Shown here: piece after piece, positions 1-64,000 of the stretch
How positions within the stretch are numbered: position 1 is the stretch's first letter
How the letters are laid out: each line of letters starts with the position of its first letter
DNA from: Squalus acanthias
Lineage: Eukaryota
Length of the DNA stretch: 64,000 nucleotides
Reading direction: 5' to 3'
Assembly (NCBI GenBank): GCA_030390025.1
Contig: JASTWF010000244.1
Span: 496,001 to 560,000 of the forward strand
Notes under the pieces: generated by a model
What the model was told of the DNA's origin: nothing
Seen by the model: the letters and a program-made list of their open reading frames with translations, nothing else
Database searches by the model: none
Made by a program: the position numbers and the translations under genes

Positions 1-1620
1 AAAAGTAGTACTGGAGAAATTAATGGGACTGGAAGTCGATAAATCCCCTGGACCTGATGGCCTACATCCTAGAGTTTTGAAAGAGTTGGCTATAGAGATA
101 GTGGATGCATTGGTTGTCATTTTCCAAAATTTCATAAATTCTAAAACGGTTCCCGCAGATTGGAAGGTAGCAAATGTAACCCTACTATTTAAGAAAGGAG
201 GGAGAGAGAAAATGGGGAACTACAGACCAGTTAGCCTGATATCAGTAGTAGGGAAAATGCTAGAATCTATTATTAAGGACGTGGTAACAAGGCACTTAGA
301 AAATCATAATAGGATTGGGCAGAGTCAGCACAGATTTATGAAAGGGAAATTGTGTTTGACAAATCTGTTAGAGTTTTTTGAGGTTGTAACGAACAGAATA
401 GGTAAGGGTAAACCAGTGGATGTGAAATATTTGGATTTTCAGAAGGCATTCGATAAGGTGCCACACAAGAGGTTATTAAACAAAATGAGGGCTCATGGGA
501 TTGGGGGTAATATACTAGCATGGATTGAGGATTGGTTAACGGACAGAAAACAGAGAGTAGGAATAAATGGGTCATTTGGGGGTTGGCAGGCTGTAACTAG
601 TGGGGTACCGCAAGGATCACTGCTTGGGCCTCAGCTATTCACTATCTACATCAATGATTTGGATGAGGTGACCACATGTAATATATCCAAGTTTGCTGAT
701 GATACAAAGCAGGGTGGGAATGTAAGTTGTGAGGAGGATGCAAGGAGGCTTCAAGGGGATATAGACAGGCTAAGTGAGTGGGCAAGAACATGGCAAATGG
801 AATATGATGTGGAGAAATGTGAAGTTATCCACTTTGGTAAGAAAAACAGAAAATCAGAGTATTTTTTAAATGGTGAGAGATTGGGAAATGTTGGTGTTCA
901 GAGGGACCTGGGTGTCCTTGTACACGAATCACTGAAAGTTAACATGCAGGTACAGCAAACAATTAGGAAAGCAAATGGTATGTTGGCCTTTATTACAAGA
1001 GGATTTGAGTATAAGAGTAAAGACGTCTTACTGCAATTATATAGGGCTCTAGTGAGACCACACCTGGAGTATTGTGTACAGTTTTGGTCTCCTTACCTAA
1101 GGAAGGATATACTTGCCAGAGAGGGAGTGCAACAAAGGTTCACCAGACTGGTTCCTGGGATGGGGGGATTGTCCTATGAAGAGAGATTGAGTAGACAAGG
1201 CCTATATTCTCTAGAGTTTAGAAGAATGAGAGGTGATCTCATTGAAACACACATAATTCTTACAGGACTTGACAGGGTAGATGCAGGGAGGATGTTTCCC
1301 CTGGCTGGGGAGTCTAGAACCAGGGGTCACAGTCTCAGAATAAGGGGTCGGCCATTTAGGACTGAGATGAGGAGAAATTTCTTCACTCAGAGGATGGTGA
1401 ATCTTTGGAATTCTCTACCCCAGAGGGCTGTGGAGGCTCAATCATTGAGTATATTCAAGACAGAGATCGATAGATTTTTGAATATTAAGGGAATCAAGGG
1501 ATATGGGGATAGTTCAGAAAAGTGGAGTTGAGGTAGAAGATCAGCCATGATCTTATTGAATGGCGGAGCAGGCTCGAAGGGCCAAATGGTCTACTCCTGC
1601 TCCTATTTCTTATGTTCTTT
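1..1620 (+). mobile_element. CR1-clade LINE (HER1-like), 3' portion: ORF2 reverse transcriptase plus 3' tail; runs in from the window start
   Basis: ORF 23..1531 has the CR1 RT motifs KSPGPDG, NYRPVSL, LDFQKAFDKVPH, GVPQGS, FADDTK and LWNSLP. It is followed by the 3' UTR GATCAGCCATGATC...GGCTCGAAGGGCC...CTACTCCTGCTCC and a short TTCTTATG-type tail ending ~1620. Confidence 0.95.
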
Positions 1621-3049
1621 TTATGAGTAGGGGATTGGTCTCCAGCACATTCTTTGTCTTTACCTCCTATGTTTGGAAGGCCCAATCCCATTGTAATGGC
1701 AAAATTAGGGAGGATAAACAAACCGCTAGAATTCTGGCCATCCTTATTGAACTATACTGCAGGGCTTCCCCTGACTTGTCCAGACATTAGAAAAGGAACT
1801 TGTGAAATGCAATGGTCTGTTTTACAATGATTCTGGTAGCAACCAAGGCTTGTTTTCTGCTTCTGTACTTGGATTCTGAAATGCAAGGCTGAAGCGGGTA
1901 CCCTGATCTCCTATCTGCCACACTAACACATTGCTCTGGCTGATCAGTGCTGGTATCCTGCATTGAGAATAAACAAATCATGGCTACTCCCCAGTTCACC
2001 ATGCATAATGAGAAGGCTAGCTTCACTCACTGGACATTCAGGGAATGAATTATGTCCCTGCTCATGAAGTCCACATGGCTTTCAAATTGAGACTTTATAA
2101 CCACATGGGTGACATCAATAGCTGCTTTCACTTATGGGCATGCAACCATGGGTGAAGACGTTAATGATTCTTTCTCCCTGCATTACTGATTCCATGTGGA
2201 ACTAAATGAACTCAGAGGCATCCCGAACAAGGAATTCATTATGTGTCTAATGTAGCAATGGACTGCTGACTGACTGACTGATGTTAGCAATGTCACCAGA
2301 GGCCACCTGGAGCATCCAGATACATAAAAGTTAAATGCTGTTGTCACCATCACAGCCACAGACAAGGCAGTGCCCTGGTGGAAAGAGTCTGTAAATCAGG
2401 TTCCAACAGCTGCCATATCTGTCATGAAGTTAGAGGTAAACATAGCCTTCTCCGAAAACTCCTCCAAGAAAAATCCAGATAGGCCTCTGTGTTCTGTAGA
2501 CCCTTTGGCGCAGATGCCTGTGGGTTGGGTGTTATCCGTGTGCATAATGCCGCACTCTCCTGACTTCCACCCTTTCCTCCTCTACATTCTTATTAGCCTC
2601 CTCCTCAAAGCACAGGAACAATGGAATCCCCAGAGGGAAATCCATTCTTTCATTATGTAGAGCTCCCTTTAAATTCTCAGCAAGTTTCTCAAAGGAACTG
2701 GAGTTTGAAAGTAGTGGTAGTAACTCTCAGCCAAAACAGGGTTGCAGAATCATACTTCTGTGTGACCTTTCACCTTCCCGATCTCTATCCACCTCTGCAG
2801 CAGCATACAGGCTCGGCACCGCCATCTTTACAGTGGTGATGATTTTCAGGGGTAGTAAGTGGGTGGAAAGGCAGGGAAATCACAGGGGTCACTTCCCCAT
2901 GGCTCCCCAAGCTTTATTTAAATGCAGCAGGGAACACTCCTGGTGGGTGGATCAAAGTCACAGCAGGGTATGGGGGGGAAATTGTGGTTGCTATTTTAAA
3001 GGTGAGACCACCTGAAAAGGTAATTTAAAAAAAAAGGAAAATCCAGGCC
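1621..3049 (-). mobile_element. Decayed PIF/Harbinger DNA transposon carrying a HARBI1-like DDE transposase pseudogene; interrupted by the CR1 at 1-1620
   Basis: Manual minus-strand translation across stops and frameshifts gives colinear Harbinger motifs: ALSVAVMVTTAFNFYVSG..GDIANISQSAVHCYIR (~2370-2240), AAIDVTHV (~2125-2100), IHSLNVQ (~2050-2030), GYPLQP (~1900), F*CLDKSGEALQYSS (~1790-1750) and LPNFAI (~1710). The terminus AAAATCCAGGCC at 3038-3049 resembles the TIR of the 4288-5136 MITE. Confidence 0.82.
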
Positions 3050-3189
3050 TAGAATTGTTTGAATTTGCACTTGGAGTTCTGAATAATTATTCAAATACGC
3101 TTATGCCAGAGCATTGAGTGCTATTTGCACTTAACCAAAAATTATTTGGAACTGACTTAGTTGTAGGTGCAAATGAACCCCTGACTTCT

Positions 3190-3500
3190 GTTGGGATATG
3201 GCTGCACAGGTGCCAGCCACTTTATGGTAACTCATCGATAGTTCAGCCCAATCCTATCCTCACACAAAGTTCACACGCGCACACTTTATAGCAGAATTCA
3301 ATGAATAACGATAAGCAGCAGAAACCATGATTTATTTTTCCCCTCCCTAGGCCAGTGGAGGTGAGGCAAATGATAACACCTTACCACCATCCCAGGTAAT
3401 ATCAGCTAACTGACCAGGTACTCAAAGCTGGGACTTTCCCAGGCTGTATTACTCAATAGCATGTTGGGAAACACACTTATCAACTGAGTTTCCAATGCTG
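3190..3500 (-). mobile_element. Old, diverged SINE-like interspersed repeat (copy 1)
   Basis: The reverse complement of ~3240-3370 aligns by eye with 5140-5260 (TAGGGA.GG..AAAA...TTCTGCT/CCCACT.CTGAT..CTATT...GTGAAC.TT.G.T.AGGA). There is a degenerate tRNA-like head near 3490. Family not identified. Confidence 0.4.
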
Positions 3501-4159
3501 CCTTCTCAAGCAATAGCAAAATTTAGTGATGAATGAACACCAGCTTCCAACGTAATGTTATTGTTCATGGGAGTTATGTTCATCTGATTTGCCTATAATT
3601 CTAATGTAATGAGAGGTCTATCTGTACACTTTCTGATATTGCAGTCCTTAATTTTTTCCATGTTTCAAGCCTTAACATCCTTGGTAAAAATATCAGGGAA
3701 CATACACTTTATGTAAAATTCCCCCTGCAATGATAAAAGATATGTGTTGGGGACTAATCTTTTCTACAAGCAAACACCAAGCAGCAAAGGTACAAGAAAG
3801 TTACATTGGCAAAGAGACAAGTGGTTTATTTTACATCAACCACCCATCCCCAGCATGTATATTATTTATGTATAATAAACCTTGTATGCAATTTAATCAT
3901 TTTAAAATTATTTTATATCAGGTAATTGCCATGTTGGATCTATTTACTAGATACATTTGTTCAGTTAATTTTTTTGTCATTAGATTGATGATGTGATTGC
4001 CATTAAAGGCAACTTCTTCATATTATACATATTTTGTTACATGACACCAATGCATCAATTAAAAAAATGTTCCAGGAAAATGTTTGCAGGAAACACAGTC
4101 CACTGAGAATAAAAGACTTTGGACTCCACGCCTATAATATAAATGAAACTACAGGTTCC

Positions 4160-5265
4160 CCAAATGTCTCACTAAGTTTATCTAGGGTGTACCTGAGCCA
4201 TACAAAGCAGAAAGGTCCCACGTTCAATCTTTGTTCTGTGCTGAATTAGGCAGTTTAAGCTGGAGTGCGACAGATGCATTACACTTGGGGCTGGATTTTA
4301 CCAACCCGGAGGAGGCGGGTCTGGAGGCAGGACTGCTGGGAAAATCAAAAAGAATGGGAGCGGGTCCCGAACCCGCTCCCAACCTGCCTCCAACCAATCT
4401 TCCCGGGAGTCGGGTCCCGACTCCTAGAAGCGGGTAGAGGATTACAGCCACTTATCTGCCTGTTAACAGGTAGTTAACAGGCAGCTAAGAGGCTTTTTCC
4501 CATTTTGAGATATCTGCTGTGGGCTTCCCAACGTCGGGAAACCCCGCCAGGGTAAGTGAGGCGTGTTATGGGTCTGTTGTAATGTTTGTGTATAGATGAC
4601 AGCTGCAGAAGTGGTGTGAAGGATGCAATGGGACACTGGTGAGTATCAGAGGTAAGGAAATGTTGAGAAAGTCATTTTTAATGTGTTTAGATTTTTCTGT
4701 AGGTGACAAGCTTTGAAGTGTTTGTGTGGCCTCACCTCATTGGGAGAAGTGACAGATCGCTTCTATACACTCACCTGCAGCTGCCATCTGTTTTATCCTA
4801 AGGAGAGAGTCATTGGAGAGCCTGGGTGAAAGGGCTCACCTTTGTACAGTGATTGTCAGTGTTTGACAGCACCTCAATGCTGTCAAACATTGTCTAATCA
4901 TCTGTCAAAAATAAATGGTTCATGTCCCTTTAAGAAAACCGACAGATGAAGCGTCATCAACTGAGGTCATCTGACATCGGCTTTCCCTTAATTGGCCAGC
5001 AAGCCCGCAGGGTGGGTTTAACAAGGCCAATCCGAGGAAAATAGCGTCTGTGCGTCGGATGTCGCTGGGGGCGGGACTAGAACCCGGAAGGCAGCAGTCC
5101 CGCCCCCAACTCGTCTCGGCTGGTAAAATCCAGCCCTTGGTCTCTGCACCCCGGGTTAGGAAGGAGAAAATCGGGCCAGGCTTCCCACTCCTGATTACTA
5201 TTTAGTGATCTCTACTAGAGATGTATTTATGTGAACATTAGGTAAGGACCAGACTGTTTGGAAAT
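4160..5265 (+). mobile_element. Old SINE-like repeat (copy 2), split by the Harbinger MITE at 4288-5136
   Basis: The flanks 4160-4287 and 5137-5265 join into a sequence homologous to the reverse complement of 3190-3500. Confidence 0.4.
4288..5136. mobile_element. Non-autonomous PIF/Harbinger-type element (MITE), 849 bp
   Basis: Perfect 16-bp TIRs GGGCTGGATTTTACCA (4288-4303) and TGGTAAAATCCAGCCC (5121-5136), with a 3-bp TSD TTG at 4285-4287 and 5137-5139. No coding capacity. Confidence 0.9.
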
Positions 5266-5539
5266 AATTCAAGAGGAGCCGAGAGGAGGGGAAATAATAT
5301 CATAAAAGAAAAGTGAGATTACATTGCATGAATATAGAATGGAATTAACTCAAGTTAGAGTGGCTCCCTATTCATAGGGAACAGAACTACAGAACTCTCA
5401 CCGCAGGTGTAATTTTATATCAAAGATTTGTTCCCTTGCAGTATCTAACTATCAATTTTAAAGCACAATTTTTAGTGAAATTGTCAGTTTTAGCTATTGG
5501 ATTCAAATATAACAAGGTATTTTACTAAAGTCTTTATTG

Positions 5540-6050
5540 AACCAAAACTTTCTTCAGTTCAACACTGGCAAGATCAAAGTCATCCTGTTCAGTTTCTGAG
5601 TGAAATTGCGTGCCTCAGGCACTGATTCTATACCACTACCCGGCTGCCTGCTCAGGCTAGACTCCTGTCACCCAGCATATCAGTTTCACAATCCTTGTCC
5701 TCATCTTCAAATCGCTCCATGGTGTCATTCCTTGCTATTGCTACAATCTTCTCCAGCCCTACATCTCAGCACGTAACTTTGCGTCTTCTAATTCTGGTGT
5801 ACTAGGCATCCCTTCCTTCCTCATTCCCCTCTCCCCATCTGTGGCAGAGCTTTTTGCACCACAGCCCTGTACTCTGGAACTCCCTCCCTAAATCTCTTTG
5901 TCACCCTTTTCACCGCCTTCAAAATCCTTCTCTTCTACCGTGGCTTAGGTCTCTTCTCCTTGATTGCCTCCTAACACAGCTCTACCTTTAAAGTGCCTTG
6001 GCATGTTTTGGTACATATTATAAGTTATACAAATGCATTTTTTTTATTGT
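5540..6050 (+). mobile_element. Degraded L2-like LINE 3' remnant
   Basis: Remnant L2 ORF2 C-terminal motifs (ILVLIFKSLHG; GRAF..; LWNSLPK), homologous to the minus-strand copy at 10040-10570. Confidence 0.6.
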
Positions 6051-6354
6051 TAAAGTCCTTTTTTTCTCTCTCCACTCTTCTGTTGATTTGCTCCCCTCTT
6101 TCGCTGAAGGCACTGACTCCTTGGTGGGACATGACTTTATGGGTGCTGGCCACCTCCAGTAACTCCCCAGATGGTATTTATTATTGAATTAGCCTTGGTG
6201 TGATTGTTAGCTGGCTATTTGACAGTAATGGGTATTTCCTCACTTTACACACACTTCCAGAAGTGGTTTCTGCATTGCAATCAGGACCAGAAACCCACAC
6301 CAATTTTCCCCTCTTTAACTCAGAATTACTGAGGCCAAATCTAGCAGCCCTGTT

Positions 6355-8250
6355 ATAGGAACAGAAGAACAGGAGTAGGCCATTTAGCCCCTCGACTGTT
6401 CCGCCATTCAATGAGATCATGTCTGATCTGTGACCTAACTCCATATACAGTACCTGCCTTTGCCCCAGATCCCTTGATACCTGTGGTTAACAAAAATCTA
6501 TCAATCTCAGATTTAAAATTAACAATTGACCTAGCATCAACTGCCATTTGCGGAAGAGAGTTCCAAATTTCTATCACCCTTTACGTATAGAAGTGTTTCC
6601 TAACTTAAGTCCTGACAGATCTGGCTCTAATTTTTAAACTATGCCCCCCATTCCGAGACTCCCCAACCAGCGGAAATATTTTCTCTCTATCTACCCTATC
6701 AGCTCCCCTTAATATCTTCAAAACTTCTATCAAATCACCCCTTAACCTTCTAAATTCCAGCGAATATAACCCTAGTTTGTGTAATCTCTCCTCGCAATTT
6801 AACCTTTGGAGTCCAGGTATCATTCTGATAAATCTATGCTGCACTCCCTCCAAGGCCAATATATCCTTCCTAACATGTGGTGCCCAGAACTGAACACAAT
6901 ACTCCAGGTGTGGTCTAACCAGGGCATTGTACAGCTGTAGCATAACTTCTACCCCCTTGTATTCTAGTCCTCTAGATGTAAATCCCAGCATTCCTTTAGT
7001 CTTTTTGATTATTTTCTGTACCTGTCCATGACATTTTAATGATCTTTGCACATGGGACCCCTAAGTCTCTTTGGACCTCCACTGTTTCTAGCTTTTCACC
7101 ATTTAGAAAGTACTCTGATCTGTCCTTTTAAGGTCCAAAGTGGATGACCTGACACTTGCCTACATTGAAATCAATTTGCCATAGTTTTGCCCATTCACTT
7201 AATCTGTTAATATCTCTTGTATGCTTCCATCTATACTGCTTACAATGCCGCCTATCTTTGTGTCATCGACAAACTTGGAAATGTGGCTCTCTATCCCATC
7301 ATCTAAGTCATTAATAAATATGGTGAATAGTTGAGGGCCCAACACAGATCCCTGCGGGACACCACTAGTCACATCCTGCCAATTAGAGTACCTGCCCATT
7401 ATCCCTACTCTCTGTCTCCTGCCGCTCAGCCAATTTCCTAACCAGGTCAATAATTTGCCTTCAATTCAATGAGCTTCAACTTCAGCCACCAGTCTTTTAT
7501 GATGGACTTTATTGAATGCCTTCTGGAAGTCCATGTAAATAACATCCACAGACATTCCCCTGTCCACTACTTTAGTCACCTCTTCAAAAAATTCAATCAG
7601 GTTCTTCAGGCATGAACTACCCTTTACAAATTCATGCTGGCTCTCTGTGATCATCTGAAAATGTTCAAGGTGTTCAGTCACTCTATCCTTAATTATAGAC
7701 TCCAGTATTTTCCCGACAATGGATGTTAGACTAACTGGTCTATAATTCCCTGGTTTCCCTCGCTCACCTTTCTTAAATAGCAGAGCGACATGTACAATTT
7801 TCCAATCTAAAGGAATGGTTCATGAATCGAGAGAACTTCGTAAGATTACAGTTAGGGCATCTGCAATGTTCTCACCTACTTCCTTTTAAATCCTGGGATG
7901 AAAACCATCTGTTCCTGGGGAATTGTTACTCTTAAATGCCATTATTTTCTTCGTTACTGTTATTTTGCTTATGCTAATTTTGGTGCGTTCCTGTCTCTGA
8001 CTCAATATTAGTTTCCAGGATGCTATCCTCTTCCTCTACTGTAAATACTGATGCAAAGTAATTATTCAACAAGTCCACCATTTCCTTATTTTCATTTACA
8101 ATATCACCATTATCAATTTTCAAGTGGCTCACATTGCTCCTGACCACCCTCTTTTTCCTAATATAATTGTTTACATTTTTTGTGTTGATTTTGATATCCC
8201 TTGCAAATTTCTTTTCATACTCCCTTTTGGTAGCTCTTACTATTGCTGCC
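6355..8250 (-). mobile_element. 5'-truncated, frameshifted CR1 LINE
   Basis: ORF fragments 6353-8291 carry CR1 ORF2 motifs (LNNYFASVFT, MDFQKAFNKV, GVPQGSVLGPQLF, FVDDTK, VRPHLEYC, WNSLPQ). A CR1 3' tail lies at ~6355-6430. Confidence 0.93.
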
Positions 8251-8477
8251 CCAACCAAGGCCGTTAACTTTGTAAAGATTGCATTCTTCATGGTCTGTAT
8301 GGCTCAGTTACTGACTGGTAAGCTGATTGAGTCATCAGGGGAGCCAGAAGCTTTGCAACACAATGTTGCCTTTTATAGATTGCAAACAAATATTATTGCT
8401 TGTAGCACAAATTCCCTATACTGTGGTTGTAATGGCAAATTATATAACATATCAGAAAATGATTTTGTCTCCCTTAC

Positions 8478-8804
8478 CTGATACTTTCATCACTGAACTC
8501 TTTTCTTCTTTATGGGGAGTAACAAAAACAATGCAGGTGTATTTTCCTTCTTCATTAAGTTGTACATTTGGAAGGTAAAGTGAAGCATTTCCTTTTTGTA
8601 AAGCGTCGTCAAACATCTTTGCACCATTTCTGTTAGGGAGATGTTTCCCTCCATTAAATAGATACACTTGTTGTGATTCAAAAAGCCATCGAACAGCTAC
8701 ATGTACGAGGTCAAGTTCTGGTTTACTGTATGTGCATTTTAGAAGAGCATCTTTATTCATTGAAACTTCCAGTGGCGAGGGAAATATCTCCAATTCTAAC
8801 GTGC
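8478..8804 (-). CDS. Exon 2 (IgV domain) of a B7-family Ig-superfamily gene, most similar to B7-H6/NCR3LG1-like proteins
   Basis: 327-nt phase-1/phase-1 exon with acceptor ttttaaag|G at 8804 and donor G|gtaagg at 8478. It encodes (G)TLELEIFPSPLEVSMNKDALLKC...VRW...GNASLYLPNVQLNEEGKYTCIVFVTPHKEEKSSVMKVS, with the canonical V-set Cys, Trp and E/D-x-G-x-Y-x-C. The GxASLxLP..Q..E.G.YxC.V.VTP pattern is recalled as typical of B7-H6/tapasin-related domains. Orthology not verified. Confidence 0.88.
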
Positions 8805-10039
8805 CTTTAAAATAATTTAAAACATTAATATACATAAAAGTACCTTAAAATCACAAATAGATGGAAGGTTACATGAGGAGTTTTTAAACTTTTAGCTGTT
8901 ATTCACACACCAAAAAAAATTGAAAACTAATTGCTACAAACTTTGTAACTATTTCTAGTAAAACTTTCATTTTTATAACATGAAAAGTTTTCTGTCTTGG
9001 GAATCAGTTTTATCGGTTCGGAATCTTTCCATAAAATAAAGTATGTAAAATATTTTTGTCTCTTGTTGCCCTATCATGGTCCCAGTCCTATTTTTCCCAA
9101 TGCAGAACACTGTACTACCGCAGTTTAGAAATTTCTTCAGAAAAGGTAAATTAAGTTTCACTCTGACTACAGGTATACCATCGCTAATGCAAACCAAAAT
9201 GGGGATGAGGGTGTTCCAATCTAATTTGTATCAATACTGCTACAAACTAATATATTTGCACTGCCCTATTGGCAGCAGCACTCCTGATCTTCTTAAGAAA
9301 ACACACCATGCATAATTTATTTATGTCAGCATCACAACTTTGCTCCAGTGAAAATTGATCAATTCCAATTTGTAAATAACTTTACAGATTGTCACATCTC
9401 TTTAGTCAGTATTCTATTACATCAGATGACAAATGATAGTAAAGTACAACGGCTTGAAATTATAAATGATTTTTTTAAAGTTAAAAAGCCTTCAAAACAA
9501 TAGTGAACTCCTGAAATAATTCTGAAAGAGTGTAATTTTGAAAATATCATATGAGTGAGTAATGTATGGCCTCTGCCTACAGCTGGCAAAATAACAAATG
9601 GTCTGGATGGTCATCCTAAAGAGTCAACAACTGCACAATATCTCCCCAAAGAAAGAGATAGGCTGACACAAGAAGGAAGACTGGAGCACAGCCCTCTATT
9701 CACTACTAGAATAGCAATCCAACCCAAAGACACCGTCGTGTAAAATAATGTAAACTTATCTATATTGCACACCCAATCAGCGAAGTTCATGTAAAAACAA
9801 TTAATGCACTCATACTACATTATGTAGGTCCATTTAAAAAGTAATACACACAGGAACGTAGTGTGAGCATGCTAAGCCTTTATACTTGAACTTTGGTGAC
9901 TAGAAGTATTGATATTTACATCTGTAAGTACATGCAAGAAAAAGTGCTACAACTGCACCACTGTATCAACCTGTGTAAAGCTTTTTTTAATTAAAGCTAA
10001 AACATGATAGTTTCAAAAAAAAATTCTGCTGAACCAAAG

Positions 10040-10570
10040 CAGATATTAGGACAGGTGAACAAAAGTTTGGTCAAAGAGGTGTCTTTAAGAAGGAGAGGGA
10101 GGTGGAGAGGCAGAGAGGTTTAGGTAGGACATTCCAGAGCCTGGGGTCCAAACGGTGAAAGGCACAGCCACCAATGGTGGAGCAAAGGAAGGGGGAAGAT
10201 ACACAATGGGCCAGCATCAGAAGAGCTGAGAGTTTTGTGTGTGTGAGGGAGTGGGGGTGGGCTGGGGTGTTGTCTGGCTGCAGCAGGGGCAAGGCCATGA
10301 AGGAATTTGAACAAGAGAATGAGCATTTTAAATTGGAGGTACTGGGTAACCAGGAGCCAATGTATGTCAGTAAGGACAGGGGAGATAGAACCCAGGCATG
10401 GTGCAGGATAGTATATGGGCCACAGAGATTTGGAAGAGCCGCAGTTTATGGAGCATGGAGGACGGCCAGGAGTTGAGTCTGGAGGTGACAAAGGCATGGA
10501 TGAGGGTTTCAGTAGCAGATTGGCTCAGATGCACAATGTTATGGAGGTGGAAGTAGGTGGTGATGGAGAA
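10040..10570 (-). mobile_element. Degraded L2-like LINE 3' remnant
   Basis: ORFs 10120..10497 and 10071..10298 contain ISPVLTDIHWL..QFKMLILLFKFLHGLAP and IGGCAF...PRLWNVLPKPL, typical of the L2 ORF2 C-terminus. Confidence 0.7.
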
Positions 10571-12790
10571 TCTAATAGCTCATTTATGTTGTCCTGCGAT
10601 TCCTTTCGCTTCATCCTTAAGAGTTAATCATGCTCCTTATTTTTGTGTCATCTGCAAATTTTGATAATGTGCCACCTATACCCAAATCCAGATTATTTAT
10701 AAGTATTCAGAAGAACAATTGTCAAACACTCAATCCCGGGGAATACTACTGTTTTTACGCCTCTAGTTCAAAAAATATCAATTTGCCACTAGTCTCCATT
10801 TTCTGTTCTTTAACAAACTTGCTGTCAATTATACCACATTTCCTTTAATATCACATGCCTTAATTTTATCAACAAGGCTCTTATGTGGCATCTATGAAAC
10901 ACCTTTTAAAAATCCATATACACAATATTGACGGCATTTCCTTTATCAATGCAAACAATTGTTTCCTCAAAGAAGTGTATTAAATTTGTCAGGCACAACT
11001 ACCCTTTTACAAATCTATGTTGGCTGTCCTTAATTAACCCATGCCTTTCTAGGTGAGCTTTAATTTGAATCCTGTATTATGGTCTCTGGAAGTTTTCCCT
11101 GTGTTAAGCTGACTGGCCTATAGTTACTTGCTTTATCTGGGCTAGTTTCCTTTTTCCCTTATTGAATTTTATTTTATTTTTGAGTGTTCTCTTTCCTTTT
11201 CAGTTTTTATATTGAATCTTATATTATGGTCCCTGTTTCCTAGACTCTTTCTCTGTTGGTCTAAAATTGTACTGGTCTAGTGAGGAGTTTTGGATACATT
11301 TTAGAAACTCCTCCCCTTATTTACCATCTATATTACTCTCATCCCAGTCTATCTTTGGATAATTAAAGTCATCAATTAGTACAGTCCTGTGTTGATGTGT
11401 TTTTCTTTAGTTAGTCTACCTACCACTTCCTCTATAGTCTTTCCACTGTTTTGTCGTCTATAATATACTCCCAATAGAGTAAGAGTTCCCTTCTTATTCT
11501 TGAGCTCTAATTGATTGAGTTTTTGCATCATCCCCTATGCTCTAGTGCTGTAATGGAATCCTTGATTAACACTGTCACCCTCTCCCTTTTTTCTACGCTA
11601 TCCCTCCTAAATATTTTGCAACCAGGAAAGTTCAGCTCCCAGTCGTACCTTAGCCTAAGCTAGGTCTCTGTTAATGCAATTACATCATACATCCCATAGT
11701 AATTCTAGCTCACCAATTTTATTCATAATACTTTGTGTATTAACATACATACAAACTCTGTTTCTCCGTTTTACTCAGCTTAACCTATCCTCTTTCTGAT
11801 CTGTTTCTCTAACTTTCCTACACTCTTTGTCCCTTCCGCTTTCCTTTCTGCTTCCTCCTATTGATTTTCCTTTCCCCCTACCACATAGTTGGAACATCCC
11901 CCTACTCCCCTAATTGCTCTCTCAGCGAAGACATTGGTCCTACTCTTGTTCAGGTGAAGCCTTTCCCTCCTGTAGAGACTATTATTGTCCAAGAACTGAT
12001 CCCAATGTCCTAGGATTTCAGACCCTTCCCTCCTACACCAGTCATATATTTAGCTCCCTTATCTTACTATTCCTAAACTGGCCAGCATGTAGCATTTAAG
12101 TAATCCTGAGATTACTACCCTTAAGGTCTTGCTCTTTAATCTATCGCCTAATTTCTGAAGCTCCCTTTGCAGTGCCACAATTTTATTTCTTTATGTGTCA
12201 TTGATTCCAACATGGACCACTACTTATGGCTGTTCCAAAATCTTTTGTACCCACTTTCTTACCCCATTTCTACTGAGTTTCTGCACTCCTCTTTGAAACC
12301 CATTTGCTCCTTGATGCCATCATTTTATTTGCCCCCTTTCAAGTTGTCTTTGTCACAGCCATTGAGTACTGAATGTCTGTTTGGCAATTCACCATTCGCA
12401 GGAGATCCCTGCACTGCCTCCTGTCTACTCGTCCAACCCTAATGGATGGTCTCACCCGCACCCACCCCCAGCCCCCAATTTCCCTTCCTCAATGCCTCAC
12501 TCTGCCTGTGGGGTGACCTCCTGGATTATGCATTCCAAGAACCTGTCAGCATCCTGATTGTGACGGAGGCTTCACCAGCTAGTCCTCAAGCTCAGAAATC
12601 TTGAGTTCAAGAAAAAGCAGACGCAGGTCCCTGCTGCACATGTGGTCATCCCGAACACACAAAATATCTCGGACTTCTCACATTGTGCAGGTGTCACATA
12701 TCATGGGCCTCAGGTGCAGCCCCGCCACTGCCACGCACCCACCCCCCGAACACTAAATTCAATTGTTTACTCTTAAAAGTTTAGGAAGAT
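10570..12790 (-). mobile_element. Old, internally deleted CR1 LINE retaining RT, APE endonuclease and ORF1 remnants
   Basis: RT remnant at ~10630-11110 (FADDTK at ~10640-10660), endonuclease-like remnant at ~11230-11750, and the ORF1 N-terminal zinc-finger/leucine-zipper remnant ICDTCTM*E...DDHMCSRDLRLLFLELKISELE at ~12590-12705. Confidence 0.7.
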
Positions 12791-13428
12791 CAAATATAAC
12801 TTAGTGACTAACCCCTCCAATATAATTCCTAAAATAAAAATGTAAACTTAAAATATATAGCCAATTTGCAATAAAGCTAAACTTTATCCGAAATTTTTTT
12901 TTTAAATCCACTCTCAGGCCGGAATCTTGCTGGCGCTCAGAGGGCGGGTTCGGAGCCGGGTCCGCTGTTAAAATCTCAAAGATTGACAGCGGGTCGGGAG
13001 CCCGCTGTGAACCCATGTCAGTTTCCCAAGTGTCAGTTTGCCTGTGCTTTACAGACCCAACACTAAGCGACGAGTGAGCCAATTGAAATAGTTAAGAGGC
13101 TGTTAAAAGGTACTTAAATAGCATTTTACCATCTACTTAAAATTTTTCCAGCTTTTTGACAAGTTTCACGGCACTCGGGAATCACATCAGGTAAGTAGGT
13201 CGGGTTTTAAATGACTCACCATTGCTCTGAATAGGTGACAGCTGCAAAAGTGGTATAAAAGCTACCATTTCACAGCTGCTCAATTTCCAATGTTAGAAGC
13301 CGGAGACTTCAGGATTTGGAAGACACTTTTGAGCTTTATGCAGTTTGGAAGTGTTTGGAGTAAACTCTCTATCCACTGTCACCTCCTTGGAACAACCTCC
13401 GTCACCATTGACAGATCGCTTCCGTCAT

Positions 13429-14938
13429 CAGAATTCATTAGACTCGGGAACAGTGCCCATGGATTGGAGGGTAGCTAACGTTACCCCACTATTCAAAAAG
13501 GGGGGTAGGGAAAAAGCAGGTAATTACAGACCTGTAAGCCTTACATCAGTTGTGGGCAAAATGCTGGAGTCCATCATTAAGGATGAAATAGCCGAGCACT
13601 TAGCAAATGGGGACAGGATAGGACAGAGTCAACATGGATTTACAAAGGGTAAATCGTGCTTGACTAATCTATTGGAATTTTTTGAGGGAGTAACGGGTAA
13701 AATAGATGGGGGAGAGCCAGTAGATGTGGTGTACCTGGACTTCCAAAAGGCCTTCGATAAGGTCCCACATAAAAGATTAGCATGGAAAATTGAAGCTCAT
13801 GGGATAAAGGGGAAAGTATTGACGTGGATAGAGAACTGGCTGTCAGATAGAAAACAGAGAGTTGGAATAAACGGCTCATTTTCTGAATGGCAGGCAGTAA
13901 CAAGTGGGGTACCACAGGGATCTGTCCTGGGTCCCCAGCTGTTCACAATTTATATTAATGACCTGGATCAGGGAGTCGAATGCAGCATTTCCAAATTTGC
14001 AGACGACACTAAACTAGGAGGGGGGGTGGGCTCAGAGGAGGAGACCAGGAAGCTCCAGAGCGATTTGGACAGACTGGGTGATTGGGCGGATAAATGGCAG
14101 ATGCACTATAATGTGGACAAGTGCGAAGTTATCCACCTTGGGTGCAGGAACGGGAGGGCAAATTATTATTTAAATGGCAATAAATTGGGAGAGGGGGAAG
14201 TACAGAGAGACCTGGGTGTTCTTGTACACCAGTCACTGAAGGCGAGCATGCAGGTGCAACAGGCGGTCAAGAAGGCAAACGGTATGCTGGCCTTCATAGC
14301 AAAAGGGTTGGAATACAGGAACAGGGATACCTTGCTGCAGCTGTACAGGGCACTGGTGAGACCACACCTCGAGTACTGTGTACAGTTTTGGTCGCCTCAT
14401 CTGAGGAAAGATGTTCTTGCCATGGAGGGGGTGCAGCGGCGATTCACCAGGCTGATACCAGGAATGGCGGGATTGACCTATGAGGAGAGACTATGTAGTT
14501 TAGGGATGTACACACTGGAGTTTAGAAGATTGAGAGGGGACCTCATAGAAGTGTATAAAATTCTGACAGGTCTAGACAGATTAGATGCAGAAGGAATGTT
14601 TCCCTTGGCGGGTGAGAACAGAACTAGAGGACATAATTTAAGGATAAGGGCTAAACCATTTAGGACAGAAATGAGGGGGAATTTCTTCACTCAGAGAGTG
14701 GTGAACCTGTGGAACTCATTGCCACAGAGGGCAGTGTACGCCAGCTCATTAAATATATTTAAGAGGGAATTAGATATATTTCTACAGGCAAAAGGGGTTA
14801 AGGGTTACGGAGAGAAGGCGGGGACGGGATACTGAATTGAAGGATCAGCCATGATCTCATTAAATGGCGGAGCAGGCTCGAAGGGCCGGATGGCCTACTC
14901 CTGCTCCTATCTTCTATGTATCTATGTATCTATGTATC
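13429..14938 (+). mobile_element. Young 5'-truncated CR1 (HER1-like) LINE with an uninterrupted RT frame
   Basis: Open frame from QNSLDSGTVP to the stop at 14835 with all RT motifs (FADDTK). It has a 3' UTR and a (TCTATGTA)3 tail. The host element sequence rejoins across the insertion. Confidence 0.95.
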
Positions 14939-15699
14939 TCAACTTCAGCTGCCATCTATTCCATCAGCATCGGTGTCCTTCAAAAAATCTCACCTTGGTC
15001 CTCAGAATCCCACCAGATCAGCCCCAACACCAACATCACCAGGCACACCAGCAGCACCAACAACAACACCAACCTTCTCCGCAATCACTTGATGCTGGAC
15101 AGGACACAGGGCATCAGCACCTGACCACATTGCTGCCTGGGAGGCCAGCGATGGCCTCACCATGGCCAGATTAACTTCACTTGATGCTGTACTCCTGGCT
15201 GCCTCATGGTGCGCCAGATTGGCACCACCCCACACCAGCACCATAAACCATCCCTGCAATGCCTAAGCCATTCCTTTCACACTCATCACCATTGGGGGGC
15301 GGGGTGGGTGGTGTGGGTGCCCTTATGTCTCACCAATCACTACAACTCACTAAGCCACTTCCAAAGGTGCACACAAATCTGTCCAAGAAGGCAGTGTTGA
15401 AAATAAAGATTTCAATGTTTGACAACACATTAGCAGAAACTCTACATGAACATTGGCTAAAAGACCCAAGTGCATACCCTTGTGTGTTGTTAGTTGGTAT
15501 GATTGGACAAGGATAAGGGTGAGTGTGAGGGGTGGCTAGTGAGATGGGGATGTGATAATGTAGATAGAGAGAGAGGGATGGGTGAAGGTGCAAGGTAAGT
15601 TGGTGTGAGTAAGGATGTGCAGGAGTAGGGTAGGGAAGGCAGAGTTATGGGGATGTGATGAGTGGCACAGCAGGATAAGATTGAGTGTGGCTTTGCACT

Positions 15700-15965
15700 A
15701 ATGTTTCATGATCTACTGAGATCATTGAAAGGTTTGCACCACTGCAGCCAGGCCGTCCTGACGATATCCCTTCTTGTGTCCTCCTGTGCAATGTGCAACC
15801 AGGCTGCGTGGTCTCCTGGGGAGGTCTCTTCTGCCCATTAGAAGGGAAGAGAAGGGAGTCATGGGAGAGCCTGGGAGCAGCCGTGCACCTCTGTGCAGTG
15901 CTCGTCAGTGCTTGCAGCACCTCAGCACACTGACAGCACAACTGTCAAAATCAATGTGGACATGG
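15700..15965 (-). pseudogene. Remnant of the Harbinger Myb/SANT-like (trihelix, NAIF1-like) DNA-binding protein
   Basis: Minus-strand translation with one frameshift gives AAPRLSHDSL..LFPSNGQKRPPQETT / AAWLHIAQEDTRRDIVRTAWLQWCKPFNDLSRS. This matches the W..IA......R.W.QC.K.FNDL helix pattern. Confidence 0.72.
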
Positions 15966-16285
15966 TGCCTTTAAGGAAACCAGCTGATGACATGTCATCA
16001 AATGACGTCATCAGACCCGCTTCCTTTTAATTGGCCAGGAACCTTGCAGGGCGCGGTTAACAATCCCAATCAGGCCAAAATCACTTCAACAGAGCGCAAT
16101 AGAACCGGGAGCAGGGTTGCAGTTCGTCACCTACCTCGGCCGCACTTAGCCCGCCTCGGTTAAGCTGTTTACCGTGGCACTAAAGCCACTCTCACGGTGA
16201 CAGGTGTAATTCAAATCCAAATAATTCAAATTTAAAAAGAATAAACTATCAGTGACTGTGCATACTTCCCTCCACATTACCCTTT

Positions 16286-17090
16286 GGGGGCGATTTTGTT
16301 AATGGGGGCGCGTTGGAGGCGGGACTGCTGCTTGACGGGTCGATGTCCCGCCTCCATCGATTTGTGGCCAACCCACGCTTAGCAAGCCAATTAAGGGAAA
16401 GCCGATTGCAGAGAATGTCAACGTATGACGTTTCATCAGTCAAAAAATTTTGACAGATGAATTGTCATCGTTTGACAACTCTATGAAGCTGTCAAACACT
16501 GACATTCTCTGCAGTTTGATGAGGTCTTGCATTCAAGACCTCATCAAACTTCTTTCTTTTACAGAAATGAGATGGTTGTTGCATCTGAGAATGCAACAGC
16601 CATCTCTCATCTGCAACACGGAGGTCCGAGACTCTCCGCATACAAACCGACTGAAGCCTGCAGGAAGAAACAAAGGTAAGTACACTTTTAAAAACACTTT
16701 GCACTTACCTCAGATACTCACCTCTACACTCTTGCAGCCATCACTTACCTTCACACCACACTTTTGCACCCCTCCCAACCCCCGCAGACCCAGTACTCGC
16801 CTCGCTGAGCTGGCGGGTTTTGGAGCCTTCGGGAAGTCCGCACTTGTGAGGGCAAAAAGGGGATAATCCTATTTTCTGCCTGTTAACTACCTGTTAACAG
16901 GCAGTTAATAGGCTTTAATCCCTTCCTGCCTCCAAGGAGACGGGACCCGGTGTAGGAAGGCTACCCGCCTCCTGGGAAGATGGCATGGAGGTGCGTTGGG
17001 GGTGAGTTGGGCACCCGCCCCCAAATTCTGCCATTTTCCCGGCAGTCCCGCCTCCATACCTGCCTCCCCAGGGCTGGCAAAATCGCCCCC
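16286..17090. mobile_element. Second Harbinger-type MITE (805 bp), inverted relative to 4288-5136
   Basis: TIRs GGGGGCGATTTTG (16286-16298) and CAAAATCGCCCCC (17078-17090). It shares internal blocks with 4288-5136 in the opposite orientation (TGCCTGTTAAC..GTTAACAGGCAG palindrome; AATTAAGGGAAAGCCGAT). No TSD recognisable. Confidence 0.8.
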
Positions 17091-17360
17091 CGAGTCATTA
17101 TATTAATGACTTGAATGAAGAAATAGAGAGTTATATATCCAAGGTGTAGATGATACTAAGTTAGGAGGCACAGTAACTCACATAGATGGGAGCAGAAAGT
17201 TAAAAGGGACGTAGACATTAAGTGAGTGGGCAAAACTGTGGCAGATTGAATTCCAATGTGGGGAAGTGTGAGGTACTCCACTTTGGATCCAAGATTGACA
17301 AATATCAATGGCGAGTGACTAGAAACTGTAGAGGAGCAAAGGGATTTCAGTGTCCATGAT

Positions 17361-20110
17361 CGCTTTTTAAAAATTCGTTCCTGGGATGTGGGTGACAAGG
17401 CCAGCATCTATTGCCCATCCCTAATTGCCCTTGAGAAGGTGGTGGTTTCTTGAACCGCTGCAGTCCTTGTGGTGAAGATACTCCCATAGTGCTGTTCGGG
17501 AGGGAGTTCCAGGATTTTGAACCAGCGAGGGTGAAGGAACAGCAATATATTTCCAAGTTAGGGTGGTGTGTAACTTGAAGGGGAACTTGCAGGTGATGGT
17601 GTTCTCAGGCACCTACTGCCCTTTTCCTTCTAGGTGGTAGAGGTCATAGGTTTGGGAGGTGCTGCAGAAAAAGCCTTGGCGAGTTGCTGCAGTGCATCTT
17701 TTGGATGGTACACACTGCAGCCACGGTGCGCCGGTGGTGGAGGGAGTGAATGTTTAAAGTGGTGGATGGGGTGCCAATCAAGCGGGCTGCTTTGTCTTGG
17801 ATTGTGTCGAGCTTCTTGAGTGTTGTTGGAGCTGCACTAATCCAGGCAAGTGGAGAGTATTCCATCAAACTCCTGACTTGTGCCTTGTAGATGGTGGAAA
17901 GGCTTTGGGGAGTCAGGAGGTGAGACACTCTCCGCAGAATACCCAGCCTCTGACCTGCTCCTGTTGCCACAGTATTTATGTGGCTGGTCCAGTTAAGTTT
18001 CTGGTCAATGGTAACCCCCAGGATGTTGATGGTGGGGGTTACCGCGATGGTAATGCCATTGAATGTCAAGAGGCAGTGGTTAGACTCTCGCTTGTTGGAG
18101 ATAGTCATTGCCTGGCACTTGTGTGGCGCAAATGTTACTTGCCACTTATCAGCCCAAGTCTGAATGTCGTCCAGGTCTTGCTGCATGGACTGCTTCATTC
18201 TCTGAGGAGTTGCGAATGGAACTGAACACTGTGCAATCATCAGCGAACATCCCCAGTTCTGACCTTATGATGGAGGAAGGTCATTGATGAAGCAGCTGAA
18301 GCTGGTTAGGCCGAGGACACTGCTCTGAGGAATTTCTGCAGCAATGTCCTGGGGCTGAGATAATTGACCTCCAACAACCACAACCATCTTCCTTTGTGCT
18401 AGGTATGACTCCAGCCAGTGGAGAGTGTTCCCCCTGATTTCCATTGACTTCAATTTTACTAGGGCTCCTTGATGCCACACTCAGTCAAATGCTGCCTTGA
18501 TGTCAAGGGCAGTCACTCTTACCTCACCTCTGGAATTCAGCTCTTTTTTCCATGTTTGGACCAAGGCTGTAATGAGGTCGGGAGCCGAGTGGTCCTGGTG
18601 GAACCCAAACTGAGCATCAGTGAGCAGGTTATTGGTGAGTAAGTGCCACTTGACAGCACTGTCAATGACACCTTCCATCACTTTGCTGATGATTGACTGA
18701 TGGGGTGGTAATTGGCCAGATTGGATTTGTCCTGCTTTTTGTGGACAGGACATACCTGGGCAGATTACCACCTTGTTGGGTAGATGCCAATGTTGTAGCT
18801 GTACTGGAACAGCTTGGCTAGAGGAGCGGCTACTTCTGGAGCACAAGTCTTCAGCATGACAGCCGGGATGTTGTCGGGGCGCATAGCCTTTGCTGTATCC
18901 AGTACACTCAGCCGTTTCTTGATATCACGTGGAATGAATTGAATTGGCTGAAGACTGGCTTCTGTGATGGTGGGGAGGAGGAGGAGGCTGATATAGATCC
19001 TCCACTCGGCACTTCTGGCTGAAGATAGTTGCAAACACTTCAGCCTTGTCTTTTGCACTCATGTGCTGGGCTACACCATCATTGAGGATGGGGATATTCA
19101 TGGAGCCTCCTCCTTCCATTAGTTGTTTAATTGTCCACCACCATTCACGACTGGATGATGCAGCACTGCAGAGCTTTCATCTGATCCGTTGATTGTGGGA
19201 TTGCTTAGCTCTGTCTATAGCATGCTGCTTCCACTGTTTAGCGTCCTTCAGGACTCGGCCAGCTTGGTCAGTAGTGGTGCTACCGAGCCACTCTTGGTGA
19301 TAGACAGTGAAGTCCTCCACCCAGAGTACATTCTGTGCCCTTGCTACCCTCAGTGCTTCTTCCAAGTGGTGCTCAACATGGAGGAGTACTGATTCACCAG
19401 CTTAGGGAGGGCGGTAGGTGGTAATCAGCAGGAGGTTTCCTTGCCCATGCTTGACCTGAAGCCATGAGACTTCATGGGGTCCATGTTGAGGACTCCCAGG
19501 ACCACTCCCTCCCGAATGTATACCACTGTGCCGCCAGCTCTGGTGGGTCTGTCCTGCCAGTGGAAGTTTGGAACATTGGCTGAAAGGTATGATTCTGTGA
19601 GTATGACTGTCAGGCAGTTGCTTGACTAGTCTGTGGGACAGCTCTCCCTGTTTTGGCTCATGTCCCCAGATGTTCGTCAGGAGGATTTTGCAGGGTCGAC
19701 TGGGCTGGGTGTGCCGTTGTCGTGTCCAAATCCGGTGCCGAGGTCGATGCCGGGTGGTCCGTCCAGTTTTATTCTTATTATTGTTTTTCGTAGTGGTTTG
19801 TTACAACTGAGTGGTTTGCTAGGCCATTTCAGAGTCAACCACATTGCTGTGGGTCTGGAGTGACATAAAGGCCAGCCCAGGTAAGGACGGCAGATTTCCT
19901 TCCCTAAAGGACATTAGTGAACCAGATGGGTTTTTACGACAATCCGATAGTTTCATGGTCACCATTACTGATACTAGCTTTTATTCCAGACTTATTTAAT
20001 TAACAGAATTTAAATTCCCCAGTTGCTGTGGTGGAATTTGAACTCACATCTCTGGATCATTAGTCTAGGCCTCTGGATTACTAGTCCAGTATCATAACCC
20101 CTATGCTACC
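17361..20110 (-). mobile_element. Non-LTR retrotransposon of a second (CR1/L2-group) family with a tRNA-derived 5' head and a decayed, internally deleted APE-RT ORF
   Basis: RT fragments DIKAAFD, PQSSVLG, FADD and QQDLDDIQTWADKWQVTF (ORFs 17644-19058). APE N-terminus TNIWG..PKQGELSHRLVKQLPD..ILTESY at ~19680-19590. 3' tail CTCAAGGGCAATTAGGGATGGGCAATA..CACATCCC at ~17380-17435. The 5' end has Pol III A- and B-box-like motifs at 20098-20108 and 20033-20045. Confidence 0.85.
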
Positions 20111-20287
20111 ATTCACAAAATCCTAAAAGCTAGTGCAGAAACAAAAAGTAATCCAACAGGGTAATGGAATGTTAGCCTTTATCTCAAGGTGGTTGGAATA
20201 CAAAGGGGAGGGATTTATGCTTCAGTTGTACAGAGCCTTGGTCAGACCCCATCGGGAGTACTGCGTTCAGTTATAGGCACCGCACCT

Positions 20288-20875
20288 TGTGGGAGCGAAA
20301 GTCCGTATTACCCAAATACCTCACTATTCTTTCTGCGCCGTCTGTGAGATCAGCACATGCTGGGTTGAAAGTTAAAACAGCTTTCTGCTGAGCATAGGTT
20401 GTAAATTGGGTAAGAGATCAAAGCAGAGGATGTCCTCACAGGAAAGACGATACTAGAAGGTGTGAGAGTCATTCAGCCATATTCAAATGTGTCAATTTGA
20501 TCACCTGTGTGTTATAGTAAAAAAATGGATGGCAAATGTGTTATTACAGTATTTAGAAGAGTTGAGAACCTGGTTGTTTAGTTTACATTGTTATTCTGTT
20601 GGCATTTGCATGTACCTTTGATGTACCATGATTTGTTGATAGTATGCATGGAATGTAGTGATCAATGGGGAAAATTAGTATAAGAAATGTAAGGCAACAC
20701 TGTTTAGTAGCACACACTGGAATCATGGAACGTGTGTGTCTCAGCAGCTCTCATACTGATTTTGTGTAGTATGAGGTTTCAATAAAGACCTGATCCAGCA
20801 TTACTACAACCGAGTGTGTGTGTAATCTGACGTTTAAAGCAATGAAATGAAAAAGAACAAGAAAGCAGTCCAACA
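20288..20875 (+). mobile_element. Solo LTR (588 bp)
   Basis: TG...CA termini with a short inverted repeat TGTGGGA/TCCAACA. 5-bp TSD CACCT (20283-20287) / CACTT (20876-20880). TATA-like motif at ~20680 and AATAAA at 20781. It interrupts the host CR1 cleanly. Confidence 0.85.
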
Positions 20876-22494
20876 CACTTCAGGAAGGATAGATTGGCCT
20901 TGGAGATTAATAAATCTATACAACTTTTAAGGAGAGGACCTACAACGGTCCCTTCCAACCTTTATTTACATGTGGTGATCAGAATACCAGAGTATAAAGG
21001 GTTAAATTATGACAACAGGTTGCATAAATTTAGCTTGTATTCCCTTAAGGGATGAGGGGTGATCTAATTGAGGTGTTTAAAATGATAAAAGGATTTGATA
21101 GAGTAGATACAGAGAAGCTATTTCCTCTGGTGGGGGAATCCAGAACAAGGGGGCACGAACTTAAAATTAGAGCTAGGCCGTTCAGGAGCGAAATCAGGAA
21201 GCATTTTTTCACACAAAGGGTAGTGGAAACATGGAATTCTCTCCCCAAAAGGCTGTGAATTCTGGGTCAATTGTAATTTTCAAGAACACGATCAACATTT
21301 TATCAGGTAAAGGTATCAAGGGACATGGATCAAAGGCGGGTAATTTGAGTTGAGGTACAGATCAGCCATGATCTAATTGAATTGTGGAAAACTCTCGAGG
21401 GGCTGAATGGTCTATTGTTCCTCGGTCCCTTGTGCAAATGTATCAAAAATTGGCACATTCCATAACGTAAATGTTACAATAAAATTATGCAACTATTGAA
21501 CCAACTGTCACCCCCCATGAGTAGTAAACAATAATAATTTACCACCCCTCCTGATCTTTTACGCTGGGTCAAAATTCAATTCGCTTGAATCAGGCTCTGC
21601 CCACAAAACTGGCCAGAATTGAGAGATTCCATCGAATGCACTGGTTCAGGAAAACTTATTTTTGGTGATAAACCCATTTTATTAATAAAACTTCACCAGG
21701 TTACCACTCTTAAATACATCAAGGAATACTTTTTAATGGAAAGTGAAGAAAAAGAAGCAATTATGTTCTATTACGATGCCCGATTGTGCTGGTTCATGGA
21801 AGATTTTACGTTTGCAATAATGCAAATGAATTTTAGCGGAAACTTGAAGCGTAACTTAACCAGCACAATTTCAATTTATTGATTGCACCCAAAGCAGAAA
21901 CTCTATCTCATTGTACTTAAATTTACAAAGATTAATAACATTGTATTACAGTGCAACATTAAAACATATCACAGTGACTTCATGATAAAGAGTACTTATT
22001 ATTATGGAAATAATCTTTACATTTTTTAAAGTTCTCTGTTAAAAGAGTAAACAGAAAAGAAAAGGCACATAAAAGTATGAGTTTAGATGAGTAAAGTTCT
22101 TAGGCATCATAAAAGTACTATAACATCAGATATTGTAGGTGGTTTGTGACTCGTGTGCAGTCCAGACCAGACCAGACTCTACCATTAACAATTATTTTTT
22201 TAAATAACTGTAGAAGTTACTGTACAGTGATGCAGTTGGAGATTAGACAACGATGAGTATTTCTTGGTGCCATGAACAACAGGAACAAGTCAGGATGATA
22301 GTGAATTCTCCTTCCTGAAATCATAGACAGGGGAGGTAAAGAGCAGAGAACACTATACTGAGAATAATAAATCATAACTCATTTTAGCTGTATTTCTGAG
22401 AGTGGGAAACTTCACCGGAAAAACTTCAAACTGTTGCATTTGTGCCTTCATTTTGTAAAAGAGGAAGTAAAAGAAAAATCAGATCATTAATATC

Positions 22495-22655
22495 CATCTG
22501 ATGGAGAAAGCAAGATGACAAGACACAAAGCTAAAATCATCCTCTTTGAACTGGAAACACCAACATTTCAATGATTTTCCCCTCAGGAAATATATCTCTG
22601 AAAACCTGCAGTTTAACAGCGTCTCGGAATTATTAGGCTGTTTTACTTTCGTTAT
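22495..22655 (-). pseudogene. Degenerate duplicate of exon 1 (leader) and proximal promoter, inside intron 1
   Basis: Aligns with 22968-23115. It reads ATG(22540)-MILALCLVILLSPS versus MRILPLCVVIVPFISLS. The donor is lost (TCAG|AT instead of TCAG|GT). A degenerate IRF-like site TTACTTTCGTT lies at ~22643. Confidence 0.7.
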
Positions 22656-22968
22656 TACACAGCCATTTATTAATAGAGTTAAGGAGAAAAGTCACTTAAG
22701 AATCACGATACTGCACAGCCCAACCCTTTTGTATTTTGGGTCGAAATAAATATCAAGACAAGTATTTCAATTACTGAACGTTTTGATAAATCATTAGTAG
22801 AAACTAAATCCGTGCAGCACATCAGAGGGACTAACGTCTTTGTGCTTGTACGGAGAATTGGTCTGAAGCAAAGTAAAGGTCGAACTTATGATCCAAAACC
22901 ACATTACACGGTTGTTTGTCCAGTCTATCAATGCCAAACAATCTGACCCAAGAGAAACCAGGACCTAC

Positions 22969-23020
22969 CTGATAATGAAATGAAAGGCACGATGACAACA
23001 CACAAAGGTAAGATCCTCAT
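22969..23020 (-). CDS. Exon 1 (signal peptide) of the B7-H6/NCR3LG1-like gene
   Basis: aaagATGA start at 23020 encodes the hydrophobic leader MRILPLCVVIVPFISLS plus G, followed by donor G|gtagg. The phase-1 end joins in frame to the IgV exon (G+GC = Gly, then TLELEIF). Linking it to exon 2 across 14,164 bp is an inference. Confidence 0.78.
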
Positions 23021-23100
23021 CTTTGAATTGGAAAGTACATCCTTTATTCACCTGGGATTATATTCCTGAAGATCTGCTGGGCAAAGTACAGGGATGATTT

Positions 23101-23126
23101 TTACTTTCACTTCACTGATTCCGCCC
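23101..23126 (-). promoter_or_regulatory. Putative proximal promoter: IRF-E/ISRE-like site plus GC box
   Basis: Minus-strand AAGTGAAAGT (23103-23112) is the IRF1/2 and PRDI-type consensus. GGGCGG at 23121-23126 lies ~80-105 bp upstream of the ATG. Confidence 0.6.
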
Positions 23127-26100
23127 AGGTATGTTTACGGAGTGACCATAACGAGGATATTACGCAACAAGCTGTGACAAAAAAATCACTGGAGTCTCTG
23201 TAAACTGCCATGTATTTTATTAATTTTAATGTTGAAAGCAAGAGAGTATTTCCGTTTGTTTTCTGCCGAAGCGATTGTTGAGCTGGTTGGTTTTTACAGA
23301 AGAATTTTTTTAAATAGGTCCCTCCCTCCCGTTAGATCTGTATCATGTTCTTCCCGGCCCATCCCTCCCACCCATCAGACCTGGATCTTGTTCTCCCCGG
23401 CCCCTCCCTCCCGTTAGACCTGGATCATGTTCCCCCCCCCCGGCCTCCTCCCATCAGATTTGGATCATGTTCTTCCCGGCCCCTCCCTCCGGTTAGACCT
23501 GGATCATGTTCTCCCAGCCCCTCCCTCCCATTAGAACAGGATCATGATTTCCCCATCCTCTCCCTCCGGTTAGAACTGGATCATGTTCTCCCCGGCCTCT
23601 ACCTCCCGTTAGACCTGGATCATGTTCTCCCGGACCCTCCCTCCCGTTAGATCGGGATCATGCTCTCCCGGACCCTCCCTCCCGTTACACCCGGATCATG
23701 TTCTCCCCGGCCCCTCCCATTAGACCTGGATCATGTTCTCCCTGGCCCCTCCCATTAGACCTGGATCATGTTCCCCCCGGCCCCTCCCGTTAGACCTGGA
23801 TCATGTTCTCCCCGGCCCCTCCCTCCCGTAAGACCTGGATCATGTTCTCCCGGCCCCTCCCTCCCGTTAGACCTGGATCATGTTCTCCCAGCCCCTCCCT
23901 CCCATTAGAACTGGATCATGTTCTCCCCATCCTCTCCCTCCGGTTAGACCTGGATCATGTTCTCCCCAGCCCCTCCCTCCTGTTAGATCTGGATCATGTT
24001 CTCCCGACCTCTCCCTCCTGTTAGACCTGGTTCATGTTCTCCCCCGCCCCTCCCTCCCATTAGATCTGGATCATGTTCTTCCCGGCCCCTCCCTCCGGTT
24101 AGACCTGGATCATGTTCTCCCCATCCTCTCCCTCCGGTTAGACCTGGATCATGTTCTCCCCAGCCCCTCCCTCCTGTTAGATCTGGATCATGTTCTCCCG
24201 ACCTCTCCCTCCTGTTAGACCTGGTTCATGTTCTCCCCCGCCCCTCCCTCCCATTAGATCTGGATCATGTTCCCCCTGGCCCCTCCCTCCCGTTAGATCT
24301 GGATCATGTTCTCCTGGCCCCTCCCTCCCGTTAGACCTGGATCATGTTCCCCACCGGCTCCTCCTTCCCATTAGATCTGGATCATGTTCTCCTGGTCCCT
24401 CCCTCCCGTTAGACCTGGAACATGTTCTCCCGGGCCCCTGCCTCCTGTTAGATCTGGATCATGTTCTCCCCGGCCCCTCCCTCCCATTAGACCTGGATCA
24501 TGTTCTCCCCGGCCCCTCCCTCCCATTAGACCTGGATCATGTTATCCCCGGCCCCTCCCATTAGACCTGGATCATGTTCTCCCCGGCCCCTCCCGTTAGA
24601 CCTACATCATGTTTCCCCTGGCCCCTCCCTCCCGTTAGACCTGGATCATGTTCCCCCCGGCCCCTCCCTCCTGTTAGACCTGGATCATGTTCCCCCCGGC
24701 CCCTCCCTCCTGTTAGACCTGGATCATGTTCCCCCGGCCCCTCCCATTAGACCTGGATCATGTTCTTCCCAGCCTCTCCCTCCCATAAGACCTGGATCAT
24801 GTTCCCCCCGGCCCCTCCCATTAGATCTGGATCATGTTCTTCCCGGCCCCTCCCTCTGGTTAGACCTGGATCATCTTCTCCCAGCCCCTCCCTCCCATTA
24901 GAACTGGATCATGTTCTCCCCATCCTCTCCCTCCGGTTAGACCTGGATCATGTTCTCCCCGGCCTCTACCTCCCGTTAGACCTGGATCATGTTCTCCCCA
25001 GCCCCTCCCTCCTGTTAGATCTGGATCATGTTCTCCCGACCTCTCCCTCCCGTTACACCTGGATCATGTTCCCCCCGGCCCCTCCCTCCCGTTAGATCTG
25101 GATCATGTACTCCCGGACTCTCCCTCCCGTTAGACCTGGAGCATGTTCTCCCCGGCCCCTCCCTCCTGTTACACCTGGAGCTTGTTCTCCCCGGCCCTTC
25201 CCTCCTGTTAGACCTGGATCATGTTCTCCCCGGCTCCTCCTTCCCATTAGATCTGGATCATGTTCTCCTGGCCCCTCCCTCCCGTTAGACCTGGAACATG
25301 TTCTCCCGGGCCCCTCCCTCCTGTTAGATCTGGATCATGTTCTCCCCGGCCCAACCCTCCCGTTAGACCTGGATCATGTTATCCCCGGCCCCTCCCATTA
25401 GACCTGGATCATGTTCTCCCCGGCCGCTCCCGTTAGACCTGGATCATGTTCTCCCCGGCCCCTCCCGTTAGACCTGGATCATGTCCCCCCCGGCCCCTCC
25501 TGTTAGATCTGGATCATGTTCTCCCCGGCCCCTCCCTCTCGTTAGATCTGGATCATGTTCCCCCCGGCCCCTCCCTCCTGGTAGATCTGCATCATGTGCC
25601 CCCCGGCCCCTCCCTCCCGTTAGACCTGGATCATGTAACCCCCCGGCCCCTCCCTCCTGTCAGACCTTGATCATGTTCCCCCCGGCCCTTCCCTCCTGTT
25701 AGACCTGGATCATGTTCCCCCGGCCCCTCCCGTTAGACCTGGATCATGTTCTTCCCGGCCCCTCCCTCCCGTTAGATCTGGATCATGTTCTCGCCGGCCC
25801 CTCCCTCCCGTTAGACCTGGATCATGTTCTCCCCGGCCCCTGCCTCCCGTTAGATCTGGATCATGTTCTCCCCATCCTCTCCCTCTGGTTAGACATGGAT
25901 CATGTTCTCCCCGGCCCCTCCCTCCCATTAGACCTGGATCATGTGCTCCCCGGCCCCTTCCATCCCGTTAGACCTGGATCATGTTCTCCCCGGCCCCTAC
26001 CTCCCATTAGATCTGGATCATGTTCATCCCGGCCCCTGCCTCCAGTTAGACCTGGATCATGTTCTCCCTGGCCTCTCCCTCCCGTTAGACCTGGATAATG

Positions 26101-29100
26101 TTCTCCCCGGCCTCCACCTCCCGTTGGATCTGCATCATGTTCTCCCCGGACCCTTCCTCCCGTTAGATCTGGATCATGTTCTCCCGACCTCTCCCTCCCA
26201 TTAGACCTGGATCATGTTCCCCCCCGGCCCCTCGCTTCCGTTAGACCTGGATCATGTTCTCCCTGGCCCCTCCCTCCCATTAGATCTGGATCATGTTCTC
26301 CCCGGCCTGTCCCTCCCGTTAGACCTGGATCATGTTCTCCCCGGCCCCTCCCTCCCATTAGACCTGGATCATGTTCTCCCCGGCCCCTCCCTCCCATTAG
26401 ACCTGGATCATGTTATCCCCGGCCCCTCCCATTAGACCTGGATCATGTTCTCCCCGGCCCCTCCCGTTAGACCTGGATCATGTTCTCCCCGGGCTCTACC
26501 TCCCGTTAGACCTGGATCATGTTCTCCCCGGCCCCTCCCTCCTGTTAGACCTGGATCATGTTCTCCCGGACCCTCCCTCCCGTTAGTTCTGGATCATGCT
26601 CTCCCGGACCCTCCCTCCCGTTACACCCGGACTTGTTCTCCCCGGCCCCTCCCATTAGACCTGGATCATGATCTCCCTGGCCCCTCCCATTAGACCTGGA
26701 TCATGTTCCCCCCGGCCCCTCCCGTTAGACCTGGATCATGTTCTCCCCGGCCCCTCCGTCCCGTAAGATGTGGATCATGTTCTCCCGGCCCCTCCCTCCC
26801 GTTAGACCTGGATCATGTTCCCCCCGGCCCCTCCCATTAGATCTGGATCATGTTCTTCCTGGCCCCTCCCTCCGGTTAGACCTGGATCATGTTCTCCCAG
26901 CCCCTCCCTCCCATTAGAACTGGATCATGTTATCCCCATCCTCTCCCTTCGGTTAGACCTGGATCATGTTCTCCCTGTCCTCTACCTCCCGTTAGACCTG
27001 GATCATGTTCTCCCCAGCCTCTCCCTCCTGTTAGATCTGGATCATGTTCTCCCCGGCCCCTCCCTCCCATTAGATCTGGATCATGTTCCCCCCAGCCCCT
27101 CCCTCCTGTTAGATCTGGATCATTTTCTCCCGGCCTTTCCCTCCCGTTAGACCTGGATCATTTTCTCCCCGGCCCCTCCCTCCTGTTACACCTGGATCTT
27201 GTTCTCCCCGGCCCCTTCCTCCCGTTAGATCTGGATCATGTTCTCCCCGGCTCCTCCTTCCCATTAGATCTGGATCATGTTCTCCTGGCCCCTCCCTCCC
27301 GTTAGACCTGGAACATGTTCTCCCGGGCCCCTCCCTCCTGTTAGATCTGGATCATGTTCTCCCCGGCCCCTCCCTCCCATTAGACCTGGATCATGTTCTC
27401 CCCGGCCCCTCCCTCCCATTAGACCTGGATCATGTTATCCCCGGCCCCTCCCATTAGACCTGGATCATGTTCTCCACGGCCCCTCCCGTTAGACCTGGAT
27501 CATGTTGTCCCCGGCCCCTCCCGTTAGACCTGTATCATGTCCCCCCCGGCCCCTCCAGTTAGATCTGGATCATGTTCTCCCCGGCCCCTCCCTCCCGTTA
27601 GATCTGGATCCTGTTCCCCCCGGATCGTCCCTCCCGTTAGACCTGGATCATGTTCCCCCCGGCCCCTCCCTCCTGTTAGACATGGATCATGTTCCCCCCG
27701 GCCCCTCCCTCCTGTTAGACCTGGATCATGTTCCCCCGGCCCCTCCCATTAGACCTGGATCATGTTCTTCCCGGTCCCTCCCTCCCGTTAGATCTGGATC
27801 ATGTTCTCGCCGGCCCCTCCCTCCCGTTATACCTGGATCATGTTCTAACTGGCCCCTCCCTCCCGTTAGATCTGGATCCTGTTCTCCCCATCCCCTCCCT
27901 CCGATTAGACATGGATCATGTTCTCCACGGCCCCTCCCTCTCATTAGACCTGGATCATGTTCTCCCCGGCCCCTTCCATCCCGTTAGACCTGGATCATGT
28001 TCTCCCCGGCCCCTACCTCCCATTAGATCTGGATCATGTTCTCCCCGGCCCCTGCCTCCGGTTAGACCTGGATCATGTTCTCCCTGGCCTCTCCCTCCAT
28101 TTAGACCTGGATAATGTTCTCCCCGGCCTCCACCTCCCGTTAGACCTGGATCATGTTCTCCCCGGCCCCTCCCTCCCGTTAGATCTGGATCATGTTCTCC
28201 CGACCTCTCCCTCCCATTAGACCTGGATCATGTTCCCCCCGGCCCCTCGCTCCCGTTAGACCTTGATCATGTTCTCCCTGGCCCCTCCCTCCCATTAGAT
28301 CTGGATCATGTTCTCCCCGGCCTCTCCCTCCCGTTAGACCTGGATCATGCTCTCCCCGGCCCCTCCCTCCCATTAGACCTGAATCATGTTCTCCCCGGCC
28401 CCTCCCTCCCATTAGACCTGGATCATGTTCTCCCGGACCCTCCCTCCCGTTACACCTGGATCATGTTATCCCCGGCCCCTCCCATTAGACCTGGATCATG
28501 TTCTCCCCGGCCCCTCCCGTTGAACCTGGATCATGTTCCCCCCGGCCCCTCCCTTCCATTAGAACTGGATCATGTTCTCCCTGGCCCCTCGCTCCCGTTA
28601 GACCTGGATCTTGTTCTCTCCGGCTCCTCCTTCCCATTAGACCTGGAGCATGTTCTCCCAGACCCTCCCTCCCGTTACACCCGGATCATGTACACCCCGG
28701 CCCCTCCCATTAGACCTGGATCATGTTCTCCCCGGCCCCTCCCGTTAGACCTGGATCATGTTACCCCCGGCCCCTCCCGTTAGACCTGGATCATGTTCTC
28801 CCCGGCCCCTCCCTCCCGTAAGATCTGGATCATGTTCTCCCGGCCCCTCCCTCCCGTTAGACCTGGATCATGTTCCCCCCAGCCCCTCCCATTAGATCTG
28901 GATCATGTTCTTCCTGGCCCCTCCCTCCGGTTAGACCTGGATCATGTTCTCCCAGCCCCTCCCTCCCATTAGAACTGGATCATGTTATCCCCATCCTCTC
29001 CCTCCGGTTAGACCTGGATCATGTTCTCCCTGGCCTCTACCTGCCGTTAGACCTGGATCATGTTCTCCCCAGCCCCTCCCTCCTGTTAGATCTGGATCAT

Positions 29101-32100
29101 GTTCTCCCGACCTCTCCCTCCCGTTAGACCTGGATCATGTTCTCCCCGGCCCCTCCCTCCCATTAGATCTGGATCATGTTCCCCCCGGCCCCTCCCTCCC
29201 GTTAGATCTGGATCATGTTCTCCCGGCACCTCCCTCCCGTTAGACCTGGATCATTTTCTCCCCGGCCCCTCCCTCCTGTTACACCTGAAAATTGTTCTCC
29301 CCGGCCCCTCCCTCCCGTTAGATCTGGATCATGTTCTCCCCGGCTCCTCCTTCCCATTAGATCTGGATCATGTTCTCCTGGCCCCTCCCTCCCGTTAGAC
29401 CTGGAACATGTTCTCCCGGGCCCCTCCCTCCTGTTAGATCTGGATCATGTTCTCCCCGGCCCCTCCCTCCCATTAGACCTAGATCATGTTCTCAACGGCC
29501 CCTCCCTCCCGTTAGACCTGGATCATGTTATCCCCGGCCCCTCCCATTAGACCTGGATCATGTTACCCCCGGCCCCTCCCGTTAGACCTGGATCATGTTC
29601 TCCCCGGCCCCTCCCTCCCGTAAGATCTGGATCATGTTCTCCCGGCCCCTCCCTCCCGTTAGACCTGGATCATGTTCCCCCCGGCCCCTCCCATTAGATC
29701 TGGATCATGTTCTTCCTGGCCCCTCCCTCCGGTTAGACCTGGATCATGTTCTCCCAGCCCCTCCCTCCCATTAGAACTGGATCATGTTATCCCCATCCTC
29801 TCCCTCCGGTTAGACCTGGATCATGTTCTCCCTGGCCTCTACCTGCCGTTAGACCTGGATCATGTTCTCCCCAGCCCCTCCCTCCTGTTAGATCTGGATC
29901 ATGTTCTCCCGACCTCTCCCTCCTGTTAGACCTGGATCATGTTCTCCCCGGCCCCTCCCTCCCATTAGATCTGGATCATGTTCCCCCCGGCCCCTCCCTC
30001 CCGTTAGATCTGGATCATGTTCTCCCGGCACCTCCCTCCCGTTAGACCTGGATCATTTTCTCCCCGGCCCCTCCCTCCTGTTACACCTGAAAATTGTTCT
30101 CCCCGGCCCCTCCCTCCCGTTAGATCTGGATCATGTTCTCCCCGGCTCCTCTTTCCCATTAGATCTGGATCATGTTCTCCTGGCCCCTCCCTCCCGTTAG
30201 ACCTGGAACATGTTCTCCCGGGCCCCTCCCTCCTGTTAGATCTGGATCATGTTCTCCCCGGCCCCTCCCTCCCATTAGACCTAGATCATGTTCTCAACGG
30301 CCCCTCCCTCCCATTAGACCTGGATCATGTTATCCCCGGCCCCTCCCATTAGACCTGGATCATGTTCTCCCCGGCCCCTCCCGTTAGACCTGGATCATGT
30401 TGTCCCCGGCCCCTCCCGTTAGGCCTGGATCATGTCCCCCCCGGCCCCTCCAGTTAGATCTGGATCATGTTCTCCCCGGCCCCTCCCTCCCGTTAGATCT
30501 GGATCATGTTCCCCCCGGCTCCTCCCTCCCGTTAGACCTGGATCATGTTCCCCCCGGCCCCTCCCTCCTGTTAGACCTGGATCATGTTCCCCCCGGACCC
30601 TCCCTCCCGTTAGACCTGGATCATGTTCTCCCCGGCCCCTTCCATCCCGTTAGACCTGGATCATGTTCTCCCCGGCCCCTACCTCCCATTAGATCTGGAT
30701 CATGTTCTCCCCGGCCCCTGCCTCCGGTTAGACCTGGATCATGTTCTCCCTGGCCTCTCCCTCCATTTAGACCTGGATAATGTTCTCCCCGGCCTCCACC
30801 TCCCGTTAGACCTGGATCATGTTCTCCCCGGCCCCTCCCTCCCGTTAGATCTGGATCATGTTCTCCCGACCTCTCCCTCCCATTAGACCTGGATCATGTT
30901 CCCCCCGGCCCCTCGCTCCCGTTAGACCTGGATCATGTTCTCCCTGGCCCCTCCCTCCCATTAGATCTGGATCATGTTCTCCCCGGCCTCTCCCTCCCGT
31001 TAGACCTGGATCATGCTCTCCCCGGCCCCTCCCTCCCATTAGACCTGGATCATGTTCTCCCGGACCCTCCCTCCCGTTACACCTGGATCATGTTATCCCC
31101 GGCCCCTCCCATTAGACCTGGATCATGTTCTCCCCGGCCCCTCCCGTTGAACCTGGATCATGTTCCCCCCGGCCCCTCCCTTCCATTAGAACTGGATCAT
31201 GTTCTCCCTGGCCCCTCGCTCCCGTTAGACCTGGATCTTGTTCTCCCCGGCTCCTCCTTCCCATTAGACCTGGATCATGTTCTCCCAGACCCTCCCTCCC
31301 GTTACACCCGGATCATGTACACCCCGGCCCCTCCCATTAGACCTGGATCATGTTCTCCCCAGCCCCTCCCGTTAGACCTGGATCATGTTACCCCCGGCCC
31401 CTCCCGTTAGACCTGGATCATGTTCTCCCCGGCCCCTCCCTCCCGTAAGATCTGGATCATGTTCTCCCGGCCCCTCCCTCCCGTTAGACCTGGATCATGT
31501 TCCCCCCGGCCCCTCCCATTAGATCTGGATCATGTTCTTCCTGGCCCCTCCCTCCGGTTAGACCTGGATCATGTTCTCCCAGCCCCTCCCTCCCATTAGA
31601 ACTGGATCATGTTATCCCCATCCTCTCCCTCCGGTTAGACCTGGATCATGTTCTCCCTGGCCTCTACCTGCCGTTAGACCTGGATCATGTTCTCCCCAGC
31701 CCCTCCCTCCTGTTAGATCTGGATCATGTTCTCCCGACCTCTCCCTCCCGTTAGACCTGGATCATGTTCTCCCCGGCCCCTCCCTCCCATTAGATCTGGA
31801 TCATGTTCCCCCCGGCCCCTCCCTCCCGTTAGATGTGGATCATGTTCTCCCGGCACCTCCCTCCCGTTAGACCTGGATCATTTTCTCCCCGGCCCCTCCC
31901 TCCTGTTACACCTGAAAATTGTTCTCCCCGGCCCCTCCCTCCCGTTAGATCTGGATCATGTTCTCCCCGGCTCCTCCTTCCCATTAGATCTGGATCATGT
32001 TCTCCTGGCCCCTCCCTCCCGTTAGACCTGGAACATGTTCTCCCGGGCCCCTCCCTCCTGTTAGATCTGGATCATGTTCTCCCCGGCCCCTCCCTCCCAT

Positions 32101-35100
32101 TAGACCTAGATCATGTTCTCAACGGCCCCTCCCTCCCGTTAGACCTGGATCATGTTATCCCCGGCCCCTCCCATTAGACCTGGATCATGTTCTCCCCGGC
32201 CCCTCCCGTTAGACCTGGATCATGTTGTCCCCGGCCCCTCCCGTTAGGCCTGGATCATGTCCCCCCCGGCCCCTCCAGTTAGATCTGGATCATGTTCTCC
32301 CCGGCCCCTCCCTCCCGTTAGATCTGGATCATGTTCCCCCCGGCTCCTCCCTCCCGTTAGACCTGGATCATGTTCCCCCCGGCCCCTCCCTCCTGTTAGA
32401 CCTGGATCATGTTCCCCCCGGACCCTCCCTCCCGTTAGACCTGGATCATGTTCTCCCCGGCCCCTTCCATCCAGTTAGACCTGGATCATGTTCTCCCCGG
32501 CCCCTACCTCCCATTAGATCTGGATCATGTTCTCCCCGGCCCCTGCCTCCGGTTAGACCTGGATCATGTTCTCCCAGCCCCTCCCTCCCATTAGAACTGG
32601 ATCATGTTATCCCCATCCTCTCCCTCCGGTTAGACCTGGATCATGTTCTCCCTGGCCTCTACCTCCCGTTAGACCTGGATCATGTTCTCCCCAGCCCCTC
32701 CCTCCTGTTAGATCTGGATCATGTTCTCCCGACCTCTCCCTCCCGTTAGACCTGGATCATGTTCTCCCTGGCCCCTCCCTCCCATTAGATCTGGATCATG
32801 TTCTCCCCGGCCTCTCCCTCCCGTTAGACCTGGATCATGTTCTCCCCGGCCCCTCCCTCCCATTAGACCTGGATCATGTTCTCCCCGGCCCCTCCCTCCC
32901 GTTAGACCTGGATCATGTTCTCCCGGACCCACCCTCCCGTTACACCTGGATCATGTTATCCCCGGCCCCTCCCATTAGACCTGGATCATGTTCTCCCCGG
33001 CCCCTCCCGTTAGACGTGGATCATGTTCCCCCCGGCCCCTCCCTTCAATGAGAACTGGATCATGTTCTCCCCGGCCCCTCCCGTTAGACGTGGATCATGT
33101 TCCCCCCGGCCCCTCCCTTCCATTAGAACTGGATCATGTTCTCCTGGCCCCTCCCTCCCGTTAGACCTGGATCATGTTCTACCAGACCCTCCCTCCCATT
33201 ACACCCGGATCATGTACTCCCCGGCCCCTCCCATTAGACCTGGATCATGTTCTCCCCGGCCCCTCCCGTTAGACCTGGATCATGTTCCCCCCGGCCCCTC
33301 CCGTTAGACCTGGATCATGTTCTCCCCGGCCCCTCCCTCCCGTTAGACCTGGATCATGGTCTCCCAGCCCCACCCTTCCGTTAGACCTGGATCATGTTTC
33401 CCCCAGCCCCTCCCATTAGATCTGGATCATGTTCTTCCCGGCTCCTCCCTCCGGTTAGACATGGATCATGTTCTCCTGGCCCCTCCCTCCCATTAGATCT
33501 GGATCATGTTCTCCCCATCCTCTCCCTCCGGTTAGACATGGATCATGTTCTCCCCGGCCCCTCCCTCCCGTTAGATCTGGATCATGTTATCCCGACCTCT
33601 CCCTCCCGTTAGATCTGGATCAGGTTCTCCCCGGCCCATCCGTCCCATTAGACCTGGATCATGTTCTCCCCGGCCCCTCCCTCCCGTTAGATCTGGATCA
33701 TGTTCTCCCGGACCCTCCCTCCTGTTAGACCTGGATCATGTTCCCCCCGGCCCCTCCCTCCTGTTAGACCTGGATATGTTCCCCCCGGACCCTCCCTCCC
33801 GTTAGACCTGGATCATGTTCTCCCCGGCCCCTTCCATCCCGTTAGACCTGGATCATGTTCTCCCCGGCCCCTACCTCCCATTAGATCTGGATCATGTTCT
33901 CCCCGGCCCCTGCCTCCGGTTAGACCTGGATCATGTTCTCCCTGGCCTCTCCCTCCATTTAGACCTGGATAATGTTCTCCCCGGCCTCCACCTCCCGTTA
34001 GACCTGGATCATGTTCTCCCCGGCCCCTCCCTCCCGTTAGATCTGGATCATGTTCTCCCGACCTCTCCCTCCCATTAGACCTGGATCATGTTCCCCCCGG
34101 CCCCTCGCTCCCGTTAGACCTGGATCATGTTCTCCCTGGCCCCTCCCTCCCATTAGATCTGGATCATGTTCTCCCCGGCCTCTCCCTCCCGTTAGACCTG
34201 GATCATGCTCTCCCCGGCCCCTCCCTCCCATTAGACCTGGATCATGTTCTCCCGGACCCTCCCTCCCGTTACACCTGGATCATGTTATCCCCGGCCCCTC
34301 CCATTAGACCTGGATCATGTTCTCCCCGGCCCCTCCCGTTGAACCTGGATCATGTTCCCCCCGGACCCTCCCTTCCATTAGAACTGGATCATGTTCTCCC
34401 TGGCCCCTCGCTCCCGTTAGACCTGGATCTTGTTCTCCCCGGCTCCTCCTTCCCATTAGACCTGGATCATGTTCTCCCAGACCCTCCCTCCCGTTACACC
34501 CGGATCATGTACACCCCGGCCCCTCCCATTAGACCTGGATCATGTTCTCCCCAGCCCCTCCCGTTAGACCTGGATCATGTTACCCCCGGCCCCTCCCGTT
34601 AGACCTGGATCATGTTCTCCCCGGCCCCTCCCTCCCGTAAGATCTGGATCATGTTCTCCCGGCCCCTCCCTCCCGTTAGACCTGGATCATGTTCCCCCCG
34701 GCCCCTCCCATTAGATCTGGTTCATGTTCTTCCTGGCCCCTCCCTCCGGTTAGACCTGGATCATGTTCTCCCAGCCCCTCCCTCCCATTAGAACTGGATC
34801 ATGTTATCCCCATCCTCTCCCTCCGGTTAGACCTGGATCATGTTCTCCCTGGCCTCTACCTGCCGTTAGACCTGGATCATGTTCTCCCCAGCCCCTCCCT
34901 CCTGTTAGATCTGGATCATGTTCTCCCGACCTCTCCCTCCCGTTAGACCTGGATCATGTTCTCCCCGGCCCCTCCCTCCCATTAGATCTGGATCATGTTC
35001 CCCCCCGGCCCCTCCCTCCCGTTAGATCTGGATCATGTTCTCCCGGCACCTCCCTCCCGTTAGACCTGGATCATTTTCTCCCCGGCCCCTCCCTCCTGTT

Positions 35101-38100
35101 ACACCTGAAAATTGTTCTCCCCGGCCCCTCCCTCCCGTTAGATCTGGATCATGTTCTCCCCGGCTCCTCCTTCCCATTAGATCTGGATCATGTTCTCCTG
35201 GCCCCTCCCTCCCGTTAGACCTGGAACATGTTCTCCCGGGCCCCTCCCTCCTGTTAGATCTGGATCATGTTCTCCCCGGCCCCTCCCTCCCATTAGACCT
35301 AGATCATGTTCTCAACGGCCCCTCCCTCCCGTTAGACCTGGATCATGTTATCCCCGGCCCCTCCCATTAGACCTGGATCATGTTCTCCCCGGCCCCTCCC
35401 GTTAGACCTGGATCATGTTGTCCCCGGCCCCTCCCGTTAGGCCTGGATCATGTCCCCCCCGGCCCCTCCAGTTAGATCTGGATCATGTTCTCCCCGGCCC
35501 CTCCCTCCCGTTAGATCTGGATCATGTTCCCCCCGGCTCCTCCCTCCCGTTAGACCTGGATCATGTTCCCCCCGGCCCCTCCCTCCTGTTAGACCTGGAT
35601 CATGTTCCCCCCGGACCCTCCCTCCCGTTAGACCTGGATCATGTTCTCCCCGGCCCCTTCCATCCAGTTAGACCTGGATCATGTTCTCCCCGGCCCCTAC
35701 CTCCCATTAGATCTGGATCATGTTCTCCCCGGCCCCTGCCTCCGGTTAGACCTGGATCATGTTCTCCCAGCCCCTCCCTCCCATTAGAACTGGATCATGT
35801 TATCCCCATCCTCTCCCTCCGGTTAGACCTGGATCATGTTCTCCCTGGCCTCTACCTCCCGTTAGACCTGGATCATGTTCTCCCCAGCCCCTCCCTCCTG
35901 TTAGATCTGGATCATGTTCTCCCGACCTCTCCCTCCCGTTAGACCTGGATCATGTTCTCCCTGGCCCCTCCCTCCCATTAGATCTGGATCATGTTCTCCC
36001 CGGCCTCTCCCTCCCGTTAGACCTGGATCATGTTCTCCCCGGCCCCTCCCTCCCATTAGACCTGGATCATGTTCTCCCCGGCCCCTCCCTCCCGTTAGAC
36101 CTGGATCATGTTCTCCCGGACCCACCCTCCCGTTACACCTGGATCATGTTATCCCCGGCCCCTCCCATTAGACCTGGATCATGTTCTCCCCGGCCCCTCC
36201 CGTTAGACGTGGATCATGTTCCCCCCGGCCCCTCCCTTCAATGAGAACTGGATCATGTTCTCCCCGGCCCCTCCCGTTAGACGTGGATCATGTTCCCCCC
36301 GGCCCCTCCCTTCCATTAGAACTGGATCATGTTCTCCTGGCCCCTCCCTCCCGTTAGACCTGGATCATGTTCTACCAGACCCTCCCTCCCATTACACCCG
36401 GATCATGTACTCCCCGGCCCCTCCCATTAGACCTGGATCATGTTCTCCCCGGCCCCTCCCGTTAGACCTGGATCATGTTCCCCCCGGCCCCTCCCGTTAG
36501 ACCTGGATCATGTTCTCCCCGGCCCCTCCCTCCCGTTAGACCTGGATCATGGTCTCCCAGCCCCACCCTTCCGTTAGACCTGGATCATGTTTCCCCCAGC
36601 CCTTCCCATTAGATCTGGATCATGTTCTTCCCGGCTCCTCCCTCCGGTTAGACATGGATCATGTTCTCCTGGCCCCTCCCTCCCATTAGATCTGGATCAT
36701 GTTCTCCCCATCCTCTCCCTCCGGTTAGACATGGATCATGTTCTCCCCGGCCCCTCCCTCCCGTTAGATCTGGATCATGTTATCCCGACCTCTCCCTCCC
36801 GTTAGATCTGGATCAGGTTCTCCCCGGCCCATCCGTCCCATTAGACCTGGATCATGTTCTCCCCGGCCCCTCCCTCCCGTTAGATCTGGATCATGTTCTC
36901 CCGGACCCTCCCTCCTGTTAGACCTGGATCTTGTTCTACCGGCCCCTTCCTCCCGTTAGATCTGAATCATGTTCTCCCCGGCCCCTCCCATTAGACCTGG
37001 ATCATGGTCTCCCCGGCCGCATCCATCCCGTTAGACCTGGATCATGTTCTCCCCAGCCCCTCCCTCCCATTAGATCTGGATCATGTTCTCCCCGGCCCCT
37101 CCCTCCCATTAGATCTGGATCATGTTCTCGCCGGCCCCTGCCTCCGGTTAGACCTGGATCATGTTCTCCCCGGCCTCTCCCTCCCGTTAGTCCTGGATAA
37201 TATTCTCCCCGGCCTCTACCTCCCGTGAGACCTGGATCATGTTCTTCCCGGCCCCTCCCTCCCGTTAGATCTGGATTATGTTCTCCCGACCTTTCCCTAC
37301 CGTTAGACCTGGATCATGTTCTCCCCGGCTCCTCCCTCCCGTTACATCTGGATCATGTTTCCCCGGCCCCTCCCTCCCGTTAGATCTCGATCATGTTCTC
37401 CCGGCCTTTCCCTCCCGTAAGACCTGGATCATGTTCTTTCCGGCCCCTCCCTCCCGTTAGACCTGGATCATGTTCTCCCCGGCCTCTCCCTCCCGTTAGA
37501 CCTGGATCATGTTCTCCCCGGCCACTCCCTCCCATTAGACCTGGATCATGTTCTCCCGGCCCATCCCTCCCATTAGAACTGGATCATGTTCTCCCGGACC
37601 CTCCCTCCCGTTACACCTGGATCATGTTATCCCCGGCCCCTCCCATTAGACCTGGATCATGTTCTCCCCGGCCCCTCCCGTTAGACCTGGATCATGTTCC
37701 CCCCGGCCCCTCCCGTTAGATCTGGATCATGTTCTCCCTGGCCCCTCCCTCCTGTTAGATCTAGATCATGTTCCCCCCGGCCCCTCCCTCCTGTTAGATC
37801 TGGATCATGTTCTCCCCATCCTCTCCCTTCGGTTAGACCTGGATCATGTTCTCCCCGGCCTCTACCTCCCGTTAGACCTGGATCATGTTCTCCCCGGCCC
37901 CTCCCTCCTGTTAGACCTGGATCATGTTCTCCCGGCACCTCCCTCCCGTTAGACCTGGATCATTTTCTCCCCGGCCCCTCCCTCCTGTTACACCTGAAAA
38001 TTGTTCTCCCCGGCCCCTCCCTCCCGTTAGATCTGGATCATGTTCTCCCCGGCTCCTCCTTCCCATTAGATCTGGATCATGTTCTCCTGGCCCCTCCCTC

Positions 38101-41100
38101 CCGTTAGACCTGGAACTAGTTCTCCCGGGCCCCACCCTCCTGTTAGATCTGGATCATGTTCTCCCCGGCCCCTCCCTCCCATTAGACCTAGATCATGTTC
38201 TCAACGGCCCCTCCCTCCCGTTAGACCTGGATCATGTTATCCCCGGCCCCTCCCATTAGACCTGGATCATGTTCTCCCCGGCCCCTCCCGTTAGACCTGG
38301 ATCATGTTGTCCCCGGCCCCTGCCGTTAGACCTGGATCATGTCCCCCCCGGCCCCTCCAGTTAGATCTGGGTCATGTTCTCCCCGGCCCCTCCCTCCCGT
38401 TAGATCTGGATCATGTTCCCCCCGGCCCCTCCCTCCCGTTAGACCTGGATCATGTTCCCCCCGGCCCCTCCCTCCTGTTAGACCTGGATCATGTTCCCCC
38501 CGGACCCTCCCTCCCGTTAGACCTGGATCATGTTCTCCCCGGCCCCTTCGATCCAGTTAGACCTGGATCATGTTCTCCCCGGCCCCTACCTCCCATTAGA
38601 TCTGGATCATGTTCTCCCCGGCCCCTGCCTCCGGTTAGACCTGGATCATGTTCTCCCAGCCCCTCCCTCGCATTAGAACTGGATCATGTTATCCCCATCC
38701 TCTCCCTCCGGTTAGACCTGGATCATGTTCTCCCTGGCCTCTACCTCCCGTTAGACCTGGATCATGTTCTCCCCAGCCCCTCCCTCCTGTTAGATCTGGA
38801 TCATGTTCTCCCGACCTCTCCCTCCCGTTAGACCTGGATCATGTTCTCCCCGGCCCCTCCCATTAGACCTGGATCATGGTCTCCCCGGCCGCATCCATCC
38901 CGTTAGACCTGGATCATGTTCTCCCCAGCCCCTCCCTCCCATTAGATCTGGATCATGTTCTCCCCGGCCCCTCCCTCCCATTAGATCTGGATCATGTTCT
39001 CACCGGCCCCTGCCTCCGGTTAGACCTGGATCATGTTCTCCCCGGCCTCTCCCTCCCGTTAGTCCTGGATAATATTCTCCCCGGCCTCTACCTCCCGTGA
39101 GACCTGGATCATGTTCTTCCCGGCCCCTCCCTCCCGTTAGATCTCGATCATGTTCTCCCGGCCTTTCCCTCCCGTAAGACCTGGATCATGTTCTTCCCGG
39201 CCCCTCCCTCCCGTTAGACCTGGATCATGTTCTCCCAGGCCTCTCCCTCCCGTTAGACCTGGATCATGTTCTCCCCGGCCCCTCCCTCCCATTAGACCTG
39301 GATCATGTTCTCCCGGCCCCTCCCTCCCATTAGAACTGGATCATGTTCTCCCGGACCCTCCCTCCCGTTACACCTGGATCATGTTATCCCCGGCCCCTCC
39401 CATTAGACCTGGATCATGTTCTCCCCGGCCCCTCCCTTTAGACCTGGATCATTTTCCCCCCGGCCCCTCCCGTTAGATCTGGATCATGTTCTCCCTGGCC
39501 CCTCCCTCCTGTTAGATCTAGATCATGTTCCCCCCGGCCCCTCCCTCCTGTTAGATCTGGATCATGTTCTCCCCATCCTCTCCCTTCGGTTAGACCTGGA
39601 TCATGTTCTCCCCGGCCTCTACCTCCCGTTAGACCTGGATCATGTTCTCCCCGGCCCCTCCCTCCTGTTAGACCTGGATCATGTTCTCCCGGCACCTCCC
39701 TCCCGTTAGACCTGGATCATTTTCTCCCCGGCCCCTCCCTCCTGTTACACCTGAAAATTGTTCTCCCTGGCCCCTCCCTCCCGTTAGATCTGGATCATGT
39801 TCTCCCCGGCTCCTCCTTCCCATTAGATCTGGATCATGTTCTCCTGGCCCCTCCCTCCCGTTAGACCTGGAACTAGTTCTCCGGGCCCCACCCTCCCGTT
39901 AGACCTGGATCATGTTATCCCCGGCCCCTCCCATTAGACCTGGATCATGTTCTCCCCGGCCCCTCCCGTTAGACCTGGATCATGTTGTCCCCGGCCCCTC
40001 CAGTTAGATCTGGATCATGTTCTCCCCGGCCCCTCCCTCCCGTTAGATCTGGATCATGTTCCCCCCGGCCCCTCCCTCCCATTAGACCTGGATCATGTTC
40101 CCCCCGGCCCCTCCCTCCTGTTAGACCTGGATCATGTTCCCCCCGGACCCTTCCTCCCATTAGACCTGGATCATGTTCTCCCCGGCCCCTTCCATCCAGT
40201 TAGACCTGGATCATGTTCTCCCCGGCCCCTACCTCCCATTAGATCTGGATCATGTTCTCCCCGGACCCTGCCTCCGGTTAGACCTGGATCATGTTCTCCC
40301 AGCCCCTCCCTCCCATTAGAACTGGATCATGTTATCCCCATCCTCTCCCTCCGGTTAGACCTGGATCATGTTCTCCCTGGCCTCTACCTCCCGTTAGACC
40401 TGGATCATGTTCTCCCCAGCCCCTCCCTCCTGTTAGATCTGGATCATGTTCTCCCGACCTCTCCCTCCCGTTAGACCTGGATCATGTTCTCCCTGGCCCC
40501 TCCCTCCCATTAGATCTGGATCATGTTCTCCCCGGCCTCTCCCTCCCGTTAGACCTGCATCATGTTCTCCACGGCCCCTCCCTCCCATTAGACCTGGATC
40601 ATGTTCTCCCCGGCCCCTCCCTCCCGTTAGACCTGGATCATGTTCTCCCGGACCCACCCTCCCGTTACACCTGGATCATGTTATCCCCGGCCCCTCCCAT
40701 TAGACCTGGATCATGTGCTCCCCGGCCTCTCCCGTTAGACGTGGATCATGTTCCCCCCGGCCCCTCCCTTCCATTAGAACTGGATCATGTTCTCCCTGGC
40801 CCCTCGCTCCCGTTAGACCTGGATCTTGTTCTCCCCGGCCCCTCCCGTTAGACCTGGATCATGTTCCCCCCGGCCCCTCCCGTTAGATCTGGATCATGAT
40901 CTCCCTGGCCCCTCCCTCCTGTTAGATCTAGATCATGTTCCCCCCAGCCCCTCCCTCCTGTTAGATCTGGATCATGTTCTCCCCATCCTCTCCCTTCGGT
41001 TAGACATGGATCATGTTCTCCCCGGCCTCTACCTCCCGTTAGACCTGGATCATGTTCTCCCCGGCCCCTCCCTCCTGTTAGACCTGGATCATGTTCTCCC

Positions 41101-44100
41101 GGACCCTCCCTCCCGTTAGATCTGGATCATGCTCTCCCGGACCCTCCCTCCCGTTGCACCCGGACATGTTCTCCCCAGCCCCTCCCATTAGACCTGGATC
41201 ATGTTCCCCCCGGCCCCTCCCGTTAGACCTGGATCATGTTCTCCCCGGCCCCTCCGTCCCGTAAGATGTGGATCATGTTCTCCCGGCCCCTCTCTCCCGT
41301 TAGACCTGGATCATGTTCCCCCCGGCCCCTCCCATTAGATCTGGATCATGTTCTTCCTGGCCCCTCCCTCCGGTTAGACCTGGATCATGTTCTCCCAGCC
41401 CCTCCCTCCCATTAGAACTGGATCATGTTATCCCCATCCTCTCCCTTCGGTTAGACCTGGATCATGTTCTCCCTGTCATCTACCTCCCGTTAGACCTGGA
41501 TCATGTTCTCCCCAGCCCCTCCCTCCTGTTAGATCTGGATCATGTTCTCCCCGGCCCCTCCCTCCCATTAGATCTGGATCATGTTCCCCCCGGCCCCTCC
41601 CTCCTGTGAGACCTGGATCATGTTCTTCCCGGCCCCTCCCTCCCGTTAGATCTGGATTATGTTCTCCCGACCTTTCCCTACCGTTAGACCTGGATCATGT
41701 TCTCCCCGGCTCCTCCCTCCCGTTACATCTGGATCATGTTTCCCCGGCCCCTCCCTCCCGTTAGATCTCGATCATGTTCTCCCGGCCTTTCCCTCCCGTA
41801 AGACCTGGATCATGTTCTTCCCGGCCCCTCCCTCCCGTTAGACCTGGATCATGTTCTCCCAGGCCTCTCCCTCCCGTTAGACCTGGATCATGTTCTCCCC
41901 GGCCCCTCCCTCCCATTAGACCTGGATCATGTTCTCCCGGCCCCTCCCTCCCATTAGAACTGGATCATGTTCTCCCGGACCCTCCCTCCCGTTACACCTG
42001 GATCATGTTATCCCCGGCCCCTCCCATTAGACCTGGATCATGTTCTCCCCGGCCCCTCCCTTTAGACCTGGATCATGGTCCCCCCGGCCCCTCCCGTTAG
42101 ATCTGGATCATGTTCTCCCTGGCCCCTCCCTCCTGTTAGATCTAGATCATGTTCCCCCCGGCCCCTCCCTCCTGTTAGATCTGGATCATGTTCTCCCCAT
42201 CCTCTCCCTTCGGTTAGACCTGGATCATGTTCTCCCCGGCCTCTACCTCCCGTTAGACCTGGATCATGTTCTCCCCGGCCCCTCCCTCCTGTTAGACCTG
42301 GATCATGTTCTCCCGGCACCTCCCTCCCGTTAGACCTGGATCATTTTCTCCCCGGCCCCTCCCTCCTGTTACACCTGAAAATTGTTCTCCCCGGCCCCTC
42401 CCTCCCGTTAGATCTGGATCATGTTCTCCCCGGCTCCTCCTTCCCATTAGATCTGGATCATGTTCTCCTGGCCCCTCCCTCCCGTTAGACCTGGAACTAG
42501 TTCTCCCGGGCCCCACCCTCCTGTTAGATCTGGATCATGTTCTCCCCGGCCCCTCCCTCCCATTAGACCTAGATCATGTTCTCAACGGCCCCTCCCTCCC
42601 GTTAGACCTGGATCATGTTATCCCCGGCCCCTCCCATTAGACCTGGATCATGTTCTCCCCGGCCCCTCCCGTTAGACCTGGATCATGTTGTCCCCGGCCC
42701 CTCCAGTTAGATCTGGATCATGTTCTCCCCGGCCCCTCCCTCCCGTTAGATCTGGATCATGTTCCCCCCGGCCCCTCCCTCCCGTTAGACCTGGATCATG
42801 TTCCCCCCGGCCCCTCCCTCCTGTTAGACCTGGATCATGTTCCCCCCGGACCCTTCCTCCCGTTAGACCTGGATCATGTTCTCCCCGGCCCCTTCCATCC
42901 AGTTAGACCTGGATCATGTTCTCCCCGGCCCCTACCTCCCATTAGATCTGGATCATGTTCTCCCCGGACCCTGCCTCCGGTTAGACCTGGATCATGTTCT
43001 CCCAGCCCCTCCCTCCCATTAGAACTGGATCATGTTATCCCCATCCTCTCCCTCCGGTTAGACCTGGATCATGTTCTCCCTGGCCCCTACCTCCCGTTAG
43101 ACATGGATCATGTTCTCCCCAGCCCCTCCCTCCTGTTAGACTGGATCATGTTCTCCCGACCTCTCCCTCCCGTTAGACCTGGATCATGTTCTCCCTGGCC
43201 CCTCCCTCCCATTAGATCTGGATCATGTTCTCCCCGGCCTCTCCCTCCCGTTAGACCTGCATCATGTTCTCCCCGGCCCCTCCCTCCCATTAGACCTGGA
43301 TCATGTTCTCCCCGGCCCCTCCCTCCCGTTAGACCTGGATCATGTTCTCCCGGACCCACCCTCCCGTTACACCTGGATCATGTTATCCCCGGCCCCTCCC
43401 ATTAGACCTGGATCATGTGCTCCCCGACCCCTCCCGTTAGACGTGGATGATGTTCCCCCCGGCCCCTCCCTTCCATTAGAACTGGATCATGTTCTCCCTG
43501 GCCCCTCGCTCCCGTTAGACCTGGATCTTGTTCTCCCCGGCTCCTCCTTCCCATTAGTTCTGGATCATGTTCTCCTGGCCCCTCCCTCCCGTTAGACCTG
43601 GATCATGTTCTACCAGACCCTCCCTCCCATTACACCCGGATCATGTACTCCCCGGCCCCTCCCATTAGACCTGGATCATGTTCTCCCCGGCCCCTCCCGT
43701 TAGACCTGGATCATGTTCCCCCCGGCCCCTCCCGTTAGACCTGGATCATGTTCTCCCCGGCCCCTCCCTCCCGTTAGACCTGGATCATGGTCTCCCGGCC
43801 CCACCCTTCCGTTAGACCTGGATCATGTTTCCCCCATCCCCTCCCATTAGATCTGGATCATGTTATCCCGACCTCTCCCTCCCGTTAGAACTGGATCATG
43901 TTCTCCCCGGCCCATCCGTCCCATTAGACCTGGATCATGTTCTCCCCGGCCCCTCCCTCCCGTTAGATCTGGATCATGTTCTCCCGGACCCTACCTCCTG
44001 TTAGACCTGGATCTTGTTCTACCGGCCCCTTCCGTTAGATCTGAATCATGTTCTCCCCGGCCCCTCCCATTAGACCTGGATCATGGTCTCCCCGGCCCCA

Positions 44101-47100
44101 TCCATCCCGTTAGACCTGGATCATGTTCTCCCCAGCCCCTCCCTCCCATTAGATCTGGATCATGTTCTCCCCGGCCCCTCCCTCCCATTAGATCTGGATC
44201 ATGTTCTCGCCGGCCCCTGCCTCCGGTTAGACCTGGATCATGTTCTCCCCGGCCTCTCCCTCCCGTTAGTCCTGGATAATATTCTCCCCGGCCTCTACCT
44301 CCCATGAGACCTGGATCATGTTCTTCCCGGCCCCTCCCTCCCGTTAGATCTGGATTATGTTCTCCCGACCTTTCCCTACCGTTAGACCTGGATCATGTTC
44401 TCCCCGGCTCCTCCCTCCCGTTAGATCTGGATCATGTTTCCCCGGCCCCTCCCTCCCGTTAGATCTCGATCATGTTCTCCCGGCCTTTCCCTCCCTTAAG
44501 ACCTGCATCATGTTCTCACCGGCCCTTCCCTCCCATTAGACCTGGATCATCTTCTTCCTGGCCCCTCCCTCCCGTTAGACCTGGATCATGTTCTCCCCGG
44601 CCTCTCCCTCCCGTTAGACCTGGATCATGTTCTCCCCGGCCCCTCCCTCCCATTAGACCTGGATCATGTTCTCCCGGCCCCTCCCTCCCATTAGACCTGG
44701 ATCATGTTCTCCCGGACCCTCCCTCCCGTTACACCTGGATCATGTTATCCCGGCCCCTCCCATTAGACCTGGATCATGTTCTCCCCGGCCCCTCCCGTTA
44801 GACCTGGATCATGTTCCCCCCGGCCCCTCCCGTTAGATCTGGATCATGTTCTCCCTGGCCCCTCCCTCCTGTTAGATCTAGATCATGTTCCCCCCGGCCC
44901 CTCCCTCCTGTTAGATCTGGATCATGTTCTCCCCATCCTCTCCCTTCGGTTAGACATGGATCATGTTCTCCCCGGCCTCTACCTCCCGTTAGACCTGGAT
45001 CATGTTCTCCCCGGCCCCTCCCTCCTGTTAGACCTGGATCATGTTCTCCCGGACCCTCCCTCCCGTTAGATCTGGATCATGCTCTCCCGGACCCTCCCTC
45101 CCGTTGCACCCGGACATGTTCTCCCCAGCCCCTCCCATTAGACCTGGATCATGTTCCCCCCGGCCCCTCCCGTTAGACCTGGATCATGTTCTCCCCGGCC
45201 CCTCCGTCCCGTAAGATGTGGATCATGTTCTCCCGGCCCCTCTCTCCCGTTAGACCTGGATCATGTTCCCCCCGGCCCCTCCCATTAGATCTGGATCATG
45301 TTCTTCCTGGCCCCTCCCTCCGGTTAGACCTGGATCATGTTCTCCCAGCCCCTCCCTCCCATTAGAACTGGATCATGTTATCCCCATCCTCTCCCTTCGG
45401 TTAGACCTGGATCATGTTCTCCCTGTCATCTACCTCCCGTTAGACCTGGATCATGTTCTCCCCAGCCCCTCCCTCCTGTTAGATCTGGATCATGTTCTCC
45501 CCGGCCCCTCCCTCCCATTAGATCTGGATCATGTTCCCCCCGGCCCCTCCCTCCCGTGAGACCTGGATCATGTTCTTCCCGGCCCCTCCCTCCCGTTAGA
45601 TCTGGATTATGTTCTCCCGACCTTTCCCTACCGTTAGACCTGGATCATGTTCTCCCCGGCTCCTCCCTCCCGTTACATCTGGATCATGTTTCCCCGGCCC
45701 CTCCCTCCCGTTAGATCTCGATCATGTTCTCCCGGCCTTTCCCTCCCGTAAGACCTGGATCATGTTCTTCCCGGCCCCTCCCTCCCGTTAGACCTGGATC
45801 ATGTTCTCCCAGGCCTCTCCCTCCCGTTAGACCTGGATCATGTTCTCCCCGGCCCCTCCCTCCCATTAGACCTGGATCATGTTCTCCCGGCCCCTCCCTC
45901 CCATTAGAACTGGATCATGTTCTCCCGGACCCTCCCTCCCGTTACACCTGGATCATGTTATCCCCGGCCCCTCCCATTAGACCTGGATCATGTTCTCCCC
46001 GGCCCCTCCCTTTAGACCTGGATCATGGTCCCCCCGGCCCCTCCCGTTAGATCTGGATCATGTTCTCCCTGGCCCCTCCCTCCTGTTAGATCTAGATCAT
46101 GTTCCCCCCGGCCCCTCGCTCCTGTTAGATCTGGATCATGTTCTCCCCATCCTCTCCCTTCGGTTAGACCTGGATCATGTTCTCCCCGGCCTCTACCTCC
46201 CGTTAGACCTGGATCATGTTCTCCCCGGCCCCTCCCTCCTGTTAGACCTGGATCATGTTCTCCCGGCACCTCCCTCCCGTTAGACCTGGATCATTTTCTC
46301 CCCGGCCCCTCCCTCCTGTTACACCTGAAAATTGTTCTCCCCGGCCCCTCCCTCCCGTTAGATCTGGATCATGTTCTCCCCGGCTCCTCCTTCCCATTAG
46401 ATCTGGATCATGTTCTCCTGGCCCCTCCCTCCCGTTAGACCTGGAACTAGTTCTCCCGGGCCCCACCCTCCTGTTAGATCTGGATCATGTTCTCCCCGGC
46501 CCCTCCCTCCCATTAGACCTAGATCATGTTCTCAACGGCCCCTCCCTCCCGTTAGACCTGGATCATGTTCTCCCCGGCCCCTCCCTCCCATTAGACCTAG
46601 ATCATGTTCTCAACGGCCCCTCCCTCCCGTTAGACCTGGATCATGTTATCCCCGGCCCCTCCCATTAGACCTGGATCATGTTCTCCCCGGCCCCTCCCGT
46701 TAGACCTGGATCATGTTGTCCCCGGCCCCTCCAGTTAGATCTGGATCATGTTCTCCCCGGCCCCTCCCTCCCGTTAGATCTGGATCATGTTCCCCCCGGC
46801 CCCTCCCTCCCGTTAGACCTGGATCATGTTCCCCCCGGCCCCTCCCTCCTGTTAGACCTGGATCATGTTCCCCCCGGACCCTTCCTCCCGTTAGACCTGG
46901 ATCATGTTCTCCCCGGCCCCTTCCATCCAGTTAGACCTGGATCATGTTCTCCCCGGCCCCTACCTCCCATTAGATCTGGATCATGTTCTCCCCGGACCCT
47001 GCCTCCGGTTAGACCTGGATCATGTTCTCCCAGCCCCTCCCTCCCATTAGAACTGGATCATGTTATCCCCATCCTCTCCCTCCGGTTAGACCTGGATCAT

Positions 47101-50100
47101 GTTCTCCCTGGCCTCTACCTCCCGTTAGACCTGGATCATGTTCTCCCCAGCCCCTCCCTCCTGTTAGATCTGGATCATGTTCTCCCGACCTCTCCCTCCC
47201 GTTAGACCTGGATCATGTTCTCCCTGGCCCCTCCCTCCCATTAGATCTGGATCATGTTCTCCCCGGCCTCTCCCTCCCGTTAGACCTGTATCATGTTCTC
47301 CCCGGCCCCTCCCTCCCATTAGACCTGGATCATGTTCTCCCCGGCCCCTCCCTCCCGTTAGACCTGGATCATGTTCTCCCGGACCCACCCTCCCGTTACA
47401 CCTGGATCATGTTATCCCCGGCCCCTCCCATTAGACCTGGATCATGTGCTCCCCGGCCCCTCCCGTTAGACGTGGATCATGTTCCCCCCGGCCCCTCCCT
47501 TCCATTAGAACTGGATCATGTTCTCCCTGGCCCCTCGCTCCCGTTAGACCTGGATCTTGTTCTCCCCGGCTCCTCCTTCCCATTAGTTCTGGATCATGTT
47601 CTCCTGGCCCCTCCCTCCCGTTAGACCTGGATCATGTTCTACCAGACCCTCCCTCCCATTACACCCGGATCATGTACTCCCCGGCCCCTCCCATTAGACC
47701 TGGATCATGTTCTCCCCGGCCCCTCCCGTTAGACCTGGATCATGTTCCCCCCGGCCCCTCCCGTTAGACCTGGATCATGTTCTCCCCGGCCCCTCCCTCC
47801 CGTTAGACCTGGATCATGGTCTCCCGGCCCCACCCTTCCGTTAGACCTGGATCATGTTTCCCCCAGCCCCTCCCATTAGATCTGGATCATGTTATCCCGA
47901 CCTCTCCCTCCCGTTAGAACTGGATCATGTTCTCCCCGGCCCATCCGTCCCATTAGACCTGGATCATGTTCTCCCCGGCCCCTCCCTCCCGTTAGATCTG
48001 GATCATGTTCTCCCGGACCCTCCCTCCTGTTAGACCTGGATCTTGTTCTACCGGCCCCTTCCGTTAGATCTGAATCATGTTCTCCCCGGCCCCTCCCATT
48101 AGACCTGGATCATGGTCTCCCCGGCCGCATCCATCCCGTTAGACCTGGATCATGTTCTCCCCAGCCCCTCCCTCCCATTAGATCTGGATCATGTTCTCCC
48201 CGGCCCCTCCCTCCCATTAGATCTGGATCATGTTCTCGCCGGCCCCTGCCTCCGGTTAGACCTGGATCATGTTCTCCCCGGCCTCTCCCTCCCGTTAGTC
48301 CTGGATAAAATTCTCCCCGGCCTCTACCTCCCATGAGACCTGGATCATGTTCTTCCCGGCCCCTCCCTCCCGTTAGATCTGGATTATGTTCTCCCGACCT
48401 TTCCCTACCGTTAGACCTGGATCATGTTCTCCCCGGCTCCTCCCTCCCGTTAGATCTGGATCATGTTTCCCCGGACCCTCCCTCCCGTTAGATCTCGATC
48501 ATGTTCTCCCGGCCTTTCCCTCCCGTAAGACCTGCATCATGTTCTCACCGGCCCTTCCCTCCCATTAGACCTGGATCATCTTCTTCCTGGCCCCTCCCTC
48601 CCGTTAGACCTGGATCATGTTCTCCCCGGCCTCTCCCTCCCGTTAGACCTGGATCATGTTCTCCCCGGCCCCTCCCTCCCATTAGACCTGGATCATGTTC
48701 TCCCGGCCCCTCCCTCCCATTAGACCTGGATCATGTTCTCCCGGACCCTCCCTCCCATTACACCTGGATCATGTTATCCCCGGCCCCTCCCATTAGACCT
48801 GGATCATGTTCTCCCCGGCCCCTCCCGTTAGACCTGGATCATGTTCCCCCCGGCCCCTCCCGTTAGATCTGGATCATGTTCTCCCTGGCCCCTCCTGTTA
48901 GATCTAGATCATGTTCCCCCCGGCCCCTCCCTCCTGTTAGATCTGGATCATGTTCTCCCCGGCCCCTCCCTCCCATTAGATCTGGATCATGTTATCCCCA
49001 TCCTCTCCCTTCGGTTAGACCTGGATCATGTTCTCCCTGTCATCTACCTCCCGTTAGACCTGGATCATGTTCTCCCCAGCCCCTCCCTCCTGTTAGATCT
49101 GGATCATGTTCTCCCCGGCCCCTCCCTCCCATTAGATCTGGATCATGTTCCCCCCGGCCCCTCCCTCCCGTTGGATCTGGATCATTTTCTCCCGGCCTCT
49201 CCCTTCCATTAGACCTGGATCATTTTCTCCCGGGCCCCTCCCTCCTGTTACACCTGGATCTTGTTCTCCCCGGCCCCTCCCTCCCGTTAGATCTGGATCA
49301 TGTTCTCCCAGCCCCTCCCTCCCATTAGAACTGGATCATGTTATCCCCATCCTCTCCCGCCGGTTAGACCTGAATCATGTTCTCCCTGGCCTCTACCTCC
49401 CGTTAGACCTGGATCATGTTCTCCCCAGCCCCTCCCTCCTGTTAGATCTGGATCATCTTCTCCCGACCTCTCCCTCCCGTTAGACCTGGATCATGTTCTC
49501 CCTGGCCCCTCCCTCCCATTAGATCTGGATCATGTTCTCCCCGGCCTCTCCCTCCCGTTAGACCTGGATCATGTTCTCCCCGGCCCCTCCCTCCCATTAG
49601 ACCTGGATCATGTTCTCCCCAGCCCCTCCCTCCCGTTAGACCTGGATCATGTTCTCCCGGACCCACCCTCCCGTTACACCTGGATCATGTTATCCCCGGC
49701 CCCTCCCATTAGACCTGGATCACGTTCTCCCCGGTCCCTCCCGTTAGACCTGGATCATGTTCCCCCCGGCCCCTCCCTTCCATTAGAACTGGTCATGTTC
49801 TCCCTGGCCCCTCGCTCCCGTTAGACCTGGATCTTGTTCTCCCCGGCTCCTCCTTCCCATTAGATCTGGATCATGTTCTCCTGGCCCCTCCCTCCCGTTA
49901 GACCTGGATCATGTTCTGCCGGCCCCTTCCTCCCGTTAGATCTGAATCATGTTCTCCCCGGCCCCTCCCATTAGACCTGGATCATGGTCTCCCCGGCCCC
50001 ATCCATCCCGTTAGACCTGGATCATGTTCTCCCCAGCCCCTCCCTCCCATTAGATCTGGATCATGTTCTCCCCGGCCCCTCCCTCCCATTAGATCTGGAT

Positions 50101-51023
50101 CATGTTCTCGCCGGCCCCTGCCTCCGGTTAGACCTGGATCATGTTCTCCCCGGCCTCTCCCTCCCGTTAGTCCTGGATAATATTCTCCCCGGCCTCTCCC
50201 TCCCGTGAGACCTGGATCATGTTCTCCCCGGCCCCTCCCTCCCGTTAGATCTGGATTATGTTCTCCCGACCTTTCCCTACCGTTAGACCTGGATCATGTT
50301 CTCCCCGGCTCCTCCCTCCCGTTAGATCTGGATCATGTTTCCCCGGCCCCTCCCTCCCGTTAGATCTCGATCATGTTCTCCCGGCCTTTCCCTCCCGTAA
50401 GACCTGCATCATGTTCTCCCCGGCCCCTCCCTCCCATTAGACCTGGATCATGTTCTCACCGGCCCTTCCCTCCCATTAGACCTGGATCATGTTCTTCCCG
50501 GCCCCTCCCTCCCGTTAGACCTGGATCATGTTCTCCCCGGCCTCTCCCTCCCGTTAGACCTGGATCATGTTCTCCCCTGCCCCTCCCTCCCATTAGACCT
50601 GGATCATGTTCTCCCGGCCCCTCCCTCCCATTAGATCTGGATCATGTTTCCCCCGGCCCCTCCCTCCCGTTAGATCTGGATCATTTTCTCCCGGCCTCTC
50701 CCTCCCGTTAGACCTGGATCATTTTCTCCCCGGCCCCTCCCTCCTGTTACACCTGGATCTTGTTCTCCCCGGCCCCTCCCTCCCGTTAGATCTGGATCAT
50801 GTTCTCCCCGGCTCCTCCTTCCCATTAGATCTGGATCATGTTCTCCTGGCCCCTCCCTCCTGTTAGATCTGGATCATGTTCTCCCCGGCCCCTCCCTCCC
50901 ATTAGACCTGGATCATGTTCTCCCCGGTCCCTCCCTCCCGTTAGACCTGGATCATGTTATCCCCGGCCCCTCCCATTAGACCTGGATCATGTTCTCCCCG
51001 GCCCCTCCCGTTAGACCTGGATC

Positions 51024-52192
51024 ATGTTGTCCCCGGCCCCTCCCGTTAGACCTGGATCATGTCCCCCCCCGGCCCCTCCAGTTAGATCTGGATCATGTTC
51101 CCCCCGGCCCCTCCCTTCCATTAGAACTGGATCATGTTCTCCCTGGCCCCTCGCTCCCGTTAGACCTGGATCTTGTTCTCCCCGGCTCCTCCTTCCCATT
51201 AGATCTGGATCAGGTTCTCCTGGCCCCTCCCTCCCGTTAGACCTGGATCATGATCTACCAGACCCTCCCTCCCATTACACCCGGATCATGTACTCCCCGG
51301 CCCCTCCCAGTAGACCTGGATCATGTTCTCCCAGGCCTCTCCCGTTAGACCTGGATCATGTTCTTCCCGGCCCCTCCCTCCCGTTAGACCTGGATCATGG
51401 TCTCCCGGCCCCACCCTTCCGTTAGACCTGGATCATGTTCTCCCCGGCCCCTCCCGTTAGACCTGGATCATGTTCCCCCCGGCCCCTCCCGTTAGACCTG
51501 GATCATGTTCTCCCTGGCCCCTCCCATTAGACCTGGATCAGATTCACCCCGGCCCCTCCCTCCCGTTAGACCTGGATCACGGTCTCCCGGCCCCTCCCTC
51601 CCGTTAGACCTGGATCACGGTCTCCCGGACCCTCCCTCCCGTTAGTCCTGGATCATGTCCTCCCGGCCCCTCCCTCCCGTTGGATCTGGATCATGTTCTC
51701 CCCATTCTCTCCCTCCGGTTAGACATGGATCATGTTCTCCCCGGCCCCTCCCTCCCATTAGACCTGGATCATGTTCTCCCGGACCCTCCCTCCCGTTACA
51801 CCTGGATCATGTTATCCCCGGCCCCTGCCATTAGACCTGGATCATGTTCTCCCTGGCCCCTCCTGTTGAACCTGGATCATGTTCCCCCCGGCCCCTCCCT
51901 TCCATTAGAACTGGATCATGTTCTCCCTGGCCCCTCGCTCCCGTTAGACCTGGATCTTGTTCTCCCCGGCTCCTCCTTCCCATTAGATCTGAATCATGTT
52001 CTCCTGGCCCCTCCCTCCCGTTAGACCTGGATCATGTTCTCCCAGACCCTCCCTCCCGTTACTCCCGGATCATGTACTCCCCGGTCCCTCCCATTAGACA
52101 TGGATCATGTTCTCCCCGGCCCCTCCCGTTAGACCTGGATCATGTTCCCCCCGGCCCCTGCCGTTAAACCTGGATCATGTTCTCCCCGGCCC
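51024..52192 (+). repeat. Left copy of the 1,169-bp direct duplication flanking the SINE
   Basis: Diagnostic variant monomers recur at a constant +1592 offset (ORFs 51024/52616 and 51844/53436). Confidence 0.9.
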
Positions 52193-52615
52193 GTGGCATA
52201 GTGGTTAGCACTGGTGCCTCACAGCGCCAGAGACCCGGGTTCGAATCTGACCTCGGGTGACTGTCTGTGTGGAGTTTGCACATTCTCCCCGTGTCTGCGT
52301 GGGTTTCCTCCGGGTGCTCCGGTTTCCTCCCACAGTCCAAAAATGTGTGGGTTAGGTTGATTTGGCTTTGATAAATTGACCCTTAGTGTTAGGGGGAATT
52401 AAATATGTGGGGTTATGGGGATAGGATGGGATATGTTAGGGGGAATTAAATACGTGGGGTTATGGGGGTAGGGTGGGATATGTGTACTGTGGGGATTAAA
52501 GCAGGGATAGGGTACTGGATTTGGATGATCAGCCATGATCGTATTGAATGGCGGAGCAGGCTCGACGGGCCGAATGGCCTACTCCTGCTCCTAGATTCTA
52601 TGTTTCTATGTTTCT
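52193..52615 (+). mobile_element. tRNA-derived V-domain SINE (HE1-like) with a CR1/HER1-derived 3' tail
   Basis: A box TGGCATAGTGG and B box GGTTCGAATC. V-domain CTGTGTGGAGTTTGCACATTCTCCCCGTGTCTGCGTGGGTTTCCTCCGGGTGCTCCGGTTTCCTCCCACAGTCCAAA. The 3' ~90 bp nearly match the CR1 tails at 1538-1620 and 14843-14938 and end in (TTCTATGT)3. Confidence 0.93.
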
Positions 52616-53784
52616 ATGTTGTCCCCGGCCCCTCCCGTTAGACCTGGATCATGTCCCCCCCCGGCCCCTCCAGTTAGATCTGGATCATGTTCCCCCCGGC
52701 CCCTCCCTTCCATTAGAACTGGATCATGTTCTCCCTGGCCCCTCGCTCCCGTTAGACCTGGATCTTGTTCTCCCCGGCTCCTCCTTCCCATTAGATCTGG
52801 ATCAGGTTCTCCTGGCCCCTCCCTCCCGTTAGACCTGGATCATGTTCTACCAGACCCTCCCTCCCATTACACCCGGATCATGTACTCCCCGGCCCCTCCC
52901 AGTAGACCTGGATCATGTTCTCCCAGGCCTCTCCCGTTAGACCTGGATCATGTTCTTCCCGGCCCCTCCCTCCCGTTAGACCTGGATCATGGTCTCCCGG
53001 CCCCACCCTTCCGTTAGACCTGGATCATGTTCTCCCCGGCCCCTCCCGTTAGACCTGGATCATGTTCCCCCCGGCCCCTCCCGTTAGACCTGGATCATGT
53101 TCTCCCTGGCCCCTCCCATTAGACCTGGATCAGATTCACCCCGGCCCCTCCCTCCCGTTAGACCTGGATCACGGTCTCCCGGCCCCTCCCTCCCGTTAGA
53201 CCTGGATCACGGTCTCCCGGACCCTCCCTCCCGTTAGTCCTGGATCATGTCCTCCCGGCCCCTCCCTCCCGTTAGATCTGGATCATGTTCTCCCCATTCT
53301 CTCCCTCCGGTTAGACATGGATCATGTTCTCCCCGGCCCCTCCCTCCCATTAGACCTGGATCATGTTCTCCCGGACCCTCCCTCCCGTTACACCTGGATC
53401 ATGTTATCCCCGGCCCCTGCCATTAGACCTGGATCATGTTCTCCCTGGCCCCTCCTGTTGAACCTGGATCATGTTCCCCCCGGCCCCTCCCTTCCATTAG
53501 AACTGGATCATGTTCTCCCTGGCCCCTCGCTCCCGTTAGACCTGGATCTTGTTCTCCCCGGCTCCTCCTTCCCATTAGATCTGAATCATGTTCTCCTGGC
53601 CCCTCCCTCCCGTTAGACCTGGATCATGTTCTCCCAGACCCTCCCTCCCGTTACTCCCGGATCATGTACTCCCCGGTCCCTCCCATTAGACATGGATCAT
53701 GTTCTCCCCGGCCCCTCCCGTTAGACCTGGATCATGTTCCCCCCGGCCCCTGCCGTTAAACCTGGATCATGTTCTCCCCGGCCC
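52616..53784 (+). repeat. Right copy of the 1,169-bp direct duplication flanking the SINE
   Basis: Starts ATGTTGTCCCCGG exactly as at 51024 and ends ...TGCCGTTAAACCTGGATCATGTTCTCCCCGGCCC exactly as at 52192. Confidence 0.9.
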
Positions 53785-56700
53785 CTCCCTCCCGTAAGAT
53801 CTGGATCATGTTCTCCCGGCCCCTCCCTTCCGTTAGACCTGGATCATGTTCCCCCCGGCCCCTCCCATTAGATCTGGATCATGTTCTTCCCGGCCCCTCC
53901 CTCCGGTTAGACCTGGATCATGTTCTCCCAGCCCCTCCCTCCCATTAGAACTGGATCATGTTATCCCCATCCTCTCCCTCCGGTTAGACCTGGATCATGT
54001 TCTCCCTTGCCTCTACCTCCCGTTAGACCTGGATCATGTTCTCCCCAGCCCCTCCCTCCTGTTAGATCTGGATCATGTTCTCCCGACCTCTCCCTCCCGT
54101 TAGACCTGGATCATGTTCTCCCCGGCCCCTCCCTCCCATTAGATCTGGATCATGTTCCCCCCGGCCCCTCCCTCCCGTTAGATCTGGATCATGTTCTCCC
54201 GGCACCTCCCTCCCGTTAGACCTGGATCATTTTCTCCCCGGCCCCTCCCTCCTGTTACACCTGGATATTGTGCTCCCCGGCCCCTCCCTCCCGTTAAATC
54301 TGGATCATGTTCTCCCCGGCTCCTCCTTCCCATTAGATCTGGATCATGTTCTCCTGGCCCCTCCCTCCCGTTAGACCTGTAACATGTTCTCCCGGGCCCC
54401 TCCCTCCTGTTAGATCTGGATCATGTTCTCCCCGGCCCCTCCCTCCCATTAGACCTAGATCATGTTCTCCCCGGCCCCTCCCTCCCGTTAGACCTGGATA
54501 ATGTTATCCCCGGCCCCTCCCATTAGACCTGGATCATGTTCTCCCCGGCCCCTCCCGTCAGACCTGGATCTTGTTGTCCCCGGCCCCTCCCGTTAGACCT
54601 GGATCTTGTCCCCCCTGGCCCCTCCAGTTAGATCTGGATCATGTTCTCTCCGGCCCCTCCCTCCCGTTAGATCTGGATCATGTTCCCCGCGGCCCCTCCC
54701 TCCCGTTAGACCTGGATCATGTTCCCCCCGGCCCCTCCCTCCTGTTAGACCTGGATCATGTTCCCCCTGGCCCCTCCCTCCTGTTAGACCTGGATCATGT
54801 TCCCCCGACCCCTCCCATTAGACCTGGATCATGTTCTTCCCGGCCCCTCCCTCCCGTTAGATCTGGATCATGTTCTCGCCGGCCCCTCCCTCCCGTTATA
54901 CCTGGATCATGTTCTCCCCGGCCCCTTCCTCCCGTTAGATCTGGATCATGTTCTCCCCATCCTCTCCCTCCGGTTAGACATGGATCATGTTCTCCCCGGC
55001 CACTCCCTCCCATTAGACCTGGATCATGTTCTCCCCGGCCCCTTCCATCCCGTTAGACCTGGATCATGTTCTCCCCGGCCCCTACCTCCCATTAGATCTG
55101 GATCATGTTCTCCCCGGCCCCTGCCTCCGGTTAGACCTGGATCATGTTCTCCCTGGCCTCTCCCTCCCGTTAGACCTGGATAATGTTCTCCCCGGCCTCC
55201 ACCTCCCGTTAGACCTGGATCATGTTCTCCCCGGCCCCTCCCTCCCGTTAGACCTGGATCATGTTCTCCCCGGCCCCTCCCTCCCGTTAGACCTGGATCA
55301 TGTTCTCCCCGGCCCCTCCCTCCCATTAGACCTGGATCATGTTCTCCCCGGCCCCTACCTCCCGTTAGACCTGGATCATGTTCTCCCGGACCCTCCCTCC
55401 CGTTACACCTGGATCATGTTATCCCCGGCCCCTCCCATTAGACCTGGATCATGTTCTCCCCGGCCCCTCCCGTTAGACCTGGATCATGTTCCCCCCGGCC
55501 CCGCCCTTCCATTAGAACCGGATCATGTTCTCCCTGGCCCCTCGCTCCCGTTAGACCTGGATCATGTTCTACCAGACCCTCCCTCCCGTTACACCCAGAA
55601 CATGTACTCCCCGGCCCCTCCCATTAGACCTGGATCATGTTCTCCCCGGCCCCTCCCGTTAGACCTGGATCAAGTTCCCTCCGGCCCCTCCCGTTAGACC
55701 TGGATCATGTTCTCCCCGGCCCCTCCCTCCCGTTAGACCTGGATCATGGTCTCCCGGCCCCACCCTTCCGTTAGACCTGGATCATGTTTCCCCCAGCCCC
55801 TCCCATTAGATCTGGATCATGTTCTCCTGGCCCCTCCCTCCCGTTAGATCTGGATCATGTTCTCCCCATCCTCTCCCTCCGGTTAGACATGGATCATGTT
55901 CTCCCCGGCCCCTCCCTCCCGTTAGATCTGGATCATGTTATCCCGACCTCTCCCTCCCGTTAGATCTGGATCATGTTCTCCCCGGCCCATCCGTCCCATT
56001 TGACCTGGATCATGTTCTCTCCGGCCCCTCCCTCCCGTTAGATCTGGATCATGTTCTCCCGGACCCTCCCTCCTGTTAGACCTGGATCTTGTTCTACCGG
56101 CCCCTTCCTCCCGTTAGATCTGAATCATGTTCTCCCCGGCCCCTCCCATTAGACCTGGATCATGGTCTCCCCGGCCGCATCCATCCCGTTAGACCTGGAT
56201 CATGTTCTCCCCGGCCCCTCCCTCCCATTAGATCTGGATCATGTTCTCCCCGGCCCCTCCCTCCCATTAGATCTGGATCATGTTCTCGCCGGCCCCTGCC
56301 TCCGGTTAGACCTGGATCATGTTCTCCCCGGCCTCTCCCTCCCGTTAGTCCTGGATAATATTCTCCCCGGCCTCTGCCTCCTGTGAGACCTGGATCTTGT
56401 TCTCCCCGGATCCTCCTTCCCATTAGATCTGGATCATGTCCTCCCTGGCCCCTCCCGTTAAACCTGGAGCATCTTCTCCCTGGCCCCTGCCGTTAGACCT
56501 GGATCATGTTCTCCCTGGCCCCTCCCTCCTGTTAGACCTGGATCATGTTCTCCCTGGCCCTTCCCGTTAGACCTGGATCATGTTCTCCCTGCCCCCTCCC
56601 TCCCGTTAGACCTGGATCATGTTCTCCCTGGCCCCTCCCGTTAGACCTGGATCATGTCCTCCCTGGCCCCTCCCTCCCGTTAGACCTGGATCATGTTCTC

Positions 56701-59700
56701 CCCGGCCCCTCCCTCCCGTTAGACCTGGATCATGTCCTCCCTGGCCCCTCCCTCCCGTTAGACCTGGATCATGTTCTCACCGGCCCTACCCTCCCGTTAG
56801 ACCTGGATCATGTTCTTCCCGGCCCCTCCCTCCCGTTAGACCTGGATCTTGTTCTCCCCGGCCCCTCCCTTCCGTTAGACCTGGATCTTGTTCTCCCTGG
56901 ATCCTCCTTCCCATTAGACCTGGATCATGTTCTCCCCGGCCCCTCCCTTTCATTAGACCTGGATCATGTCCTCCCTGGCCCCTCCCTCCCGTTAGACCTG
57001 GATCATGTCCTCCCTGGCCCCTCCCGTTAGACCTGGATCATCTTCTCCCTGGCCCCTCCCGTTAGACCTGGATCATGTTCTCCCTGGCCCCTCCCTCCCG
57101 TTAGAACTGGATCATGTTCTCCCCGGCTCCTCCCTCCCGTTAGACCTGGATCATGTTCTCCCTAGCCCCTCCCTCCTGTCAGACCTGCATCATGTTCTCC
57201 CCGGCCCCTCCCTCCCGTTAGATCTGGATCATGTTCTCCCGGCCTCTCCCTCCCATTAAACCTGCATCATGTTCTCACCGGCCCTTCCCTCCCATTAGAC
57301 CTGGATCATGTTCTTCCCGGCCCCTCCCTCCCGTTAGACCTGGATCTTGTTCTCTCCGGCCCCTCCCTCCCGTTAGTCCTGGATCTTGTTCTCCCCGGCT
57401 CCTCCTTCCCATTATATCTGGATCATGTTCTCCTGGCCCCTCCCTCCCATTAGATTTGGATCATGTTCTCCCCGGCCCCTCCCTCCCATTAGATCTGGAT
57501 CCTGTTCTCCCTGGCCCCTCCCGTTAGACCTGGATCATGTTCTCCCTGGCCCCTCCCTCCCGTTAGACCTGGATCATGTTCTCCCCTGCCCCTCCCTCCC
57601 ATTAGATGGATCTTCTTCTCCCCGGCCCCTCCCATTAGACCTGCATCATGTTCTCCCCGGCCCCTCCCGTTAGACCTGCATCATGTTCCCCCCGGCCCCT
57701 CCCGTTAGATCTGGATCATGTTCTCCCTGGCCCCTCCCATTAGACCTGGATCATGTTCTCCCCCGCCACTCCCATTAGACCTGCATCATGTTCCCCCCGG
57801 CCCCTCCCGTTAGACCTGCATCATGTTCCCCCCGGCCCCTCCCGTTAGATCTGGATCATGTTCCCCCCGGCCCCTCCCGTTAGTTCTGGATCATGTTCTC
57901 CCCCGCCACTCCCATTAGACCTGGATCATGGTCGCCCGGCCCCTCCCTTCCGTTAGACCAGGATCATGTTTCCCCCGGCCCCTCCCACTAGATCTGGATC
58001 ATGTTCTTCCCGGCCCCTCCCTCCGGTTAGACCTGGATCATGTTCTCCCGGCCCCTCCCTCCCGTTAGATCTGGATCATGTTCTCCACATCCTCTCCCTC
58101 CGGTTAGACATGGATCTTGTTTTCCCCGGCCCCTCCCTCCCATGAGACCTGGATCATGTTCTCCCCGGCCCCTCCCTCCCTTTAGAACTGGATCATGTTC
58201 TCCCCGGCCCCTCCCTCCCATTAGACCTGGATAATGTTCTCCCCGGCCTCTACCTCCCGTCAGACCTGGATCATGTTCTCCCCGGCCCCTCCCTCCCGTT
58301 AGACCTGGATCATGTTCTCCCCGGCCCCTCCCTCCCGTTAGATCTGAATCATGTTCTCCCTGGCCCCTCCCTCCCGGTAGACCTGGATCATGTTCTCCCG
58401 GACCCTCCCTCCTGTTACACCTGGATAATGTTATCCCCGGCCTCTCCCATTAGATCTCGATCATGTTCTCCCCGGCCCCTCCCTCCCATTAGATCTGGAT
58501 CATGTTCTCACCGGCCCCTGCCTCCGGTTAGACCTGGATCATGCTCTCCTGGCCTTTCCCTCCCGTTACACCCGGATCATGTTATCCCCGGCCCCTCCAT
58601 TAGACCTGGATCATGTTCTCCCCGGCCCCTCCCATTAGACCTGGATCATGTTCTCCCCGGCCCCTCCCGTTAGACCTGGATCACGTTCTCCCTGGACCCT
58701 CCCTCCCGTTAGACCTGGATCATGTTCTCCCTGGCCCCTCCCTCCTGTTAGACCTGGATCATGTTCTCCCCAGCCCCTCCCTTCCATTAGACCTGGATCA
58801 TGTTCTCCCCGGCCCCTCCAGTTAGACCTGGATCATGTTCCCCCCGGCCCCTCCCGTTAAACCTGGAGCATCTTCTCCCTGGCCCCTGCCGTTAGACCTG
58901 GATCATGTTCTCCCTGGCCCCTCCCTCCTGTTAGACCTGGATCATGTTCTCCCTGGCCCTTCCCGTTAGACCTGGATCATGTTCTCCCTGCCCCCTCCCT
59001 CCCGTTAGACCTGGATCATGTTCTCCCTGGCCCCTCCCGTTAAACCTGGATCATGTCCTCCCTGGCCCCTCCCATTAGACCTGGATCATGTTCTCCCTGG
59101 CCCCTCCCTCCCGTTAGACCTGGATCTTGTTCTCCCCGGCCCCTCCCTCCCGTTAGACCTGGATCATGTTCTCACCGGCCCTTCCCTCCCGTTAGACCTG
59201 GATCATGTTCTTCCCGGCCCCTCCCTCCCGTTAGACCTGGATCTTGTTCTCCCCGGCCCCGCCCTCCAGTTAGACCTGGATTTTGTTCTCCCCGGATCCT
59301 CCTTCCCATTAGATCTGGATCATGTTCTCCAGGCCCCTCCCTCCCGTTAGACCTGGATCATGTCCTCCCTGGCCCTATCGTTAGACCTGGATCATGTTCT
59401 CCTGGCCCCTCCCTCCCGGTAGCCCTGGATCATGTTCTCCCAAGGCCCCTCCCTCCCGTTAGACCTGGATCATGTTCTCCCTGGCCCCTCCCTCCCGTTA
59501 GACCTGGATCATGTTCTCCCCGGCCCCTCCCTCCCGTTAGACCTGGATCATGTCCTCCCTGGCCCCTCCCTCCCGTTAGACCTGGATCATGTTCTCACCG
59601 GCCCTTCCCTCCCGTTAGACCTGGATCATGTTCTTCCCGGCCCCTCCCTCCCGTTAGACCTGGATCTTGTTCTCCCCGGCCCCTCCCTTCCGTTAGACCT

Positions 59701-62700
59701 GGATCTTGTTCTCCCTGGATCCTCCTTCCCATTAGACCTGGATCATGTTCTCCCCGGCCCCTCCCTTTCATTAGACCTGGATCATGTCCTCCCTGGCCCC
59801 TCCCTCCCGTTAGACCTGGATCATGTCCTCCCTGGCCCCTCCCGTTAGACCTGGATCATCTTCTCCCTGGCCCCTCCCGTTAGACCTGGATCATGTTCTC
59901 CCTGGCCCCTCCCTCCCGTTAGAACTGGATCATGTTCTCCCCGGCTCCTCCCTCCCGTTAGACCTGGATCATGTTCTCCCTAGCCCCTCCCTCCTGTCAG
60001 ACCTGCATCATGTTCTCCCCGGATCCTCCCTCCCGTTAGATCTGGATCATGTTCTCCCGGCCTCTCCCTCCCATTAAACCTGCATCATGTTCTCACCGGC
60101 CCTTCCCTCCCATTAGACCTGGATCATGTTCTTCCCGGCCCCTCCCTCCCGTTAGACCTGGATCTTGTTCTCTCCGGCCCCTCCCTCCCGTTAGACCTGG
60201 ATCTTGTTCTCCCCGGCTCCTCCTTCCCATTATATCTGGATCATGTTCTCCTGGCCCCTCCCTCCCATTAGATTTGGATCATGTTCTCCCCGGCCCCTCC
60301 CTCCCATTAGATCTGGATCCTGTTCTCCCTGGCCCCTCCCGTTAGACCTGGATCATGTTCTCCCTGGCCCCTCCCTCCCGTTAGACCTGGATCATGTTCT
60401 CCCCTGCCCCTCCCTCCCATTAGATGGATCTTCTTCTCCCCGGCCCCTCCCATTAGACCTGCATCATGTTCTCCCCGGCCCCTCCCGTTAGACCTGCATC
60501 ATGTTCCCCCCGGCCCCTCCCGTTAGATCTGGATCATGTTCTCCCTGGCCCCTCCCATTAGACCTGGATCATGTTCTCCCCCGCCACTCCCATTAGACCT
60601 GGATCATGGTCGCCCAGCCCCTCCCTTCCGTTAGACCAGGATCATGTTCTCCCGGCCCCTCCCTCCCGTTAGATCTGGATCATGTTCTCCACATCCTCTC
60701 CCTCCGGTTAGACATGGATCATGTTCTCCCCCGCCCCTCCCTCCCATGAGACCTGGATCATGTTCTCCCTGGCCCCTCCCTCCCTTTAGAACTGGATCAT
60801 GTTCTCCCCGGCCCCTCCCTCCCATTAGACCTGGATAATGTTCTCCCCGGCCTCTACCTCCCGTCAGACCTGGATCATGTTCTCCCCGGCCCCTCCCTCC
60901 CGTTAGACCTGGATCATGTTCTCCCCGGCCCCTCCCTCCCGTTAGATCTGAATCATGTTCTCCCTGGCCCCTCCCTCCCGTTAGACCTGGATCATGTTCT
61001 CCCGGACCCTCCCTCCTGTTACACCTGGATAATGTTATCCCCGGCCTCTCCCATTAGATCTGGATCATGTTCTCCCCGGCCCCTCCCTCCCATTAGATCT
61101 GGATCATGTTCTCACCGGCCCCTGCCTCCGGTTAGACCTGGATCATGCTCTCCCGGCCTTTCCCTCCCGTTACACCCGGATCATGTTATCCCCGGCCCCT
61201 CCATTAGACCTGGATCATGTTCTCCCCGGCCCCTCCCATTAGACATGGATCATGTTCTCCCCGGCCCCTCCCGTTAGACCTGGATCACGTTCTCCCTGGA
61301 CCCTCCCTCCCGTTAGACCTGGATCATGTTCTCCCTGGCCCCTCCATCCTGTTAGACCTGGATCATGTTCTCCCCAGCCCCTCCCTTCCATTAGACCTGG
61401 ATCATGTTCTCCCCGGCCCCTCCAGTTAGACCTGGATCATGTTCCCCCCGGCCCCTCCCGTTAGACCTGGATCATATTCTCCCTGGCCCCTCCCATTAGA
61501 CCTGGATCAGATTCACCCCAGCCCCTCCCTCCCGTTAGACCTGGATCACGGTCTCCCGGCCCCTCCCTCCCGTTTGACCTGGATCACGGTCTCCCGGACC
61601 CTCCCTCCCGTTAGTCCTGGATCATGTCCTCCCGGCCCCTCCCTCCCGTTAGATCTGGATCATGTTCTCCCCATTCTCTCCCTCCGGTTAGACATGGATC
61701 ATGTTCTCCCCGGTCCCTTCCATCCCGTTAGATCTGGATCATGTTCTCCCCGGCCCCTCCGTCCCATTAGACCTGGATCTTGTTCTCTCGGCCCCTCCCT
61801 CCCGTTAGACCTGGATCATGTTCTCACCGGCCCTTCCCTCCCGTTAGACCTGGATCATGTTCTTCCCGGCCCCTCCCTCCCGTTAGACCTGGATCTTGTT
61901 CTCCCCGGCCCCGCCCTCCAGTTAGACCTGGATTTTGTTCTCCCCGGATCCTCCTTCCCATTAGATCTGGATCATGTTCTCCAGGCCCCTCCCTCCCGTT
62001 AGACCTGGATCATGTCCTCCCTGGCCCTATCGTTAGACCTGGATCATGTTCTCCTGGCCCCTCCCTCCCGGTAGCCCTGGATCATGTTCTCCCAAGGCCC
62101 CTCCCTCCCGTTAGACCTGGATCATGTTCTCCCTGGCCCCTCCCTCCCGTTAGACCTGGATCATGTTCTCCCCGGCCCCTCCCTCCCGTTAGACCTGGAT
62201 CATGTCCTCCCTGGCCCCTCCCTCCCGTTAGACCTGGATCATGTTCTCACCGGCCCTTCCCTCCCGTTAGACCTGGATCATGTTCTTCCCGGCCCCTCCC
62301 TCCCGTTAGACCTGGATCTTGTTCTCCCCGGCCCCTCCCTTCCGTTAGACCTGGATCTTGTTCTCCCTGGATCCTCCTTCCCATTAGACCTGGATCATGT
62401 TCTCCCCGGCCCCTCCCTTTCATTAGACCTGGATCATGTCCTCCCTGGCCCCTCCCTCCCGTTAGACCTGGATCATGTCCTCCCTGGCCCCTCCCGTTAG
62501 ACCTGGATCATCTTCTCCCTGGCCCCTCCCGTTAGACCTGGATCATGTTCTCCCTGGCCCCTCCCTCCCGTTAGAACTGGATCATGTTCTCCCCGGCTCC
62601 TCCCTCCCGTTAGACCTGGATCATGTTCTCCCTAGCCCCTCCCTCCTGTCAGACCTGCATCATGTTCTCCCCGGCCCCTCCCTCCCGTTAGATCTGGATC

Positions 62701-64000
62701 ATGTTCTCCCGGCCTCTCCCTCCCATTAAACCTGCATCATGTTCTCACCGGCCCTTCCCTCCCATTAGACCTGGATCATGTTCTTCCCGGCCCCTCCCTC
62801 CCGTTAGACCTGGATCTTGTTCTCTCCGGCCCCTCCCTCCCGTTAGACCTGGATCTTGTTCTCCCCGGCTCCTCCTTCCCATTATATCTGGATCATGTTC
62901 TCCTGGCCCCTCCCTCCCATTAGATTTGGATCATGTTCTCCCCGGCCCCTCCCTCCCATTAGATCTGGATCCTGTTCTCCCTGGCCCCTCCCGTTAGACC
63001 TGGATCATGTTCTCCCTGGCCCCTCCCTCCCGTTAGACCTGGATCATGTTCTCCCCTGCCCCTCCCTCCCATTAGATGGATCTTCTTCTCCCCGGCCCCT
63101 CCCATTAGACCTGCATCATGTTCTCCCCGGCCCCTCCCGTTAGACCTGCATCATGTTCCCCCCGGCCCCTCCCGTTAGATCTGGATCATGTTCTCCCTGG
63201 CCCCTCCCATTAGACCTGGATCATGTTCTCCCCCGCCACTCCCATTAGACCTGGATCATGGTCGCCCGGCCCCTCCCTTCCGTTAGACCAGGATCATGTT
63301 TCCCCCGGCCCCTCCCACTAGATCTGGATCATGTTCTTCCCGGCCCCTCCCTCCGGTTAGACCTGGATCATGTTCTCCCGGCCCCTCCCTCCCGTTAGAT
63401 CTGGATCATGTTCTCCACATCCTCTCCCTCCGGTTAGACATGGATCATGTTCTCCCGGCCCCTCCCTCCCGTTAGTTCTGGATCATGTTCTCCACATCCT
63501 CTCCCTCCGGTTAGACATGGATCTTGTTTTCCCCGGCCCCTCCCTCCCATGAGACCTGGATCATGTTCTCCCCGGCCCCTCCCTCCCTTTAGAACTGGAT
63601 CATGTTCTCCCCGGCCCCTCCCTCCCATTAGACCTGGATAATGTTCTCCCCGGCCTCTACCTCCCGTCAGACCTGGATCATGTTCTCCCCGGCCCCTCCC
63701 TCCCGTTAGACCTGGATCATGTTCTCCCCGGCCCCTCCCTCCCGTTAGATCTGAATCATGTTCTCCCTGGCCCCTCCCTCCCGTTAGACCTGGATCATGT
63801 TCTCCCGGACCCTCCCTCCTGTTACACCTGGATAATGTTATCCCCGGCCTCTCCCATTAGATCTGGATCATGTTCTCCCCGGCCCCTCCCTCCCATTAGA
63901 TCTGGATCATGTTCTCACTGGCCCCTGCCTCCGGTTAGACCTGGATCATGCTCTCCCGGCCTTTCCCTCCCGTTACACCCGGATCATGTTATCCCCGGCC

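Follow-up and report, generated by a model that had tools for sequence, protein, structure and literature searches.

The window analysed here, a stretch of 64,000 nucleotides of Squalus acanthias DNA, contains the 5' part of a B7-H6-like gene on the minus strand and, just upstream of this gene, the beginning of a long tandem array. The signal-peptide (leader) exon at 22969..23020 (52 nt) comprises 17 codons plus 1 nt and ends in a phase-1 GT donor. It is followed by intron 1 (8805..22968, minus strand, 14,164 nt), which consists largely of LINE and SINE fragments, and by an IgV exon at 8478..8804 (minus strand, 327 nt, phase 1-1, AG and GT ends), the phase of which matches that of the leader exon. 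The IgV exon matched the Pfam V-set model with an E value of 6.3e-9. A tblastn search for the C1 exon gave no match within the window, and the gene's own C1 exon is located outside of it. A reverse transcriptase stretch (Pfam RVT_1) of 500 uninterrupted codons at 13333-14835 on the plus strand of intron 1, antisense to the gene, belongs to a young, 5'-truncated LINE.

When the Heterodontus orthologue was used in tblastn, it matched the leader exon at 23020-22967 with 83% identity (E 7.5e-4), and the N-terminus of this protein recovered exactly the leader and the IgV exons in the window. Over the first 17 residues of the leader, 14 of 17 were identical in Heterodontus and 12 of 17 in Scyliorhinus torazame; 6 to 11 residues matched in the other species, and 1 to 2 in three models with different starts. 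The homologues of the IgV exon were 18 proteins, all from elasmobranchs and with identities of 63 to 80%. The closest came from Heterodontus francisci (80% across the V domain), and the RefSeq models of Rhincodon typus and Scyliorhinus canicula designated "NCR3LG1-like" were 68 to 70% identical. Together with one further protein, these 18 document conservation of the gene across skate and sharks, and, to judge from the isoform names, each species probably has a single locus. The IgV domain in the window is four residues shorter than those of five aligned orthologues, just past the conserved tryptophan. The sequences of X5, a second individual, differ from the window at positions 8596, 8758, 8795, and 8800 of the IgV exon; these positions are usable as allele markers and possibly reflect polymorphism in an immune gene.

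The orthologues possess a V-set and a C1-set domain (in four of the four that were scanned), a membrane anchor, and long repetitive cytoplasmic tails. Human B7-H6 (NCR3LG1; PDB 6yjp, 4zso, and 3pv6) shares with them the succession of leader, V-set domain, C1-set domain, and membrane anchor, and the long repetitive tail is on the side of the sharks. The C-terminal and cytoplasmic regions of the orthologues are of very unequal length, with 322 to 1730 aa in total and lineage-specific repeats, and the tails include a repeated domain of about 120 to 170 aa without a convincing Pfam match. When the V and C1 domains of the whale-shark orthologue were compared with solved structures, human B7-H6 ranked first by single stretch (82 bits, E 3.6e-22), and CD276 reached its value of 87 only when two repeats with 39 and 47 were added up. 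The V domain from the window alone placed CD276 and B7-H4 slightly above B7-H6. Judged from these sequence comparisons, the gene appears to encode a member of the B7 family, for which the label "B7-H6-like" is fair; the gene identity proposed in the earlier note is thus retained, with B7-H6 as the solved structure closest per single stretch. By analogy, the shark product could be a ligand of NKp30.

Four runs were compared with positions 8300-23420. Transcription of the leader exon was judged from two of them, X6 and X7, which are RNA runs by guess (samples S3 and S4; X7 carries the same organism label); of the runs listed as containing 21600-23316, none is recorded as RNA. Contig 25 of X7 (278 letters, depth 3.7) places its first 190 letters on 8614-8803, which, among the equivalent placements of the predicted splice, is the one farthest to the left. 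If the remaining 88 letters are located in the bin 22945-23420, the expected depth of this bin is 3.7 x 88 / 476 = 0.684 compared to the recorded 0.68, and the first part yields 3.7 x 190 / 505 = 1.39, which is the depth of the first bin. The break of the contig at the IgV acceptor and the matching bin depths indicate a spliced transcript that reaches at least position 23055. From this depth arithmetic, we infer that a transcript with the leader spliced to the IgV exon was present in the probable RNA run X7 and that the 5' UTR comprises at minimum 23021..23055 on the minus strand, as required by the 88 letters beyond the IgV exon. The RNA evidence comes from another sample (S4), which may or may not carry the junction, so that expression from an allele next to the array is presumptive. 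The depth of the last X7 bin is completely explained by contig 25, so no coverage is left for the first 104 bases of the array; this blank was not counted as silence of the array. Contig 24 of X6 (22793-22986) and contig 32 of X7 (22706-22881) were discarded as transcript support; they are intronic or unspliced across the donor site and may represent pre-mRNA or DNA. At a depth of 3.7, the transcript contigs speak neither for nor against damping of the gene. Phase match, orthologue leader, and, by inference, contig 25 all agree with the earlier expectation that the leader exon is transcribed and spliced to the IgV exon.

Between the start codon and the array is a unique gap of 296 bp (23021..23316, minus strand), which contains the 5' UTR and likely the proximal promoter. 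The gap has 37% GC, 7 CpG, and no match to a TATA motif, and it is spanned by contig 8 of the public DNA run X1. A GGGCGG motif at 23121..23126 (minus strand), which we take to be a GC box, occurs 8 times in the 23.3-kb flank. A 10-mer at 23103..23112 (minus strand), presumably IRF/PRDM1-like, is not a full ISRE with two GAAA. Measured from the array start at 23317, the distances are 297 bp to the ATG (23020), 191 bp to the GC box, and 205 bp to the IRF-like 10-mer, which agrees with the roughly 300 and 200 bp given before. The IRF-like site itself stands in part: the 10-mer is present at 23112-23103, the full form GAAA-NN-GAAA had 0 matches at the gap, and the short core is common, with 40 occurrences in the 23.3-kb flank compared to 2 of the longer 10-mer form. 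The GC box and the IRF-like site would form the promoter, as far as motifs and position can tell. The gap had also been proposed as a possible site of a boundary element. A scan with a 14-letter CTCF consensus, which is a weaker instrument than a matrix or ChIP, found a best match in the gap with 4 mismatches, and 68 of 76 flank windows were as good or better. The idea of a boundary element was not upheld by this CTCF-like consensus scan, which remained at background and found no such signature in the 296 bp.

The proximal promoter and leader exon exist a second time, as a decayed tandem copy, at 22498..22650 (minus strand) within intron 1, about 470 bp downstream. The local alignment score of this copy was 92, and 1000 shuffles yielded no score above 41. 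The copy contains an ATG at 22540 and keeps the frame for 14 codons, the donor position reads AT, and a stop follows 3 codons later.

The array occupies 23317..64000, runs off the end of the window, and is thus at least 40.7 kb long. TRF assigned a period of 39 to 23320-64000 with 1071 copies and 84% matches, and the monomer register read by eye has its first unit starting at 23317. Units of 35, 38, 39, and 40 bp exist; among 1043 anchor intervals, 581 were 39 bp, 206 were 35 bp, and 200 were 38 bp. The commonest monomer is that of 23790-23828. All units are oriented in one direction, head-to-tail, with 0 inverted units, and no unit-like sequence was present in the 23.3-kb flank when both strands were searched. 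The abrupt array start described before is in accord with the register and with this flank. The array has a GC content of 59% and is C-rich on the plus strand (GC skew about -0.4); as the gene is on the minus strand, its sense strand is the G-rich one, again as proposed. Among the 1026 delimited monomers, 589 carry CCCCTCCC, 732 carry CCGG, and 878 contain 1 or 2 CpG, and the earlier description of typical monomers by these three features is accurate. The class assignment of the earlier note, a "macro-scale satellite," had to be replaced: with a period of 39 bp and 1071 copies, the array belongs to the minisatellites or short-unit satellites, the head-to-tail repeats with units of 10 to a few hundred bp. 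The macrosatellite class was rejected because units in its definition (PMC5687341) are several kb long.

The only interruption of the array is a single insertion at 52193..52618 on the plus strand, which we take to be SINE-like and which is bordered by a target duplication of 13 bp (one mismatch). This insertion contains an internal 47-bp repeat in two copies, and the array stretches beside it recur at an offset of 1592 without the insertion. An origin of the monomer from a transposon, plausible by eye from the LINE and SINE tails, was rejected for the in-window elements compared since the similarity stayed at shuffle level: monomer similarity to five local LINE/SINE tails and the promoter gap gave p values of 0.2 to 1.0, and the best match of the monomer in the 23.3-kb flank was equalled by 31 of 200 shuffles. 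A 24-nt stretch of the monomer had no exact match in JGI metagenome contigs, no Rfam family was found in 21500-24500 (one chance-level match, E 0.66), and the Watson-Crick fold of four monomers was not above that of shuffles (z 0.52). CpG islands have a CpG observed/expected ratio of about 0.6 or above, and the array, with 0.50, was rejected as a CpG island. The ratio in the flank is 0.30.

Evaluation of this arrangement needs to consider whether the junction between gap and array is real. Contig 8 of X1 (1586 letters) spans 21826-23406, its last 90 bases belonging to the array; relative to the window it has 2 mismatched letters and 5 gap letters. It ends where the 31-mers of the window change from single-copy to multi-copy, the last unique 31-mer starting at 23376. 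An artefactual junction is nevertheless conceivable in so far as X1 is possibly the sample behind the window assembly, and in X5 no junction-spanning contig was among the pieces listed, with 55% of X5 covered. The crossing of the junction by contig 8, which stopped just at the switch to multi-copy 31-mers, argues against it, as do the units at the junction, which are unique and the most diverged of the array; an erroneous connection would more likely have led into an ordinary interior unit. A misassembly is hardly credible on this evidence, and the concern raised earlier can be set aside.

The depth of the X1 contigs drops toward the array, from 16.3-17.9 to 15.3, 10.2, and 8.78. The half-depth near the junction (8.78 and 10.2 in 21360-23406 compared to 15.3-17.9) may result from dropout near the purine-rich array or from a haplotype that is lacking or diverged in the promoter and exon 1. 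Dropout of GA-rich DNA is known in HiFi data (10.1101/2021.07.02.450803) and would apply to X1 if this run was made on that platform.

The interior of the array indicates how it was formed. Exact duplicates of at least 200 bp cover 62% of the array, the longest has 1574 bp at an offset of 3193, and the common offsets range from 1.6 to 8.3 kb. Divergence is flat, with 2.5 to 2.7 mismatches per unit across ten 4-kb bins, the edge excepted. The first six delimited monomers (23332..23569) are the most diverged six-unit run, with a mean of 4.33 mismatches compared to 2.58 overall, a value attained by none of the others among the 1021 six-unit runs. A homogeneous interior together with a diverged edge is the pattern of satellite turnover with a fixed, older boundary. 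The flat interior, the diverged edge, and the kilobase duplicates thus indicate an array that is turning over behind such a boundary. This pattern points to growth by repeated kilobase-scale duplication, and length variation from allele to allele is likely for the same reason. The crude depth was about 480 copy-equivalents in X1 and 170 in X5, with depth not being a copy number. Near-identical units of the edge type were at a few hundred per genome by crude depth compared to about 10^5 for local LINEs, a weak hint that the repeat is a local family.

Among 195 distinct 39-mers, the transition rate at the four CpG positions was 0.179 compared to 0.050 at the other C/G positions, or 3.6-fold higher, and these four positions ranked 2, 4, 5, and 6 of 25. 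Two non-CpG positions of the monomer are as variable as the CpG positions. The comparison covers four positions only in monomers related by descent and has to be read as a footprint, without a formal test. It suggests that the CpG decay in the array is a footprint of germline methylation, in agreement with the methylation considered before. The G4 character of the sense strand, used previously as an analogy, could be verified as motifs: 318 canonical G4 motifs are on the minus strand and 1 is on the plus strand, the first one from the edge being at 23353-23369. A four-tract, short-loop motif (G3+) on the sense strand is present in 293 of 1026 monomers; when monomers were shuffled with their composition kept, 754 of 5000 (15%) also gave rise to a G4 motif. 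The G-tract positions vary no less than the other monomer positions (0.085 compared to 0.061), so there is no sign that the G4 or the CCCCTCCC motif is preserved. The array has a mean G4Hunter-type score of 0.92, and 0.3% of the windows reach 2.

To understand the meaning of this neighborhood, we consider it reasonably probable that the array is a passenger, a giant minisatellite that came to lie beside an intact, compact promoter. A G-rich minisatellite would expand in place by repeated kilobase-scale duplication, growing by unequal exchange or replication slippage, possibly aided by G4 folding, and would be methylated in the germline. Expression of the gene would depend on a compact and likely inducible promoter within the 296-bp gap, and the array would have little or no selected effect on expression. 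Conservation of the gene from skate to sharks implies that the gene should long predate so homogeneous an array. Some elasmobranch genomes are described as having abundant regions that are rich in tandem repeats (10.1101/2025.06.08.657570; PMC10620051). Several points count against a mere passenger. The lack of motif conservation within the array leaves a bulk effect possible. The array, at least 40 kb long and probably methylated, is located about 190 bp from the GC box, and typical promoter VNTRs are far smaller and more distant. Finally, a G-rich array within 2 kb of a TSS is the repeat type most likely to act; expression-linked human VNTRs are reported as 7.9-fold enriched within 2 kb of the TSS with a bias to high GC (10.1101/2020.12.16.423078).

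Such action could be an incidental position effect, with methylated, G4-prone chromatin spreading over the gap and damping or variegating the gene, more so from longer alleles, as an expression QTL. This is possible, if clearly the less probable outcome. The earlier proposal that array length or methylation tunes the gene found no support in any of the results. The candidate promoter motifs are within 191 to 205 bp of the array, the CpG decay and the 318 canonical sense-strand motifs beginning at 23353-23369 fit such chromatin, and the kilobase-scale duplications make length polymorphism likely. Against this, the gap is AT-rich with only 7 CpG, and an upstream-antisense RNA from the promoter would be C-rich and, as far as R-loops are generally understood, less prone to form them. 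Precedents point in both directions. In the human survey, 2,980 of about 70,000 VNTRs are given as eVNTRs, enriched near TSSs (10.1101/2020.12.16.423078), and the psi-zeta VNTR is described as reducing, upon loss of ATRX, the alpha-globin genes near it in dependence on size and distance; the ATRX model, as outlined there, needs transcription through the repeat, and the G4Hunter-type mean of 0.92 in the array compares to over 2 for psi-zeta (PMC13018553). The copy number of the CT47 macrosatellite is reported as uncorrelated with heterochromatin marks (PMC5687341). In a bolder version, the array would measure tens to hundreds of kb, be polymorphic in length, methylated, and rich in G4 motifs, and act from less than 300 bp as a heritable rheostat on an NK-ligand-like gene of the shark, with an unrecognised non-CTCF boundary in the AT-rich gap keeping the promoter open; this we regard as doubtful.

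Alternatively, the array may be a selected element, a multimeric Sp/KLF/MAZ-type or G4 platform that took the place of the enhancer upstream and determines how strongly the immune ligand is expressed. The presence of CCCCTCCC in 589 of the 1026 monomers in one orientation only and the absence of unique upstream DNA past 296 bp within the window would be expected of such a platform; motif positions that are not conserved above background, G4 motifs in 754 of 5000 shuffled monomers, and a CpG decay pointing to a methylated state would not, which renders selection quite unlikely. A rearrangement could also have set the gene beside a pre-existing heterochromatic block, subtelomeric or pericentromeric, with removal of the upstream region and a locus that may be structurally polymorphic. 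The abrupt junction lacking homology between monomer and flank, the X1 depth near the junction (8.78 and 10.2), roughly half of the 15.3-17.9 seen in the gene body, and the decayed promoter/leader duplicate, evidence of a past rearrangement at the locus, agree with this scenario. The edge monomers are the most diverged, though, as expected of a long-standing boundary, the depth gradient toward the purine-rich array could be sequencing dropout, and crude depth yields hundreds, not 10^5, of near-identical units. We consider such a rearrangement very improbable.

At present, the locus is a clean and confirmed case of a minisatellite of very large size directly next to a vertebrate promoter. Its main use is that of a natural experiment on how little unique DNA keeps a promoter active beside a probably methylated array and on whether array size varies the dosage of an immune gene in sharks. 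Should array length tune the gene, regulation by promoter VNTRs would extend to far larger arrays and to the immunity of cartilaginous fish, and the rheostat would mean variation of the immune-ligand level from allele to allele or from cell to cell. As it stands, the juxtaposition of array and promoter would be curious and not surprising to a specialist. Promoter-adjacent G-rich VNTRs are already known, and what is unusual here is the size and the closeness of the array. Among titles and beginnings of abstracts on shark B7-H6 and shark satellites, there was no report of the promoter of this gene or of the 39-bp repeat.

With at least 40 kb, the array far exceeds the typical size of a VNTR. Its distance of 297 bp from the ATG, with a transcript that probably reaches at least to 23055, is in the range of expression-linked VNTRs. 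The human eVNTRs and mVNTRs, as presented by Garg et al. (10.1101/2020.12.16.423078), resemble it in having a GC-rich unit of at least 10 bp within 2 kb of a transcription start; eVNTRs are defined by association with expression, whereas the array is known by sequence and position only. The psi-zeta VNTR is likewise a G-rich tandem repeat with G4 motifs upstream of expressed genes, and it is characterized by 96% GC, a G4Hunter score above 2, a location in a transcribed pseudogene 1 to 12 kb away, and an action when ATRX is lost (PMC13018553), compared to 59% GC and a mean score of 0.92 in the array. The human minisatellites CEB1 and CEB25, also G-rich, are a model for expansion of the array, since their instability depends on G4 folding in the accounts cited (PMC2673046, PMC3486850); folding and instability are demonstrated there, and the array exhibits the motif and past duplications. 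D4Z4, DXZ4, and CT47, finally, are large and GC-rich like the array, methylated, and able to influence nearby chromatin, but their units are given as several kb long and often hold genes or promoters (PMC5687341), in contrast to the unit of 39 bp that is pressed against the B7-H6-like gene.

What the first reader, a model, noticed from the sequence alone, without database searches (positions are those of the whole stretch)
23317..64000. >40-kb polarised G-quadruplex/i-motif satellite
Seen: on the minus strand the full monomer reads GGGAGGGAGGGGCCGGGG, four G-runs with loops of 1, 1 and 2 nt. It alternates with a conserved, AT-richer spacer (AGAACATGATCCAGGTCTAAC). The 35-bp variant drops one GGGA unit and so loses one G-run. 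Known: G3+N1-7 x4 motifs with short loops form stable parallel G4s, and the C-rich complement can form i-motifs. Inference: hundreds of regularly spaced, same-strand G4 units could act as a replication barrier, a fragile/recombinogenic block or a chromatin platform. The 39/35 mix encodes an on/off pattern of G4 competence.
Basis: partly seen in the sequence, partly recalled or inferred. Interest (0 to 1): 0.72.

Follow-up and report, generated by a model that had tools for sequence, protein, structure and literature searches.

The report
Shark minisatellite beside immune gene promoter
This is a very long array of a 39-base repeat in a shark genome, starting 300 bases upstream of an immune-ligand gene; fewer than a third of its copies keep the four-stranded DNA motif, which looks like a decaying by-product rather than a preserved switch.

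Summary
The G4 story is much weaker than claimed. Only 304 of 1,058 units keep four G3 runs, and 147 carry the exact motif. Of 754 non-canonical units, 529 are 37 bp or longer, so length (39 v 35) is not the switch. G-run bases mutate as fast as spacer bases (74 events at 12 sites v 49 at 8, P=1.0). Duplication boundaries are not enriched at intact G4 units (39 of 130, P=0.40). The array grew by nested block duplications with no fixed higher-order period and shows methyl-CpG decay.

The host is a shark, and the array starts 300 bp upstream of the leader-exon ATG of a B7-family (NCR3LG1-like) gene, an insulin-VNTR-like position. A SINE inside the array is flanked by a 1,165-bp duplication that ends exactly at both SINE ends, so the insertion apparently expanded the array.

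Verdict: an undescribed, unusually long CEB1-like minisatellite, most likely near-neutral. A cis effect on the gene is open.

The parts
23320..64000 (-). 39-bp-unit minisatellite array, 1,059 units, open at the right window edge. G-rich strand is minus. 304 of 1,058 units keep a canonical four-run G4 motif.
30532..36917 (.). Largest recent tandem block duplication inside the array: 84 units (3,193 bp) twice, 4 substitutions plus small indels
52193..52619 (+). tRNA-type SINE (A box 52194, B box 52238). Its 3' end is shared with the window's LINE copies (80-89%) and ends in a short tandem tail. Probably V-SINE/HE1 type.
   Evidence: the family name is inferred from the table in PMC3747384, not tested against a repeat library
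51028..52192 (+). Left copy of the 1,165-bp duplication (about 31 units) flanking the SINE; ends at the SINE 5' junction
52620..53784 (+). Right copy of the same duplication, 2 mismatches; starts at the SINE 3' junction with a 4-nt microhomology to the SINE tail
22969..23020 (-). Leader (signal-peptide) coding exon of a B7-family/NCR3LG1-like gene. ATG at 23020, 300 bp from the array edge; phase-1 GT donor.
   Evidence: tblastn 15 of 18 residues identical to P0001 residues 1-18, E=8e-4; splice ends read
8478..8804 (-). Ig V-set exon of the same gene, AG acceptor and GT donor in phase with the leader exon
23021..23319 (-). Putative proximal promoter/5' UTR between array and ATG: IRF-site-like 10-mer at 23103-23112, GC box at 23121-23126, CpG o/e 0.68 v flank median 0.31
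   Evidence: motif names are recalled and the 10-mer was picked after seeing it

Best explanation
A GC-skewed 39-bp minisatellite whose founder unit happened to contain a short-loop G4 motif has expanded at this shark locus into an array of more than 40 kb. It grew by repeated out-of-register block duplication (unequal exchange or break-induced copying; blocks of about 11-80 units, nested, no fixed higher-order period). At least once it grew by a retrotransposon insertion that duplicated about 31 units. It is methylated in the germ line and decays by point mutation without regard to the G-runs, so 71% of units no longer have four intact G3 runs. The 35-mer is a GGGA slippage variant carried along by the same duplications. 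Intact units probably fold into parallel three-tetrad G4s when single-stranded, but this is a by-product, not a selected code. SHOWN: anatomy, duplication structure, equal mutation load in G-runs and spacer, CpG excess, SINE junctions. INFERRED: the recombination pathway, methylation, near-neutrality, folding.
For: (1) Approximate independent substitutions in 39-mers: 74 at 12 non-CpG G-run sites v 49 at 8 spacer C/G sites, 6.17 v 6.12 per site, binomial P=1.0. (2) The intact fraction among 39-mers (0.366) is close to a simulation at spacer rates (0.337) and to column shuffles (0.354+/-0.010). (3) At equal distance from the consensus, intact haplotypes are not more abundant than broken ones in any of six classes (P 0.18-0.85). 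(4) CpG sites have 41 forward events at 4 sites v 115 at 20 other C/G sites, P=0.002; 31 of 42 CpG events are transitions. (5) 51 duplicated blocks cover 829 of 1,059 units, and the best lag gives only 8% identical units. (6) Block boundaries: 39 of 130 intact v 28.7% background, P=0.40. (7) Units seen only once are 43-47% in the first 4 kb and 5-25% further in, as expected if the edge escapes homogenisation. (8) The SINE is flanked by a 1,165-bp duplication that coincides with both junctions.
Against: One haplotype of a truncated array gives no population data, so length polymorphism and selection on array size are invisible. The event counts come from a crude nearest-haplotype network and could miss weak selection. 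G4-induced breaks repaired by homologous recombination need not leave junctions at the G4, so the boundary test is weak. With relaxed CEB1-like rules (0-nt loop, or three G3 plus a G2), 683 of 1,058 units could fold, so functional G4 density may be higher than the canonical count. The position 300 bp from a start codon is not what a random neutral insertion would predict.
Confidence: 0.65

Rival explanations
1. Insulin-VNTR-like cis element: the array's proximal units, through G4/i-motif folding, zinc-finger binding or methylation spreading, set the expression of the adjacent B7-family gene, and array alleles tune it.
For: The edge lies 300 bp upstream of the leader ATG and about 200 bp from an IRF-site-like motif and GC box. 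The ILPR lies 363 bp upstream of the insulin start site and its variants alter reporter output (PMC12852952 passages). The promoter stretch keeps CpG o/e at 0.68-0.74.
Against: No sequence-level selection on G-runs. The promoter-proximal bin is no more intact (0.34) than the rest (0.23-0.37) and is the most diverged. The array looks methylated. The transcription start was not mapped.
Confidence: 0.15
2. One reading: a G4-driven replication barrier or fragile block, whose rearrangements are caused by the intact units and patterned by the 39/35 mix.
For: 304 same-strand short-loop motifs. CEB1, also 39 nt and sharing the GGGAGGGAGGG core, is G4-unstable in yeast (PMC5491262, PMC3486850 passages). 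The array is full of nested duplications.
Against: Boundaries are not enriched at intact units. Length does not determine G4 state. The youngest blocks already differ by 0.12-0.18%, mostly by single changes seen once, and the longest exact repeat is 1,574 bp, so turnover looks slow unless these are sequencing errors. A-loops are the least destabilising class.
Confidence: 0.1
3. The left edge of a genome-wide bulk satellite (pericentromeric or subtelomeric) that happens to abut a gene. Compatible with the neutral-decay part of the best explanation.
For: More than 40.6 kb and open-ended; a single orientation; CpG decay. Shark chromosomes carry satellites with units of this size, for example a 46-bp Y-linked unit of unrelated sequence (PMC11406177 passage).
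Against: No fixed higher-order period. No telomeric repeat tract in the window (one 1-mismatch hit, chance mean 0.57). An apparently intact gene start lies 300 bp away. The homologue records come from contigs of 61-266 Mb, which says nothing on position.
Confidence: 0.08
4. Part of the block structure is an assembly artefact (haplotype copies laid in tandem).
For: Duplicate blocks differ by 0.1-0.5%, a level that haplotype differences or consensus errors could give.
Against: 365 distinct units among 1,043 in the first decomposition; nested blocks with graded divergence; no Ns. The two SINE junctions are only 427 bp apart, so one read would span them.
Confidence: 0.02

Closest known systems
Human CEB1 minisatellite (39-nt G4-forming subtelomeric VNTR)
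   Same: Same unit length, strong strand bias and a shared GGGAGGGAGGG core with 1-nt A loops (sequence seen). Non-canonical G4 forms known from CEB1 would be open to many variant units here.
   Different: No homology beyond that core (convergent, by inspection). 59% GC v 77%. More than 1,059 units v the 10-42 motifs of the studied CEB1 alleles. G4-dependent instability is shown for CEB1 and not evident here.
Insulin-linked polymorphic region (ILPR / INS-VNTR)
   Same: A G4/i-motif-capable tandem repeat with variant units a few hundred bases upstream of a gene (363 bp from the start site; here 300 bp from the ATG).
   Different: ILPR units are 14 bp and need two units per quadruplex (unit sizes as seen), the array is far shorter (recalled), and its effect on expression is demonstrated. 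Here one unit holds the whole motif and no effect is shown.
G4-rich intronic and intergenic minisatellites of bird dot chromosomes
   Same: Long GC-rich minisatellite tracts next to or inside genes, enriched in G4 motifs, G4s over-represented on the coding strand of introns (bioRxiv 10.1101/2025.10.17.683159 passages).
   Different: Different lineage and sequence; here a single array of more than 40 kb 5' of the gene.
LINE/SINE insertions with long target-site duplications
   Same: Long TSDs (over 20 bp) are a recognised minority class in cultured-cell assays (PMC4245944 passages); small tandem duplications at L1 insertion sites are also reported (PMC11702581 passages).
   Different: Here a natural, assembled insertion inside a satellite, with a 1,165-bp duplication that equals 12 nt plus a whole number of units, so it adds about 31 units to the array.
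HE1 V-SINE and HER1 LINE of sharks and rays
   Same: tRNA-type SINE whose 3' end is shared with a partner LINE (pair listed in PMC3747384 table; sharing seen here).
   Different: Not compared with the HE1 consensus; no repeat library was available.

Membership tests
G4-forming GC-rich minisatellite (CEB1 type) | Head-to-tail units of tens of bp, GC-rich, strongly strand-biased | tested here: met
G4-forming GC-rich minisatellite (CEB1 type) | Consensus unit carries a short-loop G4 motif | tested here: met
   Modal unit does
G4-forming GC-rich minisatellite (CEB1 type) | Most units retain four G3 runs | tested here: not met
   304 of 1,058 canonical; 683 of 1,058 under relaxed CEB1-like rules
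G4-forming GC-rich minisatellite (CEB1 type) | Folds into G4 in vitro | not testable with these tools
   ViennaRNA with G4 terms places a G4 in the 39-mer and none in the 35-mer; this is a prediction only
G4-forming GC-rich minisatellite (CEB1 type) | G4-dependent instability or hypervariability | tested here: inconclusive
   No boundary enrichment (39 of 130, P=0.40); youngest duplicates 0.12-0.18% diverged; one allele only
ILPR-type promoter VNTR | Lies just upstream of the transcription start | tested here: inconclusive
   300 bp from the ATG with promoter-like motifs between; start site not mapped, and a 5'-UTR intron location is not excluded
ILPR-type promoter VNTR | Allelic length or variant differences change expression | not testable with these tools
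   No population or expression data
Centromeric satellite with higher-order repeat | Fixed higher-order period repeated along the array | tested here: not met
   Best lags 84, 69, 104 and 106 units reach only 5-8% identical units
Centromeric satellite with higher-order repeat | CENP-A binding or location at primary constrictions | not testable with these tools
   Needs ChIP or FISH
Telomere-associated satellite | Adjacent telomeric repeats | tested here: inconclusive
   None in the window, but the array runs off the edge
V-SINE/HE1 | tRNA-derived head with A and B boxes | tested here: met
   (box patterns recalled); ARAGORN finds no intact tRNA
V-SINE/HE1 | 3' end shared with a partner LINE | tested here: met
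   80-89% to four LINE 3' ends in the window
V-SINE/HE1 | Conserved central V-domain | not tested
   No repeat library; resemblance is recalled only
B7 family / NCR3LG1-like gene | Leader plus IgV domain closest to B7 proteins | tested here: met
   Pfam V-set E=8.5e-9; 17 of 17 hits are shark proteins, 69-77% identical, 2 named NCR3LG1-like; best PDB hits CD276, NCR3LG1, VTCN1, PD-L1
B7 family / NCR3LG1-like gene | Orthology to B7-H6 (C1 domain, transmembrane region, synteny, tree) | not tested
   No later exon was found in the window by tblastn; no tree was built

The most novel reading that the evidence does not exclude
A G4/i-motif macro-array of more than 40 kb acts as a heritable, length- and variant-tunable control element for a shark B7-family immune ligand: an insulin-VNTR-like element of far greater size, whose copy number is changed partly by retrotransposon insertions that duplicate kilobase blocks of it.
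Probability: 0.12. Interest if true: 0.72.

Novelty: new member of a known kind. Interest (0 to 1): 0.34.

Why it matters
As a G4 satellite it is ordinary in kind, though the sequence seems undescribed and the array is long. It is a clean natural case in which about 1,000 copies of a short-loop G4 motif decay at the background rate, which argues against reading function from motif density. Two features are worth a specialist's time. First, the array abuts the start of a B7-family immune gene, so a cis effect can be tested directly. Second, the SINE with a 1,165-bp in-register duplication suggests that retrotransposition itself can add dozens of units to a satellite. If general, that is a little-considered route of array growth, and it is easy to screen for in long-read assemblies.

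Tried and rejected
Coding VNTR: rejected; every frame of the array has 317-737 stops and the longest open stretch is 279 codons. Structured RNA: no Rfam hit at gathering score in 64 kb and no tRNA gene. Spacer hairpin: negligible, -0.3 kcal/mol. Origin of the monomer from the local flank, LINE or SINE: only chance matches of 9-11 nt (E 0.31 or more). Fixed higher-order repeat: none. Selection for or against G4 units: none by site rate, by haplotype abundance or by boundary location. Four short ORFs next to the array matched no Pfam family (4 of the 7 proteins). [quoted passage not shown] SINE landing by chance on an older duplication junction: disfavoured, because the left junction unit and the right junction unit carry different diagnostic variants (the right one is seen in 10 of 1,059 units), which a short TSD in a chimeric unit would not give. 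Literature: two 16-mers of the monomer gave 0 papers; searches listed no description of this repeat. Supplementary files, repeat databases and subscription journals were not searched. No eukaryotic genome collection was available, so copy number in the genome, chromosomal position and presence in other sharks stayed unchecked.
Full report
OBSERVATION. Tandem Repeats Finder gives one array of period 39 from 23320 to the window end, at about 59% GC with a GC skew near -0.4. Anchoring on the spacer decomposes it into 1,059 units: 598 of 39 bp, 211 of 35, 204 of 38, 25 of 40, 20 of other lengths from 34 to 43, and one 474-bp unit that holds an insertion. None is inverted. Canonical G4 motifs number 318 on the minus strand of the array, against 170 on average (maximum 191) in 30 dinucleotide shuffles and 5 in the 23-kb flank. 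The array, its polarity and its G4-type consensus are real.

HOW MANY UNITS ARE G4-COMPETENT. The 474-bp unit was left out of these counts. The exact motif is in 147 of 1,058 units and four intact G3 runs are in 304 of 1,058: 302 of 828 units of 38 bp or more, 2 of 5 37-mers, and 0 of 225 units of 34-36 bp. Of the 754 non-canonical units, 529 are 37 bp or longer, so point changes rather than the 4-bp deletion account for most losses. Short units are not certainly 'off' either. Thirty-four have a G-sextet allowing a 0-nt loop and 17 have three G3 plus a G2, both forms that fold in CEB1 (PMC5491262, passages), and 191 of 225 could borrow a fourth run across a loop of 25 nt or less. By G4Hunter (window 25), 70% of units under 38 bp and 50% of longer units reach 1.5, and 1-3% reach 2. 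Intact units are irregularly spaced (median 116 bp, maximum 916, CV 0.82).

IS THE MOTIF MAINTAINED? In 598 39-mers, non-CpG G-run sites vary at 6.8% and spacer C/G sites at 7.7%; that spacer figure includes one very common variant site, without which it is about 4%. CpG sites vary at 22%. To reduce inflation by duplication I linked each distinct 39-mer to its nearest more common one and kept links of one or two changes (215 events). G-run sites had 74 events at 12 sites and spacer C/G sites 49 at 8 (P=1.0). CpG sites were in excess (P=0.002), and 31 of their 42 events were transitions. At equal distance from the consensus, intact haplotypes are no more abundant than broken ones. The motif is therefore neither protected nor purged at the resolution of this test, and the CpG excess implies germ-line methylation (inference).

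HOW IT GREW. Fifty-one duplicated blocks (10th-90th percentile 11-31 units, longest 82) cover 829 of 1,059 units. There is no fixed higher-order period. The youngest blocks of 1.1-3.2 kb differ by 0.12-0.18% and older ones by 0.4-0.6%, mostly by single changes seen once. Block boundaries are not enriched at intact G4 units (39 of 130 v 28.7%, P=0.40), though this is a weak test. If those differences are real mutations and the epaulette shark rate of 7e-10 per base per generation applies (PMC10587355, abstract), 0.13% corresponds to about 0.9 million generations (my arithmetic). Sequencing errors or a higher local rate would shorten this, so it is closer to an upper bound. Slow turnover fits the data; CEB1-like hypermutability is not evident.

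HOST AND NEIGHBOURHOOD. The flank holds reverse-transcriptase LINE copies and an Ig V-set exon at 8478-8804 on the minus strand. All 17 hits for that exon are shark proteins at 69-77% identity, two named NCR3LG1-like, and the best solved-structure matches are B7-family proteins. The host is thus a cartilaginous fish, most likely a shark; I did not try to identify it further. Local tblastn placed the gene's leader exon at 23020-22969 (15 of 18 residues identical to P0001), with splice sites in phase with the V exon. The array therefore starts 300 bp upstream of the ATG, with its G-rich strand on the gene's sense strand. Between them lie an IRF-site-like 10-mer (23103-23112, the only copy in the window; chosen after inspection and named from recall), a GC box, and CpG o/e of 0.68 against a median of 0.31 in 58 flank windows (two transposon-region windows score higher). 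This suggests the promoter lies there, but the start site is unmapped. The arrangement resembles the insulin ILPR, 363 bp upstream of its start site (PMC12852952, passages). The resemblance is positional only: the proximal units are the most diverged and are no more intact than the rest.

THE SINE. A 427-bp element at 52193-52619 has A and B boxes and a 3' end 80-89% like four LINE ends in the window, as for the shark HE1/HER1 pair (PMC3747384, table passage). The 1,165 bp to its left (51028-52192) are repeated to its right (52620-53784) with 2 mismatches, and both ends of the duplication fall at the SINE's ends. The right junction carries a rare unit variant found at the start of the left copy, with a 4-nt microhomology to the SINE tail. 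The simplest reading is an insertion-coupled duplication. Either the second strand was cut 1.16 kb away, or a normal stagger of about 12 nt was repaired out of register; the duplication equals 12 nt plus a whole number of units, which weakly favours the latter. I put insertion-coupling at about 0.75; the main alternative is a later unequal exchange resolved at the SINE edge. Long TSDs are a known minority class in cell assays (PMC4245944, passages; PMC11702581, passages). Searches listed no natural case inside a satellite, but I read only listings for most hits.

MECHANISM AND VERDICT. The best-supported reading (0.65) is a near-neutral, methylated minisatellite, expanded by out-of-register block copying and once by retrotransposition, with G4 potential as a decaying by-product. 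Rivals are a cis element for the B7-family gene (0.15), a G4-driven fragile block (0.10), the edge of a bulk satellite (0.08) and assembly artefact (0.02). Intact units probably fold in vitro: loops of 3 nt or less destabilise minisatellites in yeast, although A-loops are the weakest class (PMC6614823, passages). The i-motif is less convincing, since G in loops lowers stability and 1-nt loops are unfavourable (recalled).

NOVELTY. The kind is well known: CEB1 (PMC5491262 and PMC3486850, passages), ILPR, and bird dot-chromosome minisatellites (bioRxiv 10.1101/2025.10.17.683159, passages). This sequence was not found in print by two 16-mer full-text terms (0 papers) or by searches; the one shark satellite unit I saw quoted (PMC11406177, passage) is unrelated. 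Supplements and repeat databases were not searched and may hold it. No eukaryotic genome could be scanned, so genome-wide copy number and conservation remain open. I rate it a new member of a known kind, interest 0.34, most of it owed to the promoter position and the SINE-linked duplication rather than to the G4 code.

Noticed in passing
window 51028-53784: SINE flanked by a 1,165-bp direct duplication ending exactly at both SINE ends (2 mismatches): a giant target-site duplication or other insertion-coupled expansion of about 31 units.
   Followed up: yes
window 22969-23020 and 8478-8804 (minus): First two coding exons of a B7-family/NCR3LG1-like gene. Several shark homologues are 700-1,700 aa long and mostly annotated 'uncharacterized', much longer than the two named NCR3LG1-like records (322 and 379 aa).
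   Followed up: partly
window about 22507-22650 (minus): Degenerate second copy of the leader exon and part of its upstream region, 477 bp into intron 1 (79% over 62 nt; alignment). It reads as a leader-like peptide but lacks a GT donor at the matching place.
   Followed up: partly
window 23309-23316 (minus): A TATA-like AT run lies 3 bp inside the array edge on the gene's sense strand; could be chance in AT-rich flank.
   Followed up: no
window 13333-14935 (plus): 5'-truncated CR1-type LINE with an uninterrupted 500-codon reverse-transcriptase frame and a short tandem tail like the SINE's; apparently young and a candidate partner family for the SINE.
   Followed up: partly
window 52387-52483: The SINE has an internal 47-bp tandem duplication.
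   Followed up: no
window 23320-64000: Unit-length change is one-sided: 225 units of 34-36 bp against one 43-bp unit at the edge. The second commonest spacer variant among long units (180 copies) is absent from the eight commonest short-unit spacers, so the 35-mers may descend from few founders.
   Followed up: partly
window about 4270-5140, 12900-13400, 15900-17100: Related dispersed elements with inverted-looking ends and raised CpG content, probably non-autonomous DNA transposons (by eye; CpG).
   Followed up: no

What the first reader, a model, noticed from the sequence alone, without database searches (positions are those of the whole stretch)
51024..53784. SINE inside the satellite is bracketed by a ~1.17-kb 'giant target-site duplication'
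Seen: 51024-52192 is repeated at 52616-53784 (offset 1592 = 1169 + 423-bp SINE). I could spot only two substitutions by eye (~51253 and ~51682). The duplication starts exactly at the SINE 3' tail and ends exactly at its 5' junction, which is TSD geometry. Both junctions show microhomology: the tail ...CTATGTT overlaps satellite CATGTT, and satellite CGGCCC replaces the SINE's missing first bases. Locally it mimics a 16-bp TSD (ATGTTCTCCCCGGCCC / ATGTTGTCCCCGGCCC), but the two halves belong to monomers ~30 units apart. Known: CR1-mobilised inserts usually have very short or no TSDs. Inference: target-primed reverse transcription was resolved out of register in the tandem array, so one retroposition event itself expanded the satellite by ~30 monomers. 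That would be a retrotransposition-driven route to higher-order repeats.
Basis: partly seen in the sequence, partly recalled or inferred. Interest (0 to 1): 0.85.

Follow-up and report, generated by a model that had tools for sequence, protein, structure and literature searches.

The report
SINE insertion with kilobase target duplication
A short retroposon sitting in a long shark-type satellite array is flanked on both sides by the same 1.17-kb piece of satellite, most likely because its insertion copied that piece, an outcome already known from human LINE-1 experiments.

Summary
51024-52192 and 52616-53784 are 1169-bp direct repeats with 2 mismatches and no indels. Every other paralog in the 40-kb, 39-bp-unit satellite is at most 88.4% identical. 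The repeats abut a 423-bp SINE-like insert, which is the only interruption among about 1058 monomers.

Older paralogs show that both outer junctions (X|left copy, right copy|Y) are ancestral contiguities. The ancestor was therefore X-B-Y with one block. The first and last 16-mers of the block differ by one base, and both copies carry the same difference. This argues against a 16-bp TSD in a pre-existing tandem repeat. I read it as one retroposition-coupled duplication, a "large TSD" (confidence 0.78).

This is a known kind of event. Kb-scale TSDs and L1-bridged tandem duplications are published for human L1. At least six other kb-scale duplications at 99% or more in this array have no SINE.

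Assembly error and the empty allele remain untested. The scan's first-stage readers noted three similar kb-scale flanking repeats around CR1/Tx1 elements elsewhere in this genome, all unchecked.

The parts
23320..64000 (.). Satellite array with a 39-bp unit (35/38/39-bp variants), about 1071 copies. It runs off the window end.
   Evidence: TRF. Anchor segmentation gives 1058 anchors and one non-satellite interruption.
50924..51049 (+). Ancestral contiguity across X|B. The rare ATGTTG monomer sits with its usual upstream context (about 100 bp).
   Evidence: the ATGTTG variant occurs in 9 of 798 GATCATGTTN monomers, and the other 8 share the same upstream context; paralogs at offsets -15609 and -18802 have no mismatch from 50929 to 51049.
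51024..52192 (+). Left copy of the duplicated block B (30 monomers + 16 bp). It abuts the SINE 5' end.
52193..52615 (+). SINE-like retroposon, 423 bp (428 bp if the 5 shared bases are counted). It has a tRNA-like A-box-like string at 52194-52204 and a B-box-like string near 52238-52248, read by eye.
   Evidence: Sequence. ARAGORN and Rfam gave no hit. The 3' 110 bp match other elements in the window at 87-90%.
52387..52483 (+). 47-bp tandem duplication inside the SINE (2.1 copies, 94% matches).
   Evidence: TRF.
52553..52591 (+). 3' hairpin (8-bp outer stem GGAGCAGG/CCTGCTCC plus a 5-bp inner stem) just upstream of the tail.
   Evidence: strand folding, (z = -2.61). The same hairpin lies at 14868-14908 next to a similar tail.
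52596..52620 (+). 8-nt microsatellite tail (TTCTATGT)x3.1, 100% matches. Its last 5 bases (52616-52620, ATGTT) are shared with the satellite.
   Evidence: TRF. Junction strings.
52616..53784 (+). Right copy of block B. It abuts the SINE 3' tail.
53760..53828 (+). Ancestral contiguity across B|Y.
   Evidence: four paralogs (offsets -22349, -24174, -19157, -24976) have no mismatch over these 69 bp. Collinear identity of about 96-98% extends to both sides.

Best explanation
A CR1-type, tRNA-headed SINE retroposed into the satellite, and the same event duplicated 1169 bp (30 monomers + 16 bp) of target DNA. This is a kilobase-scale target-site duplication.

Shown:
- The pre-insertion sequence was X-B-Y with one block.
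- The two copies touch the SINE's 5' end and 3' tail.
- The 3' junction has a 5-nt overlap (ATGTT) between the (TTCTATGT)n tail and the satellite.

Inferred:
- The bottom strand was nicked at GATC|ATGTT, and the RNA tail annealed to that end and primed reverse transcription.
- Second-strand synthesis was primed not 3-5 nt away, as is usual for this clade, but by a top-strand 3' end ...CGGCCC lying 1169 nt downstream.
- My preferred route to that end (about half of the weight within this explanation) is that the reciprocal (left) end was first extended by copying the sister chromatid in register, in a break-induced or synthesis-dependent manner. It then captured the cDNA end by short homology, as proposed for 1-10-kb L1-associated tandem duplications.
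- The alternatives are a distant second nick, or a pre-existing break on the sister chromatid. They give the same product and cannot be told apart from the sequence.
For: - The repeats are 1169 bp with 2 mismatches and end exactly at the insert. All other paralogs are at most 88.4% identical.
- X|B is ancestral. The ATGTTG variant is rare (9 of 798 monomers), and in all 8 other places it follows the same roughly 100-bp context as at 51024. In the right copy that context is replaced by the SINE tail (mismatch-free span 50929-51049).
- B|Y is ancestral. Four paralogs span 53760-53828 without a mismatch.
- The terminal 16-mers read G...C | SINE | G...C, which needs no mutation under a 1169-bp duplication.
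- The insert carries the hallmarks of a CR1-mobilised retroposon at its 3' end: a hairpin plus a perfect 8-nt microsatellite (compare passages of PMC5729268).
- The SINE is the only interruption of the array.
- Precedent exists. L1 TSDs above 100 bp and above 1 kb are reported (PMC5223499 passages). So are 1-10-kb tandem duplications 'regarded as large TSDs' (bioRxiv 10.1101/2024.12.14.628481 passages) and an L1-bridged tandem duplication with a sister-chromatid model (PMC7058536 passages).
- Three unchecked scan notes describe kb-scale direct repeats around CR1/Tx1 elsewhere in this genome.
Against:
- The age of the SINE relative to the duplication could not be measured. There is no second full copy in the window, and CpG observed/expected of about 0.5 in the SINE parts against 0.31 in nearby unique DNA is only a weak hint of youth.
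- The array duplicates kb-scale segments readily without any SINE, so a later duplication process was certainly available.
- The family's usual TSD is short (3-5 bp for L2/CR1 clades), which makes this an exceptional outcome.
- ARAGORN and Rfam do not recognise the head.
- The 5' microhomology is untested.
Confidence: 0.78

Rival explanations
1. An ordinary short-TSD SINE insertion came first. A separate repair event followed later (microhomology-mediated break-induced replication, or flank-to-flank conversion) and copied the block from one flank to the other, with both breakpoints at the SINE ends.
For: The array makes kb-scale duplications of 99% identity or more without SINEs. For any register shift, the homology window between left and right flank is bounded by the SINE on both sides (geometric argument, inference).
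Against: A replacing conversion would leave one outer junction non-ancestral, yet both are ancestral. That leaves only an insertional duplication with both ends within a few bases of the SINE ends, which are free DNA ends only during insertion itself. The C-variant 16-mer at the 5' junction and the G-variant at the 3' junction are not a matching short TSD.
Confidence: 0.08
2. Assembly artefact: the block-SINE-block arrangement does not exist in the animal. Examples would be a haplotype mix-up or a mis-join in a satellite.
For: Satellite arrays are hard to assemble. The 0.17% difference between the copies is in the range of allelic differences (inference). No read evidence was obtained.
Against: There are no N runs in the window. 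A mis-join would need reads containing 'block end-SINE head' and 'SINE tail-block start', and neither exists in any simple single-block allele. The two copies differ at 2 sites, so this is not a plain copy-paste.
Confidence: 0.06
3. A circular DNA made of block + SINE integrated by homologous recombination into a single-block allele (Campbell-type integration), giving block-SINE-block.
For: The product geometry would be identical (inference). Tandem repeats are known sources of extrachromosomal circles (recalled, not checked here).
Against: It needs a prior allele with the SINE at the block end, and a circle junction exactly at the SINE tail. That is two extra steps with no trace. The intact tail and the 5-nt tail/target overlap are what target-primed reverse transcription gives directly.
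Confidence: 0.03
4. The SINE landed by chance at the junction of a pre-existing two-copy tandem duplication.
For: In the inferred empty array, 116 of 39089 positions have abutting ungapped direct repeats of 99% identity or more and 200-6000 bp. This is a lower bound, since gapped duplications are missed. Such sites therefore exist.
Against: Taking the SINE out leaves a junction 16 bp out of monomer register. A seamless 1153-bp repeat plus a 16-bp TSD would require the two 16-mers next to the SINE to be identical. They differ, and each matches the distal copy instead. The right copy lacks the upstream context that accompanies the ATGTTG monomer in the other 8 of 8 places. No third partial copy exists.
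Confidence: 0.01

Closest known systems
Large (over 100 bp to over 1 kb) target-site duplications of human LINE-1 insertions in cultured cells (Gilbert 2002/2005 and Symer 2002 as cited in, and new data of, PMC5223499)
   Same: A non-LTR retroelement insert is flanked directly by long direct repeats of target DNA. The size is in the same range, since TSDs above 1 kb are reported. The explanation is a second-strand priming end far from the first nick (passages).
   Different: Here the insert is a non-autonomous SINE with a CR1-type hairpin and 8-nt microsatellite tail, not a poly(A) L1. It lies in an assembled animal genome (soma or germ line, and fixed or polymorphic, not tested here), not in a cell-culture clone, and the target is a satellite. 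Tables S1/S2 of that paper, which list TSD sizes, were not visible to me.
L1-associated small (1-10 kb) tandem duplications in cancers and experimental clones, 'regarded as large TSDs' (bioRxiv 10.1101/2024.12.14.628481), and the L1-bridged tandem duplication of PCAWG (PMC7058536)
   Same: The architecture is a tandem duplication with the retroelement at the junction. [quoted passage not shown]
   Different: Those events are somatic, involve L1, and range up to 22.6 Mb. No satellite context or SINE is mentioned in the passages I saw.
CR1-mobilised tRNA-derived SINEs (e.g. TguSINE1/PittSINE of birds; shark and coelacanth SINE families listed in PMC3747384)
   Same: A tRNA-like head with A- and B-box-like strings, a 3' hairpin and an 8-nt microsatellite tail. 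TTTCTATG here matches 7 of 8 bases of the amniote ATTCTRTG quoted in PMC5729268.
   Different: The family was not identified. The head is not recognised by ARAGORN or Rfam, and no partner LINE was tied to it. The usual TSD of this clade is 3-5 bp, against 1169 bp here.
Satellite higher-order repeat formation by unequal exchange
   Same: It adds tens of monomers at once. The same array shows several such kb-scale duplications at 99% identity or more.
   Different: Those copies are head-to-tail and in register with nothing between them. Here the copies are separated by exactly one retroposon, and the bare junction would be 16 bp out of register.

Membership tests
Retroposition with a large target-site duplication | Direct repeats abut both ends of the insert with no spacer | tested here: met
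   identity stops at 52192/52193 and starts at 52616. There are 5 ambiguous bases at the 3' junction.
Retroposition with a large target-site duplication | The pre-integration site held the duplicated segment once | tested here: met
   Met by internal paralog evidence only. Both outer junctions are ancestral contiguities, and there is no third copy. An actual empty allele was not seen, because no reads were laid.
Retroposition with a large target-site duplication | The insert is a retroelement joined through its 3' tail, as in target-primed reverse transcription | tested here: met
   A perfect (TTCTATGT)x3 tail directly at the junction, a hairpin upstream, and a 5-nt tail/target overlap.
Retroposition with a large target-site duplication | The insert and the duplication are of the same age | not testable with these tools
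The blocks differ by 2 of 1169 bases.
CR1-mobilised tRNA-derived SINE | tRNA-derived head with Pol III A and B boxes | tested here: inconclusive
   A-box-like TGGCATAGTGG and B-box-like GGTTCGAATC were read by eye (the box consensus is recalled). ARAGORN found 0 genes and Rfam 0 matches.
CR1-mobilised tRNA-derived SINE | 3' hairpin plus 8-nt microsatellite shared with a CR1-clade LINE | tested here: met
   The hairpin and tail are present. The same hairpin and a similar tail lie at 14826-14939. The partner LINE itself was not identified.
CR1-mobilised tRNA-derived SINE | Many dispersed copies in the genome | not tested
   Only the 64-kb window was available. Only the 3' part matches elsewhere in it.
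Satellite higher-order repeat by unequal crossing-over | Seamless, in-register head-to-tail copies | tested here: not met
   The copies are separated by the SINE. The block is 30 monomers + 16 bp, so a direct junction would be out of register.

The most novel reading that the evidence does not exclude
Kilobase-scale target duplications are a recurrent, heritable outcome of CR1- and Tx1-type retroposition in this cartilaginous-fish genome. Four first-reader notes among 612 windows point this way, this one included. If true, non-LTR elements here routinely duplicate exons, genes and satellite segments. In satellites they would also plant composite 'retroposon + monomers' units that unequal exchange could later amplify into higher-order repeats.
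Probability: 0.25. Interest if true: 0.6.

Novelty: new member of a known kind. Interest (0 to 1): 0.4.

Why it matters
The sequence alone gives a clean natural example of a retroposition event that duplicated more than 1 kb of its target. The example holds only if the assembly is right. Such events have mostly been seen for human L1 in cell culture and tumours. Here it involves a CR1-type SINE, a clade whose usual TSD is 3-5 bp. Because the target is a satellite with monomer variants, both breakpoints and the ancestral state can be read to within a few bases. The case also shows that one insertion can lengthen a satellite by 30 monomers. Its wider weight depends on whether the three other unchecked kb-scale cases noted in this genome hold up. 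A single case is a curiosity rather than a new mechanism.

Tried and rejected
- Pre-existing tandem duplication hit by chance: rejected on register, on the G/C pattern of the 16-mers and on the missing upstream context.
- Replacing gene conversion between the flanks: rejected because both outer junctions are ancestral.
- Unequal sister-chromatid exchange after insertion: rejected on logic. It yields either two SINEs or none, and only one SINE is present.
- A 16-bp TSD as the true TSD: rejected. The two 16-mers differ, each equals its distal twin, and 16 bp is not the clade's usual stagger.
- Dating the SINE against other copies: no full copy lies in the window. CpG observed/expected was uninformative.
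- tRNA or RNA-family identification of the head: no hits.
- Literature: the searches showed me no paper on a kb-scale TSD of a CR1-type SINE or inside a satellite. For most hits I saw only the listing, and supplements are closed, so this is not proof of absence.
- Both differing sites are derived in the left copy. With n = 2 this does not discriminate between the mechanisms.
Full report
What is there. The window holds unique DNA up to about 23.3 kb. After that a single satellite runs off the end: 23320-64000, 39-bp unit, about 1071 copies, 84% matches (TRF). It is strongly C-rich on the + strand (GC skew about -0.42). Anchor segmentation finds 1058 monomer anchors, mostly 35, 38 or 39 bp apart. 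It finds exactly one non-satellite interruption, at 52193-52615. This insert starts GTGGCATAGTGGTTAGCAC, with an A-box-like string and a B-box-like GGTTCGAATC about 40 bp on. The box consensus is recalled. ARAGORN and Rfam do not call the head. The insert contains a 47-bp internal tandem duplication. It ends in a hairpin at 52553-52591 (z = -2.61), followed by a perfect (TTCTATGT)x3 microsatellite. A hairpin plus an 8-nt microsatellite is the 3' signature of CR1-mobilised SINEs in the passages I read of PMC5729268. An element end at 14826-14939 carries the same hairpin and a similar tail. I therefore accept 'CR1-type SINE' as a working label, but the family was not identified.

Check of the observation. 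51024-52192 and 52616-53784 are 1169 bases each, with 2 mismatches (51253, 51682) and no indel. At the same offset the flanks do not match. The block's other paralogs in the array reach at most 88.4%. The left copy ends at the first base of the insert. The right copy starts within the last 5 bases of the tail, where ATGTT is shared.

Is it just the satellite's own turnover? This was the main worry. The array is full of recent kb-scale duplications without any SINE:
- 30454-33743 / 33648-36936 (3291 bp, 99.6%)
- 40807-44865 / 44757-48895 (two HSPs, 99.3-99.6%)
- 59075-60663 / 61728-63316 (99.3%)
- 29504-30750 / 31329-32575 (99.3%)
- 56633-57790 / 59451-60608 / 62103-63260 (99.5-99.7%)
- 39884-40845 / 46615-47576 (99.3%)

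I therefore tested the rivals on the sequence itself.

(a) Pre-existing tandem repeat hit by the SINE. In the inferred empty array, only 116 of 39089 positions have abutting ungapped repeats of 99% identity or more. This is a lower bound, because duplications with indels are missed. More tellingly, the block is 30 monomers + 16 bp, so the bare junction would be out of register. A seamless 1153-bp repeat plus a 16-bp TSD predicts identical 16-mers on the two sides of the SINE. Instead the 16-mers read G-variant (block start) ... C-variant (block end) | SINE | G-variant ... C-variant. This costs no mutation under a 1169-bp duplication. It costs a specific back-matching substitution under the rival.

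(b) Replacing conversion between the flanks. The ATGTTG monomer variant is rare (9 of 798 GATCATGTTN monomers). In all 8 other places it is preceded by the same roughly 100-bp context that precedes it at 51024. In the right copy that context is replaced by the SINE tail. Paralogs at offsets -15609 and -18802 match 50929-51049 without a mismatch. At the other end, four paralogs match 53760-53828 without a mismatch. Collinear similarity of 96-98% extends to both sides. Both outer junctions are thus ancestral. The ancestor was X-B-Y with one block, and nothing was overwritten.

(c) Unequal exchange after insertion gives two SINEs or none, and only one is present.

What remains besides a coupled event is a later insertional duplication whose two breakpoints both fall within a few bases of the SINE ends, a circle integration, or an assembly error. 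Each needs extra coincidences or is untested.

Mechanism. What is shown is TSD geometry, an intact tail at the junction, and a 5-nt tail/target overlap. The rest is inferred:
- A bottom-strand nick at GATC|ATGTT.
- Annealing of the RNA tail, followed by reverse transcription.
- Second-strand priming from a top-strand end ...CGGCCC 1169 nt downstream.

By tRNA numbering (established knowledge), the A box starts at position 8, and only one base of the insert precedes it. About 6 head bases are therefore either missing or coincide with the satellite's CGGCCC. This could not be tested without a consensus.

Three published routes lead to such a distant end:
- A distant second nick (PMC5223499, Discussion passages).
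- A cDNA joining a break on the sister chromatid downstream of the integration site (PMC7058536, Fig. 7 legend passage).

I prefer the third, because the clade's own second cut is close (3-5 bp, PMC4245944 passages) and its 5' joining is by annealing (same paper). The sequence cannot decide between the three. Both differing sites carry the rarer, probably derived state in the left copy, but two sites prove nothing. The only register feature is that the capture point lies in the same monomer phase 30 units on, which short-homology capture would explain.

Comparison with what is known.
- L1 TSDs above 100 bp occur in up to 10% of HeLa events. In NER-deficient cells, 18 TSDs (38% of those over 100 bp) exceeded 1 kb (PMC5223499 passages; its Tables S1/S2 were not visible to me).
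- 1-10-kb L1-junction tandem duplications are called large TSDs.
- HeLa L1 events with 'extremely long TSDs' are mentioned in PMC2912911 (passage), and 'many L-TSDs' in PMC4245944.

The kind of event is therefore known. What is new here is the element type, the host lineage and the satellite target. In five searches I saw no paper on a kb-scale TSD for a CR1-type SINE or inside a satellite. Most hits were seen as listings only.

Earlier notes of this scan, all unchecked, list three more kb-scale direct repeats around non-LTR elements in this genome: CR1 with about 2.2 kb, CR1 with about 3 kb, and Tx1 with 871 bp. I could not read those loci. They make a general, non-satellite mechanism more likely, and they are the reason for the novel reading.

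Limits.
- There is no read evidence.
- No other individual or species was examined.
- No SINE consensus was available.
- The age of the blocks (2 of 1169 = 0.17%) is the lowest divergence among the large duplications measured ungapped: 7 of 1829, 4 of 1158, 6 of 1158, 9 of 1247 and 7 of 962. Gene conversion could blur this.

Verdict. The coupling of insertion and duplication is well supported by internal evidence (0.78). The out-of-register mechanism and the 'route to higher-order repeats' are not shown. The event is a new member of a known kind, of moderate interest.

Noticed in passing
window 28700-48900 and 56600-64000: The satellite holds at least six kb-scale duplications at 99% identity or more without any insert. 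Examples are 30454-33743/33648-36936, 40807-44865/44757-48895 and 59075-60663/61728-63316. This points to fast turnover in 1.8-4-kb steps.
   Followed up: partly
window 27502, 30397, 32222, 35415, 38304, 39982, 42685, 46713, 51024: A rare ATGTTG monomer variant recurs nine times, always in the same roughly 160-bp context and spaced 1.7-4.3 kb apart. It marks an older, irregular higher-order periodicity. None occurs after 51024 except the duplicated one at 52616.
   Followed up: partly
window 52387-52483: A 47-bp tandem duplication (2.1 copies, 94% matches) lies inside the SINE. Whether it is a feature of the family or specific to this copy is unknown.
   Followed up: no
window 14826-14939: The 3' end of a retroelement carries the same hairpin as the SINE (87% over 110 bp) and a (TCTATGTA)x3.4 tail. 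It may be the partner CR1-type LINE family or another SINE. Weaker matches lie at 1536-1616, 6367-6428 (minus strand) and 21360-21414.
   Followed up: no
window 51253 and 51682: At both sites where the copies differ, the left copy carries the state that is rarer in the array (1 against 6, and 3 against 96 occurrences of the 11-mers). Both changes probably arose in the copy attached to the SINE 5' end.
   Followed up: partly
window 27604-27643, 56390-63000 (about ten places): Monomers with an extra anchor-like match give 16+23-bp anchor spacings and recur mainly in the last 8 kb of the array. This is a local monomer subtype.
   Followed up: no
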